From contig JBIPSI010000003.1 in NCBI GenBank assembly GCA_044070495.1, positions 1-64,000 of the forward strand: a stretch of DNA of 64,000 nt. Reading direction: 5' to 3'. The DNA comes from Spirulina sp. (GTDB taxonomy: Bacteria > Cyanobacteriota > Cyanobacteriia > Phormidesmidales > Phormidesmidaceae). Made by a program: the position numbers and the translations under genes. This document shows, one piece after another, positions 1 through 64,000 of this stretch; position 1 is the stretch's first letter; the number at the start of each line of letters is the position of its first letter. Under the pieces are notes generated by a model, which worked only from the letters and a program-made list of their open reading frames with translations, searched no databases and was not told where the DNA came from.

Positions 1-15
1 TTGACGCGAACGAGT

Positions 16-194
16 TGCAAATAAGGAGCAGATTGAATCGCATCAATATATCAATATATTTAAAAATTTGGTGACAAGTAACTATATTGTCCTTGAACTT
101 GTAGCATTGCCCAATAGTCCACTTAGAGTTCCTCGCCCCCAAATTTTTAAATATATTGATATATTGATGCGATTCAATCTGCTCCTTATTTGCA
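16..194. repeat. Perfect 56-bp inverted repeat (16-71 / 139-194) around a 67-bp spacer
   Basis: tgcaaataaggagcagattgaatcgcatcaatatatcaatatatttaaaaatttgg at 16-71 is the exact reverse complement of 139-194; AT-rich. Confidence 0.95.
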
Positions 195-195
195 T

Positions 196-336
196 GGTGA
201 AGGTTGAAGGTTTAGGGGGTGAAGGTTGAAGGTTTAGGGGGTGAAGGTTGAAGGTTTAGGGGGTGAAGGTTTAGGGGTTGAAGGTTGAAGGTTTAGGGGG
301 TGAAGGTTTAGGGGGTGAAGGTTGAAGGTTTAGGGT
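196..336. repeat. Short tandem heptamer-like repeat tract (gaaggtt / taggggt units)
   Basis: Repeated ggtgaaggttgaaggtttaggg units; resembles cyanobacterial short tandem repeats. Confidence 0.85.
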
Positions 337-386
337 TGGGGGGCGGGGTTGGGAATGTTGCATTTTTTGTTGCATGGTTCACTCTT

Positions 387-1223
387 CTAGTTCTCGTGTT
401 TTATGGCGCTGGCGTGCCAGTCTTTCAGCAGGTAGTTAGACAGAGCGGAGAGCATGGCAAAGATAGCGATGCCGGAGACGGTGATCAACAGCAGGGCGGC
501 GAACATGCGGGGAATTTGCAGGTTGTAACCCGCCATCAAAATTTGGTAGGCCAGTCCAGAATTTGTGCCTCCGGTGCCTGCGACGAACTCGGCTACCACC
601 GCCCCAATGAGGGCCAAGCCGCCGCTGATGCGCAGACCTGCTAAGAAGTAGGGCAGGCTGGTGGGCAGCCTCAGATACCATAGGGTTTGCCAGCGGTTGG
701 CTTGGTTGAGCTGAAACAGGTTCCGCAGGGCTGGATCGGTACTGTTGAGGCCCAGCACGGTATTGGAGACAATGGGAAAAAAGGCCACAATCCAGGCACA
801 AACCACTAGGGCGGCAAAGGTGTTGCTCCTCAACCAAATGATAATTAGTGGCGCAACGGCCACAATTGGCGTGGTTTGTAGGAGCACCGCATAGGGGAAA
901 AAGCTGCGCTCGATCCACTTACTTTGGGCGAATAAAACCGCCACGAGCAGCCCGGATACCGTGGCCGCTACGAGGGCTGTAAAGGCGATCTTCAGGGTGA
1001 CAAACCAGGCGGGAAAGAGGGTGGGCCAATCTGTAGCGAGGGTTTGCAAAATCAATATCGGCCCCGGCAGTAGGTAGGGAGGCGTGTTGGTAACTCGAAC
1101 AGCTATCTCCCAGGCTGCCAGCAGCACTAATCCTACGATCACTGGGGCCAGCACATCGGGGGAGAGCAGTTTTTTCGCCCATCCTGACATGGTTTTAGGG
1201 GGGGCAAAGGCAGGGGAAATCAT
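387..1223 (-). CDS. NitT/TauT-family ABC transporter permease
   Basis: Multiple TM helices, LPGP and LQTTPIVAVAPL motifs, EAA-like loop; operon with ATPase and binding protein. Confidence 0.9.
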   Translation of the reverse strand: MISPAFAPPKTMSGWAKKLLSPDVLAPVIVGLVLLAAWEIAVRVTNTPPYLLPGPILILQTLATDWPTLFPAWFVTLKIAFTALVAATVSGLLVAVLFAQSKWIERSFFPYAVLLQTTPIVAVAPLIIIWLRSNTFAALVVCAWIVAFFPIVSNTVLGLNSTDPALRNLFQLNQANRWQTLWYLRLPTSLPYFLAGLRISGGLALIGAVVAEFVAGTGGTNSGLAYQILMAGYNLQIPRMFAALLLITVSGIAIFAMLSALSNYLLKDWHASAIKHEN

Positions 1224-1308
1224 GGGCTAAACGTAGACTTGATCATGGGTAGCATGGCTAGGGTGGATACGGTTCATCGCACTGAACATTTTGCCCAGCA
1301 GGCGATGC

Positions 1309-2115
1309 CTAAAAGGCTAGGGACAGGGAATCGCCCATGGCCTCCGAAAGCTGGTGGGATACATCGCGGCAGTAGTGGTTGAACTGGGTGGAGGTGCGAT
1401 AGTCGGGTTCGCGAGGGTGGGGGCTATCAATGACCATATCGGCGACGACCCGACCGGGTTGGGAGGCCATTACTACCACTCGATGGGCTAGGTACACCGC
1501 TTCATAGATGCTGTGGGTAACAAACAGAATGGTTAGGTGGCGCTGATATTGCAGGTTCAACAGGTCTTGGTTGAGTTTGCCCCGCGTCATTTCGTCCAGG
1601 GCTCCGAAGGGTTCGTCCATCAGCAGCACGTTGGGACGGGTGACTAGGGCGCGGGCAATGGAAGCCCGCATTTTCATGCCGCCAGACAATTCGCGGGGGT
1701 AGACCCGTTCAAACCCCTGGAGTCCAACTTGGCCAATGGCTTCAGACGCTAGTTCTAGCGACTCCCGCTTTGGCACCCCGGCTAATTTCAGCGGCAGCCG
1801 AATGTTGTCCATCACCGTAGCCCAGGGCATCAGGGCGGCTTCTTGAAACACGTAGGCCAACCGATGATCGGCATCGCTGCCAGACCAGGTAAGCTGTCCC
1901 GTCGTCATGTCCCCCAATCCTGACACGATGCGCAGCACCGTGCTTTTACCACAGCCCGATGGCCCCACCAGGCTGGTAATTGTCCCTGGCGGTACGGCCA
2001 GATTAAAGTCTTTTAGGGCTACGGTGCCGTTGGCATAGGTTTTGCCAACCTGATCCAGGGTCAAAATCGGCGGAGTCTCCATGGGGATCGAGGGAAATAG
2101 GTTTGCAACCATCAT
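1309..2115 (-). CDS. NitT/TauT-family ABC transporter ATP-binding protein
   Basis: Walker A GPSGCGKST, signature LSGGM, Walker B LLMDEPF; start uncertain. Confidence 0.92.
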   Translation of the reverse strand: MMVANLFPSIPMETPPILTLDQVGKTYANGTVALKDFNLAVPPGTITSLVGPSGCGKSTVLRIVSGLGDMTTGQLTWSGSDADHRLAYVFQEAALMPWATVMDNIRLPLKLAGVPKRESLELASEAIGQVGLQGFERVYPRELSGGMKMRASIARALVTRPNVLLMDEPFGALDEMTRGKLNQDLLNLQYQRHLTILFVTHSIYEAVYLAHRVVVMASQPGRVVADMVIDSPHPREPDYRTSTQFNHYCRDVSHQLSEAMGDSLSLAF

Positions 2116-2166
2116 CGGCCAAACTTGCTGGGTGGAGGGTGGTGATTGAACACATGAATAGCTGCC

Positions 2167-3255
2167 CTAGCTTGTATAGGCCTCTGGCCCCTGGTTGATG
2201 AAGTCCAGGGTATAGGCTTGCTTGTAGTCCACTGAGGCATCAAACACCCCCAAATCGGACATCACCGTGAAAATTTCTTCCCAGCGAGCATCGGTCATGG
2301 CACCGATGCCCAGGGTTTCGGCGTCACCGCTGAGAATAATGCCGTATTCCGCCATTTTTTCGAGTCCAAAGGCAATCTGCTCATCGGTCATTTCAGGGTT
2401 GTCCTGTTTGATGAGTGCATTGCCCGGCGTGGGGTCTTCCAGATAGCTGTACCAGCCCTTGATGGAGGCATCCACAAACCGCTGCACCAGGTCGGGGTTG
2501 CTTTCCAGAATTTCCCGCCGAGTTTCGATGGTCGTGGTGTAGTTGGGGTAGCCGTTGTCTGCCATTAAGAGAATCACAGGCTCAAAGCCCCCTTCTCGTT
2601 GAATGGCAAAGGGTTCGGAGGTGATATAGCCCTGCTGAACCAGGTTTTTATCCGCCACAAATGGCCCCACGTTGAAGGTGTAGACCCCCATCTGTGAGTC
2701 ATCGAGGCCGTACTTGGCTTTAATAAAGGGCCAGAAGGTTGTGTGGGCACTGGTAGACATCAAAATCGTCTTGCCCTTCAGGTCTTCAAAGGATTCGATC
2801 CCGACGCCGGGGTGGGCCATCAGCCCCTGGGGATCTTTTTGAAAAATAGCCGCCACCGTTACCTTGGGCACATTTTCTTTAATGGCGTTAATGGCGTCGA
2901 TGGCGTAGCCCATCTTAAAATCCATGGCCCCCGCCATCAAAAGCTGATTGCCGTTAACCTGAGGCCCACCCATCTTAATGGTGACATCCAGCCCGTGGTC
3001 GGCATAGATCCCGGTGGCCACCGCCTGGTAAAAGCCGCCGTGCTCCGCCTGGGCAAACCAACTGGTGCCAAAGGTGATCCGATCCAACTCGCCAGCGGAT
3101 TCGGCGGATCCCGGCGACCCTGACTCCGTAGAAGCCGTTTGATTGCCACCACCACAGGCTGCCAGCACCCCCGCCCCAAGGGACAGCGAGCCATAGCGTA
3201 GAAAGCGCCGTCGATTTAAGGCCCAGGATGAAAAGAGATCGTGAGACAAAGTCAT
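2167..3255 (-). CDS. NMT1/THI5-like ABC substrate-binding lipoprotein (possibly purine/pyrimidine-type substrate)
   Basis: Twin-Arg signal RRRFL, lipobox LAAC, WFAQAEHGGFYQA motif. Confidence 0.85.
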   Translation of the reverse strand: MTLSHDLFSSWALNRRRFLRYGSLSLGAGVLAACGGGNQTASTESGSPGSAESAGELDRITFGTSWFAQAEHGGFYQAVATGIYADHGLDVTIKMGGPQVNGNQLLMAGAMDFKMGYAIDAINAIKENVPKVTVAAIFQKDPQGLMAHPGVGIESFEDLKGKTILMSTSAHTTFWPFIKAKYGLDDSQMGVYTFNVGPFVADKNLVQQGYITSEPFAIQREGGFEPVILLMADNGYPNYTTTIETRREILESNPDLVQRFVDASIKGWYSYLEDPTPGNALIKQDNPEMTDEQIAFGLEKMAEYGIILSGDAETLGIGAMTDARWEEIFTVMSDLGVFDASVDYKQAYTLDFINQGPEAYTS

Positions 3256-4594
3256 GGTCGATCATCCGATGAATTTAAGGACAGTCGAGAAGCCCGCATG
3301 GGTGCATCGTGGACGATTCTAGCGGCGGCCGCACCTGCTCCCCAAAAACGTAAACCCGAGGTGAATCGCCCATGATTACCGCAACAGCGCAACCGGAATA
3401 GGGGAGAATCCAAGGCCACCGTTAGCATTGTATACAAGACGTTAGGGGACAGATCATCGGCGATTCCGTATTTTTAGCTACGCTTCCCCCATGCATTATC
3501 AACGCCCACTTTCCCGGCCTAGGGACGCCTACCCTTAATGCGACCGCTTGACTTAGAGGATGTTTGAACAGCCGACGCATGTCCTAAGGGATACCGATGA
3601 GGTCAGTCTCAGCCGTCAAAAATCCTGTTATTTAGACCGATCTAGCGACCAATCACACCTGAGGCAACCCTTTTCAAATGCCTTCCTAGCTTAATATGGA
3701 ATAAATTCTAATCTTTATGCGGATTATCTGTAACTATCGCCACACTAGAAGAAGCCTAATAAAACCTTAGGGATCATCTTCATCCTAGGAATTAAGTACG
3801 GCTAACCCTGCTCTCTCTGTTCAGCTAATCTGCAATTTTTAGGGCCATAACCAATACTCTGCTAGATATCTCCTTGACCCATTCATAGCTTCCATGTTCA
3901 GCGCTTGAGCTCCTCAGTTTTCTTCCAGAAATAACAATAGAGTTCCTGAGGAAAACATCCAGCAAGGCCGAATCCGAAATATTTTGTTACATGCTCAGGG
4001 CATCTATACACCAAAGCTTTAGAATCTAGTCAGCCTCAAAAGTTTATCTGGCGATGCATTGATTTACGTAGTGTTACATTGCTACATCGTGCTCTCATAA
4101 TCGTCTGGTGAACTAAATTCTGGTAAGGGTGATTGGCTAAGGATTTTGGGTATTCTAAACCTAGGCTGGTGGAATTCATTTTTTCAGACGTTGTAGACAA
4201 TGGGTGATCGCAAAATTTCGGGATCACGAAAAAATGATGGCGATATTAATGAAGCATTTACAAAGTCTCGTGCGCTTTGTCTTGAAAGCCGCTACCATGA
4301 AATCACTTAAATCGATTTAATGAATTGATTCGACTCTGCTGCTGACTATTAATGTCATTGAAAACCCACGGATGGTTTAATCCCGTTGAGGTACCGTGTC
4401 CTTCTAGCTCTCCCCCAGTCAGGATGCACGACCCCAAGGCGTGTAATACCGCAACCGTCATTGCCCTTTGCAGCGAGCGAATGTATAGCTATTCCACGAT
4501 TCAACGGCTGAGTTCACCCCTTGAGCGTTCCCAGGGCAATGCCCCGACACATGCGCTCAAGCGATAACCATTACCATGTAGTTAGGGGCCAACC

Positions 4595-7147
4595 ATGATC
4601 AGACCATCGACCCAGACTTCCCAGGATTCCAGTCCTCGTTTCGACATCCGCACGCAACCTGCGGAAGCCGCCATCTATCCTGCACCGCCGCTGCAACCCA
4701 TCCACAGTGAGCCATCGGAGCAGCTTAAACAGGCGCTTTTCAGCAATCTCTACTGCGAGCAGGGCAAGGATGAGCAGTTTGCCAATGCCCACGACTACTA
4801 CATGGCCCTAGCCTATAGCGTGCGCAATGAGCTGATGAAGAAACGCATCCGTACGGCCAAAACCTACGCCCAATCGAAGGCCAAGGCGGTCTATTACCTG
4901 TCGGCGGAATTTCTGATGGGGCGACACCTCGGCAACGGGCTGATCAACCTAGGTCTGCACGAAACCATGCGCCACACCCTAGCGGATATGGGCCTGGATT
5001 TGGATGAACTGCTGGAGCGGGAGGCGGAACCGGGCTTGGGCAATGGCGGTCTGGGGCGGCTGGCGGCCTGCTTCATGGATTCCCTCACCACCCTCAACCT
5101 GCCCGCCATTGGCTACGGGATTCGCTACGAATTTGGCATTTTCACCCAGGTGCTCCACAACGGCTACCAGCACGAGCAGCCCGATAAGTGGCTGAGCTTT
5201 GGCAACCCCTGGGAGATCGCCCGTCCCGATTACCAGGTCGAAATCAAATTCGGCGGCTACACCGAGGTCTATAAAGACAGCGACAACGACTACCGGGTGC
5301 GCTGGATGCCGGGACAAACGGTGATCGGCATTCCCCACGATTCTCCGGTTCCGGGCTACGGCACCGAGAACGTCAACATTCTGCGGCTGTGGAAGGCGGA
5401 GGCGGGCAGCGCCTTTGACCTCCATGCCTTCAACGCCGGGGACTACTTTGGGGCCGTGGCCGACAAGATGATCTCCGAGAACATCACGAAGGTGCTCTAC
5501 CCCAACGACGAGACCCGCCAGGGCAAAGAGCTACGGCTGCAACAGCAGTATTTCTTTGTGGCCTGTTCCCTGCAAGACATCATCCGTCTGCACCTGCGGG
5601 ATCATGGCCATCTAGAAACCCTGGCCGATTTTGCCGCCATCCAGCTCAACGACACCCACCCCGCCATTGGTGTCGCCGAGCTGATGCGAATTCTGCTGGA
5701 CGAGCACCATTTTGATTGGGATCAAGCTTGGACGATTACCCAGGGCTGCTTTGGCTACACCAACCACACCCTCATGCCCGAAGCCCTGGAATGCTGGTCG
5801 GTGGATTTGTTTGGGCGCTTGCTGCCCCGCCACCTAGAGCTAATCTACGAAATCAACCACCGCTTCCTCAGCCAGGTGAAGCTGCGCTATCCCCAGGATC
5901 CTGAACGGCTGGAGCGGCTATCGCTGATTGCCGAAAGCCCGGAACGGAAGGTGCGGATGGCCAACCTCGCCTGTGTGGGCAGCCACGCCATTAACGGGGT
6001 GGCCGCTTTGCATACGGAACTGTTGAAACAGGACGTGCTGCGCGACTTCTACGAACTCTGGCCCGACAAATTCACCAACAAAACCAACGGCATCACCCCC
6101 CGCCGCTGGCTGTTGCAGTGCAACCCCCGCCTGTCCCAGTTGATTACCGAAACCATCGGCGAAAGCTGGATCACCAACCTGGACGACCTGCGCCAACTGG
6201 AAGCCCACCTGGATGATCCCACCTTCCAGCAGGCATGGCATTCCATCAAACAGGCGAACAAGTGGGATCTGGCCCACATCATCCACAGCCGCCTCGGCAT
6301 TGAGATCAACCCCGACTCCATGTTTGATGTGCAAATCAAGCGCATCCACGAATACAAGCGGCAGTTGTTGAACATCCTCCATGTGATCACCCTGTACCAC
6401 CGGATCCTGCAACACCCGGATCAGCCCGTGGTACCCCGCACCGTGATCTTTGGCGGCAAGGCGGCTCCTGGCTATGCCATGGCCAAGCTGGTGGTGAAGT
6501 TGATCACCGCTGTCGCCGATGTGGTCAACGCTGATCCCATTGTGGCCGGACGGTTGAAGGTGGTATTCCTGCCCAACTACAACGTCTCCCTGGCCCAGCG
6601 CATCTTCCCCGCCTCCGACCTGTCGGAGCAAATTTCCACCGCTGGCACCGAAGCCTCCGGTACCGGAAACATGAAGTTTGCCCTCAACGGTGCCCTCACC
6701 ATCGGCACCTTGGATGGGGCCAACATCGAAATCCGCGAAGAAGTGGGGGCCGACAACTTCTTCCTGTTTGGCCTCACCACCGAGCAAGTGTCCGCCTGCA
6801 AGGCCGTGGGCCACAACCCCTGGTTCTACTACGACACCAACCCCGAACTGAAGCGCGTCCTCGACAGCATCGCCAGCGGCCTCTTTGCCCCCGACCATCC
6901 TGATCTGTTCCTACCCCTGCTGGATTCCCTGCTGGTGGACGATCCCTACCTGGTGATGGCCGACTACGGAGCCTACGTTCAGTGCCAGGAACACGTCAGC
7001 CGCTGCTACGAAGACCAGGCCCGCTGGACCAGGATGTCGATTTTGAACGCGGCCCGCATTGGCAAATTTTCCGCTGACCGCACCATCGCCGAATACACCC
7101 GCGACATCTGGCACGTCAAACCCATCGAGGTGAAGCCAGAGGGCTAA
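4595..7147 (+). CDS. glgP: Glycogen phosphorylase
   Basis: EPGLGNGGLGRLAAC, IQLNDTHP and PLP-binding EASGTGNMKF motifs. Confidence 0.97.
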   Translation: MIRPSTQTSQDSSPRFDIRTQPAEAAIYPAPPLQPIHSEPSEQLKQALFSNLYCEQGKDEQFANAHDYYMALAYSVRNELMKKRIRTAKTYAQSKAKAVYYLSAEFLMGRHLGNGLINLGLHETMRHTLADMGLDLDELLEREAEPGLGNGGLGRLAACFMDSLTTLNLPAIGYGIRYEFGIFTQVLHNGYQHEQPDKWLSFGNPWEIARPDYQVEIKFGGYTEVYKDSDNDYRVRWMPGQTVIGIPHDSPVPGYGTENVNILRLWKAEAGSAFDLHAFNAGDYFGAVADKMISENITKVLYPNDETRQGKELRLQQQYFFVACSLQDIIRLHLRDHGHLETLADFAAIQLNDTHPAIGVAELMRILLDEHHFDWDQAWTITQGCFGYTNHTLMPEALECWSVDLFGRLLPRHLELIYEINHRFLSQVKLRYPQDPERLERLSLIAESPERKVRMANLACVGSHAINGVAALHTELLKQDVLRDFYELWPDKFTNKTNGITPRRWLLQCNPRLSQLITETIGESWITNLDDLRQLEAHLDDPTFQQAWHSIKQANKWDLAHIIHSRLGIEINPDSMFDVQIKRIHEYKRQLLNILHVITLYHRILQHPDQPVVPRTVIFGGKAAPGYAMAKLVVKLITAVADVVNADPIVAGRLKVVFLPNYNVSLAQRIFPASDLSEQISTAGTEASGTGNMKFALNGALTIGTLDGANIEIREEVGADNFFLFGLTTEQVSACKAVGHNPWFYYDTNPELKRVLDSIASGLFAPDHPDLFLPLLDSLLVDDPYLVMADYGAYVQCQEHVSRCYEDQARWTRMSILNAARIGKFSADRTIAEYTRDIWHVKPIEVKPEG

Positions 7148-7234
7148 TCCTCAGAAACGGCATCCCAGGTTGAGGAATGTACCGGGATGCTCCCTTTCTC
7201 TTAATTTGACCCGTAACTATTGTATGGTGACGGG

Positions 7235-7699
7235 TCAAATTAGCGTATTCAGAAAGGCTTTGAACTGATCTAAGTCAGTCTGATAAAAATGGTGAAGGTG
7301 TTGGGCTTGAATAATGACGATCATCATTCGTTGAGGATCAAGTTCAATCGTGTAGGCGTGACGAAAGATGTGACGAAAGCGGCGTAGTTCATCCAGGCTT
7401 TTATAGGCTTCTGCACACCATAGTTTTGGGCGTATGCCTTCAATGTCTAGGGTCATGCGCTTGAGTAAGCTGCTGTGCCACTGGCCTCTATTGTCAATCT
7501 GATTTTCAAAGGTTCTGGCTACATTCAAGCTAATGTTTTCAAAGGCGTTGTACAGGTTATTCAGGTAATAACCCGCTAGGATAGCTTGCTCAGTGGTTGT
7601 TAGGGCATTTGCATAATCTGAAAGCCGCCCATACAAAGCCTCAATTTCTTGGATGTCGGCATCAATGTTGGCCTTCAAAAGGGCAGCTTGAGGATTCAT
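7235..7699 (-). CDS. HEPN-domain ribonuclease toxin (HepT-like)
   Basis: RHIFRHAY matches RX4HXY; overlaps the upstream MNT gene; start set at MNPQAALL. Confidence 0.85.
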   Translation of the reverse strand: MNPQAALLKANIDADIQEIEALYGRLSDYANALTTTEQAILAGYYLNNLYNAFENISLNVARTFENQIDNRGQWHSSLLKRMTLDIEGIRPKLWCAEAYKSLDELRRFRHIFRHAYTIELDPQRMMIVIIQAQHLHHFYQTDLDQFKAFLNTLI

Positions 7700-8057
7700 A
7701 AACAAGTTCTCCGGTTCGGCGAACCATATCAGAAAAGTGGCTGGGATGGTTGATTTCTCGCAGGTCAATTAGCCTATCTGGACAGGCTGATTCTAGGTCG
7801 CGCCAGAGAGCAAAGTAGGTAGCTGCGTCGGTGCCTGCGACGGCAATGTCGATGTCTGAATGGTCGCAAAACTGCCCTGGCTGGGTGACGGAACCAAAAA
7901 GGTAGACCTGAGTAATGTTGGGATAGTGGGGGATGACCTGGCGGATAGCCGTGATCGCATCTTGACGAGCTTTTTGTCGCAGAACTTCCCAGGCAGTCTG
8001 TTGTTCAGCGGCCCGCTGTCTAAAATTATCCCGGCATTGCTGAAGGTTGATCGCCAT
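7662..8057 (-). CDS. Minimal nucleotidyltransferase antitoxin (MNT)
   Basis: YLFGS-X-SDIDIAV nucleotidyltransferase motif. Confidence 0.88.
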   Translation of the reverse strand: MAINLQQCRDNFRQRAAEQQTAWEVLRQKARQDAITAIRQVIPHYPNITQVYLFGSVTQPGQFCDHSDIDIAVAGTDAATYFALWRDLESACPDRLIDLREINHPSHFSDMVRRTGELVYESSSCPFEGQH

Positions 8058-8219
8058 AGGTCAAGAGACGTTCTCACCTACAGATCTATTGTGGCACAGG
8101 CGGCCTATCCACAAGAGACTCAAAAACGAACTCCAATTTCGTCACCGTATTTTCAGCAACGTAGGGATGAATGTCTGAATACGACATAGGCTAAATGAGA
8201 GATTCAGCGATAAGTATCC

Positions 8220-9149
8220 CTAAAGCACCTCAGCCTTGAGCAAGGCTCCGGGCAGGGTCATCAGTTTGCGGAGGGAGGGCACATAGGCACGGCGGCTAAA
8301 GACGTCGTAGCCGTTTTCTTCGATCACGTCCAAAATTTGACGATACAGATCTAGCGCTGCCCATACAGGCCAACGGGCATCGGGGCTGAGCAGACTGATC
8401 CCGGCCTCGGCTTCGGCGTAGTAATGGCGGGCGCGGTCAATTTCAAAGGCCATCAGGGCGCGCCAGCGGTCGTCCACCACCCCAGCCATCAGGTCGGCCT
8501 CGGTGTAGTGGAACTGGGCCAAATCCTCTAGCGGCAGGTAAATCCGGCCTCGGCGGGCATCTTCGCCTACGTCCCGCAGAATGTTGGTGAGCTGGTTGGC
8601 AATGCCAAGGGCCACCGCCTGAGGGGTCGGGTCGATGGGTTCCTGGGGATGCCAGGGGGCCGTGAACTGATCGGAGTCAACGCCCATCACCGTGGTAGAC
8701 ATCAAGCCCACGGTGCCCGCCACCCGGTAGCAGTAGAGTTCTAAGTCTTGGAAGGTCTCGTAGCGGTTGCGGTGCAAGTCCATGCGCTGGCCCGCAATCA
8801 TATCCCGGAAGGGCTGAATGTCGAGGGGAAACTTCTCCAGGGTGTCCACCAGGGCCACGTCTTCGTCATCCACCGGACAGCCTGCAAACACGGATTCCAG
8901 TTGGGCTTCCCAGCGGTCGAGGGTTTTCTCATTGGTGAACTGGGCCTGGGGGCCATCCACCAGCTCATCGGTTCTCCGGCACCACAGGTAGATGGCCCAA
9001 ATGGCGCGGCGCTTGGCGGGGGCCATCAGCAGGGTGCCCATATAGAAGGTCTTCGAGTACTTTGCGGTCACTTGGCGGCAAAGCTCGTAGGCGTCCTCTA
9101 TGGAGGAGAGGGATGGGCGTGGGGGAGAATCAGTCAGTTGCAGCATCAA
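8220..9149 (-). CDS. crtB: Phytoene synthase
   Basis: YSKTFY, RRTDELVD, YCYRVAGTVG and NQLTNILRDVGED motifs. Confidence 0.96.
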   Translation of the reverse strand: MMLQLTDSPPRPSLSSIEDAYELCRQVTAKYSKTFYMGTLLMAPAKRRAIWAIYLWCRRTDELVDGPQAQFTNEKTLDRWEAQLESVFAGCPVDDEDVALVDTLEKFPLDIQPFRDMIAGQRMDLHRNRYETFQDLELYCYRVAGTVGLMSTTVMGVDSDQFTAPWHPQEPIDPTPQAVALGIANQLTNILRDVGEDARRGRIYLPLEDLAQFHYTEADLMAGVVDDRWRALMAFEIDRARHYYAEAEAGISLLSPDARWPVWAALDLYRQILDVIEENGYDVFSRRAYVPSLRKLMTLPGALLKAEVL

Positions 9150-9665
9150 TGTCCCAATCTGGAGAAGGTAAATCTCAAACCGACCACAGGTGTATCTGCT
9201 TAACTAGCCTCTCATAACTGCACCCAAGATGGGAAAAACAGTCAGGATTGGCCCAAGGCAACCCAGATTACACGGCATTTCGCGATGGACATAGCCAGGG
9301 AGGGGAAATGCTGCAACAGTCAGCGGGCTGTGGCATCGATACAAGGCGTCTACGGGAGACACGGGGGCTAGTTGTGTTGATTATATGTTGCAATCCGTAA
9401 CATATGCCGAAAATTCCGATTTGGCTAGGGCGACTTCGTCGGTGGCCTCGCCCCAAAGTTGGGCCAGCCCAGATAGAATAGAAAACTGCACTCACTCGGT
9501 TCTGGCTGAGTTTTGACAATCACCCTAGGGGCTGAGTCGCCCTCCATGACCTGGCTCAGTGCTTTAGGGCGCATTGTGCATTGATCCAGATTGATCCAGG
9601 ACGGTTCCTGAACCGAACGGGTGCGGATCGCCTGTCCATCTCGATGCTTGCGGGGAGCCCAACTC

Positions 9666-10949
9666 GTGCCTGAAACTAACTTTGATTTGCTTGTTCAATC
9701 CGATCCATTGCTGGCCACCATTGTGCAGCGCGAACTGCAACGCCAGCGAGATCACCTGGAACTGATCGCCAGCGAAAACTTCACCTCCGCAGCGGTGATG
9801 GCGGCCCAGGGGTCGGTGCTCACCAATAAATATGCCGAAGGGTTGCCCAACAAGCGCTACTATGGCGGCTGCACCTTCGTAGACGAAGCCGAGCAACTGG
9901 CTATCGACCGAGTGAAGGAACTCTTCGGAGCCGCCCACGCCAACGTTCAGCCCCACTCCGGTGCCCAGGCCAACTTTGCGGTGTTCCTGGCCCTGCTAAA
10001 TCCGGGCGACACCATCATGGGCATGGATTTGTCCCACGGGGGTCACCTCACCCACGGGTCGCCCGTGAACGTGTCGGGCAAGTGGTTCAAGGTGGTGCAG
10101 TACGGTGTGAGCCGCGACACCGAACAGCTCGACTTTGACAGCATCCGCGCCCTGGCCCTAGAGCATCGGCCCAAGCTGATCATCTGCGGCTATTCCGCCT
10201 ATCCCCGCACCATTGATTTCCAAGCCTTCCGCGCCATTGCCGACGAAGTGGGCGCGTACCTGATGGCCGACATTGCCCACATTGCCGGCCTGGTGGCCGC
10301 TGGGCTGCACCCCAACCCCGTGCCCCACTGCGATGTGGTCACCACCACCACCCACAAAACCCTGCGCGGCCCCCGTGGTGGGTTGATTATGACCCGCGAT
10401 GCTGAACTGGGCAAAAAGTTCGACAAAGCCGTCTTCCCCGGCACCCAGGGTGGCCCCCTAGAGCATGTTATCGCCGCCAAGGCTGTGGCCTTTGGGGAAG
10501 CCCTGCGGTCTGAGTTCAAAGCCTACTCTGCCCAGGTGATTGAGAACGCCCAACGGTTGGCAAACCAGTTGCAAAATCGTGGATTCAAAGTGGTTTCCAA
10601 CGGCACCGACAACCACCTGGTGCTGGTGGATCTGCGATCCATCGGCATGACTGGAAAGCGGGCCGACCAGCTCGTCAGCACCGTCAACATCACCGCCAAC
10701 AAAAACACGGTGCCCTACGACCCCGAATCTCCCTTTGTCACCAGTGGTCTACGCCTGGGTTCCCCTGCTATGACCACCCGTGGTCTGGGCAGCGATGAGT
10801 TCGCCACCATCGCCGACATCATTGCCGATCGTCTATTGAATCCAGAGGATATGGCAATGGAGAGCCAATGTCGGGATCGGGTTGCCGCCCTGTGCGAGCG
10901 CTTCCCTCTCTACCCCCACCTGGGTGGTCGCGTTCCGGCCCTGGTCTAG
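9666..10949 (+). CDS. glyA: Serine hydroxymethyltransferase
   Basis: [29 protein letters not shown] start inferred at 9666. Confidence 0.97.
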
Positions 10950-11214
10950 GGTTTAGCGATTGGGGCTGAGTTTTGCCGGGGCTAGACTCGCCCCTACCCC
11001 TGTCACCAAACTTCACACAGACTCCATGGAGAGGGACAGCGAAGGTTAAGGTTTCGCCTTCACGATCTGTCATAATCTGCATGGAGTTTGGTTCGTTTGG
11101 GAAAAGTCAACTTATCCTATGGACGAATGCCCCCTTGAGATCAGTGGGGTTTTCTCCCACTAGGCCGTCCCCCCGCCATCGAGGCCGTTCAGTTCCCTCC
11201 CCCTAGGAGTTCAG

Positions 11215-12273
11215 ATGCCGTTTCATCTGTATCACTTTTTTGCCTTCGTGATTTCCATGGCCGTTGTGCTAGTGGCAACGCCCATTGTGCGGCGCATTGG
11301 CCTAAAAAGTGGGCGGGTGGATATGCCGGGGGGGCGCAAGGTACATAGTCAACCCATGGTGCGGCTCGGCGGAGTATCCATTTTTCTGGGCACCCTCACG
11401 GCGCTGCTGTTGGTGTGGGCTACGGGAGGCTTTATCGATGGCAGCGGGCAACATCTAGCCCCGCCCCAGGAATTTCAAATTTGGGGAGTCACCATTGGCG
11501 GACTGGCCTTTTTCCTGATTGGGCTGATGGATGATCTCTTCGGTCTGTCTCCCATCAGCCGCTTGATTATGCAGGCTCTCGTTGCCACTATTGCTTGGCA
11601 TGTGGGCGTTAGCATCGACTTTTTAACCATTCCTTTTTACGGCCTCACCCCCCTACCCGACCTGATTAGTTTGCCCGTCACCATCTTTTGGCTCGTGGGC
11701 ATGGCCAACGCCATCAACTGGATCGATGGCCTGGATGGCTTAGCCGCTGGAGTCTCTGGCATTGCCGCTGTGATCATGCTAGTGGTGTGCCTATTTATGG
11801 GACAGCCCGCCGCCGCCCTGATTGCCGCTGCCCTAGCGGGGGGTGCCCTGGGCTTTTTGCGCTACAACTTCAACCCCGCCAAAATTTTCATGGGGGATGG
11901 CGGAGCCTACTTCATGGGCTTTACCCTGGCCGCCGTGGGCATTATTGGCTTGGTCAAAACCGTGACCACCGCCGCCGTGCTGTTGCCCTACCTAATCCTG
12001 GCGGTGCCCATTTTAGATATGTCTGCCGTCATCCTAGATCGGCTGCGTTCTGGCAAATCCCCCTTCATTGCCGATAAGCGCCATCTGCACCACCGTTTGC
12101 TTCAAGCGGGGCTATCCCACCGGGTGACGGTGCTGTTTATCTACGTGCTCACCCTGTGGGCCGGGAGTCTTGCCCTGGCCTTTGCCGGAATCCCCAGCGG
12201 TGTAGCCTATGCCCTAGGGGCGACAGCACTGCTGAGCTACACGGGTTGGCGGCTGCGGCAACAGGCTCGTTAA
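11215..12273 (+). CDS. MraY/WecA-family (glycosyltransferase family 4) UDP-GlcNAc:undecaprenyl-phosphate transferase
   Basis: DD motif, NAINWIDGLDGLA, FMGDGG and HLHH motifs. Confidence 0.9.
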   Translation: MPFHLYHFFAFVISMAVVLVATPIVRRIGLKSGRVDMPGGRKVHSQPMVRLGGVSIFLGTLTALLLVWATGGFIDGSGQHLAPPQEFQIWGVTIGGLAFFLIGLMDDLFGLSPISRLIMQALVATIAWHVGVSIDFLTIPFYGLTPLPDLISLPVTIFWLVGMANAINWIDGLDGLAAGVSGIAAVIMLVVCLFMGQPAAALIAAALAGGALGFLRYNFNPAKIFMGDGGAYFMGFTLAAVGIIGLVKTVTTAAVLLPYLILAVPILDMSAVILDRLRSGKSPFIADKRHLHHRLLQAGLSHRVTVLFIYVLTLWAGSLALAFAGIPSGVAYALGATALLSYTGWRLRQQAR

Positions 12274-12406
12274 GCAGGGTTAATTGTCCCGACTATGTTG
12301 ACGTTACCCAGAAGGGAACGTTCCCGCCATAGGTAATCGATGGATGGCGATTCCTTAGGCCAGCCAAGCATCAGCCAAGAATACAGCAGGTGTTTGTTGT
12401 GATAGT

Positions 12407-12427
12407 GGTGGGCAGCGCCCACCCTAC
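12407..12427 (-). repeat. GTAG-family REP-like palindrome
   Basis: Minus strand gtagggtgggcgctgcccacc between convergent genes. Confidence 0.6.
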
Positions 12428-12437
12428 GGTTGGGGCG

Positions 12438-12593
12438 TTAGCCGAACTGTTTTTTGGCGGCTTCGTAGACATCTTCGGTGATTTGGGTGATGCCTTGATC
12501 TTGGGCAAACTTTTCGATCTTTTTGCGGGCAGCGGGGCGCACGAAAAAGGGGATTTCCTTCAGGCGGGCTTCAGCTTCGGTCGTCCAATCCAT
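12438..12593 (-). CDS. Small PCP_red-domain protein (51 aa; not in the ORF track)
   Basis: Translated by hand: MDWTTEAEARLKEIPFFVRPAARKKIEKFAQDQGITQITEDVYEAAKKQFG, with ggaga RBS. Confidence 0.85.
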   Translation of the reverse strand: MDWTTEAEARLKEIPFFVRPAARKKIEKFAQDQGITQITEDVYEAAKKQFG

Positions 12594-12762
12594 CGTTAAC
12601 GATCTCCTAGGGCAAAGGGTTCACACCAAAACGTTTGAGGCCCCAAAGGCTTGAGAACCATGCTGTCACAGCTCTACCTTTGCGTTCTGCTTCAAACTTC
12701 TTTACGATACCAGGGGCAGACTGCGCCTTAGCGACTGTCGATCACTGTGAGAGGAGATTGTG

Positions 12763-13545
12763 ATGAAAAAATTGGGACTGATGGCCCTCGCCGCCATCCT
12801 CACGCTGGGTATGGTGTTAGGGATTGGCCAAGTCGTTCGGGCTGATATTGTTCAAGAATCGGTGGTCTACACCATCGACGGTCAACCCTACGAGGGCTAC
12901 TTTGCCCTTAACCAAGGCTTTGGCAACAACCAACCCCTGGTGCTGCTGGTACACGATTGGAACGGCCTAGACAGCTACGAAATGCGCCGCGCCCAAATGC
13001 TGGCGGAACAGGGCTATGCCACCTTTGCGGTGGATCTCTACGGTCAAGGGGTGCGGCCTCGCAATACCGAGGAATCCCAGGCAGAAAGCGGCAAACTCTA
13101 CGCTGACCGAGCCACCATGCGGGCGCGGTTGGCGGCAGGATTGGCCGAAGCCCAGCAAATGATGGGTGTGGATGGAGATCGGGTGGTGGCGATTGGCTAC
13201 TGCTTTGGCGGCGCAGCGGTGCTAGAAATGGCCCGCGCCGGGATGGATGTGGACGGTTTTGTCTCCTTCCACGGCAGCTTTGAAACCCCCGAAGGCCAAG
13301 ACTACAGCCAAACCCAGGGCCGCGTTTTGATTCTGCATGGTTCCGATGACCCCGTGGCCCCCATGGCCGATGTGGCCCAACTGGCGGCGGAGATGGATGC
13401 CGCCGATGTGGACTTTGACATGGAAATCTACGGCGGCGTAGACCATGCCTTCACCGTGTGGACAGCGGGGGATCGCTACGATGGGCTGGCCGACCGTAAA
13501 TCCTGGCGGGCGCTGCTAACCTTCCTAGGCGAAACCATCGACTAG
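12763..13545 (+). CDS. Dienelactone hydrolase family protein, secreted
   Basis: Signal peptide, GYCFGG nucleophile elbow, HAF His motif. Confidence 0.9.
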   Translation: MKKLGLMALAAILTLGMVLGIGQVVRADIVQESVVYTIDGQPYEGYFALNQGFGNNQPLVLLVHDWNGLDSYEMRRAQMLAEQGYATFAVDLYGQGVRPRNTEESQAESGKLYADRATMRARLAAGLAEAQQMMGVDGDRVVAIGYCFGGAAVLEMARAGMDVDGFVSFHGSFETPEGQDYSQTQGRVLILHGSDDPVAPMADVAQLAAEMDAADVDFDMEIYGGVDHAFTVWTAGDRYDGLADRKSWRALLTFLGETID

Positions 13546-14178
13546 AGGCTGAAGCTGATCAAATAATTGCTGCACCAAGGCCAAGTTCTTCACCCCAGGG
13601 GAGACCTCCACACCGCTAGAGAGGTCTATACCCTGGGGATTGAGGCTGGCTAGGGCTTGGCGCACATTGTCGGGGCGCAGCCCTCCAGCCAAAAGCCAGG
13701 GACATGGGGGATCAAAGGTTTGCAGCGCTTGCCAATCGAGGGTAAGGCCCGTACCGCCCAGTTGATCGGGGTGGTAGGCATCGAGTAATAGGGCATCGAC
13801 GGTGGCAGCGTAGGTCAGGGCTTGGTCAAGATCCGCCGCCGTCCGGATACGGATAGCTTTGATTAGACGACGCTGGGGCAAGGCTTGGCGCAGGGTGCGG
13901 CATTGTTCTAGGGTTTCGGCCCCATGGAGTTGGACGGTATTTAGGCCCGTGTTCTGCACAACGGCGAGGATCGTTTCTGTCGTGGCGTTGGCAAAGACGC
14001 CGACGGTGCCCCCCTGCCAGCCTTCAGCGGCTAGAGCCTCTAGAATTGCGGCAATCTGAGGCGGATCAATGTAGCGAGGGGATTGGGCCACGCAGATAAA
14101 GCCCAGATCGGTGGCCCCCATTTGGGTAATGGCCAGGGCTTGATTCGCCTGGGTGATGCCGCAAATTTTCACCTGCAT
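13525..14178 (-). CDS. trpF: Phosphoribosylanthranilate isomerase
   Basis: VKICGIT, VQLHG, LAGGL and DLSSGVE motifs. Confidence 0.95.
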   Translation of the reverse strand: MQVKICGITQANQALAITQMGATDLGFICVAQSPRYIDPPQIAAILEALAAEGWQGGTVGVFANATTETILAVVQNTGLNTVQLHGAETLEQCRTLRQALPQRRLIKAIRIRTAADLDQALTYAATVDALLLDAYHPDQLGGTGLTLDWQALQTFDPPCPWLLAGGLRPDNVRQALASLNPQGIDLSSGVEVSPGVKNLALVQQLFDQLQPLVDGFA

Positions 14179-14281
14179 TTTAGACCCGCATGTTAACTCT
14201 ATTGAACATTCCGCCAGTTCGATTCTACGGCTTCCTATAATCCAGAATGATTCAAAACTGCTTTAGTTGGGAGACATAACA

Positions 14282-14554
14282 TTGCTGAATACCGCACTGC
14301 TGATGGCCTTCACCACCCCCACCACCCCCGAATGGTCTTTTAAGGTGGCGCTGATTATGATTACCTGCAATCTGTTTGTGCTGGCCATTGGCAAATATGC
14401 CATCCAGCGGCCTGGGGTAGGGCCAGCCCTGCCCGCTAACTTGCCCATGGTGTTCGAGGGCTTTGGTCTTCCCGAACTGCTGGCCATTGGTAGCTTTGGC
14501 CACATTCTGGGGGCTGGTATGATTTTGGGACTAGGGAACGCTGGGTTGCTATAG
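14282..14554 (+). CDS. psaK: Photosystem I subunit PsaK
   Basis: Two TM helices, ELLAIGSFGHILGAGMILGL; TTG start inferred. Confidence 0.9.
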   Translation: MLNTALLMAFTTPTTPEWSFKVALIMITCNLFVLAIGKYAIQRPGVGPALPANLPMVFEGFGLPELLAIGSFGHILGAGMILGLGNAGLL

Positions 14555-14652
14555 TCCTACCTTGGTCAGTTGTCTAGAATAGGGGCATCTCCCCCGGCCT
14601 TGGCCCATCATTCAGGGGTAGGGCGGGGGGATGTTCTTCAGAGGGTTTGGTA

Positions 14653-15855
14653 ATGCAATCTGGCTGGCGTGTGGGGTCTATCCTGGGTATTCCCCTGTTT
14701 ATTGACCGATCCTGGTTCATCATCCTGGTACTGATCACCCTAGCCAATGGCCTCAATCCGGATTGGCAAATGCAGTGGGGAGAACTGGCCTGGGTGATGG
14801 GCTTTGCCATGGCGCTGCTGCTGTTTGGGTCGGTGCTGCTCCATGAGCTGGGCCATAGCATTGCGGCGAAGCTCCAGGGCATTGGGGTCAACTCTATCAC
14901 CCTGTTTCTCTTTGGTGGCATTGCCTCCATTGATCGAGAGTCCAAAACCCCAGGGGGAGCACTCAAGGTGGCGGTGGCTGGGCCATTGGTTAGCTTTGGC
15001 CTGTTTTTAGTGATTTCAGCCCTGGTACAAAACCTGAGCCTGCCCCAGCCCGTTAGCTTGGTCTTACAGAATGTCGCCTACATTAACCTCGTACTCACCC
15101 TGTTTAACCTCATCCCTGGGTTGCCCCTAGACGGGGGCCAAGTGCTAAAAGCCCTAGTGTGGAAGGTCACCGATAGCCGCATTCAGGGCATTCGCTGGGC
15201 GGCGCGGTCGGGCCAAATCCTCGGTTGGCTGGCCATTGCCCTAGGGTTGGGGATGATTCTGCTTAACCAAGACTACTCTGGCCTGTGGATTGCCGCCATT
15301 GGCTGGTTTGCCCTCCGCAACGCCGCCGCCTACCAGCAGGTGACCAACCTCCAAGAGGCCATGTTGGCCCTTACCGCCGCTGATGCCATGGGGCGCGACT
15401 TTCGGGTGGTAGATGCCCACACCAGTCTGCGGGCCTTTGCCGAAGCCTACCTCCTAGAGGAGCACCATCCTCCCGCCTACTTTGCCGCCTCGGAAGGGCG
15501 CTACCGAGGGTTAGTCAGTATCGATGCCATCCGCACCATCGAACGGGGGCAGTGGGATCAACGCACCCTCCAGGACATTGCCCAACCCCTGCTCACCATT
15601 CCCTCCGTGCGAGAAACCACCCCCCTGACGGAGGTGATCGCTAAACTGGAGGATCTGGCCCTGCCCCGCCTCACGGTGCTCACCCCCGCCGATGCCGTAG
15701 CGGGGGTTCTCGACCGGGGCGATATTGTCCGCGCCATTGCCGACCGCCTGGGGCTGGGGGTGGCTCCGGCCATGATTCAACGCATTAAAGAAGAGGGTGC
15801 ATATCCCCCCGGCCTACAACTCGCGGCCATTGCCCGCACAGTGAACGAGGATTAG
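14653..15855 (+). CDS. Site-2 (M50) metalloprotease with CBS domains
   Basis: HELGH and NLIPGLPLDGG motifs, C-terminal CBS pair. Confidence 0.92.
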   Translation: MQSGWRVGSILGIPLFIDRSWFIILVLITLANGLNPDWQMQWGELAWVMGFAMALLLFGSVLLHELGHSIAAKLQGIGVNSITLFLFGGIASIDRESKTPGGALKVAVAGPLVSFGLFLVISALVQNLSLPQPVSLVLQNVAYINLVLTLFNLIPGLPLDGGQVLKALVWKVTDSRIQGIRWAARSGQILGWLAIALGLGMILLNQDYSGLWIAAIGWFALRNAAAYQQVTNLQEAMLALTAADAMGRDFRVVDAHTSLRAFAEAYLLEEHHPPAYFAASEGRYRGLVSIDAIRTIERGQWDQRTLQDIAQPLLTIPSVRETTPLTEVIAKLEDLALPRLTVLTPADAVAGVLDRGDIVRAIADRLGLGVAPAMIQRIKEEGAYPPGLQLAAIARTVNED

Positions 15856-15897
15856 AGCGTAGGGGGATACGGGTAAGGAGCCTTTGTCCCTACGGTT

Positions 15898-16551
15898 CTA
15901 GGTGGCCAGTCCGTTGTTGGATTTCACCCAGAGGGCCAACCCACCCCCGCGCCCACGGGCCGCTAGGTACGATTCGGTGGCGGCGAAGAAGGCAAAGAAG
16001 GGAAGTTTTGCGATGGGCGTGGTGGCGAAATTCTCGGTTCCGGCCCGCCCTTTAATGGGCAGCTTCAGCAGGCAGAGCCGCCCTAAAAATACCTGAACCT
16101 GCACAAAATCAAAGGCCAACAGGTTTTGTTTCTGTAGAAACTTGGCTGGGCCGCTAAACCTCAGCGCTAGGGGGCCAAGCTGAATCTGATTTTCGATGGC
16201 CAACCGATCCGGCGAGGATGGATTGGGATCCGTCTGGCTATCGGGGGCAGGGCGGCTAAAGCGGATGCTGCCAGGAACTAGCCCAGGCCAGTAGAAGCCT
16301 TTCCCGGTGGGTTCTCCGGCTTTATAGGCGGGCTTGTTGGGGGCCGTAAACCGCAGTTGCCACTGACCCAGCAGAGAGTCTACCGCGAGGGCAGGGCGGG
16401 GATGTTTTGCGGCTCGTTCCGTATCCAGAAGCGCCTGCACCACCTGGGGTGATGGGGGCCTTGGAGATTGCCTATCCGCCACCTGGGCCAGAATATCGGG
16501 CGCGGCGGATAGGGGGGTTGCCATGGTTTGTGGGCTCATCGATCCCTCCAA
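15898..16551 (-). CDS. Cyanobacterial PAP/fibrillin-like protein
   Basis: LLGQWQLRF and ARGRGGGLALW motifs; start uncertain. Confidence 0.55.
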   Translation of the reverse strand: MEGSMSPQTMATPLSAAPDILAQVADRQSPRPPSPQVVQALLDTERAAKHPRPALAVDSLLGQWQLRFTAPNKPAYKAGEPTGKGFYWPGLVPGSIRFSRPAPDSQTDPNPSSPDRLAIENQIQLGPLALRFSGPAKFLQKQNLLAFDFVQVQVFLGRLCLLKLPIKGRAGTENFATTPIAKLPFFAFFAATESYLAARGRGGGLALWVKSNNGLAT

Positions 16552-16656
16552 AACAGTCTTGATAGCGGTGGTGGTTGGACAGAAAAACCGCTGATCTTGG
16601 GCGGTATAGCTCCATTATGGCAGTCCCAGTCCGGCACCCCCTAGGGGTCTGGCATA

Positions 16657-17574
16657 ATGGGGGTCGCCCTTCTCTGCAAACCCATGGCCGTTACTCCCCC
16701 TTCTCGTTTGACCCTGCCCTTGGCGCGACCCAAGGCTACGGTTTCCACCACGCTAATGGCGGCGGGTCTGGTGATCACCCTCGCCTTTGTGGCCATGGCC
16801 CTGCTGTCTCCACCCATGCAGGCTTGGGGCTGGCTGCAAGATCCCACCACGGCGCTGCAAAACCCCATCCACCAACCCCCAGGGGCTGACCACTGGTTTG
16901 GCACCACCCGCCAGGGTTACGACATCTTTGCCCGCACCCTGTTTGGTAGTCGAGCGGCGTGGCAGGTAGTGCTGCTGGCCACTGCCCTCAGTGTGGTCAT
17001 CGGGGTGCCCCTGGGTATGGTGAGCGGCTATCTGGGGGGCCGTCTAGATCGGGCGCTGTTGTTTTTTATGGATACGATCTATACCCTGCCGGGGCTACTG
17101 CTGTCGGTGACCCTGGCCTTTGTGGTGGGGCGCGGCGTGGTGAATGCGGCCATCGCCCTCAGCATTGCCTACATTCCCCAGTATTACCGAGTCGTGCGTA
17201 ACCACACCGTTAGCGTCAAGACGGAACTCTTCATCGAAGCCGCCCAGGCCATGGGGGCCGATCCTTGGACGGTACTGAGCCGCTATCTTTTCCTCAATGT
17301 GATCCAAAGTGTGCCCGTACTGTTCACCCTCAATGCTGCCGATGCCATCCTGGTGCTGGGGGGGCTAGGGTTTTTGGGTCTGGGTCTGCCGGAGCAGGTG
17401 CCGGAGTGGGGGGCCGACATTCGCCAAGCCCTGGATGCCCTGCCCACGGGCATTTGGTGGCCTGCCCTGTTCCCTGGCCTTGCCCTCACGCTAATGGTGA
17501 CCGGGCTTTCCCTGGTGGGCGAAGGGCTGAATGAATGGATGAACCCCCGGCAACGCCAATCCTCAGGACGTTGA
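16657..17574 (+). CDS. DppC/OppC-type ABC permease
   Basis: HWFGTT..GYDIF, EAAQAMGA and PEWG motifs. Confidence 0.9.
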   Translation: MGVALLCKPMAVTPPSRLTLPLARPKATVSTTLMAAGLVITLAFVAMALLSPPMQAWGWLQDPTTALQNPIHQPPGADHWFGTTRQGYDIFARTLFGSRAAWQVVLLATALSVVIGVPLGMVSGYLGGRLDRALLFFMDTIYTLPGLLLSVTLAFVVGRGVVNAAIALSIAYIPQYYRVVRNHTVSVKTELFIEAAQAMGADPWTVLSRYLFLNVIQSVPVLFTLNAADAILVLGGLGFLGLGLPEQVPEWGADIRQALDALPTGIWWPALFPGLALTLMVTGLSLVGEGLNEWMNPRQRQSSGR

Positions 17575-17625
17575 ACCCAGGGCGCTAACCACGGCTGAGC
17601 CAACGGGTCGGATCGGGATCGCCCG

Positions 17626-19053
17626 TCAGTCGCTGTGGACGGTGTGGATTTTAAGAAAGTTGGTGCCCTGGGAAATTTTGGCGGGGATACCCCCCATAAT
17701 CAGCAGTTTATCCCCCGGCTTGGCCAAATTACGATTTTTTAGGGTGGTTTCTGCGGTTTCGGCCATGGCTTCAAAGGTGGGCGGCGGCGACTCGATCAGC
17801 AGGGGATGGACGCCCCAAATTAGGTTCATGTGGTGGTAGACCTTGTCGTTGGGGGTAAAGGCCACCACCGGAGCCTTGGGTCGTTCGCTGGAGGCAATTT
17901 TGGCGGTATATCCGGTTTCGGTGAAGCAGACGATGGCCCGCAGGTTGAGGGTGTTGTCGATGACGTTGAGAGCTTCGCCCAGGGCGTGGGTTTCATCGCT
18001 TTGGGAGGCGGGGGTGTTGATGAACTCCAGTTCCTGCTCAATGTCGCGGGCGATGCGGGCTAGCATTTGCACCGCCTGCACCGGGAAGGAACCCACAGCG
18101 GACTCCCCGGACAGCATCACCGCATCGGTGCCGTCGATGATGGCGTTGGCCACGTCGCTGGCCTCGGCGCGGGTGGGGCGCGGGTTGTGGATCATGCTCT
18201 CCAGCATTTGGGTGGCGGTGATCACCGGGATGTTGCGGTACTTGCATTCCCGAATAATCCGCTTTTGCAGCAGGGGCACTCGCTCGGCCCGCATTTCCAC
18301 CCCTAGGTCGCCCCGCGCCACCATGATGGCATCCACCACCGAGAGAATTTCGTCGAGGTTGCGGATGGCCTGGGGTTTTTCAATTTTGGCCAGCACCGGA
18401 ATATCTTCGCCCCCCTTGGCCGCCAGCAGTGCCTTCAAGGCGACAATATCCGCCGCCTGTCGCACAAAGCTGAGGGAGATGATATCCACCCCTTGGGCCA
18501 CCCCAAACTCCACGTCCTGCTTATCTTTTTCGGTGAGGGAGGGCAGTTGCAGGTTGAGGTCGGGCAGGTTCACCCCCTTGCGGCTTTTCAGCGGCCCCCC
18601 CTGGATGATGCGGCAGGTGATTTTGGGCGGCACCACGTCCTCCACCTCCAGTTCCAGCAAGCCGTCATCCAGCAACACCTGCATTCCCGGTTTGGCTTCC
18701 TCGGCCAGGTAGGGGTAGTCAATGCCAACGCTGCCGGGGAAATTCTCCGCCTCCGCCAGGGGCACCAAATCGACGGTCAACCCCTCCTGGAGGTGAATGG
18801 CCCCATCGGGCAACTGGCCCACCCGAATTTTAGGGCCTTGGAGGTCTTGCAGCAGGGTGATGGGGGTGTCGTGCTCCGTCGAAACCTCCCGCAGCAGGTC
18901 AATCATGCGGGCGTGGTCTTCGTAGCTGCCGTGGGAAAAGTTGAGGCGGGCCACGTTCATCCCGGCCTCAATCATGCGCTTAAGGGTGGCCTTAGAACTG
19001 CTGGCGGGGCCAATGGTGGCGACAATTTTAGTGCGGCGGCTGAACGGATCCAT
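17626..19053 (-). CDS. pyk: Pyruvate kinase
   Basis: [26 protein letters not shown] and VMLSGESA motifs; start at MDPFSRR. Confidence 0.97.
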
Positions 19054-19109
19054 GACCAAGGATGAGATGCGACAAAGTGCCCTCAGTATACGCACAGTTG
19101 CCAAAACGG

Positions 19110-22100
19110 TCATGTAGTCTTAGCGTCATTCCCGCAAGGAGGATCCATCGACCACTGCTGCAAGAAGGCTTCCACCGCATCTCCGGCTAGGGGCTGGGCG
19201 ATGTAGTAGCCTTGGCCGTAGGGACAGCCGAGGGCCTGGAGTTGTTGCCACTGGGCCGCCGTTTCAATGCCCTCGGCAATGGCGGTCATGCCTAGACTCT
19301 GGGCGAGGGCCAGAATAGACTGCACCATGGCCACCCCCCGCTGATCGTCCCCTAGGCGGTTGGTGAAGGATCGGTCGATCTTAAGCACCTGCACCGGAAA
19401 CCGATGCACCATGCTGAGGGAGGAATACCCGGTACCAAAGTCGTCAATGCAGATCTGCAAGCCCCGTTCCTGGAGATCGGCCAGTAGGGATTCGGCGGTT
19501 TCAGGATTCTCAATCAGGGCGCTTTCGGTAATTTCCAGGCGCAAATCGGAGTAGTCGAGGTTGGCGGCGGTTAGGGAGTCGTCAATGCTGGCGATCAGGT
19601 TGGGGTTGGCAAACTGCTTCACCGATAGGTTTACGCTCACCATTAAGTTTGCAGCCTGGGGAAGGCGCTGCCGCCACCGCTGCAACTGCCGACAGGCGTT
19701 TTTTTGTGTCCATTCTCCAATGGCGAGAATTAGCCCGGTTTCTTCGGCCAGGGGAATGAACGTGCTGGGAGAAATCACCCCCCAGCGGGGATGGTGCCAG
19801 CGGACAAGGGCCTCAAACCCCACTACCTGGGCATTGTGCAGGGCTACAACAGGCTGGTATTCCAGCACTAACTCATCCCGTTCCAAGGCCCGTTGCAGAT
19901 CGTTCTCTAGGGTAAGCTGGGTGGCTACTTCTTCGTACATCTGCGGGTCAAACAGAGCTGATTGCCCTCGGCCATTGTGCTTAGCTTGGTACATGGCCGT
20001 GTCGGCATCGCGGAGGAAATCCACCGCCTCCACGGAACCCGTGAGGTTGGAGGACACCCCCACACTGGCGCTGATGAAGATTTCCCGTCCCTCCAGCAGC
20101 ATCGGCTCTTGCAACACCTCATGGATGCGCTCAGCCACCCGCACGGGTTCCTCGATGGTGGCGATGTTGTTGATCAAAATGGCAAACTCGTCCCCCCCCA
20201 AGCGGGCCACCAGATCGCCCTCCCGCACCACCGAACCCAGGCGATGGGCGCATTCAATCAGCAGTTGATCCCCCACCAAATGGCCCAGGCTGTCGTTGAT
20301 CACCTTAAAGCGGTCTAGGTCAATAAACAGCACCGCAAAGGCTTGGTTAGGCGAAACCTGTCCCCGCTGGGCGGCGGCATTGAGCTGCTCCATAAAGCAG
20401 GCCCGGTTGGGAATGCCCGTCAGAGGGTCGTGGAGGGCCTCGTAGGCTAGGCGATCTTCAATTTGCTTGCGCTCGGTGATATCGGTGAGGGTGCCCACGA
20501 GGCCAATGATCTCGCCTTCGCCGTTGCGCTGGGGGCGGCCCAGCAGTTGCACCACCCGCCGAATCCCGTCGGGGCGGAGAATGGTGCCCTCCAGGCTGAG
20601 CGGCTGACCATCGAGGCTGGCCATGGTTAGGTGGTACTGCCAGTGGTGGTGATCGCCGTCCTCCAGGGCCGCCAGCAGATCCGCCAGGGTGAGGGGATGC
20701 CCATGGGGTTCTAGGCCATAGATGCGGAACATCTCCTCCGACCACAGCAGGGTACGGCTGGGCAGACGTAGTTCCCAGTTCCCGGTGTGGGCAATGCGCT
20801 GGGCCTCCTTCAGGCGGGCTTCGGCCCGTTGGCGTTCCTCCAGTTCGTGGCGGGCCTGTTCTAGGGTTTGGGCCTGCTGAATGGCAATGGCCAACTGATC
20901 GGCCACGGTGGTCACCAGTTCAATTTCCGAGGGTTGCCACACAATCCCCTCCACCTGGGGAGGCCGATGAATACCGAGGCATCCCCAGGGCTGGGCATCG
21001 CTAATGGCTAGGGGCACCAGCAGCCAGCCCCCCGGCAAGGCTTGCACCAAGGGCGGGTTGGCATCGGTGGCGGTGAGCATGACCACCTCAAGCTGCTGGA
21101 GGCGGTGGGTTACGGGGGTTTCGCCCACGGAGCTAACCTGGTGCAGCAGACTCACCTGATCCGGCTGGCCCCGGTATTCCGCCACCACCTGCCACTCTAG
21201 GGAACTCGCCTGGTAGCGCTGGATGTTGACGTGATCCACCTGCAACAGATGGGCCACCTCGCGGGCGGCGGTGGCAAAGATGGTATCGAGGTCGAGGGAT
21301 TGTCGAATCGCCTGAATAACCCGGTTGAGGGCCTGTTCTCGGCGAATTTGGTGCTCAATTTTTTGGTAGGCGCATCGTCGCTCGGTAATGTCTTGGAAAT
21401 AGACCGCTAGGCCATCCTCCTGGGTGGGGTAGACATGGACTTCGTACCAGCTTTTAGAGGCTGCGAAATATTCCTCAAAGGCAACGCTTTGGCGTTGGCG
21501 GATGGCCTGGAAAAATTGGGCGGAAAACTGGGTGCCCAGCAGTTCCGGGAACTCGTACCAGAGGTTTTGCCCCAGCAATCCTTGGGCGGTGCGCTGCAAA
21601 AACTGCTCGGCCCGCTGGTTGAGGTAGGTGAACTGGCTGTGGCGATTTAGGGCAAAAAAGGCGTCGGTAATGCTTTCGAGGATGTCGGTGACATGCTGGT
21701 GGGAGGCTTGGATCGTGGCCTCGGCCTGCTTGAGGTCGGTGATGTCGGTGTGGGTGCCCGCTAGGCGCAGGGAAGCATCGTCGCCCGCACTAATGCATTG
21801 CCCCCGCGACAGGATCCAGGACAGGTTGCCGCTGTGGTTAACCATGCGGTAGGTGTGCTCAAACTGGCCCACCTGGGTTTGCTGCTGGGCCAAGGTTTGT
21901 CGTAGGGCCACCACATCCTCTGGGTGAACATGGGAGAGCCAGCTTTCCATCGTGCAGAGATTGGCCGTACAGCCTAGCAACCTGGCAAGGTTCGGGCTGA
22001 CGTAGAGGGCATCGGTGGCGGGGTGCCAATCCCAGACCCCCACCTTACTGTCTTGAATGGCCAGGGCAAAGCGCTCTTCACTGCGGCGCAGGGCCAGTTC

Positions 22101-23852
22101 CGTCGCCTTGCGATCCCGAATATCCTGGGAGACCCCCAAGCTAAACAACGGTGTGCCTTGGTCGTCACGCACTAGGCACACGGTCAGCGTCACCCAAAGG
22201 GGTTGCCCATCCCGGTGCACGTAGCGTTTTTCGATGGTCATGGAGGTGAGGGTACCCGCCAAAAGCTGGCGATATTGGGCCAGATCGAGGCCCAGATCCT
22301 CTGGATAGGTAATGTCCTGAAACGTTTTTTGGATGAGTTCTTCGCGGCCATAACCCAGCATTTCACACATGCCGGGGTTGACATCCACCAACCGCCCCGC
22401 CAAATCCGCCTGACAAATGCCCACACTGGCCTGCTCGAAGATCGCCCGGAAGCGGGCCTCGGCAGCGCTCACCGCCGCCTGGGTGCGATTGCGTTCGGTG
22501 ATGTCTTTGCCAATGGAGAGAAGGCAGGTTTGTCCCTGAAATTCCGTCAGTTCCGAAGACACCAAAAGCGTCTTTACCTGGCCATCGGGGGTGCGGGAAC
22601 TAATCTCAGCGTTCCGAATCCATCCAATTTTCAGCAGTTGACGTCGCAGTTGCACAAACTGCCGCCGGTCGTGGGATAGCCCCACCTCCTGGGGACGCTT
22701 CCCGATTAAATCTGCCTCGCTACTGCCGAGCCACTGGGCATAGCCTCGGTTTACCAACAGGTAACGCCCCTCCGGAAAGGTGGTGATGGCGATGGGGTCG
22801 GGGATGTGGTGGAAAAGACTGGCGAAGGCGGTTTCCGTTTCCTTTAGCCGCTTTTGGGTATAGCTTTGCTCAAAGCTGAGGGAAATGCTGATGGCCGCCG
22901 TACGCAGCAGTTTAATGGTTTTAGACTCCCATGGCCCTAGGTGAGGGTCGCGGGTCAACAACAAAAAACCAAAGTAGTGACTGCGGTAGCGCAGGGGCAG
23001 CAAAAGCACCGATTCCGCCTCCAGGGCGGCCAAAAACGCCTGTTCTTCCGCTGGAAAATCCGCCCGCTTGCCGTGGATCACGCTGCCCTTGGCTAGAATG
23101 TGGTGCCACCGTTGCAGGGTGTGATGGGGAATGTTTTGAAACCGCGCTTCCCCCAGCAGAGCGGGCAATCCGGGCTGTTCCCAGGCCGTCCGCAGACTCA
23201 CCCAAGACTCGGTGCTGTCTCGATGGTGAACCTTAAACAGCGCCACCCGACTGGCCCCGCAGGTCGTCCCCATCAGTTTGAGGCAGCGCTGATATACCCG
23301 CAGGCGGTTTTGCCGATGCACACTCAACAACTGGTAGTGAATGTGGGTGATCATGGTTAGCCCCACCTCTTCTAGGGGTGGCGCAGCCGATAGCCGAGGC
23401 GCGGACATGTCAGGTTCCGGCGGAGCGGTGGGCAGGGTGGCCTGGGCCAAACGGTGGCGATCTAAAAATCCCCAGGGCTGGCCTTGGGCATCCAGAACAG
23501 GCAATCCAGGGGCCGAGGTCTGGGCCATCAGGGCCAAAGCCACCGCCAGGGAATCCCCCCGCCGTAGGGTGGGCACCGCAGTCAGCAGGTGCGATGCCAC
23601 CGGAGTTGCCGTATCCACCCCAGCGGCCACGGCGGCAAGTACCGCCTGGTGGTGATACAGCCCGATTCGCGTCCCTGGATCGCTATCGACCACCAGCACG
23701 CAGCAGGCCGACTGTCCCGCCATGGCCTGGGCAGCCTCCATGATCGACGTTTGAGGGCTTACTAGGGGCGGACAGGGATCCGCCCATGGCTCAATGGATA
23801 GGGCTTCCAGAAGGTCCTGGGACACAGCATTGGAGAAGGGTAAAGCCAGCAT
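19110..23852 (-). CDS. CBS-GAF-multi-PAS-GAF diguanylate cyclase/phosphodiesterase
   Basis: GGDEF (RLGGDEF), EAL (FEALVRW) and DDFGTGYSS motifs; several PAS/PAC repeats. Confidence 0.93.
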
Positions 23853-24023
23853 GGGCTGTGGGTGTCGTCATGACATTCATCATGACACTATGTAACAAAG
23901 GTTGGTCTTCGCCCACAGGGTACCCACGGAGAAAGGGCCATGCAACATTTCAGCGGCCCAAAAACGCCTAGTCATTAACAACGTAGGCTAGGGCACCGAT
24001 TGGATGACGGTGCCTCCCTAGGG

Positions 24024-25430
24024 CTAACCGCCCTTTGCCGAGGTTAGACTCGCCTCTGTTCGGTCTCCCACTAGGCTGGTGGCCAGGTCTTGGCGCAGGC
24101 GGGCCAGGGCGGGGGAGGTATCGGCCTCTTGCAGGATGGTGGCGAGGGTGGCGCTGATGCCCTCTGGCCCCCAGGTGCAGCCCCGTTCTAGGTAGGTTTT
24201 TGCCGCCTTGCCCACGGCATAGCTACCATAGCCCGCCGCACTGGCCTGGGCGGTGATGGCTCCGGCGAGGGCGGTGATGCCTGTGGCGCTATCCCCTAGG
24301 CTAAGCAGGGCCGCCGTGGTTTTGCCCGCCCCCAGCAGGCCGCTGCCCAGTTCGCTCAGCAGCAGCGCCCCAGAACTTTTGAGGATGGCTTTCCACAGCC
24401 GTCCAGCATCGTGGTTGGTGAGGGGAAAGCCATAGAGCCGCGCCAGGGTGCGAATCATCACCAAATCGCTGAGCGCCCCACCCACCACATCCAGCCCCAG
24501 GATCGGGTTGAGGGCCACGGCGACGGCCTTGTACTTGGCAAAGCGCCAGATGATCGCATCGGCCTGTTCCCCATGGATTTGAGCTACTTGGCTGACCAGA
24601 TCGGCCTCTAGGGTACGCGCCCGATGCAGGGTATTCAGGGCCACCAGGGTTTCCCCATCCTGCTGAATCAGGGCAACGAGCACCTCCCGCAGCGAATCAA
24701 TTTGGGATGCAGGGGCTTCCCAATCCTCACGGCTACGGCCATCGGGCCACTCGGTACGCACACGCACCGGGGCAGGGCTAGCCGCCACCATCACCACCTC
24801 ATCCACCGCCAGGGGAGGCGATTCTCCCACTTCGGCAGCCAGGGTGCGGCGGAGATGATTGAGGCTGTCGTAGATGCTCTGGCGATCCACATCGGGGTAC
24901 AGATCCATTTTGTTAAACACCAGCAGCAGGGGCTTGCGCTGGCGATACAGTTCCCCCAGGGCTTGGTATTCCCTGGCCGTCACTTCTCCCGCCACCACAA
25001 ACACAATTAAATCCGCCTGCTGGGCCACCGTCTGGGCCATGGCCGCCCGTTCATCGCCCCCCTCCTCGTCCAGGCCGGGGGTGTCAATCAGTTCTACCTG
25101 CCATGGGTCATCGTCGGAGACGGGGAGACCCTCCGGCTGCCAATACACCGACCGAGGCCAGCGGGTTACCCCATGGAGCGGCCCCGTTTCTAGCACCGCC
25201 TTGCCCACCAAGGCATTGATCACCGCCGACTTACCCCGGCTCACCAACCCAAACACCGCCACCGTCAGCCGCCGCCCCGTCACCTGGGTTTGCAGGGTTT
25301 GTAATTGCTCTAGCCCGGTTTTCATCGCCGTTGCCGCTGCACCCTCCGCCGCCAGGGGCAGGGCCGTAGAATAACGCGCCGCCGCTTGACGGAGCAGTTC
25401 ACGGGTTTGGTGAATCAGGCTAGGAGGCAC
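24024..25430 (-). CDS. GTPase with DUF697 (YcjF-like) domain
   Basis: GLVSRGKS, DTPG and NKMD G-motifs. Confidence 0.85.
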   Translation of the reverse strand: MPPSLIHQTRELLRQAAARYSTALPLAAEGAAATAMKTGLEQLQTLQTQVTGRRLTVAVFGLVSRGKSAVINALVGKAVLETGPLHGVTRWPRSVYWQPEGLPVSDDDPWQVELIDTPGLDEEGGDERAAMAQTVAQQADLIVFVVAGEVTAREYQALGELYRQRKPLLLVFNKMDLYPDVDRQSIYDSLNHLRRTLAAEVGESPPLAVDEVVMVAASPAPVRVRTEWPDGRSREDWEAPASQIDSLREVLVALIQQDGETLVALNTLHRARTLEADLVSQVAQIHGEQADAIIWRFAKYKAVAVALNPILGLDVVGGALSDLVMIRTLARLYGFPLTNHDAGRLWKAILKSSGALLLSELGSGLLGAGKTTAALLSLGDSATGITALAGAITAQASAAGYGSYAVGKAAKTYLERGCTWGPEGISATLATILQEADTSPALARLRQDLATSLVGDRTEASLTSAKGG

Positions 25431-25498
25431 GGGGTAATGGGGGATTAGGGATTAGGAATCAGGGATTGGGAATCAGGGATTGGGAATCGAGAACTAGG
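25431..25498. repeat. Short tandem heptamer repeats (gggatt/gggaatc)
   Basis: gggattagggattaggaatcagggattgggaatcagggattgggaatc. Confidence 0.75.
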
Positions 25499-25531
25499 CA
25501 GCGTCACACCGCCATGGGCCTGTCTAAGGGA

Positions 25532-27175
25532 TTAAGGGTGGGGCGGGGTTTCTGGGACGGTGATGGCTTCTGGGATCGTGAGGGTGATCGGCACCTGGGT
25601 TTCGGCGGTGAGTAGGGCCGGACTGGAGGCTGAACTTTGGGCTGAACTTTGGGCGGGTTTGAGAATGCCGATGCCCTGTTTTACCAGGTTTTGCAGCAGG
25701 GTGACCTGACGATTTTGCTGGATCATTGTGGAAAGCCGCTGGGCAATGGCCTCCCAGGAGAGGGCTTGGGTGGGGGTGCCCGCCAGGGCGGCTTGCTCGA
25801 AGTAGTCGATTAAGCTAAGTCCGGCCATGCGGGTGAGGTAGGCGGCACTGAGGCCCTGCACCGTGCCCCCGGCCAGGTAGGTGGCAAAGTGGCCTTTTAG
25901 CACCGCCGTGAGCACCTGGGTCGAGACTTCCACCAGGCCCAGCTTCACCGTCAGTTCCGCCAGGGTGGTCGCCGCCGCCTTGGCATCTTCTAAGGTGAGG
26001 GTGAAGCCGTAGATTTTGCCCAAATCCATAATCAACTGGCCGTTGATGGCCACGGTCGCCAGCACGTCTAGGGTGGGCACAGGATTCGCAAAGGCCGCCG
26101 CCGCCGCCACCCACTGCAATTGATCGATCAACGGCATGGCCCGCTGCCGTCGCACTTGGTTCAGGTCTTGTTGAATCCGTAGGCGCAGGGCTTCGGCTTG
26201 GCGCAGGGTGGTTGCGGCCACCAGGGTTGGCCCTTGTTGGATGACCTCAGCGAGAGCAGATGCCAGATCCGAAAGGTGGGGGGGCACCGTTTCCTGAGAT
26301 TCTTCCACACCGCCATCGGCCTGGTGACGCCGCACGGTGATGGGCCGAGGATCCGCCGCTACCGCCGCCACCACCACCGCACCAGGTAGGCTTTCCCCCT
26401 GTCGCTGAAGCTGCGTGAACACCGTATGCCGATCAGCGGGGGTGTAGTGGTCGGTTTTGTTGAAGGCCACAATTACCCCCTGGCCTGCGATGACATGCTG
26501 CCGAAGCTGGGCTAGGGCCGAGGCCGTCAGGTCGCCCTCGGTGACCCACAACACCAGATCCGCCTGGTCTAGGGACGCCTCTGTCTCCGATGGAGCCTCC
26601 GCTGTTGTGTCTAAAAGCGTTTTTGAAGAGGTCAGGTCAACGTTCGAGGGCAGTCCTTCCGTCCAGATGACCGATTCGTCTTCAAGGCCCGCCTCAGACT
26701 GAAGATCCGGTGTGGTGAGGGTCTTCAGATGTCGCATCAACGTACTTTTGCCGCTGCGGCGTTCTCCCACTACCAGCCCCCGCAGGCGGGTACGGTCTAG
26801 GGCTGTGGCCAAAGCCTGACGCTGGGCTTCGTAGGCATCTATCCTTGTTTGGGGATGGTTCACCAATGCAGGCACAGCGGCGGGGAGCAGGGCCACTTCC
26901 GCCTCCAGGGTTTGAATTAAATCGCGAACCTCCGCCAGTTGGGCCTCCACCCTCGCCCGATCCACCACCGGAGCCGCTACGGGCCGAGGCACCGAGGGCA
27001 CCAGGGGCCGTCGCCATCGCCACCACCACACTCCCGACCCCAACGCCAGGGCACTCAGCAGGGTTGAACCATCAAATAGACTGAAATGGGTCGCCTCTAA
27101 TAGCCCCAAGGACACCGATAGCCCGATACCACCCACCAATAGGGGACGCTTCCAAAGGGGTTGCTTGATTGCCAT
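25532..27175 (-). CDS. DUF697/YcjF-family protein with degenerate GTPase domain
   Basis: GERRSGKS and NKTD motifs, ANPVPTLD; paralogous to the neighbouring gene. Confidence 0.8.
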   Translation of the reverse strand: MAIKQPLWKRPLLVGGIGLSVSLGLLEATHFSLFDGSTLLSALALGSGVWWWRWRRPLVPSVPRPVAAPVVDRARVEAQLAEVRDLIQTLEAEVALLPAAVPALVNHPQTRIDAYEAQRQALATALDRTRLRGLVVGERRSGKSTLMRHLKTLTTPDLQSEAGLEDESVIWTEGLPSNVDLTSSKTLLDTTAEAPSETEASLDQADLVLWVTEGDLTASALAQLRQHVIAGQGVIVAFNKTDHYTPADRHTVFTQLQRQGESLPGAVVVAAVAADPRPITVRRHQADGGVEESQETVPPHLSDLASALAEVIQQGPTLVAATTLRQAEALRLRIQQDLNQVRRQRAMPLIDQLQWVAAAAAFANPVPTLDVLATVAINGQLIMDLGKIYGFTLTLEDAKAAATTLAELTVKLGLVEVSTQVLTAVLKGHFATYLAGGTVQGLSAAYLTRMAGLSLIDYFEQAALAGTPTQALSWEAIAQRLSTMIQQNRQVTLLQNLVKQGIGILKPAQSSAQSSASSPALLTAETQVPITLTIPEAITVPETPPHP

Positions 27176-27400
27176 GGCCTTGCCTACCTCACCCTGCGGA
27201 GCCAAATGGCCCACGCCCTATCAATGCCCTCTATTGTGACAGACCACCCACCCCACCTCCAGTAGGGACTTCCCCTTCGGTTTGGGTGGGCAAGGAGACC
27301 TCTCCCCTACTGTTAGACGGGGTGCGACCGCCGCCGATCCGTGGGTTTGCGAAACATGTAGGGTGAACCTTTAGGATGGCCAGCAAAGCCTGGATTCGGC

Positions 27401-29536
27401 CTACTCAAGTTGGATGTAGCGGCTAGAGCTATACCCCAAGGTGCCGTCCGCCGTTCTGACGGGCCACCAGGTTTCATTCTGCGGGATGGTTTCAAACACC
27501 TCTCCTACAGCTAACCTATCTCGCTCGGCGGATTGGGTTGTCTTGCCACTTCTCACCACTAAAAAGCCATCACCAAAGGACGTGTGGGTGGCTCGTCGCA
27601 CCCCCTGGGGAGGATTCGGGTTGTTCGGGTCTAAGGGATGGAAGTCGGTTGCCTCGGTGGTAGATCGGCTGCCTGGGTTGAGAGTGATCCGAGTGCTGTA
27701 AACGTAGCCCCGCAGGCCGTTCGACTTCCGCACCGGCCACCAGCCTTCTTGAGCCTGGGGAAGGACTTGAAAAACCTCGCCAGGAGCAAGAGTCCCGATA
27801 GCATTAGCCTGCCCGTCGCGTCCGGCCCGGATCGTTAGACCGCCGAGTTCTCGGTCAATCACAGCGGGAACTTCGTTTGGCCCTGGGGTTGGCCCCATCT
27901 CAGGGATATTAGAATTGTTCGAGGTTGAGGACTGGAGGTTGGTTGCCTGGGCGGTAGATCCGCTGCCTGGGTTGAGATTAATCCGACTGCTGTGGATATA
28001 GCCCAAGGTGCCGTCCGAATCCCGTATCGGCCACCAGCCGTCTTGAGCCTGAGGAATGGTCCAAAAAATTTCCCCGGCATTGAGAGATCCGATAGTGTCA
28101 GTATCCGTACCTTGCCCAGCCCGAATCCGTAGAGCACTTTCCCGTTGGATCACAGCGGGGACTTCGTTTGGGCCTGGGGTTGGCCCCATAGGGTGGGTGG
28201 CTGACACAGAACTCGGTGGAGTTGTCGCAGGGGGGGTGGATGTCCCAGCATCAGCAAGGGTTTCGGTGTCGGCAGGTGTCTCAGTATCGGCGGTGGGGGG
28301 CTGTTCCTGATCTGCCGATGGCCTGAGCGATGAGTTCACAACTAATAGCGTTGTCGCCACACCCAGGGCCGCGACCAAAGCCCCTAGGGCCAGGTTCTTA
28401 ACCGGGGTGGTTTTGCGCTGGGGCGTTGGGATGTAGGTAACGGGGGTGGGATGGGTGGTGCGCTGGGCTGGAGAACGATGGGTTTTCTCGTAGCTGAGGA
28501 TGATGGGTAGCGTAATTTCCTCTACCTCGGCATCCTTTAGCCCAAGCTGATGTTGCAGATCCTTCAGTTCTTGGTTGATTTGAGTATTAAAGGGATAGTA
28601 ACCTTTGTGAATAGTCTCCAAGAAAACCGTGCGATAGCTTGTCCTAGCGGCCTCAAAAGCCTGTTGTTCTTCCTTCACTACTTGACTTGCCATCAGGTCT
28701 GAAATGCCCAGAACCTTAGCCAAGGTTGCCAATTGAAATTCTTCAATAGGGTTAAGTTGTTGATCCGCTAGAAATTCCTTCACCCGACTGCGATACTGCT
28801 GAATCGCCTCTGCGGTATTCATCGTTTCAGCGGCCCTGAGTTTCTCCGCTAGAGAATCGGAGGTCGCCACCGACTTCAAATCGGTTTTAATCAGCTTCTC
28901 TTTTTTCAGTAGAGTGGGATTGAGATCGTCAGCAATATTGACCAAAACCGATATTTTTTCGTCGGCCTGGGCAATCTCAATATCGCGTCCCCCCTGATCC
29001 TCTGATCCACGGGACGGGAAATTAGCCATCTCAAACTGAATTGCGTTGCACCCCAGTTTAAAGGCATCTTCAATATCTAGCCCATAACCTAGACCGTCAT
29101 AAAATCCGGTTGCAAAGGCGATGGCAGCGCTGTCTCTCACCGCCCGTTTCATACCAATGACATAGTCAATGTGCTGAACAATCGCCTTTGCCTGCACCTC
29201 AGCAAAGCAGGCATTTAGAAGTACACACTTAACATCATTAAAAATTTCAAATAGGCCAGAAAGAGCGTCTGCCGTAGCTGGCTTTGGATGATCATCTCGG
29301 CCAAATAAGACTAGGCCAGCCTCGCCAGCCCCATGGCCAGAAAAGTGAACAATATCGGGCTGTTCTTTGAGCATAGCCCGACGTAAACTCTCGGCATCAA
29401 CGGCCCATTTTGTCACTAGCGTAAACTGTTCTCTAAGTTTAGAACGCTCTAGGCCGTCTTCAATTTTCTTGGCTTCTTGATCAAGCTGGAGCTGATTCGT
29501 TCCCTGGGGATTGGCGGCTAAAAATAGGATCTTCAT
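27401..29536 (-). CDS. CHAT (caspase-like) protease domain, TM helix and three SH3b-like repeats
   Basis: KILFLAANP, VHFSGHG and LLNAC catalytic motifs; hydrophobic segment; repeated L.IRAG...WWP.R...G.GY units. Confidence 0.8.
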   Translation of the reverse strand: MKILFLAANPQGTNQLQLDQEAKKIEDGLERSKLREQFTLVTKWAVDAESLRRAMLKEQPDIVHFSGHGAGEAGLVLFGRDDHPKPATADALSGLFEIFNDVKCVLLNACFAEVQAKAIVQHIDYVIGMKRAVRDSAAIAFATGFYDGLGYGLDIEDAFKLGCNAIQFEMANFPSRGSEDQGGRDIEIAQADEKISVLVNIADDLNPTLLKKEKLIKTDLKSVATSDSLAEKLRAAETMNTAEAIQQYRSRVKEFLADQQLNPIEEFQLATLAKVLGISDLMASQVVKEEQQAFEAARTSYRTVFLETIHKGYYPFNTQINQELKDLQHQLGLKDAEVEEITLPIILSYEKTHRSPAQRTTHPTPVTYIPTPQRKTTPVKNLALGALVAALGVATTLLVVNSSLRPSADQEQPPTADTETPADTETLADAGTSTPPATTPPSSVSATHPMGPTPGPNEVPAVIQRESALRIRAGQGTDTDTIGSLNAGEIFWTIPQAQDGWWPIRDSDGTLGYIHSSRINLNPGSGSTAQATNLQSSTSNNSNIPEMGPTPGPNEVPAVIDRELGGLTIRAGRDGQANAIGTLAPGEVFQVLPQAQEGWWPVRKSNGLRGYVYSTRITLNPGSRSTTEATDFHPLDPNNPNPPQGVRRATHTSFGDGFLVVRSGKTTQSAERDRLAVGEVFETIPQNETWWPVRTADGTLGYSSSRYIQLE

Positions 29537-29883
29537 AGATCATGATTCCTACCAAGTAGAGCACCGACAAGGCCAGAAAAATCGGCCTCTCTCCTAGTCT
29601 AACGGCTGCTTTGGGAGGAGCCTGAAAGTGAAACTTTGCTTAACCTCTTCAGTTAAGAAAACCATAGAAAACTTAACTAGCGCCCTCATTATTTAGGAAA
29701 TTTCAGTCTCAACAACCTAGTGGACGGACACAATTTGCCAGCCCCCAGATCCGTCAAAGGGTCAGGAGATCTGACCCCTACACTATCTAAATGCTGTGGG
29801 GTACGGTGGCCGCGCCCGGTGAAGAATGGGGCATGGCTTGGGCGCAATTGGCGCTACCCTTGTCGGTGATGGCTTTGCGCTGA

Positions 29884-31515
29884 GTGTCTATCGTGACGCC
29901 TATTCCTTTTCCCGTTTGGCCCCTGCAAATTCCGTCTGCCTCTACCCTAGCTGCCCCCAACGGGGAGTTTGCGGGGTTGGTGAGTACGCTGATTGTGCTG
30001 CTGCTGGTGGCCACGCTGATGACCCTCGTCACCCGCTGGCTGCGGATTCCCTACGTGATTGGTCTGGTATTGGCGGGGCTGGCCATCCCCAAGGAGTTGC
30101 TCTCTCCGGCGGTGGGGCTGAACCCGGAGGTGATTCTCAACCTCTTCCTGCCGATTCTGATTTTTGAGGCGGCGATCAACACCGACATCAGCCGTTTGCG
30201 GAGCACCATCAAGCCGATTTTGCTGCTGGCGGGGCCGGGGGTGGTGATCTCGGCGGCCATTACCACGGTGCTGCTGCGGGGTGGCCTGGGGCTGGTGTGG
30301 ATTACGGCCAGTGCGGCGGCGGTGATCCTCACCATTACCGATACGGTGTCGGTGATTGCGGCCTTTCGGACGGTGCCTGTGCCGGGGCGATTGGCCACCA
30401 TCGTGGAGGGCGAAAGCCTGTTTAACGACGGGGTGGCGCTGGTGCTGGTGGGCATCATCACCACCATCCACGACCAGGGCAGTTTCACCGCCAGCCAGGG
30501 GGTGCAGCAATTTTTCATTGCCTTTGTGGGGGGGGGGCTGCTGGGGCTGGGGCTGGGCTACCTCTGTGTGGGGCTGTTTCGCCAGTTGGATGATGCCCTT
30601 AGCAACACCCTGCTGACCATGGCGGTGTCCTTGGGCACCTTCCAAATTGGGCAGGTGTTGGGGGTCTCTAGCGCCATCGCCGTGGTGATTGCGGGCCTGG
30701 TGATCGGCAACCTTGCTTTTCGCAACACCTCCGGCACCATCAAAGTGACGCTTTTGAACTTTTGGGAATACGCCGGATTTGGGGTCAACACCTTTATCTT
30801 TTTGCTGGTCGGTATTGAGGTGGATCCGCGCATTTTGCTGGCCACCATTCCAGCCGCCCTATTTGCCATTGTGGCCTACCAAATGGGCCGTATTCTTTCA
30901 ATTTATCCCCTCCTGTGGCTGCTGCGCTTCGTGGATCGCCCCCTGCCCCTGCGCTGGCAGCATGTGTTAATTGTGGGCAACGTCAAAGGGTCGCTATCCA
31001 TGGCCATGGCCCTCAGTTTGCCCCTCACCCTGCCCGGTCGTAGTCAGGTGATTACCCTCGTGTTTAGTACCGTGCTGGTGTCGCTAATTGGCCAAGGGTT
31101 GACCCTGCCCTGGCTGGTGAAGCAACTTAAACTCACCCAAATTTCGCCCCTGCGCCAGCGTGTCGAAACCCTTCAGCTCAACCTGATTACCGCCAAAGCC
31201 GCCCAGGAAGAACTGCGGGAACTGGTGCAGTTTGGCAGCCTGCCCAAGTTTCTCTACGAAGAACTCTATGCCGCCTACCAGGCCCGCATCGCCACCGCCG
31301 AAACCGATTTGCGTAATATCTATAACCAGCACATGGCCCAGAAATCGGGCCAACCCACCGACCCAGCCTACCTGGATGGCATCTATCGCCGCCTGTTTTT
31401 AGCCGAAAAAGGTGCCCTCAACGACGCTATTTTGAAGGGCCTACTCCCCGACGATATCTCCAAACCCTACCTGGCCGAACTCGACGAAAAACTGATTTCT
31501 TTAAAGGATGATTAG
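29884..31515 (+). CDS. CPA1-family Na+(K+)/H+ antiporter
   Basis: TDTVSV and EGESLFNDG motifs, many TM helices; start uncertain. Confidence 0.9.
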   Translation: MSIVTPIPFPVWPLQIPSASTLAAPNGEFAGLVSTLIVLLLVATLMTLVTRWLRIPYVIGLVLAGLAIPKELLSPAVGLNPEVILNLFLPILIFEAAINTDISRLRSTIKPILLLAGPGVVISAAITTVLLRGGLGLVWITASAAAVILTITDTVSVIAAFRTVPVPGRLATIVEGESLFNDGVALVLVGIITTIHDQGSFTASQGVQQFFIAFVGGGLLGLGLGYLCVGLFRQLDDALSNTLLTMAVSLGTFQIGQVLGVSSAIAVVIAGLVIGNLAFRNTSGTIKVTLLNFWEYAGFGVNTFIFLLVGIEVDPRILLATIPAALFAIVAYQMGRILSIYPLLWLLRFVDRPLPLRWQHVLIVGNVKGSLSMAMALSLPLTLPGRSQVITLVFSTVLVSLIGQGLTLPWLVKQLKLTQISPLRQRVETLQLNLITAKAAQEELRELVQFGSLPKFLYEELYAAYQARIATAETDLRNIYNQHMAQKSGQPTDPAYLDGIYRRLFLAEKGALNDAILKGLLPDDISKPYLAELDEKLISLKDD

Positions 31516-31581
31516 GGAGCCTGCTTCGAGGCTTCCAAGGCAGGAGAAGATTGTCCTGCCATCATTTTTATGAATTTTTCT

Positions 31582-32388
31582 CTACGATGAGGTGTGTTTT
31601 TGTAATAGCTCCTTCACCCAATCTTGCTCTTCTGGTAATAAATCAGGAGGTGGCACAGGCTTTTGGTAATCTATTCGCAGGGCGTATCCACTGCGGTCAT
31701 AAATACCCTTTATTAGCGGATGTAAATCAACGATCACATGCTCTCCAGCGGCTTTCAGCGGTAGTGGAAATGGGGGAATGGATTGCTGGAGGGTAAATTC
31801 GTATAAATCGGCGCGGGGGCGATCTTCCGACCGACTGACCAGAATTCGATAGCGGGACAATGCTGGGGATTCTGCTTCCATTAGATGCATCGCCATGGGG
31901 ACATAGGCCCGCAACAAATCTAATTCCACTAGGTGAGAAGCACTTCCTAAAATCGCTTGTCGCTTCATGTTATAAAGTCTTCGTCCTTCGCCCTGGCGCT
32001 TATTGGTGGGTGACAGCACCTCAACGACCGTAACCACCGCATCACTGCTAGTTTCTCGAATTTCTAGGTAGCGTTCCTTGACTTCCAGCGGCATCGGCAG
32101 AATCACCGCCTGGGGGCATACCGTGGTGGCTATTCCAGCCCCAGATGGTTCAGGCAAATTTTGGGGAGATAGCCTTGGCGTAGACAGCACGGTCACATCT
32201 GGAATGCCGATCAGCAACTCCTCGTCGTCGCTACCCATGTAGGTGCGGGTTTCTACCGCCACATAGTAGGTCGGCAGCAGGCTAGGGGCCAAGGCATCCG
32301 CAAGGGCCACAATCAAGCGGCTGTGAAATTCTGACCAAAAGGTGGCCTGTTCTAGGTAAGGATCCATGCCTGGGAAAGGGGATGCCAT
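31582..32388 (-). CDS. DUF4058 family protein
   Basis: N-terminal SPFPGMDPYLE and EVLSPTNK motifs. Confidence 0.85.
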   Translation of the reverse strand: MASPFPGMDPYLEQATFWSEFHSRLIVALADALAPSLLPTYYVAVETRTYMGSDDEELLIGIPDVTVLSTPRLSPQNLPEPSGAGIATTVCPQAVILPMPLEVKERYLEIRETSSDAVVTVVEVLSPTNKRQGEGRRLYNMKRQAILGSASHLVELDLLRAYVPMAMHLMEAESPALSRYRILVSRSEDRPRADLYEFTLQQSIPPFPLPLKAAGEHVIVDLHPLIKGIYDRSGYALRIDYQKPVPPPDLLPEEQDWVKELLQKHTSS

Positions 32389-32472
32389 GGCTGACTCTGC
32401 TATGGGCGCTTCTCCCATGTTAACGGACTCCTCTAATGCCAAATCCGAACCAGAAAACCCCGATTCCTAACC

Positions 32473-32630
32473 TCAGTAGATCACAAACTTGCTCGATTGC
32501 GCGGATCTGGCCCTCACCCTAAATCCCTCTCCCAACGTGGGAGAGGGACTTTGAGGGGCGTTCTAGCTCCCCTCGCCCTCCTGGGAGAGGGGCTGGGGGT
32601 GAGGGTGAGGGGGACTTTGTGATCTACTGA
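32473..32630. mobile_element. MITE-like element with 15-bp terminal inverted repeats
   Basis: tcagtagatcacaaa ... tttgtgatctactga enclosing the ccctcacc...gggtgaggg palindromic repeat. Confidence 0.75.
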
Positions 32631-32685
32631 ACCTGGAAAACTCTAGGGGTGAGGTCTCCTCATCCTAGCCGCAGCGCATCGACAT

Positions 32686-33390
32686 CTACGGTTGCAAGGC
32701 CGCATCCCCAGGGGGCGAACAGAGGCCCATGAAGTCGATCAATTGCCGCACTAGTTCGGGTTTGGTGACGGCCAGGATGGTGGAGCCACTTTCGATGATG
32801 GAACTGCCGTTGGGGATGCTGAGGTCTTCGTGGGGGTGGGCCTGGTAGCCGATGATGAGTGTGCCCGCCGGAAAACGAGGATCCTGGGCAATGGCGGCGA
32901 GGCTGCGGCCCACAATGGAGCAGGCGTTGGGGATAGAGAGCTTTAGTACCTCAATTTGGCCCTGCTCGAAGTGCATCATGGCATCCACCTGGGGGTATTC
33001 GATGGCGTTGATCATGCGGTTGATCGCCAGCTCCACGGTGCTGATGATGTGGGTGGCTCCGGCGAGGCGGTAGGGTTCGGCAAAGTCGCGGTCACTCATC
33101 CGCACAATAATTTGCGGCACCCCGTAGTGTTTGCACAGGGTTACCAAGGCCAAATTCAGGGCATCTTCCTGAAGGGTGGCAATCACCACGCCCGCCTTGC
33201 GAATTCCGGCCTCGATTAGCACCGTGGTATTCACAGCGCTGCCTTCAAAGGCCATGACGCCAATCTTTTCGCGGGCATATTGGCACACCAAGGGATTGCT
33301 ATCCACCACAGCGATGGTGTGCCCCATGGTCAACAGCGTTTTGGCTAACTCGGTGCCCATCCGCCCCATGCCGCCAATCAGTATGTACAT
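32686..33390 (-). CDS. TrkA-family NAD-binding (RCK) potassium-transport regulator
   Basis: ILIGGMGRMG Rossmann motif, TrkA_N plus TrkA_C; true start MYILIGG. Confidence 0.88.
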   Translation of the reverse strand: MYILIGGMGRMGTELAKTLLTMGHTIAVVDSNPLVCQYAREKIGVMAFEGSAVNTTVLIEAGIRKAGVVIATLQEDALNLALVTLCKHYGVPQIIVRMSDRDFAEPYRLAGATHIISTVELAINRMINAIEYPQVDAMMHFEQGQIEVLKLSIPNACSIVGRSLAAIAQDPRFPAGTLIIGYQAHPHEDLSIPNGSSIIESGSTILAVTKPELVRQLIDFMGLCSPPGDAALQP

Positions 33391-33418
33391 TGTTTCCTCT
33401 TGCAACCATGCCCATCCT

Positions 33419-33705
33419 AGTGGATCGCCAACATCCTCGCTGACGGTGGGATGCGCCCTCACCCCCAGCCCCTCTCCCAGGGAGGCTACTAAGTACACAT
33501 CAGTCCTTAACGTAGACGATACAGGGAATCGATCCCCCCTAGCCCCCCTTAAAAAGGGGGGAGCCGGAGTCAAAGTCCCCCTTTTTAAGGGGGATTTAGG
33601 GGGATCTCCAAGGACTTGCGGCATGAAAGCAAGATGTGTGTACTTAGTAGCCCAGCTTGGGAGAGGGATTTAGGGTGAGGGGCAATCAACTCTTAGCGAT
33701 CTACT
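33419..33705. mobile_element. Second copy of the MITE-like family, inverted, carrying a nested MITE (33485-33651)
   Basis: Outer ends agtggatcgc/gcgatctact; inner perfect TIR gctactaagtacaca/tgtgtacttagtagc around the ccccttaaaaagggggg palindromes. Confidence 0.7.
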
Positions 33706-33733
33706 CAGTCTAGGGCTAGGCAATTGCCTGGGG

Positions 33734-36028
33734 CTACCAATCCTCTATGTTGGGATATTGTTCGGGGGCTTTGCCGTGGCGTTCTAGAATTTCTACCTTG
33801 ATTTTGGGCCTTTTGGGTTGGTTGACCTTGCCTTTGGTGGATTTCCCCTTGGCAGATTTGCCTTTGCTGGCCCTGGTTATGGCCGTTTGAAACCCCTTGG
33901 TGGGTTCCTCTGGGATGGGTTCGATAGCTTCTAGTTCTACCTTGAATTCCCAGCAGTCGCCAAAATCAAACAGGTAGTCCATGGTTGCGCCCACGGCTAG
34001 GGGCAGCTCGCCAATCAGCACTTCGGTGGCAAACAGGTCGGCACTATCCATGTAGGGATGGAAGGCCCGGATGGTGCGACCGAGGGGATTTTTGTAGGTA
34101 AATTCGTAGAGGTGGTCGTCATCAAAATCCACGGAGTCGAGGATGGCACCGCTGAGGGTGGCGAGGGTGGCTTCGGCGGGGATAGCGATGCGCCGCCACA
34201 CCCTACCCAAGGAGACTTTGAAGATATAGCGCCCTGGCTGAAAGGTAGATTTGGGTACCGCAAGGCAGTGCCGCCATTCCGGGAAGTAGGGCTGCAAAAC
34301 GGGCTGAAAATCCCCAATGGGGCGGCGGGAATCGAGCATTCCAGGCCATTCGTAATCCACGGCATCGTAGGCATAGCGCAGCAGGGTCATCAGGGCTTTG
34401 CCAAAGGGTTGGCTCTGAAGGGTCTTGAACCGCCAGCCTTTACCCGGTTCGGGTTTGCCGTGGGTGATGGTAATCAGGCCAAACATCTCCATCAGGGCCA
34501 GGTTGTAGAGGCCGGGGTAGTAGGCAAAATTTTGCTGAGTGGAGTAATCGGGCACCGATAGCTTGGCTTTTGCCGCAATGCGTTGCCAGCCTTGGAGGCA
34601 GCGATCCCCTACCAGCAGCGGCCCAGACCGCTCTTCGCCCAGCATTTCGGGGTGGCTACGCAAAAACCACACCTCCAGCAGCGACAGATATTGTTCGGTG
34701 GGGTTCAGGGCTTGCCAGGAGGCGTAGATGTCTGGGTCGGTCACCAGAAACATCTGCTTGCCCTGGGTGGCGACGGTGGTGAGGCCCGTTGCCCGCAGCA
34801 GCAGATACAGCCCGTGCAGGTTAGGGTACGATTTTTGCTGGGGCTGCTGCATCGCCAGGGTGAGGGGCTGGCTGAGGCGTTGGTTGAGGTCGGGCAGGGC
34901 TTTGCGGACAAACTGCTGGAGTTTGCCGCTAACGGGGATACCTTCGCTGGCGGCGAGGTCTAGTAGGGTCTGGAAATCCTGGAGGATGGTGCCGGGGCTG
35001 GTGGCGGTGATGCTCTGTTCGCGCAAGACCTGCCGATCCGCCTCCGAGAGGGGCGGAGTCTCGGCGAGGTTGTTGTGCATCACCGCTGCTCGTAGCGAGG
35101 CCACGGGATTCTTGCCAGAGGCGAAGAGAGCGTCAATGGGATCGACCTCGTCTAGGTCGTCTAAATCTGCATCGTCTAGTTCTGGGAGGTCGGGGATGCT
35201 GTCCTCCAAACCCTGAATAAACGCCTCGGCTTCCTCCGGATCCATGCGCTCGATTCCGGCCAAAAACTGCTCCATCAGCGCCATCAGGTTAACCGGGGCA
35301 CCCTCCGGGGGCAGTTCAATTCCCAGACGGTCGAAGGCGGCCTGCATATCATCGGGGGGCGTGGTCATGGGGATCACTGGGGGCAGGGGGGGGAGTCCCG
35401 CAGACAGCGTTTTACCCTGGGTGCGCTTGGTCTTCATTCCCTGAGTCTTGCCTCCCTTGGGCTTCGCGCCCTGAGTTTGAGACGCATCGGGTGAGGCCGA
35501 CTTCAGACTAGCCTGCTGACTGGCCTGAAACGCCTGAAGCCCTTCCTGGGTGGTCATATCAAACCCTTTGGCCATGCCCTCCATCATCAGTTGCTTGGCC
35601 ATGCCGCCCCGATGGGGGTCAAACATCCATTCAGGAAACTGATCGGCAATGGATTCCAGATATTTGGCAATTGCCTTAGCACTGCGAAACCGATAGACCT
35701 CATGCAGGTACGTCCAAAAGGCCACCAATTCGGGGATGGCGTCATCGGCTTCGCTGGGGTCAGACAGAACCATCCGACGAGGCAGAAAATCCTCCATCAC
35801 CGATTTAGCTTCGCTTTTGGTCATGGTGGGCAGGGTGTAGCCCCCGTAGCGCAGGGCAAATTCAATGAAGACTTCAATCCAGCCGCCACCTTCGGGATAC
35901 AGCCGAATATGGGCTTTCCCCGCCCTAGAATTAGCGAAACTCTCTAAAGCGCCTTCGATGTAATCGTCAATCAGCGGCTCCGCCTGGGCGTAATCGAGGT
36001 TGTCAAGTTGATGTACCAGAAAATCCAT
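33734..36028 (-). CDS. pRiA4b ORF3-like domain protein
   Basis: C-terminal VWRRIAI...HLYEF...YLFDFGDCWEF motif. Confidence 0.8.
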   Translation of the reverse strand: MDFLVHQLDNLDYAQAEPLIDDYIEGALESFANSRAGKAHIRLYPEGGGWIEVFIEFALRYGGYTLPTMTKSEAKSVMEDFLPRRMVLSDPSEADDAIPELVAFWTYLHEVYRFRSAKAIAKYLESIADQFPEWMFDPHRGGMAKQLMMEGMAKGFDMTTQEGLQAFQASQQASLKSASPDASQTQGAKPKGGKTQGMKTKRTQGKTLSAGLPPLPPVIPMTTPPDDMQAAFDRLGIELPPEGAPVNLMALMEQFLAGIERMDPEEAEAFIQGLEDSIPDLPELDDADLDDLDEVDPIDALFASGKNPVASLRAAVMHNNLAETPPLSEADRQVLREQSITATSPGTILQDFQTLLDLAASEGIPVSGKLQQFVRKALPDLNQRLSQPLTLAMQQPQQKSYPNLHGLYLLLRATGLTTVATQGKQMFLVTDPDIYASWQALNPTEQYLSLLEVWFLRSHPEMLGEERSGPLLVGDRCLQGWQRIAAKAKLSVPDYSTQQNFAYYPGLYNLALMEMFGLITITHGKPEPGKGWRFKTLQSQPFGKALMTLLRYAYDAVDYEWPGMLDSRRPIGDFQPVLQPYFPEWRHCLAVPKSTFQPGRYIFKVSLGRVWRRIAIPAEATLATLSGAILDSVDFDDDHLYEFTYKNPLGRTIRAFHPYMDSADLFATEVLIGELPLAVGATMDYLFDFGDCWEFKVELEAIEPIPEEPTKGFQTAITRASKGKSAKGKSTKGKVNQPKRPKIKVEILERHGKAPEQYPNIEDW

Positions 36029-36269
36029 GCCCCATCCCCCTTTTGAACCTAAGACGCTGGGCCTAGGCTATCGCAAAGCCCCCCAGTCCAGGAATGCCCA
36101 TGACAGAAATGTTTAGGACTCGACGCTAGGTTCTAGTCCGTAGGGCTATCGTTCCTCCTGTGAGCGTGCCGTTCCTAGCCGAGAACCCCTAAGTTCGCTA
36201 AGGTCTGAAGGGGTTAGGCATCCCAAGGCCCTGTTGTCTTCACCTGTTCCCCCTCATTCCAAAATTTCT

Positions 36270-37823
36270 ATGGAGACCACGACAGCTACCGACGTGATTG
36301 TCATTGGCAGCGGCATTGGCGGCCTGTGCTGCGGGGCGTTGCTAGCCCGCTACGGCCTGCGGGTGACGATCTGCGAAAGCCACACCATCCCCGGCGGTGC
36401 CGCCCACGGCTTCGAGCGACAGGGGTTTCGGTTTGATTCTGGCCCATCGCTGTATTCGGGGTTGTCCTCGCGGCCTTCTACCAACCCCCTGCGCCATGTG
36501 CTGGATGCTATTGGCGAAGCGGATAGCATCCCCTGGGCCAACTACGACACCTGGGGCGTGCGCCTGCCCGAAGGCGACTTTGACACCACCGTGGGCAACG
36601 ACCAGTTTTGCCAGGTGTTGCAGCGGTTGCGGGGAGATCAAGCGGTGCAAGAATGGCGACAGCTTCAGCGGGTGATGGCACCTCTCGGACGGGCGGCTAC
36701 GGCTCTGCCTCCGGCGACTCTACGGCTGGATTGGGGCGTGTTGCAAACGGTGTTGCCCTACGGCTGGGAACTGCTGCAAAATGCTCCGGCCCTGGCCCAA
36801 GCCAGCCAGCCCTTCAGCACCGTCCTCAACCGCACCGTGACGGATTCCTTCATTCGCAACTGGATGGATATGCTGTGCTTTTTGCTCTCCGGTCTGCCAG
36901 CGGAGGGCACCAGCACCGCCGAAATTGCCTTTATGTTTGCCGAGTGGTACCGACCAGGAGTGACGCTGGACTACCCCATTGGCGGCAGCGCGGCCCTGGT
37001 GAGTGCGCTGGTGCGGGGGCTGGAAAAATTCGGTGGCACCCTGCGATTGGGTGCCCATGTGGGGGAAATCCTTGTCCAAAACGGACGGGCAACGGGGGTA
37101 AGGCTGCGCTCTGGAGAAACCCTCACAGCCGGAACGGCGGTGGTGTCTAATGCCTCGATTTGGGATACCCTGCCCCTGGTGCCTGCGGGGGCTTTGCCTC
37201 AGTCATTCGTAAATGAACGCAAGGCGATGCCGACCTGTCCTAGTTTCCTACACCTGCACCTAGGCATCGATGCCACGGGGCTGCCGGACGACCTCGCCTG
37301 CCACTACATCACCCTTCAGAATTGGGATCTCGGCATCACCGCCCCCCAGAACTTGATTGTGATGTCTATCCCCACGGTGCTGGATCCGTCCCTCGCCCCA
37401 GCGGGCAAGCACACCATCCACGTCTACACCCCCGCCACCGAGCCCTACGAGCTGTGGCAGGGGTTAGATCGCCGCAGTGCCGATTATGCCGCCCTCAAGG
37501 CAAAACGGGCCGAGCCTCTGTGGCAAGCGCTGGAACGGGTGATCCCCGACGTGCGGCAACGGGTGGAGGTAGAACTGGTGGGCACGCCCCTCACCCACGA
37601 GCGCTTTCTGCGACGGCATCGCGGCAGCTATGGCCCTGCCATTTCGGTGCAGGATGGCCTAGTACCCAGCGGCAAAACGCCCTTACCTGGATTGTGGTGT
37701 ACGGGGGATTGCACCTTCCCCGGCATTGGTCTGCCCGCCGTGGCCGCCAGCGGCTGGATTGTGGCGAACGGCCTGGTTTCTGTGGGGCAGCAGCAGCAGG
37801 TGCTTAAGGTTGCCCTGGGCTAG
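36270..37823 (+). CDS. FAD-dependent phytoene desaturase/carotenoid isomerase-like oxidoreductase
   Basis: VIGSGIGG, FDSGPS, GTPLTH and FPGIGLPAV motifs. Confidence 0.85.
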   Translation: METTTATDVIVIGSGIGGLCCGALLARYGLRVTICESHTIPGGAAHGFERQGFRFDSGPSLYSGLSSRPSTNPLRHVLDAIGEADSIPWANYDTWGVRLPEGDFDTTVGNDQFCQVLQRLRGDQAVQEWRQLQRVMAPLGRAATALPPATLRLDWGVLQTVLPYGWELLQNAPALAQASQPFSTVLNRTVTDSFIRNWMDMLCFLLSGLPAEGTSTAEIAFMFAEWYRPGVTLDYPIGGSAALVSALVRGLEKFGGTLRLGAHVGEILVQNGRATGVRLRSGETLTAGTAVVSNASIWDTLPLVPAGALPQSFVNERKAMPTCPSFLHLHLGIDATGLPDDLACHYITLQNWDLGITAPQNLIVMSIPTVLDPSLAPAGKHTIHVYTPATEPYELWQGLDRRSADYAALKAKRAEPLWQALERVIPDVRQRVEVELVGTPLTHERFLRRHRGSYGPAISVQDGLVPSGKTPLPGLWCTGDCTFPGIGLPAVAASGWIVANGLVSVGQQQQVLKVALG

Positions 37824-37942
37824 GGGGTGGGTCTTGGGATGGGGCGATCCCTGGAGTCAATCAACAACCCTGGCCGCGATAGATGGCGTCCACGCGCCCC
37901 TAAAATCTTGGTAATCCCGCTGTTGTTTCCCCATGTGATGCC

Positions 37943-38443
37943 ATGCCCTACACCCTCGCCCAAATTAACCAAATGAACGAGGTAGACTTTGTCCAAGCCA
38001 TCGGCCCCGCCTTTGAAGACACGCCCCAGATTGCCGCCCAGGTGTGGCCCCAGCGGCCCTTTGCCTCGGTCGAAGACCTGCACCAAAAAATGGTGGCCCT
38101 GGTGCGGTGCATGACCGACGGGGAAAAAATCACCCTCATTCAAGCTCACCCCGATTTGGGCACCCGTGTGGCCATGGCCGAGGCTTCCGTGGCCGAGCAA
38201 AGTCAGGCGGGCCTCACCCAGCTTACGGCGGCGGAATATGATCGCTTTCAAGCCCTGAATCAGCGCTATAAAGAGCGGTTTGGCTTTCCCTACATCCTGG
38301 CCGTCGCCGGACACACCAAAGCCTCGATTCTGGACAACTTTACCCAGCGCCTCGACAACGACCCCGCCACCGAGAAGGCCACCGCCCTCAGCCAAATCGA
38401 GACCATCGCAGGGCTGCGGCTAGCCAGTTGGATTGAAGACTAG
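37943..38443 (+). CDS. uraD: OHCU decarboxylase
   Basis: AHPDLG, S..EQ.QAGL and YKERFGFPYI motifs. Confidence 0.92.
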   Translation: MPYTLAQINQMNEVDFVQAIGPAFEDTPQIAAQVWPQRPFASVEDLHQKMVALVRCMTDGEKITLIQAHPDLGTRVAMAEASVAEQSQAGLTQLTAAEYDRFQALNQRYKERFGFPYILAVAGHTKASILDNFTQRLDNDPATEKATALSQIETIAGLRLASWIED

Positions 38444-38560
38444 GTGCATCGCAGGGCTAGAGCTTCGGTTCAGGATTGGGAGAACCCCGGTTACTTCATC
38501 GGTGTGCCTAGGAAATTTTGCCTTGCCAAGCGTAGAAACCGGGTTGCTGTACCCAGTGTG

Positions 38561-39241
38561 CTATAACCACACCTTACCTGTGGGAGAATTTTGGAGCCAT
38601 GTCCGAAACTCTTGCTGCTCCGACCGTGGTAAGTCCTCTAGGGCTTCCAGGGATCGAGCAGCGAAGGTGGTGTTGCCAAAGAAATTTTTGCCCATCCGAT
38701 AGGTGGCCTCTAGCAGGCGGTGTAGGTGATGCTCTGCCCAAGGCGGCAAGGACGACATCGCCAAGGGATCCACCGTCAGCAGTTGCTTCACCACCTGGGG
38801 ATTGCCCGTTTTGGGAAATTTCCACTGGGTGAACACAGTGCTAATTTCAGTCTCAAACTGGCGAGCTTGCTTTGGCCCCAACAGGTCTTCTACATCCATG
38901 TACAAGACCTGCACCAGCAGCAAGCAAGCCTTGATGTAAGTCGGGTTCGCTGCGGCAACTCCGCCCCCGGCATCCCCGTGGCCGTCGTCGGCATCGAGCT
39001 GATCTAGCCGAATTTTGCCCCAAATGCTAAAGCGATCCGGTTCCTCCAGCAACACGCAGGCCTTACCCCGGTTATCGGTCAAATCTCGCCACAGGGAACG
39101 GGCGTCCTCCTCCTGGGCAGCAGTAAATACGCTCAGCAGCCGAAAGGTCTGACCTTGGTAGGTCAGGATGGGAATTTGCTGATCTTTACTGGGATGTTGC
39201 ATGGTTTTAATGTCAACATCCTGCCGCTTGAGGATAAACAT
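38561..39241 (-). CDS. Conserved cyanobacterial protein (Npun_F0813-like)
   Basis: MFILKRQDV start, WRDLTDNRGKACVLLEE. Confidence 0.7.
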   Translation of the reverse strand: MFILKRQDVDIKTMQHPSKDQQIPILTYQGQTFRLLSVFTAAQEEDARSLWRDLTDNRGKACVLLEEPDRFSIWGKIRLDQLDADDGHGDAGGGVAAANPTYIKACLLLVQVLYMDVEDLLGPKQARQFETEISTVFTQWKFPKTGNPQVVKQLLTVDPLAMSSLPPWAEHHLHRLLEATYRMGKNFFGNTTFAARSLEALEDLPRSEQQEFRTWLQNSPTGKVWL

Positions 39242-39551
39242 ATCGTGGCCTGCTGATGTCTGGCGGAACAGAAAGACCTTGCAGTAGGCGGCGGTAGATT
39301 GCAGCACAAAGCCCGGAAAGCTTTGGAACCGCCAAGGGCCCACCCTGAATACTGCCCTAGGGCTGTTGAAGAAGGTCGTATAGATAGGGATGACCTATTG
39401 TAGCGGCCTCCAGCTAGATAGCATCATTCCCTGTGGCCTCAGTACCTCTGGGTCTATAGTTAGGCTACCCCAACCGATAGATAAGCCTACAATTTTGACG
39501 GATCCTGGGGGTCCTCGTTTAAGATAAATGAGCACTCCTCCTTGATCTTAA

Positions 39552-39624
<73 letters not shown>

Positions 39625-39630
39625 TACCTC

Positions 39631-39655
39631 AAAGCCCTTGCATTGCAAGGGCTTT
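39631..39655 (+). terminator. Hairpin downstream of the tRNA
   Basis: aaagcccttgca-t-tgcaagggcttt inverted repeat. Confidence 0.6.
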
Positions 39656-39777
39656 GCTGTTTAAGGGTAGATTTTTGGCCCTTGCAAACTCCCCTCTGTT
39701 CCCCGTATGATCCCCAGTAAATCACACTAAATCACACTAGAAATGGGGGCAGAATGGGGAACGGTGGGGACGCCTTA

Positions 39778-40878
39778 ATGGAGTCCGTAGCGGCAGCAAA
39801 CGAGCGATTACGGGCAGCAGGAGTGCCTGTCCGCCTTAGGGTTCATCGAAAATCGCTCTACCTACGGTGTAGTAAACTGCCCCCCAAGCCGGGGCATCAG
39901 CCAGGGCATCGCTACGAATTGTCTCAGGGGCCGCTCTGTGAACCCGCGATTCGTCGTGCGGAGGCGCAGGCCTACGCGATTCGGACGGCCCTGGTCGAAC
40001 GGCGTTTTTCCTGGGAAGAGTTTGACCCCAACCATAAGGCTCCGAGTAACAGCGTGGCGGACTGGGTAGAGAAGCTGAAGGAGCAGCACCTTTCCACGGG
40101 GCAATGCTCATCCCAGACCTGGGCTAAGCACTGGGAGGGAGCTGTTTTCTCAAAGCTGCCCCAGGACACCACGCTTACAGCATCGGTAATCCTCGCGGCT
40201 GTCCTAGAGACAAAGGAGAATACTCGCAGCCGTAGGCGAACTTGTCAGGCTTTGAGCCGATTAGCTGAAATAGCAGGGATTGAGATAGACCTACGCCCCT
40301 ACCAGGGCCGCTATGGGCTCAATAAGGTTGGACGGCGTGACCTACCGACCGACCAACAGATCGAAGATTGGTACACCGCGATTGGATCCGCACCGTGGCG
40401 GATTATTTTTGCTCGCCTAGTCGTCTTTGGGCTACGGCCCAGTGAGGCTTTTCAGTTTGAACTGATCGATCCCTATACGGCGCGTGTGGTGGATGCCAAA
40501 GCAGGGGTTATCAGGGAGACGAAAGCCTTTCATCCGCACTGGGCGGATCGTTGGCCTCTGGTGGGCGACGTTCCCAAGGTAACGTGGCGAGAGGCGTATA
40601 AAGCTAAAGACTTAACCGAGCGAATCAGGACTGGGCTTAAGCGGTGGGGTGTGACCTGCCAGCGTTATGACCTGCGCCATGCCTGGTGTGTTCGGGTGAG
40701 CGTAGAGTATAAGATTCCGACTTCATTAGCGGCAAGATGGGCTGGGCACTCGGAGGCCGTCCATAATGCGACCTACCTTCAGTGGATTAGAGCAGACCAG
40801 GCCGAGGCCGTTTATCGGGATATGGCCTTGGGCTATGCCGCCAAGCAACAACCTGATCCACTCCATACGTCACAGTGA
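39778..40878 (+). CDS. Tyrosine recombinase/integrase
   Basis: FGLRPSE, YDLRHAW and AGHS..VH...Y catalytic motifs. Confidence 0.92.
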   Translation: MESVAAANERLRAAGVPVRLRVHRKSLYLRCSKLPPKPGHQPGHRYELSQGPLCEPAIRRAEAQAYAIRTALVERRFSWEEFDPNHKAPSNSVADWVEKLKEQHLSTGQCSSQTWAKHWEGAVFSKLPQDTTLTASVILAAVLETKENTRSRRRTCQALSRLAEIAGIEIDLRPYQGRYGLNKVGRRDLPTDQQIEDWYTAIGSAPWRIIFARLVVFGLRPSEAFQFELIDPYTARVVDAKAGVIRETKAFHPHWADRWPLVGDVPKVTWREAYKAKDLTERIRTGLKRWGVTCQRYDLRHAWCVRVSVEYKIPTSLAARWAGHSEAVHNATYLQWIRADQAEAVYRDMALGYAAKQQPDPLHTSQ

Positions 40879-41250
40879 TTACAGAGCAGCCATCTGGCGG
40901 CTTCGATTCTTACTTTCCGAGAATGATCGCTTGGCGTCACTGCTGAGGTTGCCCCACCAGTCCCACAGTTCCTTACAGCGACCAACATGGTACTCGTAGC
41001 GGGGAGTCGTCTTGCTTCCAACATTGCGAATGGCTCCCTCCTGTTCAGTGAACAGGCCGTTATTCCGCCATACCTCTGGCCATCGCGGGGATTGCTTCAT
41101 CAGCCGAGCGAGTTCCCGACCCTTGACCCAACGAGTCACCATCAACTGCTGGCGCAGAGCGGCCAGCTCTGCCCTTAACTCAGCAGACTCTAGTTGGATT
41201 GCATCCAGCTTATTCATGATTTGCTGAATGTCGCTAACCATGCTAACCAT
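40879..41250 (-). CDS. Putative excisionase-like DNA-binding protein
   Basis: Small protein with coiled coil plus wHTH-like segment, convergent with and abutting the integrase. Confidence 0.55.
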   Translation of the reverse strand: MVSMVSDIQQIMNKLDAIQLESAELRAELAALRQQLMVTRWVKGRELARLMKQSPRWPEVWRNNGLFTEQEGAIRNVGSKTTPRYEYHVGRCKELWDWWGNLSSDAKRSFSESKNRSRQMAAL

Positions 41251-41353
41251 GACTACTGTTTCTTATTGTTGATAACTGTAAGTATCCCGCAATACGTAGC
41301 GCGGGTCAATCACCTGCGAATCTTGCCCAATCTCAGTGGGGGCGAGGGAAGTG

Positions 41354-41391
41354 AAAAAAATACTGCCCACGATTCCTTGACCGTGGGCAGT
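41354..41391 (-). terminator. Intrinsic terminator of operon P1
   Basis: actgcccacg/cgtgggcagt 10-bp stem followed by a T tract on the minus strand. Confidence 0.8.
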
Positions 41392-41454
41392 GGAGCGCTC
41401 TTGGCTCTGGGGTTGATGGGAGCGAAACCTTCTGCTGGTTTACGGTGTGGGTCG

Positions 41455-41706
41455 CTAGCCATCAATCTGAAGCGGCACTAGTAGGAAGTGATCGCTGATG
41501 TGACAGTCCTGTATGGCGACTTCAATGAGGTTTGGCCCCATGTTTAGCCGCTCAATCATGTCATCGACTTCATCGTCGGTGCAGAGTGGTGACGTTCCAT
41601 CGTTGGTCGCAATAGCAGTCAGTTCTGGAATTTGCCCCCGTGGCCCACCCATCTCTTGCCATAGCCGCAAGGCGGCAATCATCGTATGGACATCAGCATC
41701 GTTCAT
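41455..41706 (-). CDS. Hypothetical protein, 83 aa
   Basis: gaggtg RBS; shares an AAL.L.....A...G motif with the upstream ORF. Confidence 0.7.
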   Translation of the reverse strand: MNDADVHTMIAALRLWQEMGGPRGQIPELTAIATNDGTSPLCTDDEVDDMIERLNMGPNLIEVAIQDCHISDHFLLVPLQIDG

Positions 41707-41778
41707 TTCAACACCTCTTACAAACTGAACTTGAACCAGACTAAGGGCGGGTTCAACTCCCGCCCTACTTCTAGGCCA
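41707..41778 (-). repeat. tRNA-like intergenic element, copy 1 (diverged, loop inverted)
   Basis: Minus strand agtagggcggg-agttgaa-cccgccc..ctggttcaagttcagtt..gaggt. Confidence 0.85.
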
Positions 41779-42507
41779 TCAACCAAAGGCCAAGCTATGG
41801 CTAGGTTCAGATGGCCTGGATCGACCATTCTTGATCTCCAACCCCTTTGCAATAGCCTCATCACAGACCTCGGTGACGATAGTTTCATTGCTGAGGTTGG
41901 CAATGGTCTGGAATGTTGCTAGCAAGGCTTCGTAGCTTTGGTGAGCGACTAACACCAGATTGGCTTCGAGGTCGTGTTGAAGCACAGTAATCTCTGGAAT
42001 GTTGAGTGGCTCGATGCTGCCATAGCCGCTAGCAAGGTCTTCAACATCAACATCTAGGGAACCCCGCGAGTCGTGATAAAGCTGTAGGGCGGCTCGGATG
42101 GTGGCTAGGCGGCGGTCAGAGAGAGCGCCAGGACTCCTAGGCTCAGGATTCATCCGGGCCTGTGCGAGGGCACAGGTAAGCTGGCGGCTATTCGGGTCGA
42201 TGACGCCGGAGGCAATAGCTTGAGCGATGCTGAGAACCATTTCAAAGTCACCCGTAATCGGGATGACCATGCCGCCGCCGCGCACCCGATAGAACACTTG
42301 ACCGTCAATCTGTAGCGCTGAGATGGTGGCTGGGCAAGCATTGCTGTTTCGCGCACGGAAATTGGCTAGACCTTGCCAGAGGCAATAGAGTGGTTTGGCA
42401 CTGTTTGCCCACTCGCCGCCAGTATCCAGTACGCGCTGGCGGTGGTGAGCCAGCAAGTCTATCCCACTGTGGTCTTGACCGATATGGTTGCAGGATACGT
42501 TTGTCAT
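41779..42507 (-). CDS. Hypothetical protein, 242 aa
   Basis: gaggtcac RBS motif before MTNVSC. Confidence 0.7.
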   Translation of the reverse strand: MTNVSCNHIGQDHSGIDLLAHHRQRVLDTGGEWANSAKPLYCLWQGLANFRARNSNACPATISALQIDGQVFYRVRGGGMVIPITGDFEMVLSIAQAIASGVIDPNSRQLTCALAQARMNPEPRSPGALSDRRLATIRAALQLYHDSRGSLDVDVEDLASGYGSIEPLNIPEITVLQHDLEANLVLVAHQSYEALLATFQTIANLSNETIVTEVCDEAIAKGLEIKNGRSRPSEPSHSLAFG

Positions 42508-42510
42508 TGT

Positions 42511-42579
42511 GTGACCTCTCATGAACTGAACTTGAACCAGGCCAGGGACGGGAGTCGAACCCGCCCTACTCCCACTGGC
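42511..42579 (-). repeat. tRNA-like intergenic element, copy 2
   Basis: gccagtgggagtagggcgggttcgactcccgtccctggcctggttcaagttcagttcatgagaggtcac. Confidence 0.95.
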
Positions 42580-42581
42580 AA

Positions 42582-42875
42582 TTACACATCGGACTCAATA
42601 CCTAGACCTTTCAGCGCGTATTCCAGTGCGGCCTTACCTTTGATGGCTGCGCTAAGTTGAGCGCTTGCGGCATCAACTCGGTTGCCGCGATCTTGGATGA
42701 AGGCTTGGCCGCAGAAGTTGCCTTCTTGAACGGCTCGCTCAGCGTCAGCCAGAGAGGACTTTAGCCACCTGATAGCTGACTCTAGTTGGGACTGAGCTAA
42801 CTCGACTTCAGCAGTGGCTTGGAATAGCGCGACTTTCATCTGGTTCGCAACGTCTTTGGAAATTTCGCTGGTCAT
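42582..42875 (-). CDS. Hypothetical helical protein, 97 aa; first gene of operon P1
   Basis: gagg RBS downstream of the promoter repeat. Confidence 0.7.
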   Translation of the reverse strand: MTSEISKDVANQMKVALFQATAEVELAQSQLESAIRWLKSSLADAERAVQEGNFCGQAFIQDRGNRVDAASAQLSAAIKGKAALEYALKGLGIESDV

Positions 42876-43005
42876 GGCCTGAGCCTCTAGTGGTGTTTTT
42901 TAACTACATTTATATAATACATCGGAGCTATTATGGAGGGGTCAATTATTGCGAAAGATTCACGTTGAAAAGCCTGTTCTGCAAGGTTTCTGCGGATCGA
43001 GCTTT
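42876..43005 (-). promoter_or_regulatory. Repeated terminator/promoter module P1
   Basis: Core taactacatttatataatacatcggag identical to P2 and P3, plus tattgcg and ctgcaagg blocks. Confidence 0.8.
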
Positions 43006-43014
43006 GAGGCGATG

Positions 43015-43482
43015 CTAGCGGTGGTCACCACTGAGAAGTGGCGTATCGGTGGCCATAAACAGGGTGAGCTGTTGTGCTCTAGGGAAGGCTGCTCCCTTTT
43101 TGTCGAAGGTCGCCAGTGCCTTAAAAATGGCATCCACACTCAGCGTTTTTAGATTGCCATCTTTGTCAATGGGATATTCCCCCCGCCACTTCTGGCGGAG
43201 GTAATCAATATCTGCCCCGTTCAGTTCCATGCTGAATGGCACCATGGTGTTATTTTCGTTCCGCTGAACGCGATCACGCCATGCATGGGCAAACTCAAAC
43301 TTGAGTACCCAGAATAGATAGGCGGTGTCGTTCAGAATGCCGTAAGTCCATGCTTCTTTTAGATCTGATGGCGACAGCATCAAAACATCGTCCGATTCGC
43401 TACCGATGTCTGGGGCCGCACTAATGTGTGGGTGTAGATCAACAACTTTTGAATTTACTTGGGGCATGACATTTACATCCAA
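43015..43482 (-). CDS. Hypothetical phage protein
   Basis: Tightly packed in the minus-strand operon; QQLTLF near the C-terminus. Confidence 0.65.
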   Translation of the reverse strand: MDVNVMPQVNSKVVDLHPHISAAPDIGSESDDVLMLSPSDLKEAWTYGILNDTAYLFWVLKFEFAHAWRDRVQRNENNTMVPFSMELNGADIDYLRQKWRGEYPIDKDGNLKTLSVDAIFKALATFDKKGAAFPRAQQLTLFMATDTPLLSGDHR

Positions 43483-43484
43483 AA

Positions 43485-43724
43485 TTACAAAGAGTCTGGA
43501 GAACTGATCACGGTATCTGGATGACCGAAAATTGAGTCGAGATAGATTTCATGAATGACGCGATCACAACTTCCCTCCTGCATGAGAAAAAGGGCGAGGG
43601 CGGCGCTGGCTACCTGGTTGTAGTCGCGCCGGGGATGACGCCTCACATAGCCTTCGACAGCGGTTAGCAAAACTTCGGGGATCACGATTTTGCTGGTTGC
43701 CATCGCATGATGTGGGGTGGGCAT
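43485..43724 (-). CDS. DUF2811-like protein
   Basis: IPE.L...HP..D.....AALALFLMQ.G..DR...YLDSIF pattern. Confidence 0.65.
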   Translation of the reverse strand: MPTPHHAMATSKIVIPEVLLTAVEGYVRRHPRRDYNQVASAALALFLMQEGSCDRVIHEIYLDSIFGHPDTVISSPDSL

Positions 43725-43736
43725 AGCCAGATCTCC

Positions 43737-45824
43737 TTAGTCGATAGAAGACGTTTCGGCTTCGACGGTCTGCTGCCCAGCAGGCAGGTCGAAAAGCGGT
43801 GCCACCCCAGCGGGATACATCACTACCCCCAGATGGCCGACAGCCTCAGCGAAACGATCACGGTCAGGGCCGAAATAAAGAATCTCTAGGCTGAAGGTGG
43901 CCCCAGCCAGGTTGGGAGCCGTCGGGTTGCTGAAGCGGACGTACTGAGTAATCCGGCAAACCGCATCAGCATGGCGAAGATAACGCTGGTGCCAGTGGGT
44001 ACGGTTGTCGGTTTTGTTGAGAACAAAGAAGTGGGTTGGCAGTCGCCCAGCCATCTTCTCGGCCATAAACTTGAGCGAGAATGCTTCGTTGAGCGAGTAT
44101 GGGCAGTTGTCCCAGCCCAGGGTTTCGCATTCATCCTCCAGTGGTTCGACGGCCCAGGAAACCTCGTCACCCAAGGCGCTATTCTCCTTGGTGAACCGAA
44201 CACGGGCTGGTAGCTCGGTATGGTCATTACTGGAAACATCTAGGTCAAACGCATCGCGCCCCCACCGCTTTAAGATTGGCTCCCAAATCCAGGGAGGCGT
44301 ATCGTTCTCGTCATGGTCGATGATGCTGCTAGAGGTGGCCGGAGAAGCCCCCTTGGTCAATCGGCTATGCATCCTAGCCTGGGGTGTTGGCTGGGGCGGC
44401 GATTGGGGCGGCGGGGGCGAGGTCAAATCGGCAACACCGTTGCCATTTTGAGGGCGGAACAGGTCTACTGTTGGCAGCGTTTCAAGGCCTCCATTTTCCC
44501 AATGCACTGAGGCCGTTCGGCTCTCCACATCCAACGCCAAAACAACGCCTTTCCGGGTCTCTTCGCCAATTTTGACGACGTAATCGCCGACCTCTAGTCG
44601 CTGCCATGTGCCGTCTAGGACACTGCCTTCTGGTGCGTCCTGATAGCCACCTTCAACCAGACGATCATCGTCTTCCTGGGAATCAGGGGATGGTTCAGGT
44701 TGGAGCTTCAGGCGTTCGTTGGTTAGGACGTAGGACTGCCCCCGGTAGGTGACTTGCTGACCGCAGTAGGTAAAGCGGTAGTCAGGATGCTGGGCATAGC
44801 TATAGGTGGGTTTGTCACCCCACGCTGCCAGCGATACGACCCCAATTGCCTCAAGGGGATGGTTAGGCGACGACCATCCTGCTACCGTCACCCACTGGCG
44901 ATCACCCCATTCAAACAAGCCCCGGATTTGGTTTTGATTTAGCTTGTCAGCGCTGTATAACCTGTTGGCCCGTGCCAGGAGTTTAGGCGAGACTATCGCT
45001 GTGATTTCGCTATAGCGAAACTCTGGCTTGTTCTCATCCATGTCCCCAGAGGGGGCTAGAACGCCCTCATCTGAGTTGGGTATAGAATCCCCCTCAGTTG
45101 TCAGTTCAGGCAGGTTAACGGCAACTTCCGTAGGCGGAGAATCAACATCTACCAATCTGGCGGTCTCCATGAGGACACCGCCCCCGGCTTCCAGCCTGAT
45201 GTAGTTAAAGCCAACGGCCTTGACAATACCTTCAACGACATCCCCGTCTTTACCCAACCCGCGAACGTGATCACCAGGTTGAAAGCGCTTGGCCACGACG
45301 GACTTGGAGTGCTGCTCTAGAATTTTTTCGCCTTCCCGCTCCCAAAGCTGGGCCAGTGCCTCGTAGGTTTTCACGGCCTTCGGGTAGCTGAACTGGAAGC
45401 TAACCGAATCTTCGTACAGTTCTACGCAGAGTCCTCCCCGGCGCTTGACGATTCGACCGACCTGGCTCCATAGGTCGATGATCTCCTCCTTCGATAACGC
45501 CTGCTCCCTTCTCGATTCAGACAGGTAGTTAAGGGCCGACCGCAACGAAACATCAGCCCCCTGCGCCGATATCCAGCCCTCCAGTGAACTCCAGTTTGCC
45601 GCCACAGCCATGTAAGCCGAGATGGTGCGGGGGGCAATGTCCGGCAGGTTCTCGGCACACCAACGGCCCCATTGCCCATGCTTCACACGGGACTTCTGCT
45701 CAATCAGAAGCTCACCGAGGCGGCAACTCTTTTGGAGTACCGTCATTCCTGCACTCTGAACCTCCTGGTGTAGAGACAGGATTGTCGCGACCTCCATTGC
45801 TTCAGCCTGGACTAGCGCAACCAT
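43737..45824 (-). CDS. DUF3102 domain fused to a phage Dam-type N6-adenine methyltransferase
   Basis: N-terminal GELLIE.K..VKHGQW..W...RT...YM; C-terminal DTPPW..FDLD..NCPYS; start after gaggtcac. Confidence 0.75.
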   Translation of the reverse strand: MVALVQAEAMEVATILSLHQEVQSAGMTVLQKSCRLGELLIEQKSRVKHGQWGRWCAENLPDIAPRTISAYMAVAANWSSLEGWISAQGADVSLRSALNYLSESRREQALSKEEIIDLWSQVGRIVKRRGGLCVELYEDSVSFQFSYPKAVKTYEALAQLWEREGEKILEQHSKSVVAKRFQPGDHVRGLGKDGDVVEGIVKAVGFNYIRLEAGGGVLMETARLVDVDSPPTEVAVNLPELTTEGDSIPNSDEGVLAPSGDMDENKPEFRYSEITAIVSPKLLARANRLYSADKLNQNQIRGLFEWGDRQWVTVAGWSSPNHPLEAIGVVSLAAWGDKPTYSYAQHPDYRFTYCGQQVTYRGQSYVLTNERLKLQPEPSPDSQEDDDRLVEGGYQDAPEGSVLDGTWQRLEVGDYVVKIGEETRKGVVLALDVESRTASVHWENGGLETLPTVDLFRPQNGNGVADLTSPPPPQSPPQPTPQARMHSRLTKGASPATSSSIIDHDENDTPPWIWEPILKRWGRDAFDLDVSSNDHTELPARVRFTKENSALGDEVSWAVEPLEDECETLGWDNCPYSLNEAFSLKFMAEKMAGRLPTHFFVLNKTDNRTHWHQRYLRHADAVCRITQYVRFSNPTAPNLAGATFSLEILYFGPDRDRFAEAVGHLGVVMYPAGVAPLFDLPAGQQTVEAETSSID

Positions 45825-45864
45825 GGCGTGACCTCGAAATACGTTACATTTATTATATCGTAAA

Positions 45865-46185
45865 TTAACTATTCGGGATAGCAATACGACCTGAGCGAAG
45901 GAGAGCTAGGAGAGCGACTAGGGCGGATCGGCTCATGCTTTGGCGAATGGCCAGGAATGGGTTGACGCTATCGGCGGCGATCTCAGAGATGACGGCGACT
46001 TCTTGGGGGCCATCGGTGGCGGTGATGGCTTGGACGATGAGAGCATGGAGTCGAGGGCGATCCAGGATGATCCACCGTTGTCCAGCGGGCCTGCCATCAG
46101 GACGATAGGCTCGCTGACGCTTGGCCAAGCCACACAGCACGATCTCAACCTCGATTGCGGCCAATAGGGAACTCAAATCAGTCAT
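45865..46185 (-). CDS. Hypothetical phage protein
   Basis: Start overlaps the upstream stop (MTDLSS). Confidence 0.55.
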   Translation of the reverse strand: MTDLSSLLAAIEVEIVLCGLAKRQRAYRPDGRPAGQRWIILDRPRLHALIVQAITATDGPQEVAVISEIAADSVNPFLAIRQSMSRSALVALLALLRSGRIAIPNS

Positions 46186-46657
46186 CGAACCACACCTCCT
46201 CGGCCACGCTACCCAGGACAGCCTCAACCGGATTACGACCACTGGACAGGCTGGCCGTGCAGATATCTCGCCAATTGTCTGGGGTTGGTTCATGGGCAAC
46301 CTCGTCCCAAGATGGCAACGGTTGGCCCATCAGACGTGCCGCTTTCAGACGCTTTCCGTACAGGATGAACTTAGCCATCTCTGGGCAAATCTCCGGCCCC
46401 TTGTCGGCCCCTGGAGGGAGCGCTACAAACTGCTCCTGTTGCTCCCGTAGTCGCCGTGCTTTGACCTCCCGGATGATGGCATCCGGCTTTGCAAACTCCT
46501 GTTCTGCGATCGCGTTGATGACTTCGACAAAGCCCTGGTCATCAATCAGCGGGGCAATACGTCCGTAGATCAACCCGCCCAAGTTTGGCCCTGGTCGCCA
46601 CAGCTTGACCTCAGACAGGAACGAAAAGAATTCATCGAACACGGAACGGCTAAGCAT
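46178..46657 (-). CDS. Hypothetical protein downstream of the replication initiator
   Basis: ggaggg RBS; overlaps the stop of the rep gene. Confidence 0.6.
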   Translation of the reverse strand: MLSRSVFDEFFSFLSEVKLWRPGPNLGGLIYGRIAPLIDDQGFVEVINAIAEQEFAKPDAIIREVKARRLREQQEQFVALPPGADKGPEICPEMAKFILYGKRLKAARLMGQPLPSWDEVAHEPTPDNWRDICTASLSSGRNPVEAVLGSVAEEVWFDD

Positions 46658-47852
46658 GGCTCCCTCCTGCCGCCGCTCGTTTGGCCACCCACTCACGCAT
46701 CATCTTTTCGCCTAGCGACTCCGTTGCTGCTGTCCGGGCCTGGGCAATTTGTTGCTCATCTAAACCACTGGCCACCACTGCCGCTGGGTTCAGCCCAGTC
46801 GCCCTCGCCGCTTCGGCCCATGCCGCAATGTTCTGGTCGATCTTCGCTGGCCGAATAGCGGTCAAGAAGTTCCCGTTGATGCTGCGCCACCAGTCCATTT
46901 TCGGAGACACCCTCACCCACTGAAGTGCTAGGGCATGGTTCTCTAGTGCGGTGGCCTCATCACCGTCATAAAACTCGATGACCCGCTGTACGGCCCGGAT
47001 GCCCTCTGGGCTGATGGAGCGGCACCCGGCCCAGCCGTCCGGCTTGTGTTGGTTGTGGCTAGACACCCAGGCCACAACGTCTACCGGGATGGATGATTTT
47101 TTCGATCCGCGCCGCCCGCCGCCGGAACTTTTGGTCCTCGCTAGAGAACTCCTGGGTAGCGGCTGCTCCTGCTCTGACTCAACAACGGAGCGGGGAACTG
47201 GTGTGGCGGGTTCGGGTTCCGATTCCAAATTTTCTGTTTGCCCCGCCACCGTCATTTTTCCCCCTTGGGGGGTAGGGGGGTTTTTTTGAGTCTCTGAAGT
47301 AGTCTCTGTTATTGCTGGGTCGTTCCCGACTGCTCGTGGGTCGTTTTCGACCGACCATCGGACAAATTTGACCCATGGGAAGTCAAACCTGTCTTCTCCA
47401 TCGGACGAATTTGACCCATGGGCCTTTGCTTTTGCCCTCGCTGCCAGGTAAGCGATCAGGGGTTCAGGGTGGAATAGATAGTAGGTCGTTCGGTCGAATC
47501 GATAGCGAGGGTTCGGGTTCTCATGCTTTGAGACGATGCCATGCTCGACCAGCCGTGTGATCGCCTTCTTGATCGTGGTTTTACCGCCAAGTCCCATCAG
47601 TGCATCGGCGATGTCATCCAGCGTGTGGTACTGGAGCAGAGATTCGTCCTGACTAGGGTCGTCACCGTGGTTTGTAGCCACCTTATTCAGATGTCTAGAA
47701 CGCTTCTTTTCCCTAAGTCGAATACCGTGCCAATACTCGAAATAACTTAATAGTGCAGCAGCAACTTCACACCCAAAAATCTCGTACTGCCACCGCCGAT
47801 AAAAAACAACATCCTCATTCTCTGGATGAGGTAGCACCCAACAATCTTTCAT
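46650..47852 (-). CDS. Putative phage replication initiator (replisome organizer-like)
   Basis: N-terminal wHTH (AAALLSYF...TIKKAITRL...DRTTYY), internal iterons, ETTSETQKNPPTP linker. Confidence 0.7.
   Translation of the reverse strand: MKDCWVLPHPENEDVVFYRRWQYEIFGCEVAAALLSYFEYWHGIRLREKKRSRHLNKVATNHGDDPSQDESLLQYHTLDDIADALMGLGGKTTIKKAITRLVEHGIVSKHENPNPRYRFDRTTYYLFHPEPLIAYLAARAKAKAHGSNSSDGEDRFDFPWVKFVRWSVENDPRAVGNDPAITETTSETQKNPPTPQGGKMTVAGQTENLESEPEPATPVPRSVVESEQEQPLPRSSLARTKSSGGGRRGSKKSSIPVDVVAWVSSHNQHKPDGWAGCRSISPEGIRAVQRVIEFYDGDEATALENHALALQWVRVSPKMDWWRSINGNFLTAIRPAKIDQNIAAWAEAARATGLNPAAVVASGLDEQQIAQARTAATESLGEKMMREWVAKRAAAGGSHA
47318..47422. repeat. Iteron-like direct repeats inside the rep gene (putative origin)
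   Basis: ccatcggac(a/g)aatttgacccatggg at 47355 and 47398; gggtcgttYYcgac twice. Confidence 0.7.
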
Positions 47853-48207
47853 GCTAGAATAGTTCCATTACTTCACGGACTTAATTGCTCCTGACTGCTG
47901 GTAACTCTGCTTATCCAACCGCTTCGTTACCTGGCAGAATCAATCCCTGCATTGCGCCCGCCTTGCAGGGATTTTTATATGCTACATCTAAATCGTATCC
48001 CTTATACGGGATGCCATAGACGAAGTAAAGCCAAGGATAAGGGTCAAGGCCCATAGCCCTGCTGCTACGGGGAGAATACCGATATTGATGCTTCTCCCAT
48101 AGGTTCTAGCCACAATTTCATTGGTAGGAAATTTGATGGGTTTCAACATGATCACAGCTTCTTCTTCTAAGGGGCAATTCAATTTGACGAATGGGCTTTG
48201 AATTCAG

Positions 48208-49476
48208 TTAAACCACCTCAACTGTTACCGTCTTAGTCTGCATAGCCTCTGCTTGTTTCTTATTAATCAGCTTCAGGATTTCGGAGCCAGCTATCGGGGG
48301 CAGTTCTCCAGACTCGATATGATTGCCGACAGATTTAATGAAAGACTCGGCCTCTTCGAGTTGGGACTTACTCAACTCAATTACCAAATCTTTCCAAAGC
48401 GGATTGTCTCGCCACGCTGGATCAATATCAACATCGACGGTGGCTGGAGTCGGAGGCTTTGGGGCTAACCTTTCGTAAGCCCGGTCAACCAACACCGCAA
48501 TGCTGCCCCTAGCCTCTGGGGGCAGATGGCCAGAACTAACGTAGCGAAGCGCCTTGTCTCGGTAACGGGCAATGTCACGCACTTCGCTCAGGTTGGCAAA
48601 TGCCGACCTAATCTTGCCCCATAGGTCGGACTGCATGAAGTCTTCGGAGACGGGCTTGAGTTCAAGGGGCGGAGGCGGTTCAGGATCAGGCATCATCGCT
48701 GGGGGTAAGGCAACGCTGGCTCCTGCCAGTAACGGCTGCTCCGCCAGAGTCATCGCGTAGCGGTCGCCTGCGGCAATTTGTCTGGAGGCCCAGTCGGGAC
48801 TTACCTCGATTGATAACATCCACTTTTCACGACGGGCTCGACCACCGCCAGCGGTCGGTGTGCTAATCTTTTCCGGCCTGCGGGTTAGTAACAGTGGGAT
48901 ACCGTTAAGCTGCCCAAAGGTCATCTCAATCGCAGTGAGCTGCTGGGTCAGATTAACCAAGTCATTGATCGAGTGCGTCTCGACTGTCACGTAGGCGAAA
49001 CGCCCTAGCTCTGGAATGATCAGATTGAGTCGCCCTACCTCCTTACAGCCGCAGCTATTCTCCTCCTTTGCCTCATCCCGCTGGCAGGGTACTCGTCCTG
49101 GAAAGCATTTGATGAACTTGCCCTTCACCCGCACTCCCTGCATAAACTCACGATCACAGCGGACTTCAATGCCCCCGGCACCGTATCTCTCCATGGCGGT
49201 GCTCCAGTTCTCGTCGATAGTGGGATAGGGGAGTCGCACATTGATCGCCCTGGGAGTGTCCCCGTAAGCGGCCCTGAATGCCTCAGCAGCATAGGTATCA
49301 CGGCTGTCAAAGCGAAAATGGTCTAGATCATCGCCGTATCCCATCACCGGGTTACCATGCTTGTCCAATCGGGGAGAGCCATCTTTATTACGCATGGGCT
49401 TCCTAGGGCCACCCTTCCTCAACTTACCAATCCGAGGAAAGACCCCTCTCTGATCTGTCAGTCCTTTAATTGCCAT
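48208..49476 (-). CDS. Recombination directionality factor-like (Gp3-like) phage protein
   Basis: IGKLRKG, CD, C...CGC...GRLNLIIPEL, T.SIN motifs. Confidence 0.65.
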   Translation of the reverse strand: MAIKGLTDQRGVFPRIGKLRKGGPRKPMRNKDGSPRLDKHGNPVMGYGDDLDHFRFDSRDTYAAEAFRAAYGDTPRAINVRLPYPTIDENWSTAMERYGAGGIEVRCDREFMQGVRVKGKFIKCFPGRVPCQRDEAKEENSCGCKEVGRLNLIIPELGRFAYVTVETHSINDLVNLTQQLTAIEMTFGQLNGIPLLLTRRPEKISTPTAGGGRARREKWMLSIEVSPDWASRQIAAGDRYAMTLAEQPLLAGASVALPPAMMPDPEPPPPLELKPVSEDFMQSDLWGKIRSAFANLSEVRDIARYRDKALRYVSSGHLPPEARGSIAVLVDRAYERLAPKPPTPATVDVDIDPAWRDNPLWKDLVIELSKSQLEEAESFIKSVGNHIESGELPPIAGSEILKLINKKQAEAMQTKTVTVEVV

Positions 49477-49492
49477 GACCTCTTCCTCTGTG

Positions 49493-49705
49493 TTACTTGC
49501 CAGTGCTTGCTTTCCACTGGCTGACCCAATGACGGACAGTGTTCTCCTGCAAATTAAGATCAGGAAACTCAGCCCGCACTTGTCTGGTTAATCCCGCAAT
49601 ATTGACGGCGGCTATGCCATCAAACGAAAGGTCACTCAACTCTGAAAGCATCTGCTGGCAGCGCTCTCTGGGGTGACGATGCCGCCTTGCCGTATTGTCA
49701 GCCAC
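49493..49705 (-). CDS. Cro-like small HTH protein
   Basis: Divergent from the repressor; ENTVRHWVSQW helix. Confidence 0.5.
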   Translation of the reverse strand: MADNTARRHRHPRERCQQMLSELSDLSFDGIAAVNIAGLTRQVRAEFPDLNLQENTVRHWVSQWKASTGK

Positions 49706-49822
49706 TACGTTTCAACTACTTTTTAGAATCCTACAAACTATTCTAGCTTAGTATCCCTTGTACGGGATAGTCATTCCGATTGAGGGACTATGATTAAGGT
49801 GATAGATTTAGGTGTTGCTTAA

Positions 49823-50581
49823 ATGACTCGACCTGTGGCAGCCAGTCCCGAATACTGTGAACGATTAAAGAGCTGGGTTACAGCCGAAGCGGCTAAATTC
49901 GCTGACAGCCCCAATGACAAGGGTGTCAATCGTTGGTCAGCGGAGACGTATAAAATCTTGGCCCAGTTTGGCCAACGCGGCATCTCAACAACCATGGTTA
50001 GTCGGTGGATCAACGGTGACATTACGGATGAGTTGAGGGCTCCCACGCTCACGAAGTTGGGACTGCTTAAGGGGTATTCGACCGATCCAGAAGAAGCCAA
50101 ACGGATGGCCTACCTATGGTTAACCACGGGCCAAGAGTCTAAGGCCTCACCCGTCAAAATGCTGCCCGTCGCAATTCCTGATACCTCTGGATCATCTGAG
50201 GCTCTCGATCAAATTTTGACCCTGCTTTATCGTGAGCCGCTATCACCCCAACAGATGAGACAGGTCATAGAAGCTGTGTTGGATCGTCTGGTTACGCTAG
50301 CTAATGCGGCCCCTGTCATTGAACCCGAACCCGAACCCGAACCTGCTCCCCTAGCCCATGAGGCGATCTCTCACTTACTTAATGGTTGGCTGAAGGCGAC
50401 AGGGGCCAGCCTGAAAGAATTAGCTGAAAAGCTTTCAATTACAGAAGAACGGGCCAAGCAAATCCTGGCCCGTTCTCAGCTAACACCGGATGAATGCGAA
50501 TCGTTAGCAAGCCTTTTGAACTTGAATGTTGAGACGATCAAGGCTTGGGGCGTTGTTCTGAGTGTCGCTCCCCAGGTTTGA
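49823..50581 (+). CDS. Putative prophage repressor with two XRE-like HTH regions
   Basis: GISTTMVSRWING and SLKELAEKLSIT helices; divergent from the early operon. Confidence 0.65.
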   Translation: MTRPVAASPEYCERLKSWVTAEAAKFADSPNDKGVNRWSAETYKILAQFGQRGISTTMVSRWINGDITDELRAPTLTKLGLLKGYSTDPEEAKRMAYLWLTTGQESKASPVKMLPVAIPDTSGSSEALDQILTLLYREPLSPQQMRQVIEAVLDRLVTLANAAPVIEPEPEPEPAPLAHEAISHLLNGWLKATGASLKELAEKLSITEERAKQILARSQLTPDECESLASLLNLNVETIKAWGVVLSVAPQV

Positions 50582-50836
50582 CCGAATCGTGACCTGGAGC
50601 ATCGACATCCCAGGGCAGCAATTCAGGCGCTCTTGCTGGCACAGCAGAACGGCTGCAAAATCATCGTTGGCGAACTGGATGAAGATCTCGTTGAATCGGT
50701 ATGAGACCTGTCCATACTGCTCTAGATAGTCTTGGATATCGGCAGGTTGGTGTTGAATCCATCGATGGACAACCTGTTCATTGAATTCGTTGATATTCAC
50801 GGCACTACGCAATAACACCTGAATCGGGCTTAACAT
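50504..50836 (-). CDS. Hypothetical protein
   Basis: Last ORF of the minus-strand block; overlaps the repressor 3' end. Confidence 0.45.
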   Translation of the reverse strand: MLSPIQVLLRSAVNINEFNEQVVHRWIQHQPADIQDYLEQYGQVSYRFNEIFIQFANDDFAAVLLCQQERLNCCPGMSMLQVTIRSNLGSDTQNNAPSLDRLNIQVQKAC

Positions 50837-50857
50837 CCCAGTCTAACCTGACACGCA

Positions 50858-51277
50858 TTACTTTCCTTTACTCTTTTGGGCCGTAGCCTTGATAGCGTCT
50901 TGTTGCTCTGGCTGTAGCAGACTCCAGACCTCTAGCAGGAGGGGATTTGCTTGCTCCATGGCCTCCGCAAGTTGCTGAAGCATGGACTCGCTGCTAAAGA
51001 CCAGCTTTAGCTGAGGCCGATGCACCCCTAGTACCTTGCCTAGGGCATCGCGCACCTTGCTGTAACGACGTTGGCGATCACCTCCATGGGTAGCCTCGTA
51101 GCGGTTGCGGTATTCGCGGAGGCGTTCCGTCCCGATTACCTCCGCGTTGTACTGAGTGTTGTACCCTTTGTGCAAACGATACCCTCGCTCACACATACCT
51201 TTGGCGTAATGCGGACGATTGCAGCCTTCGGGAGGACAGTAGGGGCATTCAGGCATCGTTCTGGTCAGGTTGCTCAA
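50858..51277 (-). CDS. Cys-rich putative zinc-finger protein
   Basis: C..EGC.R.HYAKGMC motif. Confidence 0.6.
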   Translation of the reverse strand: MSNLTRTMPECPYCPPEGCNRPHYAKGMCERGYRLHKGYNTQYNAEVIGTERLREYRNRYEATHGGDRQRRYSKVRDALGKVLGVHRPQLKLVFSSESMLQQLAEAMEQANPLLLEVWSLLQPEQQDAIKATAQKSKGK

Positions 51278-51674
51278 GTGCTTGGATAAGTTGTTGCCGT
51301 TCGGCTGGCAGGTGTGGCCACAGCGCCTTCTTTTGCGCCGATGTTAGGTATGGCCAGAGTTCTTCTACGCCTTCCTTGCTAGCCATTAACCTTAAAGACT
51401 CTGGATTGGTGAAGGCATCGGCAACCCGGCTACACCCAGAAAACCGCCGGATTAGGAGCCGCTTCGCTGCGGCTCGGTGCCGACGTTCGGCCCCCGCATC
51501 GGATTGTTCGTACTTGGTAATCGCCGCTTTGCGATCTCCACCAGGGCCGTAGCCTTTCGCAGCTCGCCAGTGGGTAAAGCACAGCCCCTTGGCATAGTGC
51601 TTGCGATCACAGCCCTCGACTGAGCAGCCTGGATCGGGTTCCCCTGCTTTTCGCCTACCCATTTTGCAATTCAT
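51249..51674 (-). CDS. Cys-rich putative zinc-finger protein (paralog)
   Basis: CSVEGCDRKHYAKGLCFTH motif. Confidence 0.65.
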   Translation of the reverse strand: MNCKMGRRKAGEPDPGCSVEGCDRKHYAKGLCFTHWRAAKGYGPGGDRKAAITKYEQSDAGAERRHRAAAKRLLIRRFSGCSRVADAFTNPESLRLMASKEGVEELWPYLTSAQKKALWPHLPAERQQLIQALEQPDQNDA

Positions 51675-51767
51675 CGGAGCCACTCCTGGATGCTATCATT
51701 AAGGCGAACTGAAATGGCCGACCAATGTTGCCCCTGTGACCTCGGACAACGCTTGGTCGGCTTTTTA

Positions 51768-53903
51768 TTAGAACAGCGCCAGGGTAAGCTGACCGAGCCT
51801 TGGGGAATGAGTGGGGCTGGGAACTGATTGGGCTTGAGCGGGCTTATCAACGGCAAGGAGCCAGGTTTGGGCCATGGTGCCAGAGGCTTTGAATGCGTCC
51901 GGCTCATTTTGCTCTTTCACCAGAACATTGGGTTCACTATCCAGCCACTCCCGAAAGGCTTGTGACATCCGGTCGGTTCTGAAGAAGGTAGCCGAAGATA
52001 GGATGGCCACCAGCCGCCCCCCTGGAGCCAGCAGGGAATCATAGGCATAGCGAATATGGCTGATGTCGCCTTGCCCTTCAAAGGGCGGATTCATGATGAT
52101 TCGCGTAGCGCGATCTTCGTCAGCGGGGCAATACTTCATGGAATCTGAGCCAACCACCTCGAACTCCCGAAGCTTCAAGATCTCCCGTAGGTCATAGTTG
52201 ATTTCCAGGGTTCGCAGGGTAGCCCTAGCTTGCTGCTCACGAACGGCCTGGAGAAGCGCTCCACCGCCGCCTTGGGGATCGAGCACAATATCATCGTCCC
52301 CCACATCTAGAAGGCTAGCCATCCGCTCAGCTAGGGGGGGTGGTGTCGGAAAGTAGCCCTGAATCTTACGATTCCCTACATGGGTCAGAAGGCGGTTAAG
52401 ACGCTCTTTTTCATAATCGATAACGACCCCATTCATTGTGATCGTTTTGAGCTGGCGCAGCAGGTCTGCAAGCTGATCGGCACTAAGGCTGAACCGACAC
52501 CGAAGGTCGGCATAATGATCCTGCTCCAGATTCTCCTGCGTAATGCCATAGGTGCGGATCACATGGTCGGTACCCCAGCCGTAGTCAGTCATGGCTGGAT
52601 GGTGTTGGGACTCCGCCTCAGTCATCTCGAAGTATTCGGCTAGACCAATGACCTGCTCAATGTCGGCCTTGCTGGTGATGACATCGAGACGCCCAGTCAA
52701 ACTACCCGTGTCACACTGATCCGCGATTGCTCGAAGAATGGCCTGAATGTGCTGGAGATGATAGCCACTCCGCCGCATGGCAGCGGCTTCCTCAGCCCGC
52801 TTGCGGGTATTGGTCAAACGGTCGGCCAGCTTGTGATCGATCTGGGCCTGCATCTTGTCGGCCATGGCCCGGAAGGATGTCGCTCGTTTGGTAAGACGCT
52901 CTGTCTGAGCCTTGCTGGCCTTTGGATTGGCTGGGGATGAAGCCAGGTGATGCTCCCCCTTGGCGCAATCATGGAGCAGCACTACGGCCTCAGCTACGAC
53001 CTCGGTATGGTTCCACCCTCGTCGGTTAACCCAATCGGTTACTTGGTCGTGGGCACCAGCGTACCCAGCAGATTCCACTAACCAGACTACTTGCGCTGTG
53101 GTGCGAAAGATCTGCTCAAGCACCTCTGCCCTAAGCGTCAACGGATTAGCACCAGATAGATACCAGAACGCCGCTCGACGAGCTTCCGTCAGACTTTCAA
53201 AGTAGCGATTGGGCCTACGTCCAACGTGGCGCAGCGGATTGTAACCCTTTCCGTCAATGATGAGACGATAACCGATGGTGCGATAACTGGCACTGCTGTT
53301 GACTGGCTGGACAGTGAACCAAAGGCCGTTGTACTCAAACTGTCCACCAATTAGCTTGCCGTTAGCATCCTCGGCCCGTTGAGCTTTTGGTTCCCGCGTG
53401 GCCTTGATGAAGTTTTGGAAGCTTTCCATGTCGCCTTCTAGCTGTTCTGGTGCGGGCTCTGGTTCCCGTAAATCAGTAACCGCGAGGGCCATCCTGGTGA
53501 GTTCGGACAGACGATCAAGGCCACCCCCAACCCTTTCAACGTCGTCTGTGTCGGCTAGGTAAGGCTTGCCGCAGCTCGTCGAGATTGGAGGGACATCCAC
53601 TCCCCACTTCGCGCACGTCGCTTCTAAGACTTGGCGGAATGTCGATTCGGAATAGTCGCGTTCTAGAAAGATGTAGCGGTTCCCTCCAGCCAGGATTTCA
53701 CCTGTAGCCGCATCCCGACGGATGCTTTCAAACTCCTGGGTAATGGCCTTCACGGCATCACCGCAGGGGCCATCAACCCACGCGATCCGGATGCTGGAGC
53801 CCCCGCTATAGGTCTGAGATCGAACGGAGAACTTGATGCCTGGAAACTGAGCTTTTAGCTTAGGTCGAATGTTTTGAGCAACCTCTGCTGCTGACATAGA
53901 CAT
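51768..53903 (-). CDS. LPD29-like domain fused to an amino-methyltransferase (polyvalent-type protein)
   Basis: N-terminal FPGIKFSVRS..YSGGSSI.I.W.DGP; C-terminal YFPTP, LDPQGGGG and MNPPF. Confidence 0.82.
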   Translation of the reverse strand: MSMSAAEVAQNIRPKLKAQFPGIKFSVRSQTYSGGSSIRIAWVDGPCGDAVKAITQEFESIRRDAATGEILAGGNRYIFLERDYSESTFRQVLEATCAKWGVDVPPISTSCGKPYLADTDDVERVGGGLDRLSELTRMALAVTDLREPEPAPEQLEGDMESFQNFIKATREPKAQRAEDANGKLIGGQFEYNGLWFTVQPVNSSASYRTIGYRLIIDGKGYNPLRHVGRRPNRYFESLTEARRAAFWYLSGANPLTLRAEVLEQIFRTTAQVVWLVESAGYAGAHDQVTDWVNRRGWNHTEVVAEAVVLLHDCAKGEHHLASSPANPKASKAQTERLTKRATSFRAMADKMQAQIDHKLADRLTNTRKRAEEAAAMRRSGYHLQHIQAILRAIADQCDTGSLTGRLDVITSKADIEQVIGLAEYFEMTEAESQHHPAMTDYGWGTDHVIRTYGITQENLEQDHYADLRCRFSLSADQLADLLRQLKTITMNGVVIDYEKERLNRLLTHVGNRKIQGYFPTPPPLAERMASLLDVGDDDIVLDPQGGGGALLQAVREQQARATLRTLEINYDLREILKLREFEVVGSDSMKYCPADEDRATRIIMNPPFEGQGDISHIRYAYDSLLAPGGRLVAILSSATFFRTDRMSQAFREWLDSEPNVLVKEQNEPDAFKASGTMAQTWLLAVDKPAQAQSVPSPTHSPRLGQLTLALF

Positions 53904-53906
53904 GAC

Positions 53907-53972
53907 GTGACCTCTTGCAATGAACTGAACCAGGCCAGGGGCGGGAATCGAACCCGCCCTACTCCTACTGGC
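53907..53972 (-). repeat. tRNA-like intergenic element, copy 3
   Basis: gccagtaggagtagggcgggttcgattcccgcccctggcctggttcagttcattgcaagaggtcac. Confidence 0.95.
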
Positions 53973-53974
53973 AA

Positions 53975-54133
53975 TTAACAGAAGCGCTCACACAGGTCGG
54001 CTTCCATCTCCTCGAACACGGTCTCTAGGTGTGCCCGTTCATCTCCCCAAGTCGCCTGGATTCTGTCCCACAGCGCATCGATGATGTCTTGAGCTTCTTG
54101 GCGAGTGGTGCAGTGGGAAATTCGGCTGGTCAT
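53975..54133 (-). CDS. Small acidic protein, 52 aa; first gene of operon P2
   Basis: ggagg RBS before MTSRISH. Confidence 0.65.
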   Translation of the reverse strand: MTSRISHCTTRQEAQDIIDALWDRIQATWGDERAHLETVFEEMEADLCERFC

Positions 54134-54255
54134 GGCTTGGGCCTCCGGTGATGGTTTTTTAACTACATTTATATAATACATCGGAGTCATTATAAAATGT
54201 AGTGTATTGCGAAAAGTTCATGCTGAAAAAGATTGCCCTATAAGGGTTTGAGGAT
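54134..54255 (-). promoter_or_regulatory. Repeated terminator/promoter module P2
   Basis: Identical 27-bp core at 54160-54186. Confidence 0.8.
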
Positions 54256-54275
54256 GGCCTTGTCTTGGCGCTGAG

Positions 54276-55436
54276 CTAAATTAGGGTAAGCTGAACGGTC
54301 TGTCCACTGAGTTGGCCCCAGGCCTTTTGGAAGTTTTTGGGGTGCTGGCATTTGTCCTGAGGTGCCCAGGGGCAAGCCACTAAGAATTCTTCGATGGCGG
54401 GATAGCCTGTGGCCCTGGTGTGGGTGTAGGCTCGGTACCACTCACCATCGAGGACGACTTCGGCTCCGGCATTGATGGCCATGATGTTTAGGGTCTGAAG
54501 CGCTCCCGCCTGATCCCCCGTCCAGACGGTACTCACATCACGGCGGGCATTAACCTGGGTGCGGGAGCTGGTGCCTGTGTTTGTGTAAATGCGCCGCACC
54601 CGATAGACAGCCCAGGGCGATGCCTGGAGCCAGTCCTGGTATAGGTGGATGGCATCGGTACAATGATTCGCCATGGCGGATTCCAGGGCGCTGCCCGTGC
54701 TGAGAAGATGCATTCTTGGATTGAAGGCCATCCCAAAGCCAGCAACCCACAGTGCCTCTGCCCCATAGAGCGGTTCCCGTTTCCATCGTTCGCAGGCTTC
54801 AAAGTCGGGTTGGAACGGACAGAAGTAGCAGCAACTCTTAGGCCACTTCACCCCGAAGGTTTGCTGTAGGTATTCGACGCAGCGTTCGCGGCCCCAGCCC
54901 CACTCGATCAAGGGATAGAAGTAGCTAGCGCTGCGACAGCCATAGTCATTGGATTTAGCCGCTCGCTTTAGCTCGTCGGCGTTGTAGCCGATGGCTGGAC
55001 CAATCGCCCCGGCAATGTGGTCGCCAATCCACGGATCAAGCACGTCCCCCTTCCACCGGATCGCACAAATGTGGGGTCGCCCTAGCCGAGGCACCGTACC
55101 CGCGCCCACCAAATTTTGAGAGAGTCGGTAGTCACCTTCGATATAGCAGGTTTGGGTTTCTCTGGAGTCCGACAGGACAGTGTAGCCGTCGGCCTTAGCT
55201 GGTCCGCCTTTAGCAACCTGCACAAAACGGATGCCGTGTGTTCTCAGGAGCGGTAGGACGTAGGTCTCTACCATGATCTTTGTGCTCCAGAACTCGTCGC
55301 CTGTTTGGGCAGTGAGCACGACCAGGTCATCGAGAGACTCGAAGGGACGAGTTTCCGGCTCCAGTATCCACCTTGCCAGGATGGTGGTCGAGTCTACCCC
55401 CATGCCGTAATTGAGTAGCCATGTTTTGCGTTCCAT
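54276..55436 (-). CDS. PAPS-reductase-like PP-loop protein
   Basis: NYGMGVDST PP-loop variant, IGYNADE, YPLIEWGW and KSCCYFCPF motifs. Confidence 0.75.
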   Translation of the reverse strand: MERKTWLLNYGMGVDSTTILARWILEPETRPFESLDDLVVLTAQTGDEFWSTKIMVETYVLPLLRTHGIRFVQVAKGGPAKADGYTVLSDSRETQTCYIEGDYRLSQNLVGAGTVPRLGRPHICAIRWKGDVLDPWIGDHIAGAIGPAIGYNADELKRAAKSNDYGCRSASYFYPLIEWGWGRERCVEYLQQTFGVKWPKSCCYFCPFQPDFEACERWKREPLYGAEALWVAGFGMAFNPRMHLLSTGSALESAMANHCTDAIHLYQDWLQASPWAVYRVRRIYTNTGTSSRTQVNARRDVSTVWTGDQAGALQTLNIMAINAGAEVVLDGEWYRAYTHTRATGYPAIEEFLVACPWAPQDKCQHPKNFQKAWGQLSGQTVQLTLI

Positions 55437-55454
55437 TGCCCTGAATCCTTTGGG

Positions 55455-55811
55455 TTAGCAGATCTCGATTGCGCCTTCGTATCCCTGAACGGAAACAGGG
55501 TCGAGCATGATGGTGTCCCAGATTTCGATGCGGGGTGAAGGGTCGTCCCACAAAACGGCAACGGCGTTGCCATTTTGCAAAACCTCAACGACCCCACCCT
55601 CGCCACCCCCCGGTTCGCAAAACCGCACTCGGTCGCCAAACTGGGGTCGCCACGGAATCAGCAGATATTCCTCTCGCTCCCACTCAGGGGCTACCTCGTC
55701 GTACTGCTCCTGGGTGAGGCTGGCGGAGCCGTGAAGTTCCATGCCCTCGCCATCAACCAAGATGTAGATGCGCTGTTTCTGGTGGATGCGATCAAAGGAT
55801 GCGTCCGTCAT
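55455..55811 (-). CDS. Hypothetical acidic protein, 118 aa
   Basis: gaggtcac RBS motif; SH3-like GDRV...G.V...V.WD segment. Confidence 0.65.
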   Translation of the reverse strand: MTDASFDRIHQKQRIYILVDGEGMELHGSASLTQEQYDEVAPEWEREEYLLIPWRPQFGDRVRFCEPGGGEGGVVEVLQNGNAVAVLWDDPSPRIEIWDTIMLDPVSVQGYEGAIEIC

Positions 55812-55814
55812 GGT

Positions 55815-55880
55815 GTGACCTCTTGGAATGAACTGAACCAGGCCAGGGACGGGAATCGAACCCGCCCTACTCCCACTGGC
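55815..55880 (-). repeat. tRNA-like intergenic element, copy 4
   Basis: gccagtgggagtagggcgggttcgattcccgtccctggcctggttcagttcattccaagaggtcac. Confidence 0.95.
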
Positions 55881-55938
55881 GATGACACGTTAATTGAGCG
55901 AGTGTGGAATGGCCAGGGCCGTCCCTGGCCAATGTGCT

Positions 55939-56823
55939 TTAGTGCAGGGTTTTGAGGTAAGCGATCGCCTGGTTAGCGGCGTTGAGGCTGGCCGGGTTGA
56001 GTTGTCGCTGCCAAGCGCCCTCGCTACGTGCCCAGAGAAAACCCAGAACGTGACGGAGGTGCTGCCGCACGTCTTGAGATGGCTTCTCGTCAAACACAAG
56101 CTGCACCCGATTCAGGACGTGGTTGCGAACCACGGTCAGACCCAGATCGTCATAGCGGGTTTCATGGCTCTCGCCGTCCTCCGCGATGGCATCGTGCTGC
56201 CGCCGTACCGCTTCAATGCGGGCTTTGATCCGCCGAATGTTTGCGCCGTTATTTTTTAGGGCGTAGTCGGGAAAGCCGATCCGACCACAAAAGTCAGGAG
56301 TCAGCAGTTGTGCGGCCATCTGCTCGGAGACATCCAGCGCACTGGCCAACTTCCGAACTTTTTCCTCGGTCTCTACCTGAAGCTTGGCGACTTTACGAAC
56401 CTGGGCATTTGCCCGCTTCATCTCTGCCTGCCGGATTTCCAAGGCTTCCAGCTTGACCTGAAGTTGTTCGATGGCATGCGGGTCATCGCTACTGATGGCC
56501 TGGTTCCTGAGGGCAGCGGTGTGCTTCTCGCGCAATGCCTTCGCCTGATCGGTGGCGGCACAGGCTTTGTCCATCGCTGCCCACATACGCTTCTGATCCC
56601 GGCGAGCCCGACCTTCGGAGTGGTGGCCGACCAAGATGGGCTGGCCACCTGCAAACCGCTGGCCGATTTCCTGGGCCTGCTTATGCTGAGCTGCGGCCTC
56701 GCTCTCAGCCTTTTGGATGCCGGATTCAAGGCGTTCAATCCGGTGCTCTTTGCGATCATCTGTCACCTGTCGGCGCTGTTCCAGAACGTCCTGGATGTCT
56801 TGGGAGCGGTTATCGTCTGTCAT
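55939..56823 (-). CDS. DUF3560 domain protein
   Basis: GQPILVGHHSEGRARRD, ISSDDP.AI..L and NNGANIRR motifs. Confidence 0.85.
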   Translation of the reverse strand: MTDDNRSQDIQDVLEQRRQVTDDRKEHRIERLESGIQKAESEAAAQHKQAQEIGQRFAGGQPILVGHHSEGRARRDQKRMWAAMDKACAATDQAKALREKHTAALRNQAISSDDPHAIEQLQVKLEALEIRQAEMKRANAQVRKVAKLQVETEEKVRKLASALDVSEQMAAQLLTPDFCGRIGFPDYALKNNGANIRRIKARIEAVRRQHDAIAEDGESHETRYDDLGLTVVRNHVLNRVQLVFDEKPSQDVRQHLRHVLGFLWARSEGAWQRQLNPASLNAANQAIAYLKTLH

Positions 56824-56826
56824 GAT

Positions 56827-56895
56827 GTGACCTCTTGTGAACTGAACTCGAACCAAGCCAGGGGCGGGAGTCGAACCCGCCCTACTCCCACTGGC
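56827..56895 (-). repeat. tRNA-like intergenic element, copy 5
   Basis: gccagtgggagtagggcgggttcgactcccgcccctggcttggttcgagttcagttcacaagaggtcac. Confidence 0.95.
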
Positions 56896-56897
56896 AA

Positions 56898-57629
56898 TTA
56901 CATGTCGCTGCCACTGCCAGCCCATAGATTGGTGGACTGCCGTAGGCTCCTGTAGTCGCCATTGCCGAGGATGAGGTGATCTAGGATGCTTAGGCTGAGG
57001 GTTTGACCCGCCTGAATAAACAACCGGGTTAGGCTGATGTCTTCAAGACTGGGGTCAAGACTGCCGCTGGGATGGTTGTGGGCGATGATGGCGCGGGTAG
57101 CCCCGACCCGCAGGAGCCACCCAAAAATTTCCTTAGGGTCGGCAATGCACTCCGTTTTGGTGCCCTGGGCAACGACGCTGTAACCAATCACCCGCCCCTT
57201 AATATCGAGGGCGATCACGGCAAAGCGCTCCAGAGCTTGCCACATCAAATCCGAGGCCAAGAGGGTAGCGGCGATGGCCGGATCGTCGATGATCGGCTGC
57301 TGCTTTTTAGGGGATTCTAGGTAAGTTCTTCGACCAATCTCAATGGCAGCTTGAAGCTTAATGATCTGCTTTTCGGTCAAGCCTGCCTCCTTCATCTCTA
57401 GCGGGCCTGACTGGCGTAGGCGCTGCCAGGAGGCAGACTCATCGAACAGGTTTTGCTGGAAGCAGATTTTATCGATAACTTGCTGAGCTTTGTCCTCCCC
57501 AATGCCTAGAATCGTCACCAGGAGATCAGCAACGGTAGCGCTCCTAGGGTTGTTGTAGCAGCGGGCCGCTGAGAGCGCTTCGTCTTTTACCATCCAGCAA
57601 TCTTGGTTTTCAGAAAATAGAACAGGCAT
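56898..57629 (-). CDS. radC: RadC/JAB domain protein
   Basis: AHNHPSG...PS.ED and ILDHLI motifs. Confidence 0.9.
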   Translation of the reverse strand: MPVLFSENQDCWMVKDEALSAARCYNNPRSATVADLLVTILGIGEDKAQQVIDKICFQQNLFDESASWQRLRQSGPLEMKEAGLTEKQIIKLQAAIEIGRRTYLESPKKQQPIIDDPAIAATLLASDLMWQALERFAVIALDIKGRVIGYSVVAQGTKTECIADPKEIFGWLLRVGATRAIIAHNHPSGSLDPSLEDISLTRLFIQAGQTLSLSILDHLILGNGDYRSLRQSTNLWAGSGSDM

Positions 57630-57632
57630 GAT

Positions 57633-57698
57633 GTGACCTCTGAACATGAACTGAAACAGGCCAGGGGCGGGAGTCGAACCCACCCTGCTCCAACTGGC
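57633..57698 (-). repeat. tRNA-like intergenic element, copy 6
   Basis: gccagttggagcagggtgggttcgactcccgcccctggcctgtttcagttcatgttcagaggtcac. Confidence 0.95.
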
Positions 57699-58670
57699 TT
57701 ATTGAGCGAGATGGCGGATCTGCTGGTCGGAAACCTGCTGTTTGAGTAGGTTGACGGCCTCCATGACACCCTCCAGGAGGGACAGGATTTGGTCGCATCG
57801 TCCTTCCGTGAGTTCTTCCAGTTGTCCAGGTGTCATCGTGATGGCAGTGATGGCTTGGCCAGCGCTCTTAACCTGGCCTTCCAGCTTTAGCCATCGCTTC
57901 ACCACGGTGGGGTCTTCAATGTCGAACCCAAACCCGGCCTGCTCAACTTCGGGAGCATTCAGGACAGCTACGGCCCGCTTGAGCCGATCATGGGAGTTGT
58001 CGATCTTGCCCGTGCGGATCATGTCCCACAGCTTTTGCTGCCTCTCAGGCACCACCTGAGTCATGTAGAACGCTTGCAGCTTGGTCAGATCTCCGCGATT
58101 GAACGCTTCCTGAGCATCGGGGCAGAGTTGCAGGAGGGCCAACCGCTCGTTGATCCGAAAGACCTCTTTGCCCAGGAATTTAGCTAGCTCCTTCTTGTCT
58201 GCGAAGTAACCCTCATCCAGCATGTACTGGTAGCCCAGGGCTTCTTCCATGGGTGTCATGTCCTTGCGGGCCAGGTTTTCGAGCATGGCCAAGGCCATGA
58301 TGATCGAGTCTGGCACTGGCGATCCATCCACACAGCCCGTTTCGAGGCAGGCCACTTCAACCAGTTCAGCGAGGGCACAGGCCCGCCACCGCCGCTCACC
58401 TGCAATGATCATGCCGTTCGGGGTAATCGTGATGGGCTGAAGTAAATTGTTCTCGCGGATACTTCCGGCTAGCTCGGCCAGAGCTTCGCGGTCGAAATGC
58501 TTGCGCGGTTGATCCGGGTTAGGGAACACATCGCTGTGCTGCTTGGTTTTGAGCTGCTGATAGATTTCAATGCCTTTGACCTTGAAATAACGGGCACCGA
58601 CTCGGCGGGGCTTTTTAGATTCCGCAGGCTTTTTCGCCCTAGGTTGTCGAACCTTGGCTGACGCTGTCAT
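57699..58670 (-). CDS. ParB/Spo0J family protein
   Basis: PNPDQPRKHF, LLQPI, IIAGERRWRA and ENL.R.D..PMEEA motifs. Confidence 0.92.
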   Translation of the reverse strand: MTASAKVRQPRAKKPAESKKPRRVGARYFKVKGIEIYQQLKTKQHSDVFPNPDQPRKHFDREALAELAGSIRENNLLQPITITPNGMIIAGERRWRACALAELVEVACLETGCVDGSPVPDSIIMALAMLENLARKDMTPMEEALGYQYMLDEGYFADKKELAKFLGKEVFRINERLALLQLCPDAQEAFNRGDLTKLQAFYMTQVVPERQQKLWDMIRTGKIDNSHDRLKRAVAVLNAPEVEQAGFGFDIEDPTVVKRWLKLEGQVKSAGQAITAITMTPGQLEELTEGRCDQILSLLEGVMEAVNLLKQQVSDQQIRHLAQ

Positions 58671-58673
58671 GGC

Positions 58674-58739
58674 GTGACCTCTTGAAATGAACTGAACCAG
58701 GCCAGGGGCGGGAGTCGAACCCGCCCTACTCCCACTGGC
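58674..58739 (-). repeat. tRNA-like intergenic element, copy 7
   Basis: gccagtgggagtagggcgggttcgactcccgcccctggcctggttcagttcatttcaagaggtcac. Confidence 0.95.
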
Positions 58740-58741
58740 AA

Positions 58742-58936
58742 TTAACCGAGAACTCGAACTTCGATAACGTCTTGCCCCTTGAAGGCTTTACGGCAAGCGG
58801 CCTTGGCTGCGGTGAAGGTGCCGTTAAAGTCAAACTCAACGTTGCCATCAAACGTTTGAACGACGAACATCCAGAAGCCTTGCCCTTTGGGCTGGCGGAG
58901 ATAAGTGCTGAAAAAGTCGGACGTGTTGAAAGGCAT
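58742..58936 (-). CDS. Small protein, 64 aa; first gene of operon P3
   Basis: gagg RBS; PKGQGFWMF...GTFTAAK motif. Confidence 0.7.
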   Translation of the reverse strand: MPFNTSDFFSTYLRQPKGQGFWMFVVQTFDGNVEFDFNGTFTAAKAACRKAFKGQDVIEVRVLG

Positions 58937-59067
58937 GGTTTGGGCCTCTTTTGGGTGGTTTTTAACTACATTTATATAATACATCGGAGCCGTCTTAAAG
59001 TACAGTGTATTGCGTAAAGTTAATACTGAAAAAGCCCGTCCTGCAAGGGTTTTGCGGGACGGGCTTT
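58937..59067 (-). promoter_or_regulatory. Repeated terminator/promoter module P3
   Basis: Core at 58963-58989; strong hairpin aaagcccgtcctgcaa/ttgcgggacgggcttt at 59031-59067. Confidence 0.8.
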
Positions 59068-59084
59068 AGTTGAGTGCGGGATAT

Positions 59085-59597
59085 TCAGAATAGGCTGAGT
59101 TGGGTTTTCGCCTCCCTTAGCTGAGTCTCGATGTCTCGGCCAATTGTGGCTTCAAACAGTTGGCCTGTGCTTTGTTCCCATCCTGGGCAGGTAACAATCT
59201 CGCCGTCCTGGGTGCGGAAGCCTTCGGGCACCTCGATGCCTAGCTCGGACTCTAGCCAGTTGGCGGCAAGCCGTCGATGGCAAAAGTCGGTGGGTTTCTC
59301 GAAGCAAAGCAGGATGGGCCGAACCGTGGCGACCTCTGATTCTGGTAGACCTAGGCTGCGGGCCTGTTCCTGGGCGATGTGGCATAAATCTTGATACACC
59401 TGCTGAGCATCTAGCCCTTGCAGAATTTCCATGTAGAGCGGGATGTACTCTTCGACAGAGGCCGACCGATACCAGGGGCCAGGGGCCAGGGCGCGGTAGC
59501 TGGGATACTTGCCATTGGCCCAGCGGGGCTGACTCCGACTGATGCAGATTGCGCCAGGGGTGGCAGGTGGTGTCTTGCCGTAATAACTCGTCAACAT
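59085..59597 (-). CDS. DUF488-family protein
   Basis: TSYY...ISRSQP.W...LAP...LLCFEKP..FCHRRL motif; ends QLSLF. Confidence 0.8.
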   Translation of the reverse strand: MLTSYYGKTPPATPGAICISRSQPRWANGKYPSYRALAPGPWYRSASVEEYIPLYMEILQGLDAQQVYQDLCHIAQEQARSLGLPESEVATVRPILLCFEKPTDFCHRRLAANWLESELGIEVPEGFRTQDGEIVTCPGWEQSTGQLFEATIGRDIETQLREAKTQLSLF

Positions 59598-59791
59598 GTG
59601 TGACCTCTCTTGCGTGAGTCGCGCCAACGACGGTTGAAGTCTCGCCGCTTGGCGTCGTTGTACTTTTTGAAAGCTGCTCTGGATGCGGCCAGGGCTTGGG
59701 TTAGCCGCCTTGGTTCACCCGCCGCTATCGCAAACTGATATTCACGTTCACTGTCTAGGTATGCTTGCTTTAGCCGCTCTAGGCTGTCCAT
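59591..59791 (-). CDS. Small hypothetical protein
   Basis: Overlaps the DUF488 start. Confidence 0.5.
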   Translation of the reverse strand: MDSLERLKQAYLDSEREYQFAIAAGEPRRLTQALAASRAAFKKYNDAKRRDFNRRWRDSRKRGHTC

Positions 59792-59986
59792 GAGGCTGAT
59801 TTGGAACTATATCTAATTCTAACACGAAATACCCTTAAGTGCTTGCTGTGCAAGGGTTTCAGGGATTAGTATTGCGCTTTAGGGATTTAGTGTATCCTGT
59901 ATGAAGATATGCGGCGACTCTGAGAGGGCACCTGCGACCTGTAGGTGTTGGGGCTCATCACCCCTAGCCGCTCCAAGCTTTTGGTT

Positions 59987-61345
59987 ATGCCGTTTTTTGG
60001 AACAGTCCCCGGCAAGTGCGTTGAGCAGGTTATTGGCGTCGTCCCCTTCAAGGAATGGCCTGCAATTTATGTTTGCTGCTCTGGGACATTTCGCATTGAG
60101 CAAGCCCTAACCCAGGCGCTTGGCTCTGGTGCGCCCATCTATAGCAATGACGTGAGCTTATACAGTTCGGTGCTGGGCGCTTGGCTGACAGATCGCCCCT
60201 TTGCCCTTACCTTCCAGGACGAGTTGGCCTTTGTCCAGGAGCGATTTAACGAAGACTTTTGTGCAGGGGTTGCCTCGGTGCTGGTGGCCCATGAGATGAG
60301 CCGTTTCGTGCGGAACAATGACTACAGTCGCCAGATGTTTGGCTACTATGTCGAACACTTCGAGATGTTCCACGAAAAGGCGATCACCAAGCTCGGCCAC
60401 CTCAAGGAAACCGTCAGCATTCGCGACTACCGGGCGAGGGACTGGCGGGAGCATGTCGATGAAGCGATTGCCCAGGGTGCAGGCATTGCCGCGTTCCCGC
60501 CCTTCATCATGGGCGATTACGAAAAGCAGTACGCCTTTCTAGATCGATGCGTCACCTGGCCAGCCCCCGCCTACGCACTATACGACCCATCCCAACTAGA
60601 CAGCATCCTCGACAAAATCGAATCCTCTGGAGTGCCCTACTGTGTGCTCTCCGATCAAACCTGGCCGGAGAAGCGACAACCCATGCTGCACTACGTTCAG
60701 GGGCGAAAGAAGCCTCACTTCTGCTACGCCAATAGCAATCGCAGCAGTGTTCGGCATTTGACCTCTGTCAATCAACCGTTCAAGTACGAGCCCGTGGATG
60801 TTTGGGCGTTGCGCCCTACCTCGGTTGTAGAGGTAGCCCAGGCTCCCGGTGATGCCCTCAACTACTTCAAGGACATCTACCTGGCCAAAAACATCATCCA
60901 CACAGGTGGCCTGCGGGGCTACTTCGTGTTGATAGATGGCAAGTACGCTGGCGGCATCATCTATGCAGACTGCCAGCGCAGCACGGGCAAGGTCAACTCC
61001 CGCCAAGCGCTCTATGTACTCTCTGACCTATCGGTAACGGGAGATCGCCGACTCTCGAAACTGATTGCGATGTTAGCCACCAGTCGGGACGTGGTGCGTC
61101 CCTTGGCCGTGCGACTCATGAAGCGCGTGGACTGGGTAGTGACGACAGCTCGCTCGAAGGGGCCAGTCTCCATGAAGTATCGCGACATCTACGAGCTGGT
61201 CACTCGAAGCTACAGCGAGGAAGAGGAGCGCTACATCCTGAACTATGCCGCTCCGGTTGTCGCGAAGTCCCCCCAGCAGATCTACAAGCAGTGGTTCAAA
61301 AAATATGCCAGCAAAGCAACCCGACCCAATGATGCCCACCCCTGA
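59987..61345 (+). CDS. Putative antirestriction DNA-modification protein: adenine MTase-like N-terminus plus GNAT/Mom-like C-terminus
   Basis: YVCCSG (motif I-like), YSNDVS, FPPF (motif IV-like); C-terminal LSDL...RLSKLI...TTA...PVSMKYR. Confidence 0.6.
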   Translation: MPFFGTVPGKCVEQVIGVVPFKEWPAIYVCCSGTFRIEQALTQALGSGAPIYSNDVSLYSSVLGAWLTDRPFALTFQDELAFVQERFNEDFCAGVASVLVAHEMSRFVRNNDYSRQMFGYYVEHFEMFHEKAITKLGHLKETVSIRDYRARDWREHVDEAIAQGAGIAAFPPFIMGDYEKQYAFLDRCVTWPAPAYALYDPSQLDSILDKIESSGVPYCVLSDQTWPEKRQPMLHYVQGRKKPHFCYANSNRSSVRHLTSVNQPFKYEPVDVWALRPTSVVEVAQAPGDALNYFKDIYLAKNIIHTGGLRGYFVLIDGKYAGGIIYADCQRSTGKVNSRQALYVLSDLSVTGDRRLSKLIAMLATSRDVVRPLAVRLMKRVDWVVTTARSKGPVSMKYRDIYELVTRSYSEEEERYILNYAAPVVAKSPQQIYKQWFKKYASKATRPNDAHP

Positions 61346-62084
61346 TGGGCCAATCGAAACCCAACAGTACAACATCGACCCTCGCCAGCTTATTCGGCTG
61401 GCCACCCACGACAATGCTCGATACATGACGGCGGAGCAGATGGGGCAACTGACCGCTAACCTACGGCGGGATGGTTCTTTAACCTCTGCCGTTCTGGTTT
61501 ACAAGATGAACCCCGCCCAGGATGAGTTGACTGTTCTCTCTGGCAACCACCGGGCTGAGGCGGCGATTGCGGCTGAACTAGACACAATTCCTGTCATTGA
61601 GATTACGACCCGGCTCTCCCCGGCACGGCTGCGGGCCATCCAGCTCAGCCACAACGCCATCACGGGCCAGGACGACCTGAACATCTTACTCAAGCTTTAT
61701 GAGGAACTGCCCCTCGAAGAAAAGCTGTACTCCGGGCTTACGGACGATGACTTTGAGGCGCTGCAACCGCTGGACCTGAGCGGATTATCGGTGGGTCAGC
61801 CGGAATACCAGTCCGTCGAGCTTCTCTTCTTTCCCTCGGAACAGGAGGCTTTTTCACAACTCCTGCAATCGCTGAAGCTAAACGAGCGGGTCAAAGACAG
61901 GTTTTGGCTGGCCGACCTACGCGACTTCGATGCGGTCTTTGATGCTGTGGTGGGCACCAAGGAAACCAAAAACATTCACAATACGGCGCTGGCGTTTCGG
62001 GCCATGGCGCAACTGGCCCTAGAGCGGCTGGAACAACTCACAGCGGAGGCTGACCATGCCCAGGCAACGGATCGAAATCACTGA
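61305..62084 (+). CDS. ParB/Srx-like N-terminal domain protein
   Basis: NARYM...L..N...DG, VLSGNHR and QLSHNAI.G.DD motifs. Confidence 0.75.
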   Translation: MPAKQPDPMMPTPDGPIETQQYNIDPRQLIRLATHDNARYMTAEQMGQLTANLRRDGSLTSAVLVYKMNPAQDELTVLSGNHRAEAAIAAELDTIPVIEITTRLSPARLRAIQLSHNAITGQDDLNILLKLYEELPLEEKLYSGLTDDDFEALQPLDLSGLSVGQPEYQSVELLFFPSEQEAFSQLLQSLKLNERVKDRFWLADLRDFDAVFDAVVGTKETKNIHNTALAFRAMAQLALERLEQLTAEADHAQATDRNH

Positions 62085-62502
62085 GCGGGACAAACAACAG
62101 ATCGAGGTGATGGCCGGACTGGGGATGACCGTTGAGCAGATTGCCCAGGTGCTTGGTATCTCACCCAGGACGTTTAACCGATGGTGCGAGTCGCCCGACG
62201 TTTTGGCGCACTATAAAAAAGGCCAAGACTCGGCTCAGGTCACCATCGCCAAGTCGCTCTTTGAAAAGGCGAAGGGCGGCGATACGACCGCTATCATTTG
62301 GTACGAAAAGACCAGGGCCGGACGGCGCGAAACGACCCAGGTCGAGGTTGTGGATGAGCGGGTCAAGGAAGAATTACGCGATTTCCTGGCCTACCTGCGA
62401 TCACATCTACCCCCTGACCAATTCACGGCCTTGATCGATGGCTACCAGCAGCAGTCTACTCAGCGAGGTGCTAAGCGAGTTCCGTCAGGACGAGGCGGAT
62501 AA
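62056..62502 (+). CDS. Putative terminase small subunit
   Basis: HTH (IAQVLGISPRTF) and LFEKA.GGDTTAIIWY.K motif; directly upstream of the large subunit. Confidence 0.75.
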   Translation: MPRQRIEITERDKQQIEVMAGLGMTVEQIAQVLGISPRTFNRWCESPDVLAHYKKGQDSAQVTIAKSLFEKAKGGDTTAIIWYEKTRAGRRETTQVEVVDERVKEELRDFLAYLRSHLPPDQFTALIDGYQQQSTQRGAKRVPSGRGG

Positions 62503-64000
62503 CGGCGATGCGCGGCTCTGGCAAATGCGATCCCAGTTCGTGACCGATGCGTACCAAACGGGTGGGGCAGGCTTCGTGGCGACGGCGAAGCGATACGGAC
62601 GTACTGACCGGGGGCAGGAACTAGACTGGCCGCTCTGGTTTGAGCAACTCCTGCTAGCCATTGGCGACTTCAGGCTTCAGCACACCCTAACGACTGGCCC
62701 TAGCCAGTGCGGCAAGACCCTGGGCCATAACTTGCTCAATGCCTACTGTTTAGCGGAGGGACGGCTAAACACATTCACGGTCTATGACCTGGAGCGCACC
62801 CTGTACCGGAACGTTCCCCTACAGTTCAAGCCAACCTTGGCGCGGTGGTTGGCAGCAGCGGGCCTCTCCGCCAAGACCTCAGAACGACGGGACTCCGGTG
62901 ATCGCACGGGGCTAGCCTCTGGCCGTAGCCAGAACAATACCCTGATTCAGGTGAACGATGGCAGCGCCATGTTCGGGTTTGCCAGTACCTCGGCGGAGGC
63001 CAGGGGCGATCGCACGGCAGCGGCGGGGTCTTCGGTCATCTCTCTGACGGCTGACATTCTGTTTATGGATGAGCGTTCTAAGTTTGCCCCCGGCTCGGCT
63101 GGCCCCCTGGTGCGTCGTTTGGATGCCAGCATTTTGCCGACCCGCCCGATTCGGGAACTGGGTACCCCTGGCGGGGGCAATGGCATCGAGGCTGTCATCC
63201 GCACCGCCGACTATCACTTCTACCCGCATTACCGCTGCCCGTCCTGCGCTGCGGTCGCAGCCCTTGACCCTAAGGGTTGTTTACTCAAACCCTTCGAGAC
63301 AACTGACCCGGCGGGCAACCCGGTGATCCGCTACCTGAGCGAGGCTGGCCGCCCTATCGCCAAAACCCTCCCCGATGGACGAATGGAGGCCTACTGGCAT
63401 CACCATGATCCCTACAACGCCATCGCGACGGCCTACATTGGCTGCTCAGCCTGCGGGGCGGAACTGGGGGCAGAGGTGAGAGCCTCTGCCTGGTTCCAAT
63501 GCCTGAAGACTGGGGTGCGATTGGTGGACTTTCTGGACGGGCTACCCACCCAATCGCCCTGGCCAAACTATCGAGTCGCTTTTCACCTAACGCCCCTGAC
63601 CCGCAATCGCGAAACCAATGAGGCAGAACGCCTGATCCGAGACGGCATCGACACGGCTAACCCAACCGACTGGCAGCAGCAGGGGCTAGGCCACCAAAGC
63701 GAAGAATCGGCCAACTCGGTGCCCCTAGAGTCAATTCGCGCCGCCATCAATGGCCCCCGCCCGAACGGTGAACCAGACTTTGTATTGGCTGGGGTTGACC
63801 AGGGCCGGGGTGAGGATTGGCTGTGGGTCTGTGCCTATCATCTCCCCATGGGTTGGCAGACCATGAAGACTGAGCTGGTTATTCAGCAGACATTGCGTCA
63901 CGTCCTCTTTGGTGGCGACATCATGCGTTCTGAACTGGGGGATCGCCTGGAGCTATTGGGGGTCAGCTTCGGGTTAATCGACAACGAACCCGACCGTAGC
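62438..64000 (+). CDS. Terminase large subunit, GpA-like (partial; runs off the window, not in the ORF track)
   Basis: 5' part translated by hand: Walker A GPSQCGKT, Walker B ILFMDE, LGTP, YRCPSC zinc motif; IAGVDQG nuclease-like motif later in the same frame. Confidence 0.85.
   Translation, partial: MATSSSLLSEVLSEFRQDEADNGDARLWQMRSQFVTDAYQTGGAGFVATAKRYGRTDRGQELDWPLWFEQLLLAIGDFRLQHTLTTGPSQCGKTLGHNLLNAYCLAEGRLNTFTVYDLERTLYRNVPLQFKPTLARWLAAAGLSAKTSERRDSGDRTGLASGRSQNNTLIQVNDGSAMFGFASTSAEARGDRTAAAGSSVISLTADILFMDERSKFAPGSAGPLVRRLDASILPTRPIRELGTPGGGNGIEAVIRTADYHFYPHYRCPSCAAVAALDPKGCLLKPFETTDPAGNPVIRYLSEAGRPIAKTLPDGRMEAYWHHHDPYNAIATAYIGCSACGAELGAEVRASAWFQCLKTGVRLVDFLDGLPTQSPWPNYRVAFHLTPLTRNRETNEAERLIRDGIDTANPTDWQQQGLGHQSEESANSVPLESIRAAINGPRPNGEPDFVLAGVDQGRGEDWLWVCAYHLPMGWQTMKTELVIQQTLRHVLFGGDIMRSELGDRLELLGVSFGLIDNEPDRS

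Follow-up and report, generated by a model that had tools for sequence, protein, structure and literature searches.

A tRNA-like minihelix behind stop codons in the early genes of a cyanobacterial prophage and in other phages

The early gene string of a cyanobacterial prophage in Spirulina sp. contains seven copies of a short element whose intact form is a 39-nt minihelix resembling part of a tRNA. All seven are on the minus strand and flanked by minus-strand ORFs in the window, by which we mean the whole stretch of 64,000 nucleotides analysed (positions 1 to 64,000 of contig JBIPSI010000003.1). Related prophages of Nodosilinea/Leptolyngbya also contain this minihelix, as do Mycobacterium phage Odin and dozens of contigs from viruses and metagenomes. 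Sequence comparison indicates that the fold is real and under selection, with both stems covarying. Our leading interpretation, held tentatively, is that the element mimics the acceptor, T-arm and elbow of a tRNA within polycistronic mRNA and may be read by host RNase Z and/or RNase P, punctuating the operon and capping the upstream cistron. The minihelix stands behind stop codons in many uncultured phages, which raises the possibility that phages cut or cap their mRNAs with tRNA-trimming enzymes supplied by the host. The overall interpretation offered in the original prediction is partly supported.

A search with the 21-nt hairpin motif gave seven matches in the window at no more than 3 mismatches, against 0.01 expected from shuffled sequence, and none elsewhere in the genome (74 contigs, 5,313,730 bases), in agreement with the seven-copy recurrence first reported. 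All copies fall within one 17-kb prophage stretch. Six of the seven are intact and read GCCAG, an 8-nt bulge with GG, a 7-bp stem around the loop TTCGAYT, and CTGGC, giving a 5-bp outer and a 7-bp inner stem. Mean identity among these six is 84% (74-95%), compared with 55-57% for the 75-nt flanks on each side. As had been claimed, every one of the seven ends at the ribosome-binding site of the next gene, where GAGGT is separated by 6-8 nt from the ATG that opens the following ORF. The linker unit in the prophage is 66-74 nt long, a minihelix fused to a lineage-specific ribosome-binding and translation-initiation module.

Element 1 (58671..58741, minus strand, as are all features below) links the stop of an 80-aa ORF (58742-58744) to ATG 58670 of a ParB-like gene (ParB_N). 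Its minihelix (58701-58739) pairs 58735-58739 with 58701-58705 and carries the bulge at 58727-58734 and the hairpin at 58706-58726; the ribosome-binding tail is 58671-58700, and the element scores 75.2 bits with model R2. Element 2 (57630..57698; 68.8 bits with R2) abuts the ParB-like stop (57699-57701) with a gap of 0; its minihelix (57660-57698) has a U-G wobble in the inner stem and the next ATG, 57629, belongs to a RadC-like gene (RadC). Element 3 (56824..56897; minihelix 56857-56895; 74.9 bits with R2), whose tail contains one additional GTTCA-type unit, precedes ATG 56823 of a DUF3560 gene. Element 4 (55812..55880; minihelix 55842-55880, with a G-U wobble; 67.3 bits with R2) leads to ATG 55811 of a 118-aa ORF. 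Element 5 (53904..53974; minihelix 53934-53972; 73 bits with R2) leads to ATG 53903 of a 711-aa LPD29 plus methyltransferase-like gene, and element 6 (42508..42581; minihelix 42541-42579, with a G-U wobble; 73.6 bits with R2) to ATG 42507 of a 242-aa ORF. Element 7 (41707..41778) precedes ATG 41706 of an 83-aa ORF and is degenerate: its hairpin (41745-41765) matches on the plus strand, the loop is the reverse complement (AGTTGAA) and the GCCAG/CTGGC stem has been replaced. It retains the tail and ribosome-binding site, scoring 67 bits with model R1 but just 18.4 bits with R2 on the minus strand. The claim that all copies are alike on the minus strand, each with an acceptor-like stem on a T-loop hairpin, therefore holds for the elements and their tails as regards strand and for six copies as regards structure, and fails for the hairpin and outer stem of element 7.

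The wider family was gathered by pattern searches and, as suggested with the original prediction, by covariance-model searches; both of its stems covary. Among 18 sequences from the window, its relatives and metagenomes, 95.4% of cells are paired and double changes occur at 5 of 5 outer pairs, values for pairing and covariation reached by none of 500 shuffles. Among 49 distinct viral sequences, 98.9% of cells are paired and double changes occur at 10 of 12 pairs (152 cells); sliding the partners against each other lowers the paired share of cells to 41-61%. The structure is also the one that RNAalifold predicts. In this set G-U or U-G cells number 18 as against 6 non-pairs, which points to the sense strand as the folding strand. 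Loci with common flanks also differ by compensatory stem changes (L072 versus L118; L119 versus L122). The thermodynamic evidence counts against our interpretation: six of the seven window copies fold no better than shuffled sequence (z -0.88 to +0.26), and 55-nt folds of the six intact copies recover the exact outer stem in two and a slipped version in four.

The geometry is tRNA-like. In six window copies the stems, 5 and 7 bp long, add up to a coaxial stack of about 12 bp whose 3' strand is unbroken; of 55 distinct viral cores, 45 have a 12-bp stack, 5 one of 11 bp and 5 one of 13 bp. The loop is a 7-nt T-loop of the TTCRANY type in six of the seven window copies and reversed in the seventh; its conservation in the wider set is not independent evidence, because the search patterns fixed the loop. 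The bulge had been treated as featureless, which proves incorrect: its GG is conserved across the wider family, and bulge positions 1 and 5 are invariant (45/45) though left free in the search pattern. In the window copies the helix is followed by an unpaired C and then U, and in the family 32 of 54 have A at +1, and U occupies +2 in 38 and +3 in 33 of the 54. Among 36 tRNA gene calls in the host, T comes right after the discriminator base in 33 and CCA is encoded in at most one, so that the unpaired base and U trailer of the elements are like the host's own CCA-less tRNA genes. In its 12-bp stack, elbow-type GG bulge and trailer, the likeness to tRNA goes beyond what was first noticed. Two features count against our interpretation: the bulge splits the helix 5+7, not 7+5 as in tRNA, and in two copies (window 41707; L017 4623-4677) the inner hairpin is flipped, which destroys the T-loop in the RNA. 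The L017 copy nevertheless keeps its bulge and outer stem.

The element is not a canonical tRNA or tmRNA gene. The sole ARAGORN call in the window is a tRNA-Arg at 39552-39624, at none of the elements, and no minihelix was called as tRNA or tmRNA at 63 family loci. An Rfam search of 39000-60000 and of one element alone (E up to 10) found no family except tRNA at gathering score, in line with the earlier remark that the repeat was not recognised as a described element; radC RNA, which we assume to be in the library, is not among the matches listed. The weak similarities are all tRNA-like: mascRNA-menRNA, a 17-nt T-arm match to tmRNA (13.8 bits), the tymovirus tRNA-like 3' element and YrlA. The best full-length similarity is mascRNA-menRNA (RF01684), at 18 bits against a gathering score of 42.5. 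The mascRNA/MEN-beta tRNA-like RNA is cut from a long transcript by RNase P and RNase Z, making the end of the neighbouring RNA. These are full cloverleaf-like RNAs of animals, whereas the phage element lacks an anticodon arm and a D stem.

The position of the elements links them to the end of the preceding gene. Five intact window copies begin 2, 0, 2, 2 and 2 nt from the upstream stop. It had been proposed that six of seven start within a few nt of a stop; this needs correcting for the copy at 55815, whose true upstream ORF ends 58 nt away, at 55939. Between the two lies a putative relic hairpin (55911..55930, 8 bp, 8 nt 3' of the DUF3560 stop, read from the sequence), which may be a minihelix stripped of its bulge and T-loop. 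In 14 of 21 cases the stop of a same-strand ORF is placed at -1 to +2 nt relative to the stem. Of 53 stops in the viral set, 46 end within the interval from 10 nt ahead of the stem start to 7 nt into the element, compared with 3 of 21 on the antisense strand, and an ORF ends at the element on the same strand in 53 of 57 cases versus 21 of 55 on the other. The distance to the next start ranges from about 20 to over 100 nt in the family, and other hairpins may intervene. In the wider family the tie is to the upstream stop codon rather than the next start, and the start-linked ribosome-binding part is a module of its own that can also stand by itself. Conserved sequences at starts are known from Cluster K mycobacteriophages (Pope et al. 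2011, PMC3203893), in which the SAS occurs in one orientation at many translation starts. About half of the repeats have an upstream imperfect inverted repeat, the ESAS, which spans 17 bp and has a spacer that varies. That account of the ESAS reports no T-loop or tRNA-like geometry, and the conserved core of the phage element is tied instead to the upstream stop.

Under the interpretation we favour, each element would be a cis-acting RNA in a long minus-strand early transcript, its 39-nt core imitating a tRNA's top half. The two stacked stems would correspond to acceptor plus T stem, and the bulge GG would substitute for the D-loop by forming an elbow. Minihelices of acceptor and T-arm are recognised as substrates by RNase P, RNase Z and the CCA-adding enzyme, and the host encodes an RNase P RNA (253.6 bits) and an RNase Z (373.9 bits), both above cut-offs. 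Host tRNA end-processing enzymes would recognise the minihelix; RNase Z would cut 3' of the unpaired base after the helix, possibly followed by CCA addition, and RNase P might cut at its 5' edge. The polycistronic message would be divided at gene borders, the upstream cistron gaining a compact tRNA-like 3' end just past its stop codon, presumably stabilising, and the downstream cistron being released with a strong ribosome-binding site. The original prediction had put forward monocistronic, 5'-stabilised mRNAs. Of the processing enzymes it invoked, RNase P (as its RNA) and RNase Z are present in the host. The tie to the upstream stop, together with relatives' junctions that carry hairpins or a terminator, favours a role at the 3' end of the upstream cistron. 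One observation counts against cleavage by RNase P: for 19 of 53 viral cases, the UGA that closes the longest upstream frame is made up of the stem end and the first bulge base, and a cut there would strip the message of its stop codon.

The closest known system is the t-elements of plant mitochondria, non-canonical tRNA-like folds with a GGTTCRANYCC T-arm motif in mRNAs at gene borders; some lie inside the 3' end of an ORF, and mapped 5' or 3' mRNA termini, credited to RNase Z and RNase P, coincide with their edges (Forner et al. 2007, PMC1920247). The phage elements share the T-arm motif and the location at ORF ends. The t-elements are organellar, few and described as non-canonical cloverleaves, whereas the phage element has a defined architecture of 39 nt, with two stems and a conserved 8-nt GG bulge, occurs in phages and prophages and is often multi-copy. 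Mitochondrial tRNA punctuation places a tRNA-like fold in a long transcript, where cutting by RNase P and RNase Z makes the end of the neighbouring RNA. Phage small RNAs matured by RNase P include P1/P7 C4 and P4 CI, which are trans-acting single-copy regulators.

An elbow mimic need not serve cleavage. It could retain the terminating ribosome for re-initiation on the following gene (translational coupling), bind a phage or host protein that tunes translation, or form a switch that hides the ribosome-binding site, a set of roles we judge unlikely. The stop abuts or overlaps the outer stem, so that a terminating ribosome must melt it, and in the window a fixed ribosome-binding site lies 30-33 nt downstream; in some minimum-energy folds (copies 42511 and 57633) the Shine-Dalgarno region can be paired with the outer stem's 3' strand. 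This alternative pairing is just about 5 bp, however, and is missing in L017 2415-2469 and the wider family, and the widely varying distance to the next start counts against these roles.

Gene order brings in DNA-level explanations. Comparison of gene content between repeats in related prophages, as originally proposed, showed that order differs at the elements: the homologue of a 97-aa ORF is followed in L017 by an element and then a methyltransferase, here by the 242-aa ORF, and RadC is preceded here by ParB and in L017 by a PAPS-reductase-like gene. Since it is precisely at the elements that relatives have different junction partners, the proposed role as recombination joint for one-gene cassettes is supported as a side effect. 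The linker appears to have been copied and homogenised within the prophage, the repeat probably serving also as a gene-shuffling joint. Outer stems are lineage-specific within genomes (GCCAG/CTGGC here, GCCGG/CCGGC in G011 and G020), which points to DNA-level homogenisation and counts against our interpretation. That the element is primarily a linker for homologous exchange of single genes, its RNA fold being secondary, is nevertheless improbable, for all that the copies are far more alike than their flanks. Such a linker leaves unexplained the two-stem covariation, the bias of wobble pairs towards the sense strand, an invariant T-loop and GG, the 12-bp stack and single-copy members such as that in Mycobacterium phage Odin. 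The PeSLs of T4-type phages, each a strong sigma-70 promoter plus a terminator stem-loop, mediate shuffling of this kind (Arbiol et al. 2010, PMC2839356). As described there, they too are short intergenic repeats, set between small phage genes that are non-essential, and recombination between copies shuffles genes; the elements here have a tRNA-like fold with a T-loop and lack promoter or terminator consensus. None of the 5 promoter-like sites is located at an element, and of the 20 terminator-like sites in 41000-60500 none on the minus strand matches an element in position; the elements do not qualify as PeSL cassettes.

We also see little prospect that the element is a selfish REP- or MITE-like hairpin that lands behind stops and is kept as transposase-read single-stranded DNA. 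It is multi-copy in several phages (three copies each in L119, L180 and G101, besides the seven here), its presence varies at orthologous junctions, the hairpin flips point to palindrome activity at the DNA level, and a G-Y-A-G/C run just 5' of the inner stem loosely recalls the GTAG motif that REP elements carry. Yet it is not dispersed in the host genome, was found in none of 150 other cyanobacterial genomes sampled, and follows the orientation of the flanking genes. All three stop codons are found as its neighbours, which implies no fixed DNA target; orthologous loci change in place by compensatory substitutions, and the tRNA-specific features go unexplained. A dispersed repeat of REP/RAYT or MITE type was therefore rejected, with all copies confined to the 17-kb stretch in gene orientation. 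Integron attC sites have R''/R' cores (RYYYAAC ... GTTRRRY) on either side of an imperfect palindrome and lie near an integron integrase; the element consensus has no such cores, no integron integrase was found among 31 ORFs scanned, and attC was rejected too.

It is very improbable that the element is a transcription attenuator or terminator, or a nut/put-like anti-termination site pacing RNA polymerase on the early operon. The position just behind stops is the usual one for terminators, and the cyanobacterial phylum is not known to have Rho. Against this, the helix in the window copies is not followed by a U run, which with the terminator-site result above argues against an intrinsic terminator; in the family the helix is mostly followed by A-U-U-G-G, and termination requires neither T-loop nor GG bulge. 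Where relatives lack the minihelix, the orthologous junction carries a plain hairpin of 9 bp in L017 and one resembling an intrinsic terminator in L018. The L018 case speaks for the terminator reading, and both count against our own interpretation, since the junction can work without tRNA likeness. In L015 and L023 a terminator-like hairpin stands just 3' of the minihelix, as after a tRNA gene. In the window a terminator-like hairpin of 12 bp with a T run (41362..41391) lies 3' of the last gene in the minus-strand string.

The window opens contig C3 of a cyanobacterial genome of 5.3 Mb. The terminase subunits are encoded on its plus strand (62056-64000). A string of minus-strand genes extends from about 59.8 to 40.9 kb and includes ParB-like, RadC-like and DUF3560 genes, an LPD29 plus methyltransferase protein, a PAPS-reductase-like protein, an HNH protein, a Gp3-like recombination directionality factor, an O-like initiator and a Dam-like methyltransferase; a strong terminator-like hairpin (41362-41391) closes it. 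The early arm (43737-61345) is rich in genes of DNA-modification or anti-restriction type, namely the Dam-like domain, LPD29 plus methyltransferase, PAPS-reductase-like, ParB-like, RadC-like and DUF3560 genes, together with a DAM-like-phage1 plus GNAT-phage-like protein encoded on the plus strand. The sole ARAGORN call in the window is a tRNA-Arg (39552-39624). It is adjoined by a 374-aa ORF (39754-40878, plus strand) that lies at the expected integrase position and has no Pfam or PHROG match.

A 21-nt hairpin with a TTCGAYT loop is found at seven places in the window when as many as three mismatches are allowed, against 0.01 expected from shuffled sequence, which confirms the seven-fold recurrence originally noted. 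It is absent from the rest of the genome (all 74 contigs, 5,313,730 bases scanned), and a dispersed host repeat was rejected because the copies are confined to the prophage stretch. Every copy is flanked by minus-strand ORFs and followed by GAGGT, then 6-8 nt, then the ATG of the next ORF. The single consensus proposed for all seven holds for six, which share both stems and the loop in the order GCCAG, 8-nt bulge, 7-bp stem, loop, stem, CTGGC; the copy at 41707 has a reverse-complemented loop and no outer stem. This 39-nt core is referred to here as the minihelix. On the 3' side of CTGGC, the six copies continue with an unpaired C, then GTTCA-like units that form a spacer ahead of AAGAGGTCAC-N3-ATG. 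Their mean identity is 84% (74-95%), whereas that of the 75-nt flanks is only 55-57%. The bulge is not featureless, since it contains a conserved GG. The copy at 55815 (element 4) does not lie near its upstream stop: the real upstream ORF ends 58 nt away. The gap holds, in tandem with the element, a relic hairpin of 8 bp and a tetraloop (55911-55930, minus strand), 8 nt past the DUF3560 stop. Its arms resemble the outer stem and first bases of the inner stem of the minihelix, and from its sequence it looks like a collapsed copy. The inner hairpin alone is reverse-complemented, with unflipped flanks, in two genomes, at window positions 41745-41765 (the copy at 41707) and at 4623-4677 of L017, a related prophage. 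These two flips are small hairpin-mediated inversions, a type of change known from chloroplast spacers. Folding-stability z-scores are near zero in six of the seven window copies, so the case for structure rests on covariation.

The element matched no Rfam family. Over 21 kb at E values up to 10, tRNA-Arg alone passes, with a sub-threshold tRNA-Sec match at 27 bits against a threshold of 47. The best match of a single element is mascRNA-menRNA (18 bits against 42.5), followed by the tmRNA T-arm, the tymovirus tRNA-like element and YrlA; all four are tRNA mimics and far under threshold. A full-text literature search returned no account of such an element, and the phrase 'radC RNA motif' is not mentioned in the literature searched. 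PMC10690425, which catalogues 10,006 viral RNA candidates, mentions some that are tRNA-like, and the minihelix family may be listed in it without a name. Several other identities were rejected. No consensus site of a promoter or an intrinsic terminator coincides with any element. Neither the 7-bp stem nor the acceptor strand recurs in any of the 37 host tRNA and tmRNA calls, which argues against descent from a host tRNA, and the 3' half of tRNA-Arg differs from the element, which argues against an att-site remnant. A mini-ORF in the main-class bulge (ATG GTG TAG) needs for its stop the first stem base, which varies, and a GTG-started frame through the copy at 58674 is lost in the copy at 53907.

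The full-length exact pattern, with the outer stem in it, had no match in genome contigs and none in viral contigs, so a pattern with free stems was required. A first pattern, which ran from the end of the bulge through part of the stem to the loop and left the outer stems unconstrained, found 6 loci in genome contigs, 4 in viral contigs and 26 in metagenome contigs. Eighteen sequences were assembled from the six window copies and loci with both stems; loci without stems or with a different layout (L014, L016, L019/L029/L044, L021, L024-L027, L032, L036, L038, L041, L043 and L045) and two tRNA-Sec-like loci (L028, L046) were left out. In this set 95.4% of cells are paired and all five outer pairs show double changes, a result reached by none of 500 shuffles, although the evidence is partly circular because the sequences were picked by eye. 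The outer stems diverge in sequence and keep their pairing.

A looser second pattern yielded at least 121 loci in viral contigs. Both stems, an inner one of 6 bp or more and an abutting outer one of 4 bp or more, are present in 65 of the 123 matches listed (55 distinct cores), where by a rough estimate fewer than one would be expected in random sequence. Among these listed matches, ARAGORN identified 31 of the 58 failing loci as real tRNAs or tmRNAs; a tRNA lies near one of the 63 family loci, and no minihelix was called as a tRNA. R2, a covariance model of the minihelix core, gave 56 matches over the first 100 of the at least 121 loci listed and gained copies missed by the pattern, three in L119 and two each in L097 and L127. 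In the resulting alignment, which is fitted to the model and hence biased toward the structure, 98.9% of cells are paired across 49 distinct rows among the matches listed, with double changes at 10 of 12 pairs (152 cells). Sliding the partners lowers the paired cells to 41-61%; wobble pairs (18 cells) outnumber non-pairs (6 cells), and RNAalifold returns the same structure. Compensatory stem changes occur between loci with common flanks (L072 versus L118, L119 versus L122), and three copies each are present in the genome G101 and in L180. The covariation anticipated in homologues is thus seen in both the first set and the viral alignment. That the family is a structured RNA, with about 50 distinct sequences and near-perfect covariation, is well supported. 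No minihelix was found in a sample of 150 other cyanobacterial genomes from across the phylum.

Among the 55 distinct cores of the matches listed, the inner stem is 7 bp in 51, the outer stem 5 bp in 43 and the bulge 8 nt in 45; the stack of both stems measures 12 bp in 45, 11 bp in 5 and 13 bp in 5. The main-class bulge reads A-U-G-G-U-G-U-A, and its positions 1 and 5 are invariant in the matches listed though unconstrained by the pattern. The window copies, like L106, belong to a smaller class, U-N-G-G-A-G-Y-A. The bases 3' of the stack (n = 54, matches listed) favor A (32), U (38), U (33), G (30) and G (29). A continuous 3' strand, an interrupted 5' strand, a 12-bp stack, a T-loop and a GG facing it are features of the tRNA acceptor, T-arm and elbow, which are what RNase P, RNase Z and the CCA-adding enzyme measure. 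The host encodes RNase P RNA and RNase Z. CCA is encoded in at most one of 36 host tRNA genes, and T directly follows the discriminator in 33 of the 36; the window copies have an unpaired C, then T.

The minihelix is also closely tied to the end of the upstream gene. In the first set, the gap from a same-strand ORF's stop to the outer stem is -1 to +2 nt in 14 of 21 cases. In the viral set (matches listed), where the longest open frame was taken without a gene caller, a same-strand frame of at least 40 codons ends nearby in 53 of 57 cases; 46 of the 53 stops end in the range from 10 nt ahead of the stem start to 7 nt into the element, and 19 are UGA, composed of the final two bases of the stem and the first of the bulge. 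On the antisense strand such a frame occurs in 21 of 55, with 3 of the 21 in the same stop range. The next start lies at widely differing distances, and some members are followed by a terminator-like hairpin (L015, L023) or by further conserved hairpins.

R1, a covariance model built from all seven whole window copies, had matches in 3 of the 52 other same-genus genomes and in none of 48 from other genera. In the relatives' copies GCCGG/CCGGC replaces GCCAG/CTGGC, a compensatory change, and the position of an inner-stem C-G pair is shifted. Copies within a genome carry lineage-specific stems, which indicates homogenization. That they are a selfish hairpin element is, in our judgment, improbable. 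Gene order differs at the elements. The homologue of a 97-aa ORF is followed in L017 by an element and a methyltransferase and in the window by a 242-aa ORF, and RadC is preceded by ParB in the window and by a PAPS-reductase-like gene in L017. These differences agree with the original suggestion of recombination joints, but a recombination linker is very unlikely to be the primary role. Junctions that lack the minihelix carry other structures in relatives: in L017 a plain hairpin of 9 bp, 7 nt past the stop, and in the related prophage L018 a terminator-like hairpin followed by a T run and, about 100 nt beyond, the same spacer and ribosome-binding module standing alone. The spacer plus AAGAGGTCAC is, as judged from these arrangements, a separate, lineage-specific translation-initiation module, and the linker thus consists of two modules, a stop-tied minihelix and this one. 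Without a minihelix, the spacer plus AAGAGGTCAC precedes RadC in L018 (9340-9380), and the ribosome-binding word alone occurs at two further genes of the window prophage (about 59609 and, on the full contig, about 67132, both minus strand).

The tie to the upstream stop, the substitution of plain hairpins or terminators at orthologous junctions and the terminators trailing some members all suggest that the element serves the upstream cistron at its 3' end. With a confidence somewhat short of even, we favor a cis-acting mimic of the tRNA top half that would be read, and is predicted to be cleaved, by host tRNA end-processing enzymes. The operon message would be split into cistrons each ending in a tRNA-like cap, and the cut ends might be CCA-tailed. 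RNase Z would cut 3' of the unpaired base, a position that fits the geometry, the trailer and the lack of an encoded CCA. RNase P might cut at the 5' edge in the window copies, since their stops lie 0-2 nt upstream; in members with the stop inside the stem, such a cut would remove the stop codon, as plant t-elements do for nad6 and ccmC (PMC1920247). Against this reading stand the near-zero stability z-scores, the helix split of 5+7 rather than 7+5, the flipped loops in two copies and the DNA-level homogenization. Another RNA-level role, in termination-reinitiation coupling or protein binding, seems unlikely, and an attenuator most improbable.

We rate the element as a putative tRNA-like processing or punctuation signal of known kind, but one that sits in phage operons and has a defined architecture of its own. 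The closest known system is the t-elements of plant mitochondria, which carry the same motif, likewise lie at ORF ends and have the same enzymes proposed for them (PMC1920247). The PeSLs of T4-type phages share cassette shuffling but are promoter-terminator units, unlike the elements (PMC2839356), and the SAS/ESAS of Cluster K mycobacteriophages share the idea of a start-linked repeat but not the fold (PMC3203893). It is a more doubtful proposition that elbow mimics abutting or overlapping stop codons, and cut by host RNase Z, RNase P or both, constitute a tRNA punctuation of the tailed phages' own in cyanobacteria, actinobacteria and other hosts. If true, tRNA punctuation would extend from organelles to bacterial viruses, with a counterpart of mitochondrial punctuation and plant t-elements in a widespread RNA class outside Rfam; the annotation of phage operons and the view of early-gene expression would change, and a 39-nt processing tag would be at hand for synthetic biology. 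Minihelices read by host enzymes would set mRNA ends in a compact, portable way, uncouple neighbors and make a phage protein unnecessary. The early genes concerned look like DNA-modification and anti-restriction functions. Even should the mechanism differ, this is a family with testable anatomy, undescribed in Rfam and the literature searched.

When one element was compared by BLAST with 50,697 phage records, 354 matched, almost all of them through true tRNA or tmRNA T-arms. The sole minihelix among them is an unannotated, single copy in Mycobacterium phage Odin (KF017927.1 50589-50643, L055 1493-1547, minus strand, 36 bits), located between gp93 and gp92, 7 nt past the gp93 stop; as a cultured actinophage, Odin is a convenient experimental system. 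Mycobacterium phage Bane2 (KF279413.1; L056, about 1444-1535) has an unannotated tRNA-like stretch with an apparent 7-bp acceptor-type stem and T-arm and no clear anticodon arm; the T-arm match is common to many related mycobacteriophages. A variant present in L019/L029/L044/L100, which are one viral sequence, has a GGAGCA bulge preceded by an extra G+C-rich hairpin and an unclear outer stem, with the model match (29.6 bits) confined to the inner hairpin. In eight viral loci (L072, L086, L098, L111, L118, L135, L161 and L168) the minihelix opens, as its 5' domain, a conserved RNA of about 110 nt that has three more hairpins and double changes in 13 of 24 predicted pairs; scans of L072, L086 and L098 gave no Rfam match to this RNA. 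The only Rfam matches on 10 viral loci were Glutamine-II riboswitches (RF01704), upstream of the minihelix in three, about 110-280 nt away on the same strand (L072, 56 bits; L137, 43; L108, 34), which suggests units of riboswitch, small ORF and minihelix in marine cyanophage-like contigs.

Follow-up and report, generated by a model that had tools for sequence, protein, structure and literature searches.

A repeated minihelix in a prophage-like island

The analysis of a 64,000-nt window of Spirulina sp. DNA (positions 1 to 64,000 of contig JBIPSI010000003.1, assembly GCA_044070495.1) revealed a prophage-like island adjoining a tRNA-Arg gene. A 39-nt element is present there in six good copies and one decayed copy, all between minus-strand genes (Table 1). 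Read on the minus strand, which is that of the mRNA, the element consists of a 5-bp stem, an 8-nt bulge (NNGGWGYA), a 7-bp stem and a T-loop (UUCGAYU). The hairpin is closed across the bulge by the outer stem, GCCAG/CUGGC, which was absent from the initial annotation, and the two stems form a 12-bp stack like that of the acceptor and T arms of tRNA.

Table 1. Features of the island, in order of position. R1 and R2 are the models used in the searches.
Feature	Position	Strand	Description	Neighbouring genes
tRNA-Arg (UCU)	39552..39624	+	left edge of island; no encoded CCA 3′ of the gene	
Terminator-like hairpin	41362..41391	-	12 pairs, then AUUUUUUU	3′ of the last gene of the minus-strand block
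Copy 1, decayed	about 41736..41780	-	7-bp stem kept; loop inverted, AGUUGAA	5′ of 83-aa gene 41455-41706
Copy 2	42541..42579	-	3′ arm CCCGUCC (G-U); matched by R1 and R2	97-aa ORF 42582-42875 and 242-aa gene 41779-42507
Second intergenic repeat (families D3-D5), three copies	42840-43010, 54100-54270, 58900..59075	-		
Copy 3	53934..53972	-	GGGCGGG..CCCGCCC; loop UUCGAUU; bulge UAGGAGUA; R1 74.3 bits, also matched by R2	71-aa ORF 53975-54190 and 711-aa LPD29 polyvalent-protein gene 51768-53903 (both -)
Copy 4	55842..55880	-	3′ arm CCCGUCC (G-U); loop UUCGAUU; matched by R1 and R2	5′ of 118-aa gene 55455-55811
Copy 5	56857..56895	-	perfect stem GGGCGGG..CCCGCCC; matched by R1 and R2	RadC-like gene and DUF3560 gene (55939-56823)
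Copy 6	57660..57698	-	5′ arm GGGUGGG, U-G with 3′ arm CCCGCCC; bulge UUGGAGCA; matched by R1 and R2	ParB-like gene and RadC-like gene (aligned ATG 57629; RadC JAB domain) (both -)
ParB-like gene	57699-58670	-	ParB N-terminal and HTH domains	
Leader after copy 7 (example)	58671..58700	-	CUGGUUCAGUUCA..AAGAGGUCAC, then Shine-Dalgarno-like AAGAGGU and ATG	
Copy 7	58701..58739	-	GCCAG / UGGGAGUA / GGGCGGG / UUCGACU / CCCGCCC / CUGGC; R1 73.8 bits, R2 59.3 bits	80-aa ORF 58742-58984 and ParB-like gene (both -)

The window copies share 75-94 nt including the leader on their 3′ side. This leader is common to the window copies only, and relatives found elsewhere carry other leaders. Copy 7 lies beyond the range to which the initial annotation extended (42541..57698). 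In copy 1 the bulge GG has become GA, the outer stem reads CUAG/UUAG and the loop inversion puts a T-loop-like reading, UUCAACU, on the plus strand; with R1 the plus-strand hairpin scores 22.9 bits and the minus strand 12.6 bits. All six pattern matches in the host genome (5.3 Mb) are located inside the island and R2 adds none outside it, which ruled out a genome-wide small repeat of the REP or MITE-like kind.

The second intergenic repeat has a GC-rich hairpin with a U run; next comes an AT-rich stretch resembling a promoter, then a Shine-Dalgarno-like site and finally an ATG. Because each of its three copies is followed by a small ORF and then by a minihelix, these copies are probably the starts of three transcription units; a simple sigma-70 scan did not call them as promoters. 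The ORF adjoining the tRNA gene gave no Pfam or PHROG match, and a protein search with the ORF at 62438-63997 found no match.

Strand preference of the fold

According to the initial annotation, substitutions among the copies indicate selection on a fold of the transcribed strand. The underlying observations were reproduced. In the minus-strand alignment, CCCGCCC is changed to CCCGTCC in copies 2 and 4 and GGGCGGG to GGGTGGG in copy 6, and the plus-strand letters confirmed that all three changes produce a G-U pair when read on the minus strand, as opposed to A-C on the plus strand. The sole loop change among copies 2-7 is UUCGACU (copies 2, 5, 6 and 7) versus UUCGAUU (copies 3 and 4); it affects the sixth loop base, which we take to be position 59 in tRNA numbering. 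The remaining changes are in unpaired positions: copies 3 and 6 differ in the 8-nt bulge, copy 5 differs in the base that follows the helix, and further changes lie in the leader. Three transitions out of three toward one strand correspond to p = 0.125, or to p = 0.25 when copies 2 and 4 are counted as a single event, so the window alone cannot carry the strand inference. Nor does single-sequence thermodynamics separate the strands, since folding-energy z-scores of copies 2-7 on the sense strand (-0.98 to +0.52) are no better than those of shuffles; the only outlier is the decayed copy 1 (-2.70 on the minus strand, -3.85 on the plus strand).

The comparison was therefore made with a family set of 63 distinct members from phage contigs, metagenome contigs and related genomes, selected by a strand-symmetric filter that allowed at most two non-Watson-Crick pairs of any kind among the 12. 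Counts given below out of 64 stem from an earlier filter, which passed one false member (L331, with six non-Watson-Crick pairs). Loci L008-L125, found in genome contigs with a pattern lacking the 5′ stem, were excluded from all counts; single matches of that pattern in genome contigs were taken to be ordinary archaeal and CPR-bacterial tRNA genes.

The 756 pair cells of the 63 members comprise 721 Watson-Crick pairs, 28 G-U, 5 A-C and 2 others, and the excess of G-U over A-C shows that one strand is preferred. Pairing is maintained in 99.1% of cells on the sense strand as against 96.0% on the antisense strand, and it falls to 45-63% when the register is slid. Counted as distinct events, G-U outnumbers A-C by 17 to 3 (binomial p 0.0026), or by 15 to 3 without the outermost pair. 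Ten of the 12 pairs vary on both sides (194 cells), and the covariation score of 0.737, compared with 0.159 in shuffles, was reached in 0 of 500 shuffles. The elements are also oriented with the genes. Within 160 nt downstream of the element, 35 of 37 instances have the start of a sense ORF of 80 aa or more, compared with 7 of 37 for antisense ORFs; for 35 further instances and ORFs of at least 60 aa the figures are 30/35 and 8/35. On the upstream side, the end of a sense ORF lies no more than 12 nt away in 21/37 instances of the first set (antisense, 5/37) and in 12/35 of the second (antisense, 1/35). Sense-strand A-C mismatches do exist (GGCAGGG/CCCCGCC is kept across several genomes), and a coding-strand C-to-T bias could contribute to the asymmetry. 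Overall, covariation, the pairing bias and co-orientation with genes together uphold the claim of selection on a fold of the transcribed strand, and the expanded alignment indicates that mismatches are not equally tolerated on the two strands.

A site acting at the DNA level could also be envisaged: single-stranded or cruciform DNA used in recombination, replication or packaging, an attC-like site, a single-strand promoter or a boundary for module exchange. Covariation per se is compatible with either strand, the loop inversion of copy 1 is a DNA-level event, the long similarity between window copies resembles concerted evolution, and the set of genes around the copies (ParB-like, RadC, methyltransferases) is reminiscent of the leading regions of transferred elements. 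Against this stand the asymmetry described above, the orientation that follows the genes, and the occurrence of single members in lytic T7-like cyanophages, between scaffold and capsid genes. Integron attC sites are imperfect palindromes with R″/R′ core sites GTTRRRY that fold on the bottom strand and have an IntI integrase beside them; no core of this type was seen by eye flanking the copies, and an integron integrase was not found. A Frpo-type single-strand promoter was rejected. We consider a DNA-level role very improbable. Sequence alone cannot separate RNA from sense-strand single-stranded DNA as the selected molecule, but in lytic phages the elements lie in untranslated stretches before capsid and psbA genes, a setting that points more to RNA.

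Comparison with known RNA families

About 12 stacked pairs and a 7-nt T-loop of the UUCRANU type, which define a tRNA-like minihelix, were found in the six good copies and in the 63 relatives. No Rfam 15 family reached its gathering score on the elements in the window, where only the tRNA-Arg was found; scans of window positions 41000-60000 (E up to 10) and of sets of 6 and 20 viral loci placed no family on the elements. ARAGORN detected only tRNA-Arg in the window and nothing at the elements in viral loci. Sub-threshold local matches to the T arm were given by tRNA-Sec (27 bits against a gathering score of 47, copy 4) and tmRNA (14-17 bits against a gathering score of 47, viral loci).

A tRNA gene (RF00005) was rejected, as there is neither a D arm nor an anticodon arm and the elements were called neither by ARAGORN nor in the Rfam gathering scan; tmRNA (RF00023) was rejected for its sub-threshold score and the lack of a tag reading frame. 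A YrlA or Y RNA was rejected because there was no Rfam match and no D stem in the 39-nt fold, the neighbours being ParB-like, RadC, DUF3560 and LPD29 genes. PhotoRC-I and PhotoRC-II, known from upstream of psbA (PMC2864571, as far as the source was available), did not match the elements in the Rfam scans. The Glutamine-II riboswitch occurs near the element in some cyanophage spacers, but it is a separate element. No description of the motif was found in the literature searched; the supplementary tables of PMC10690425, which in its available part lists about 10,000 candidate phage RNAs, might include it.

Distribution among phages

The minihelix family is phage-borne. In contigs of T7-like cyanophages the element is located between the scaffold and capsid genes, one per genome, and in mycobacteriophages family members are found in early operons; Conspiracy and SWU2 carry near-canonical members in the early leftward arm. 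The compact 39-nt plan is identical in phages of cyanobacteria and actinobacteria. A DNA search of cultured phages with the scaffold-capsid spacers of loci L138 and L135 gave no match. Among cultured T7-like cyanophages, matches in the same spacer were partial and confined to the T-arm level in Syn5, S-TIP28, P60 and S-CBP2, and SS120-1 and S-CBP42 gave no match. Scanning of 31 downstream ORF fragments identified eight as major head protein and four as photosystem II D1 (psbA); downstream genes are too varied for a gene-specific regulator.

Host chromosomes of 150 other genomes of the phylum contained no R2 match (0/150). This bears on the possibility that the elements are functionless, being either decaying remnants of tRNA genes or of attachment sites derived from tRNAs, or a selfish small repeat. 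Such an origin would agree with the tRNA gene adjoining the island, with the resemblance of the 3′ strand to the 3′ end of host tRNA-Phe (GGCGG..CCGCC UCCUGGC A) and with the visible decay of copy 1. We give it scarcely any credence, however, given compensatory changes that preserve both stems across 63 distinct members, a plan shared by cyanobacterial and actinobacterial phages, and a lack of copies both in the host genome outside the island and in the rest of the phylum surveyed.

The element starts a few bases after the upstream stop codon (0-12 nt in many members) and 20-140 nt before the next start codon. This position could be explained by a non-canonical terminator or attenuator, a GC-rich hairpin just after the stop codon reducing read-through to the next gene. 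The abundant non-coding Pleft RNAs of Cluster A mycobacteriophages, early leftward transcripts of temperate actinophages, provide some support. In mycobacteriophage L5 about 90% of Pleft transcripts end in the zone 51,140-51,190 without a canonical terminator, and the available part of PMC5712189 names no tRNA-like fold for these RNAs and contains the authors' proposal of termination. We found a T-arm-like hairpin inside this zone (51142-51156, 17.4 bits). In the hairpins of L5 and D29 only the T-arm part of the model is matched (17.2-19.2 bits) and the outer parts differ. On the other hand, no U run follows the helix (CCUGGUUC), and none of the seven copies is among 20 terminator-like sites, while the hairpin at 41362-41391 was found. 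Moreover, termination would not require the T-loop or the bulge to be conserved, and the element precedes the most strongly needed genes (capsid, psbA). Termination or attenuation is thus an improbable function.

Possible function

RNase P and RNase Z both accept acceptor/T-arm minihelices, and RNase Z serves tRNA genes without CCA. From the sequence features described here, we propose that the element is a tRNA-like processing signal for host RNase P and/or RNase Z on phage messages, and consider that this stands about an even chance of being correct. The element would be a cis-acting RNA, a cut-down tRNA in which the 5-bp acceptor-like stem and the 7-bp stem stack to 12 bp under the T-loop cap, the bulge being placed at the point where the D and anticodon arms would branch off. 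Host tRNA-maturation enzymes would treat it as precursor tRNA, with RNase P cleaving on the 5′ side and RNase Z after the base following the helix. These cuts would split long early prophage transcripts into separate messages with defined, helix-protected ends; in cyanophages, cleavage of this kind would detach the capsid and psbA messages from the RNA that precedes them.

Several data are consistent with processing. G is present at +1 in 51 of 64 members, and in the 63 members the helix is followed by A (42/63), then U (53/63) and U (39/63), with CCA in 3/63 only. The host tRNA genes, read by eye, have CCA after the discriminator in 0/36 cases and trailers starting with T in 33/36. Genes for RNase P RNA (253.6 bits) and for RNase Z (373.9 bits, exceeding the cut-off) are present in the host. 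In M. smegmatis the tRNA-like module of YrlA is cut by RNase P and CCA is added, according to the available part of PMC4201824. The T-arm-like hairpin of L5 inside the Pleft end zone also fits, as do the capsid and psbA genes downstream of the element and the lack of R2 matches in other host chromosomes. Against the processing model, the 5′ strand exits the helix after 5 pairs rather than the 7 of tRNA, the conserved bulge has no role under plain RNase P/Z cutting, the folding energies of copies 2-7 do not surpass those of shuffles, and at the L5 Pleft end site, where the hairpin fits only the T-arm part of the model, the authors proposed termination (PMC5712189, available part). The helix extends by a further pair in 11/63 members where about 15 are expected (a hand calculation from base counts); selection for a length of exactly 12 bp, over and above composition, is therefore not shown.

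The bulge is central to another explanation, in which the fold acts on RNA without cutting by tRNA enzymes, either as a docking site for a host tRNA-binding factor (TruB, TrmA, CCA-adding enzyme, ribosome or other), the bulge forming part of the recognition surface, or as a structure that stabilises the message or enhances its translation, placed in the 5′ untranslated region of strongly expressed genes. Bulge positions 3, 4, 6 and 8 read G, G, G and A in 64/64 members, yet the search patterns prescribed the loop and most of the bulge, so that their family-wide conservation is partly built in. Matches found by the model only, where no letter is fixed, retain the bulge GGWG (same-genus relatives; Conspiracy, AUGGUGAA; SWU2, AUGGUcGCA). 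In copy 1 the T-loop and the bulge GG have disappeared together, and the element precedes capsid and psbA genes, which also agrees with docking or stabilisation. G at +1, A followed by UU, and the absence of CCA are nevertheless marks of a precursor for trimming, which simple docking does not need, and we regard this second explanation as possible but unlikely.

A further version of cutting by RNase P and RNase Z may be imagined, in which a free mini-tRNA of about 40 nt is released, receives CCA and then acts in trans, titrating host factors or defence toxins as a decoy or sponge. Six would be released per pass through the prophage early operons, one per spacer; the targets would be factors or toxins aiming at the acceptor end or elbow of tRNA, and the GG-bearing bulge would dock on the T-loop, copying the elbow. 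The scheme might extend to the abundant, host-toxic early RNAs of Cluster A mycobacteriophages. This version is highly doubtful.

If cutting of the messages does occur as proposed, phages of at least two bacterial phyla punctuate their messages with a compact tRNA mimic, borrowing host tRNA-trimming enzymes much as in mitochondria. This would add a widespread RNA motif missing from Rfam 15, explain the release and stability of cyanophage capsid and psbA messages, and give the so far unexplained RNA end in early transcripts of well-studied mycobacteriophages a cause that can be tested. It would also provide a small portable processing signal for operon engineering in cyanobacteria and actinobacteria.

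Relation to known systems

By analogy, the closest known parallels are plant mitochondrial t-elements, together with the tRNA punctuation seen in mitochondrial transcripts. In both, tRNA-like folds that do not decode lie between protein genes or next to them on the coding strand and are taken as RNase P and RNase Z cut sites that set message ends. The likeness consists in being tRNA-like, on the coding strand and between genes; t-elements are organellar, unrelated in sequence and usually fuller, cloverleaf-like structures, whereas the phage element has just two stems in 39 nt, keeps a conserved bulge and occurs in up to six copies per operon block.

YrlA is also a non-tRNA with a tRNA-mimicking T-arm. 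As described in the available part of PMC4201824, it exists as a free RNA of some 100-150 nt, contains D, T, acceptor-like and variable arms as well as a stem that binds Ro60, and has its gene beside rsr; some YrlA-type RNAs are encoded by mycobacteriophages. The phage element, in contrast, has no D stem and is found inside messages. Its likeness to tRNA and tmRNA lies in the T-arm sequence and the acceptor-like closing stem.

Model minihelix substrates of bacterial RNase P and RNase Z are laboratory-made continuous hairpins, usually with CCA; one study (PMC4919913) reportedly concerns RNase P as a ruler on the acceptor/T stack. The phage element shares with these substrates the 12-bp stack, the 7-nt T-loop, a predominance of G at +1 and a base left unpaired 3′ of the helix. 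It differs from them in being natural, in having an 8-nt bulge after pair 5 and in carrying a UU(G) trailer instead of CCA.

Copies of the element in the window and their surroundings

Repeat finding and alignment of the window identified seven intergenic copies of the 39-nt minihelix, all in the minus strand. Read 5′ to 3′ on that strand, a copy runs GCCAG, UGGGAGUA, GGGCGGG, UUCGACU, CCCGCCC, CUGGC and has an outer stem of 5 bp, an 8-nt bulge confined to the 5′ side, an inner stem of 7 bp and a 7-nt loop. The window copies start 0-9 nt past the preceding gene's stop codon and share a leader of about 30 nt on the 3′ side of the element, with AAGAGGU and the next gene's ATG at its end. In the decayed copy 1 the stem is unchanged and the bulge GG has become GA. 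Its hairpin loop is the exact inverse of the loop in the other copies, a type of flip that hairpins undergo as DNA. Pattern and model searches of the host's own 5.3-Mb genome found no further copies. Some 30 nt upstream of copy 4 there is a perfect 9-bp hairpin of the UGGCCAGGG..CCCUGGCCA type. In it the sequence of the element's 3′ strand (CCGUCCCUGGCC) recurs, and it resembles a partially duplicated minihelix.

Coordinates of features in the window
Feature	Position	Strand	Method
Minihelix, well-kept copies 2-7	42541-42579, 53934-53972, 55842-55880, 56857-56895, 57660-57698, 58701-58739	minus	alignment
Minihelix, decayed copy 1	~41736-41780	minus	alignment
Second intergenic repeat, three copies	42840-43010, 54100-54270, 58900-59075	minus	repeat alignment
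9-bp hairpin near copy 4	55910-55931		
Strong terminator-like site, block end	41362-41391		
374-aa ORF	39754-40878	plus	
tRNA-Arg	39552-39624		

The island holding these copies is prophage-like and begins at a tRNA-Arg gene. Its minus-strand genes encode ParB-like and RadC-like proteins, DUF3560, an LPD29 polyvalent protein, a Gp3-like factor and a Dam-like methyltransferase; its plus-strand genes, from 59945 onwards, include one for a phage DAM-like/GNAT protein. Terminase matches were obtained for the small subunit and, weakly, for the large subunit. The place expected for an integrase, directly after tRNA-Arg, is occupied by a 374-aa ORF for which Pfam and PHROG gave no match. In a same-genus genome (locus L162) the element is followed, after about 1.1 kb, by a relative of this ORF (30% identity). 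The host genome carries photosystem reaction-centre genes and the host is therefore a cyanobacterium.

In a second intergenic repeat, a GC-rich hairpin carrying a U run is followed by a conserved AT-rich stretch (..CUCCGAUGUAUUAUAUAAAUGUAGUUAAAAAAC..), and this in turn by a Shine-Dalgarno-like site and an ATG. Downstream of each of its copies there is a small ORF (97, 71 and 80 aa), followed by a minihelix. This repeat looks like a terminator-plus-promoter cassette opening three transcription units. Its AT-rich, promoter-like stretch was not called in a sigma-70 scan. A strong terminator-like site is present at the end of the block.

Relatives of the element

Relatives were gathered by pattern scans of viral and metagenome contigs and by a model search of 150 other related genomes. 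The latter detected one or two copies in seven genomes, all belonging to the 52 of the same genus. Comparison of same-genus loci placed the element among homologues of the window island's genes in three of the eight (L156, L157 and L164). A search of 150 other genomes across the phylum with the broader model (R2) gave no matches at E values up to 1e-4 under strict filters.

A scan of viral contigs in which the outer stem was freed yielded at least 118 loci. Among the matches listed, the sequence of this stem varies widely while pairing is kept (GACUG/CAGUC, GUCUG/CAGAC, AGCAG/CUGCU and CCCCU/AGGGG, for example), and 23 of 116 pattern instances fell within ARAGORN-called tRNA genes and were left out. 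When all loci were pooled, at least 222 instances outside tRNA genes were obtained; a strand-symmetric filter allowing up to two non-Watson-Crick pairs of 12 reduced the matches listed to 63 distinct cores. Other phage contigs carry one to three copies, and the window's array is the largest observed. Small arrays exist outside the window too, as demonstrated by close same-strand pairs on two viral contigs: 41218-41256 and 41403-41441, 185 nt apart, on G295, and 9343-9381 and 9761-9799, 418 nt apart, on G297.

Conservation of the fold and its strand

Analysis of the 63 cores revealed both-sided changes in 10 of the 12 pairs (194 cells). The covariation score was 0.737, which none of 500 shuffles reached (their mean was 0.159), and pairing fell to 45-63% when the register was slid. 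The initial annotation had proposed that selection acts on a fold of the transcribed strand and not on a double-stranded palindrome. The details it gave for the window copies (substitutions, loop, linker and tail changes) were all correct on repeat finding and alignment; the three window substitutions by themselves are insufficient to carry the strand argument.

In the larger sample stem mismatches are not equally frequent on the two strands: 99.1% of cells are paired in the sense orientation versus 96.0% when the same alignment is read as the opposite strand. There are 721 Watson-Crick, 28 G-U, 5 A-C and 2 other cells. Counted as distinct events, 17 G-U stand against 3 A-C changes (two-sided binomial p 0.0026), or 15 against 3 (p about 0.0075, calculated by hand) once the outermost pair, at which a G was fixed by two of the patterns, is removed. 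Counter-cases do occur: an A-C at the first inner pair in L126, a C-A in L156 and L157, and a conserved A-C in GGCAGGG/CCCCGCC common to L159, L160, L161, L162, L223 and L246. A C-to-T bias on the coding strand could also inflate the G-U count. The sense strand is also favoured by a test of orientation in which the two strands are handled in the same way. The proposal of a transcribed-strand fold therefore holds on this larger sample.

Similarity to a tRNA precursor and possible function

The 3′ strand of the element is continuous for 12 nt, like that of the T stem stacked on the acceptor stem in a tRNA. The one clear difference is that the 5′ strand of the element exits the helix after pair 5, whereas that of tRNA exits after pair 7. 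G occupies position +1 in 51 of 64 members. The helix is followed by A (42/63), U (53/63), U (39/63) and G (44/63), and by CCA in only 3 of 63. The host's 36 ARAGORN-called tRNA genes look similar: read by eye, none has CCA after the discriminator, and 33 have trailers beginning with T. An automated CCA flag on eight of these genes reflects acceptor ends that happen to read ..CCCA.

The bulge has the consensus GG, then W, G, Y and A. Its three G positions and its A were set by the search patterns; GGWG persists in matches from models alone, which fix no letter. In tRNA, G18 and G19 contact the T-loop, and by analogy the bulge G residues possibly contact the T-loop of the element. The 3′ part of a host tRNA-Phe gene (host genome contig C15, 12770-12842) reads GGCGG UUCAAGC CCGCC UCCUGGC A and resembles the inner stem and 3′ strand of the window element. 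The resemblance may be due to chance or may point to where the element came from.

The most likely function, and the simplest reading to take in every feature, would be that of a processing signal for host tRNA-maturation enzymes. The features concerned are the helix end and its trailer, the stack of 12 bp, the T-loop, a location just behind a stop codon and before a start, carriage by phages and the lack of CCA in the hosts' tRNA genes. Both RNase P RNA and RNase Z are encoded by the host. RNase P could cut at +1, RNase Z could cut after the trailing base, or both could act. The helix might then protect the downstream message at its 5′ end or the upstream message at its 3′ end.

As a kind, tRNA-like processing marks are known from plant mitochondria and model substrates. 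No Rfam 15 family reached threshold on any member tested, and our literature search found no description of the minihelix motif. The novelty lies in the compact form, which has two stems and a conserved bulge, in its spread across both cyanobacterial and actinobacterial phages, and in its use as a spacer that is repeated within one operon block.

Position of the element in phage genomes

T7-like cyanophage contigs carry the element in the spacer that separates the scaffold gene from the major capsid gene. A Glutamine-II riboswitch, together with its gene for a small peptide, precedes it in some of them; the riboswitch matches (33.9-56.3 bits) are about 120-300 nt upstream of the minihelix (L135, 5194-5402; L275, L322, L348). 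At locus L135 a 36-aa ORF is found 3′ of the riboswitch, and the capsid protein shares 73-76% identity with those of Syn5, SS120-1, S-CBP42 and S-TIP28. Among the matches listed from the freed-stem scan, downstream ORF fragments corresponded to major head protein in 8 of 31 cases and to photosystem II D1 in 4 of 31. Matches at the level of the T-arm are present in the scaffold-capsid spacer of the cultured phages Syn5, S-TIP28, P60 and S-CBP2. The Syn5 variant, read by eye, differs in its outer stem (GGUAG/CUACC) and has a bulge of 12 nt with GGUG.

The leftward early arm of cultured mycobacteriophages contains near-canonical members in Conspiracy (35.5 bits, directly after gp87) and SWU2 (34.8 bits). 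Papyrus has T-arm-like hairpins in two consecutive spacers. The T-arm of a 51-nt query matched in 58 phage records, and Mycobacterium phages account for 50 of these.

According to Dedrick and colleagues (PMC5712189), about 90% of Pleft transcripts of L5 end at 51,140-51,190, where they remark on the absence of a canonical terminator. A T-arm-like hairpin is located within this zone, at 51,142-51,156, and a second one between genes 89 and 88. The position of the first is a suggestive link to experiment; since the L5 hairpins match the model only in part, we regard them as a lead and not as evidence for the family. In the L5 record (L397, 50,400-51,170) and in D29 (L398), CUUGACAGCCACC-type sites, which we take to be stoperator sites bound by repressor, directly follow the T-arm-like hairpins on the 3′ side. 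If so, the order in these early spacers would be hairpin, stoperator, ribosome site and start codon.
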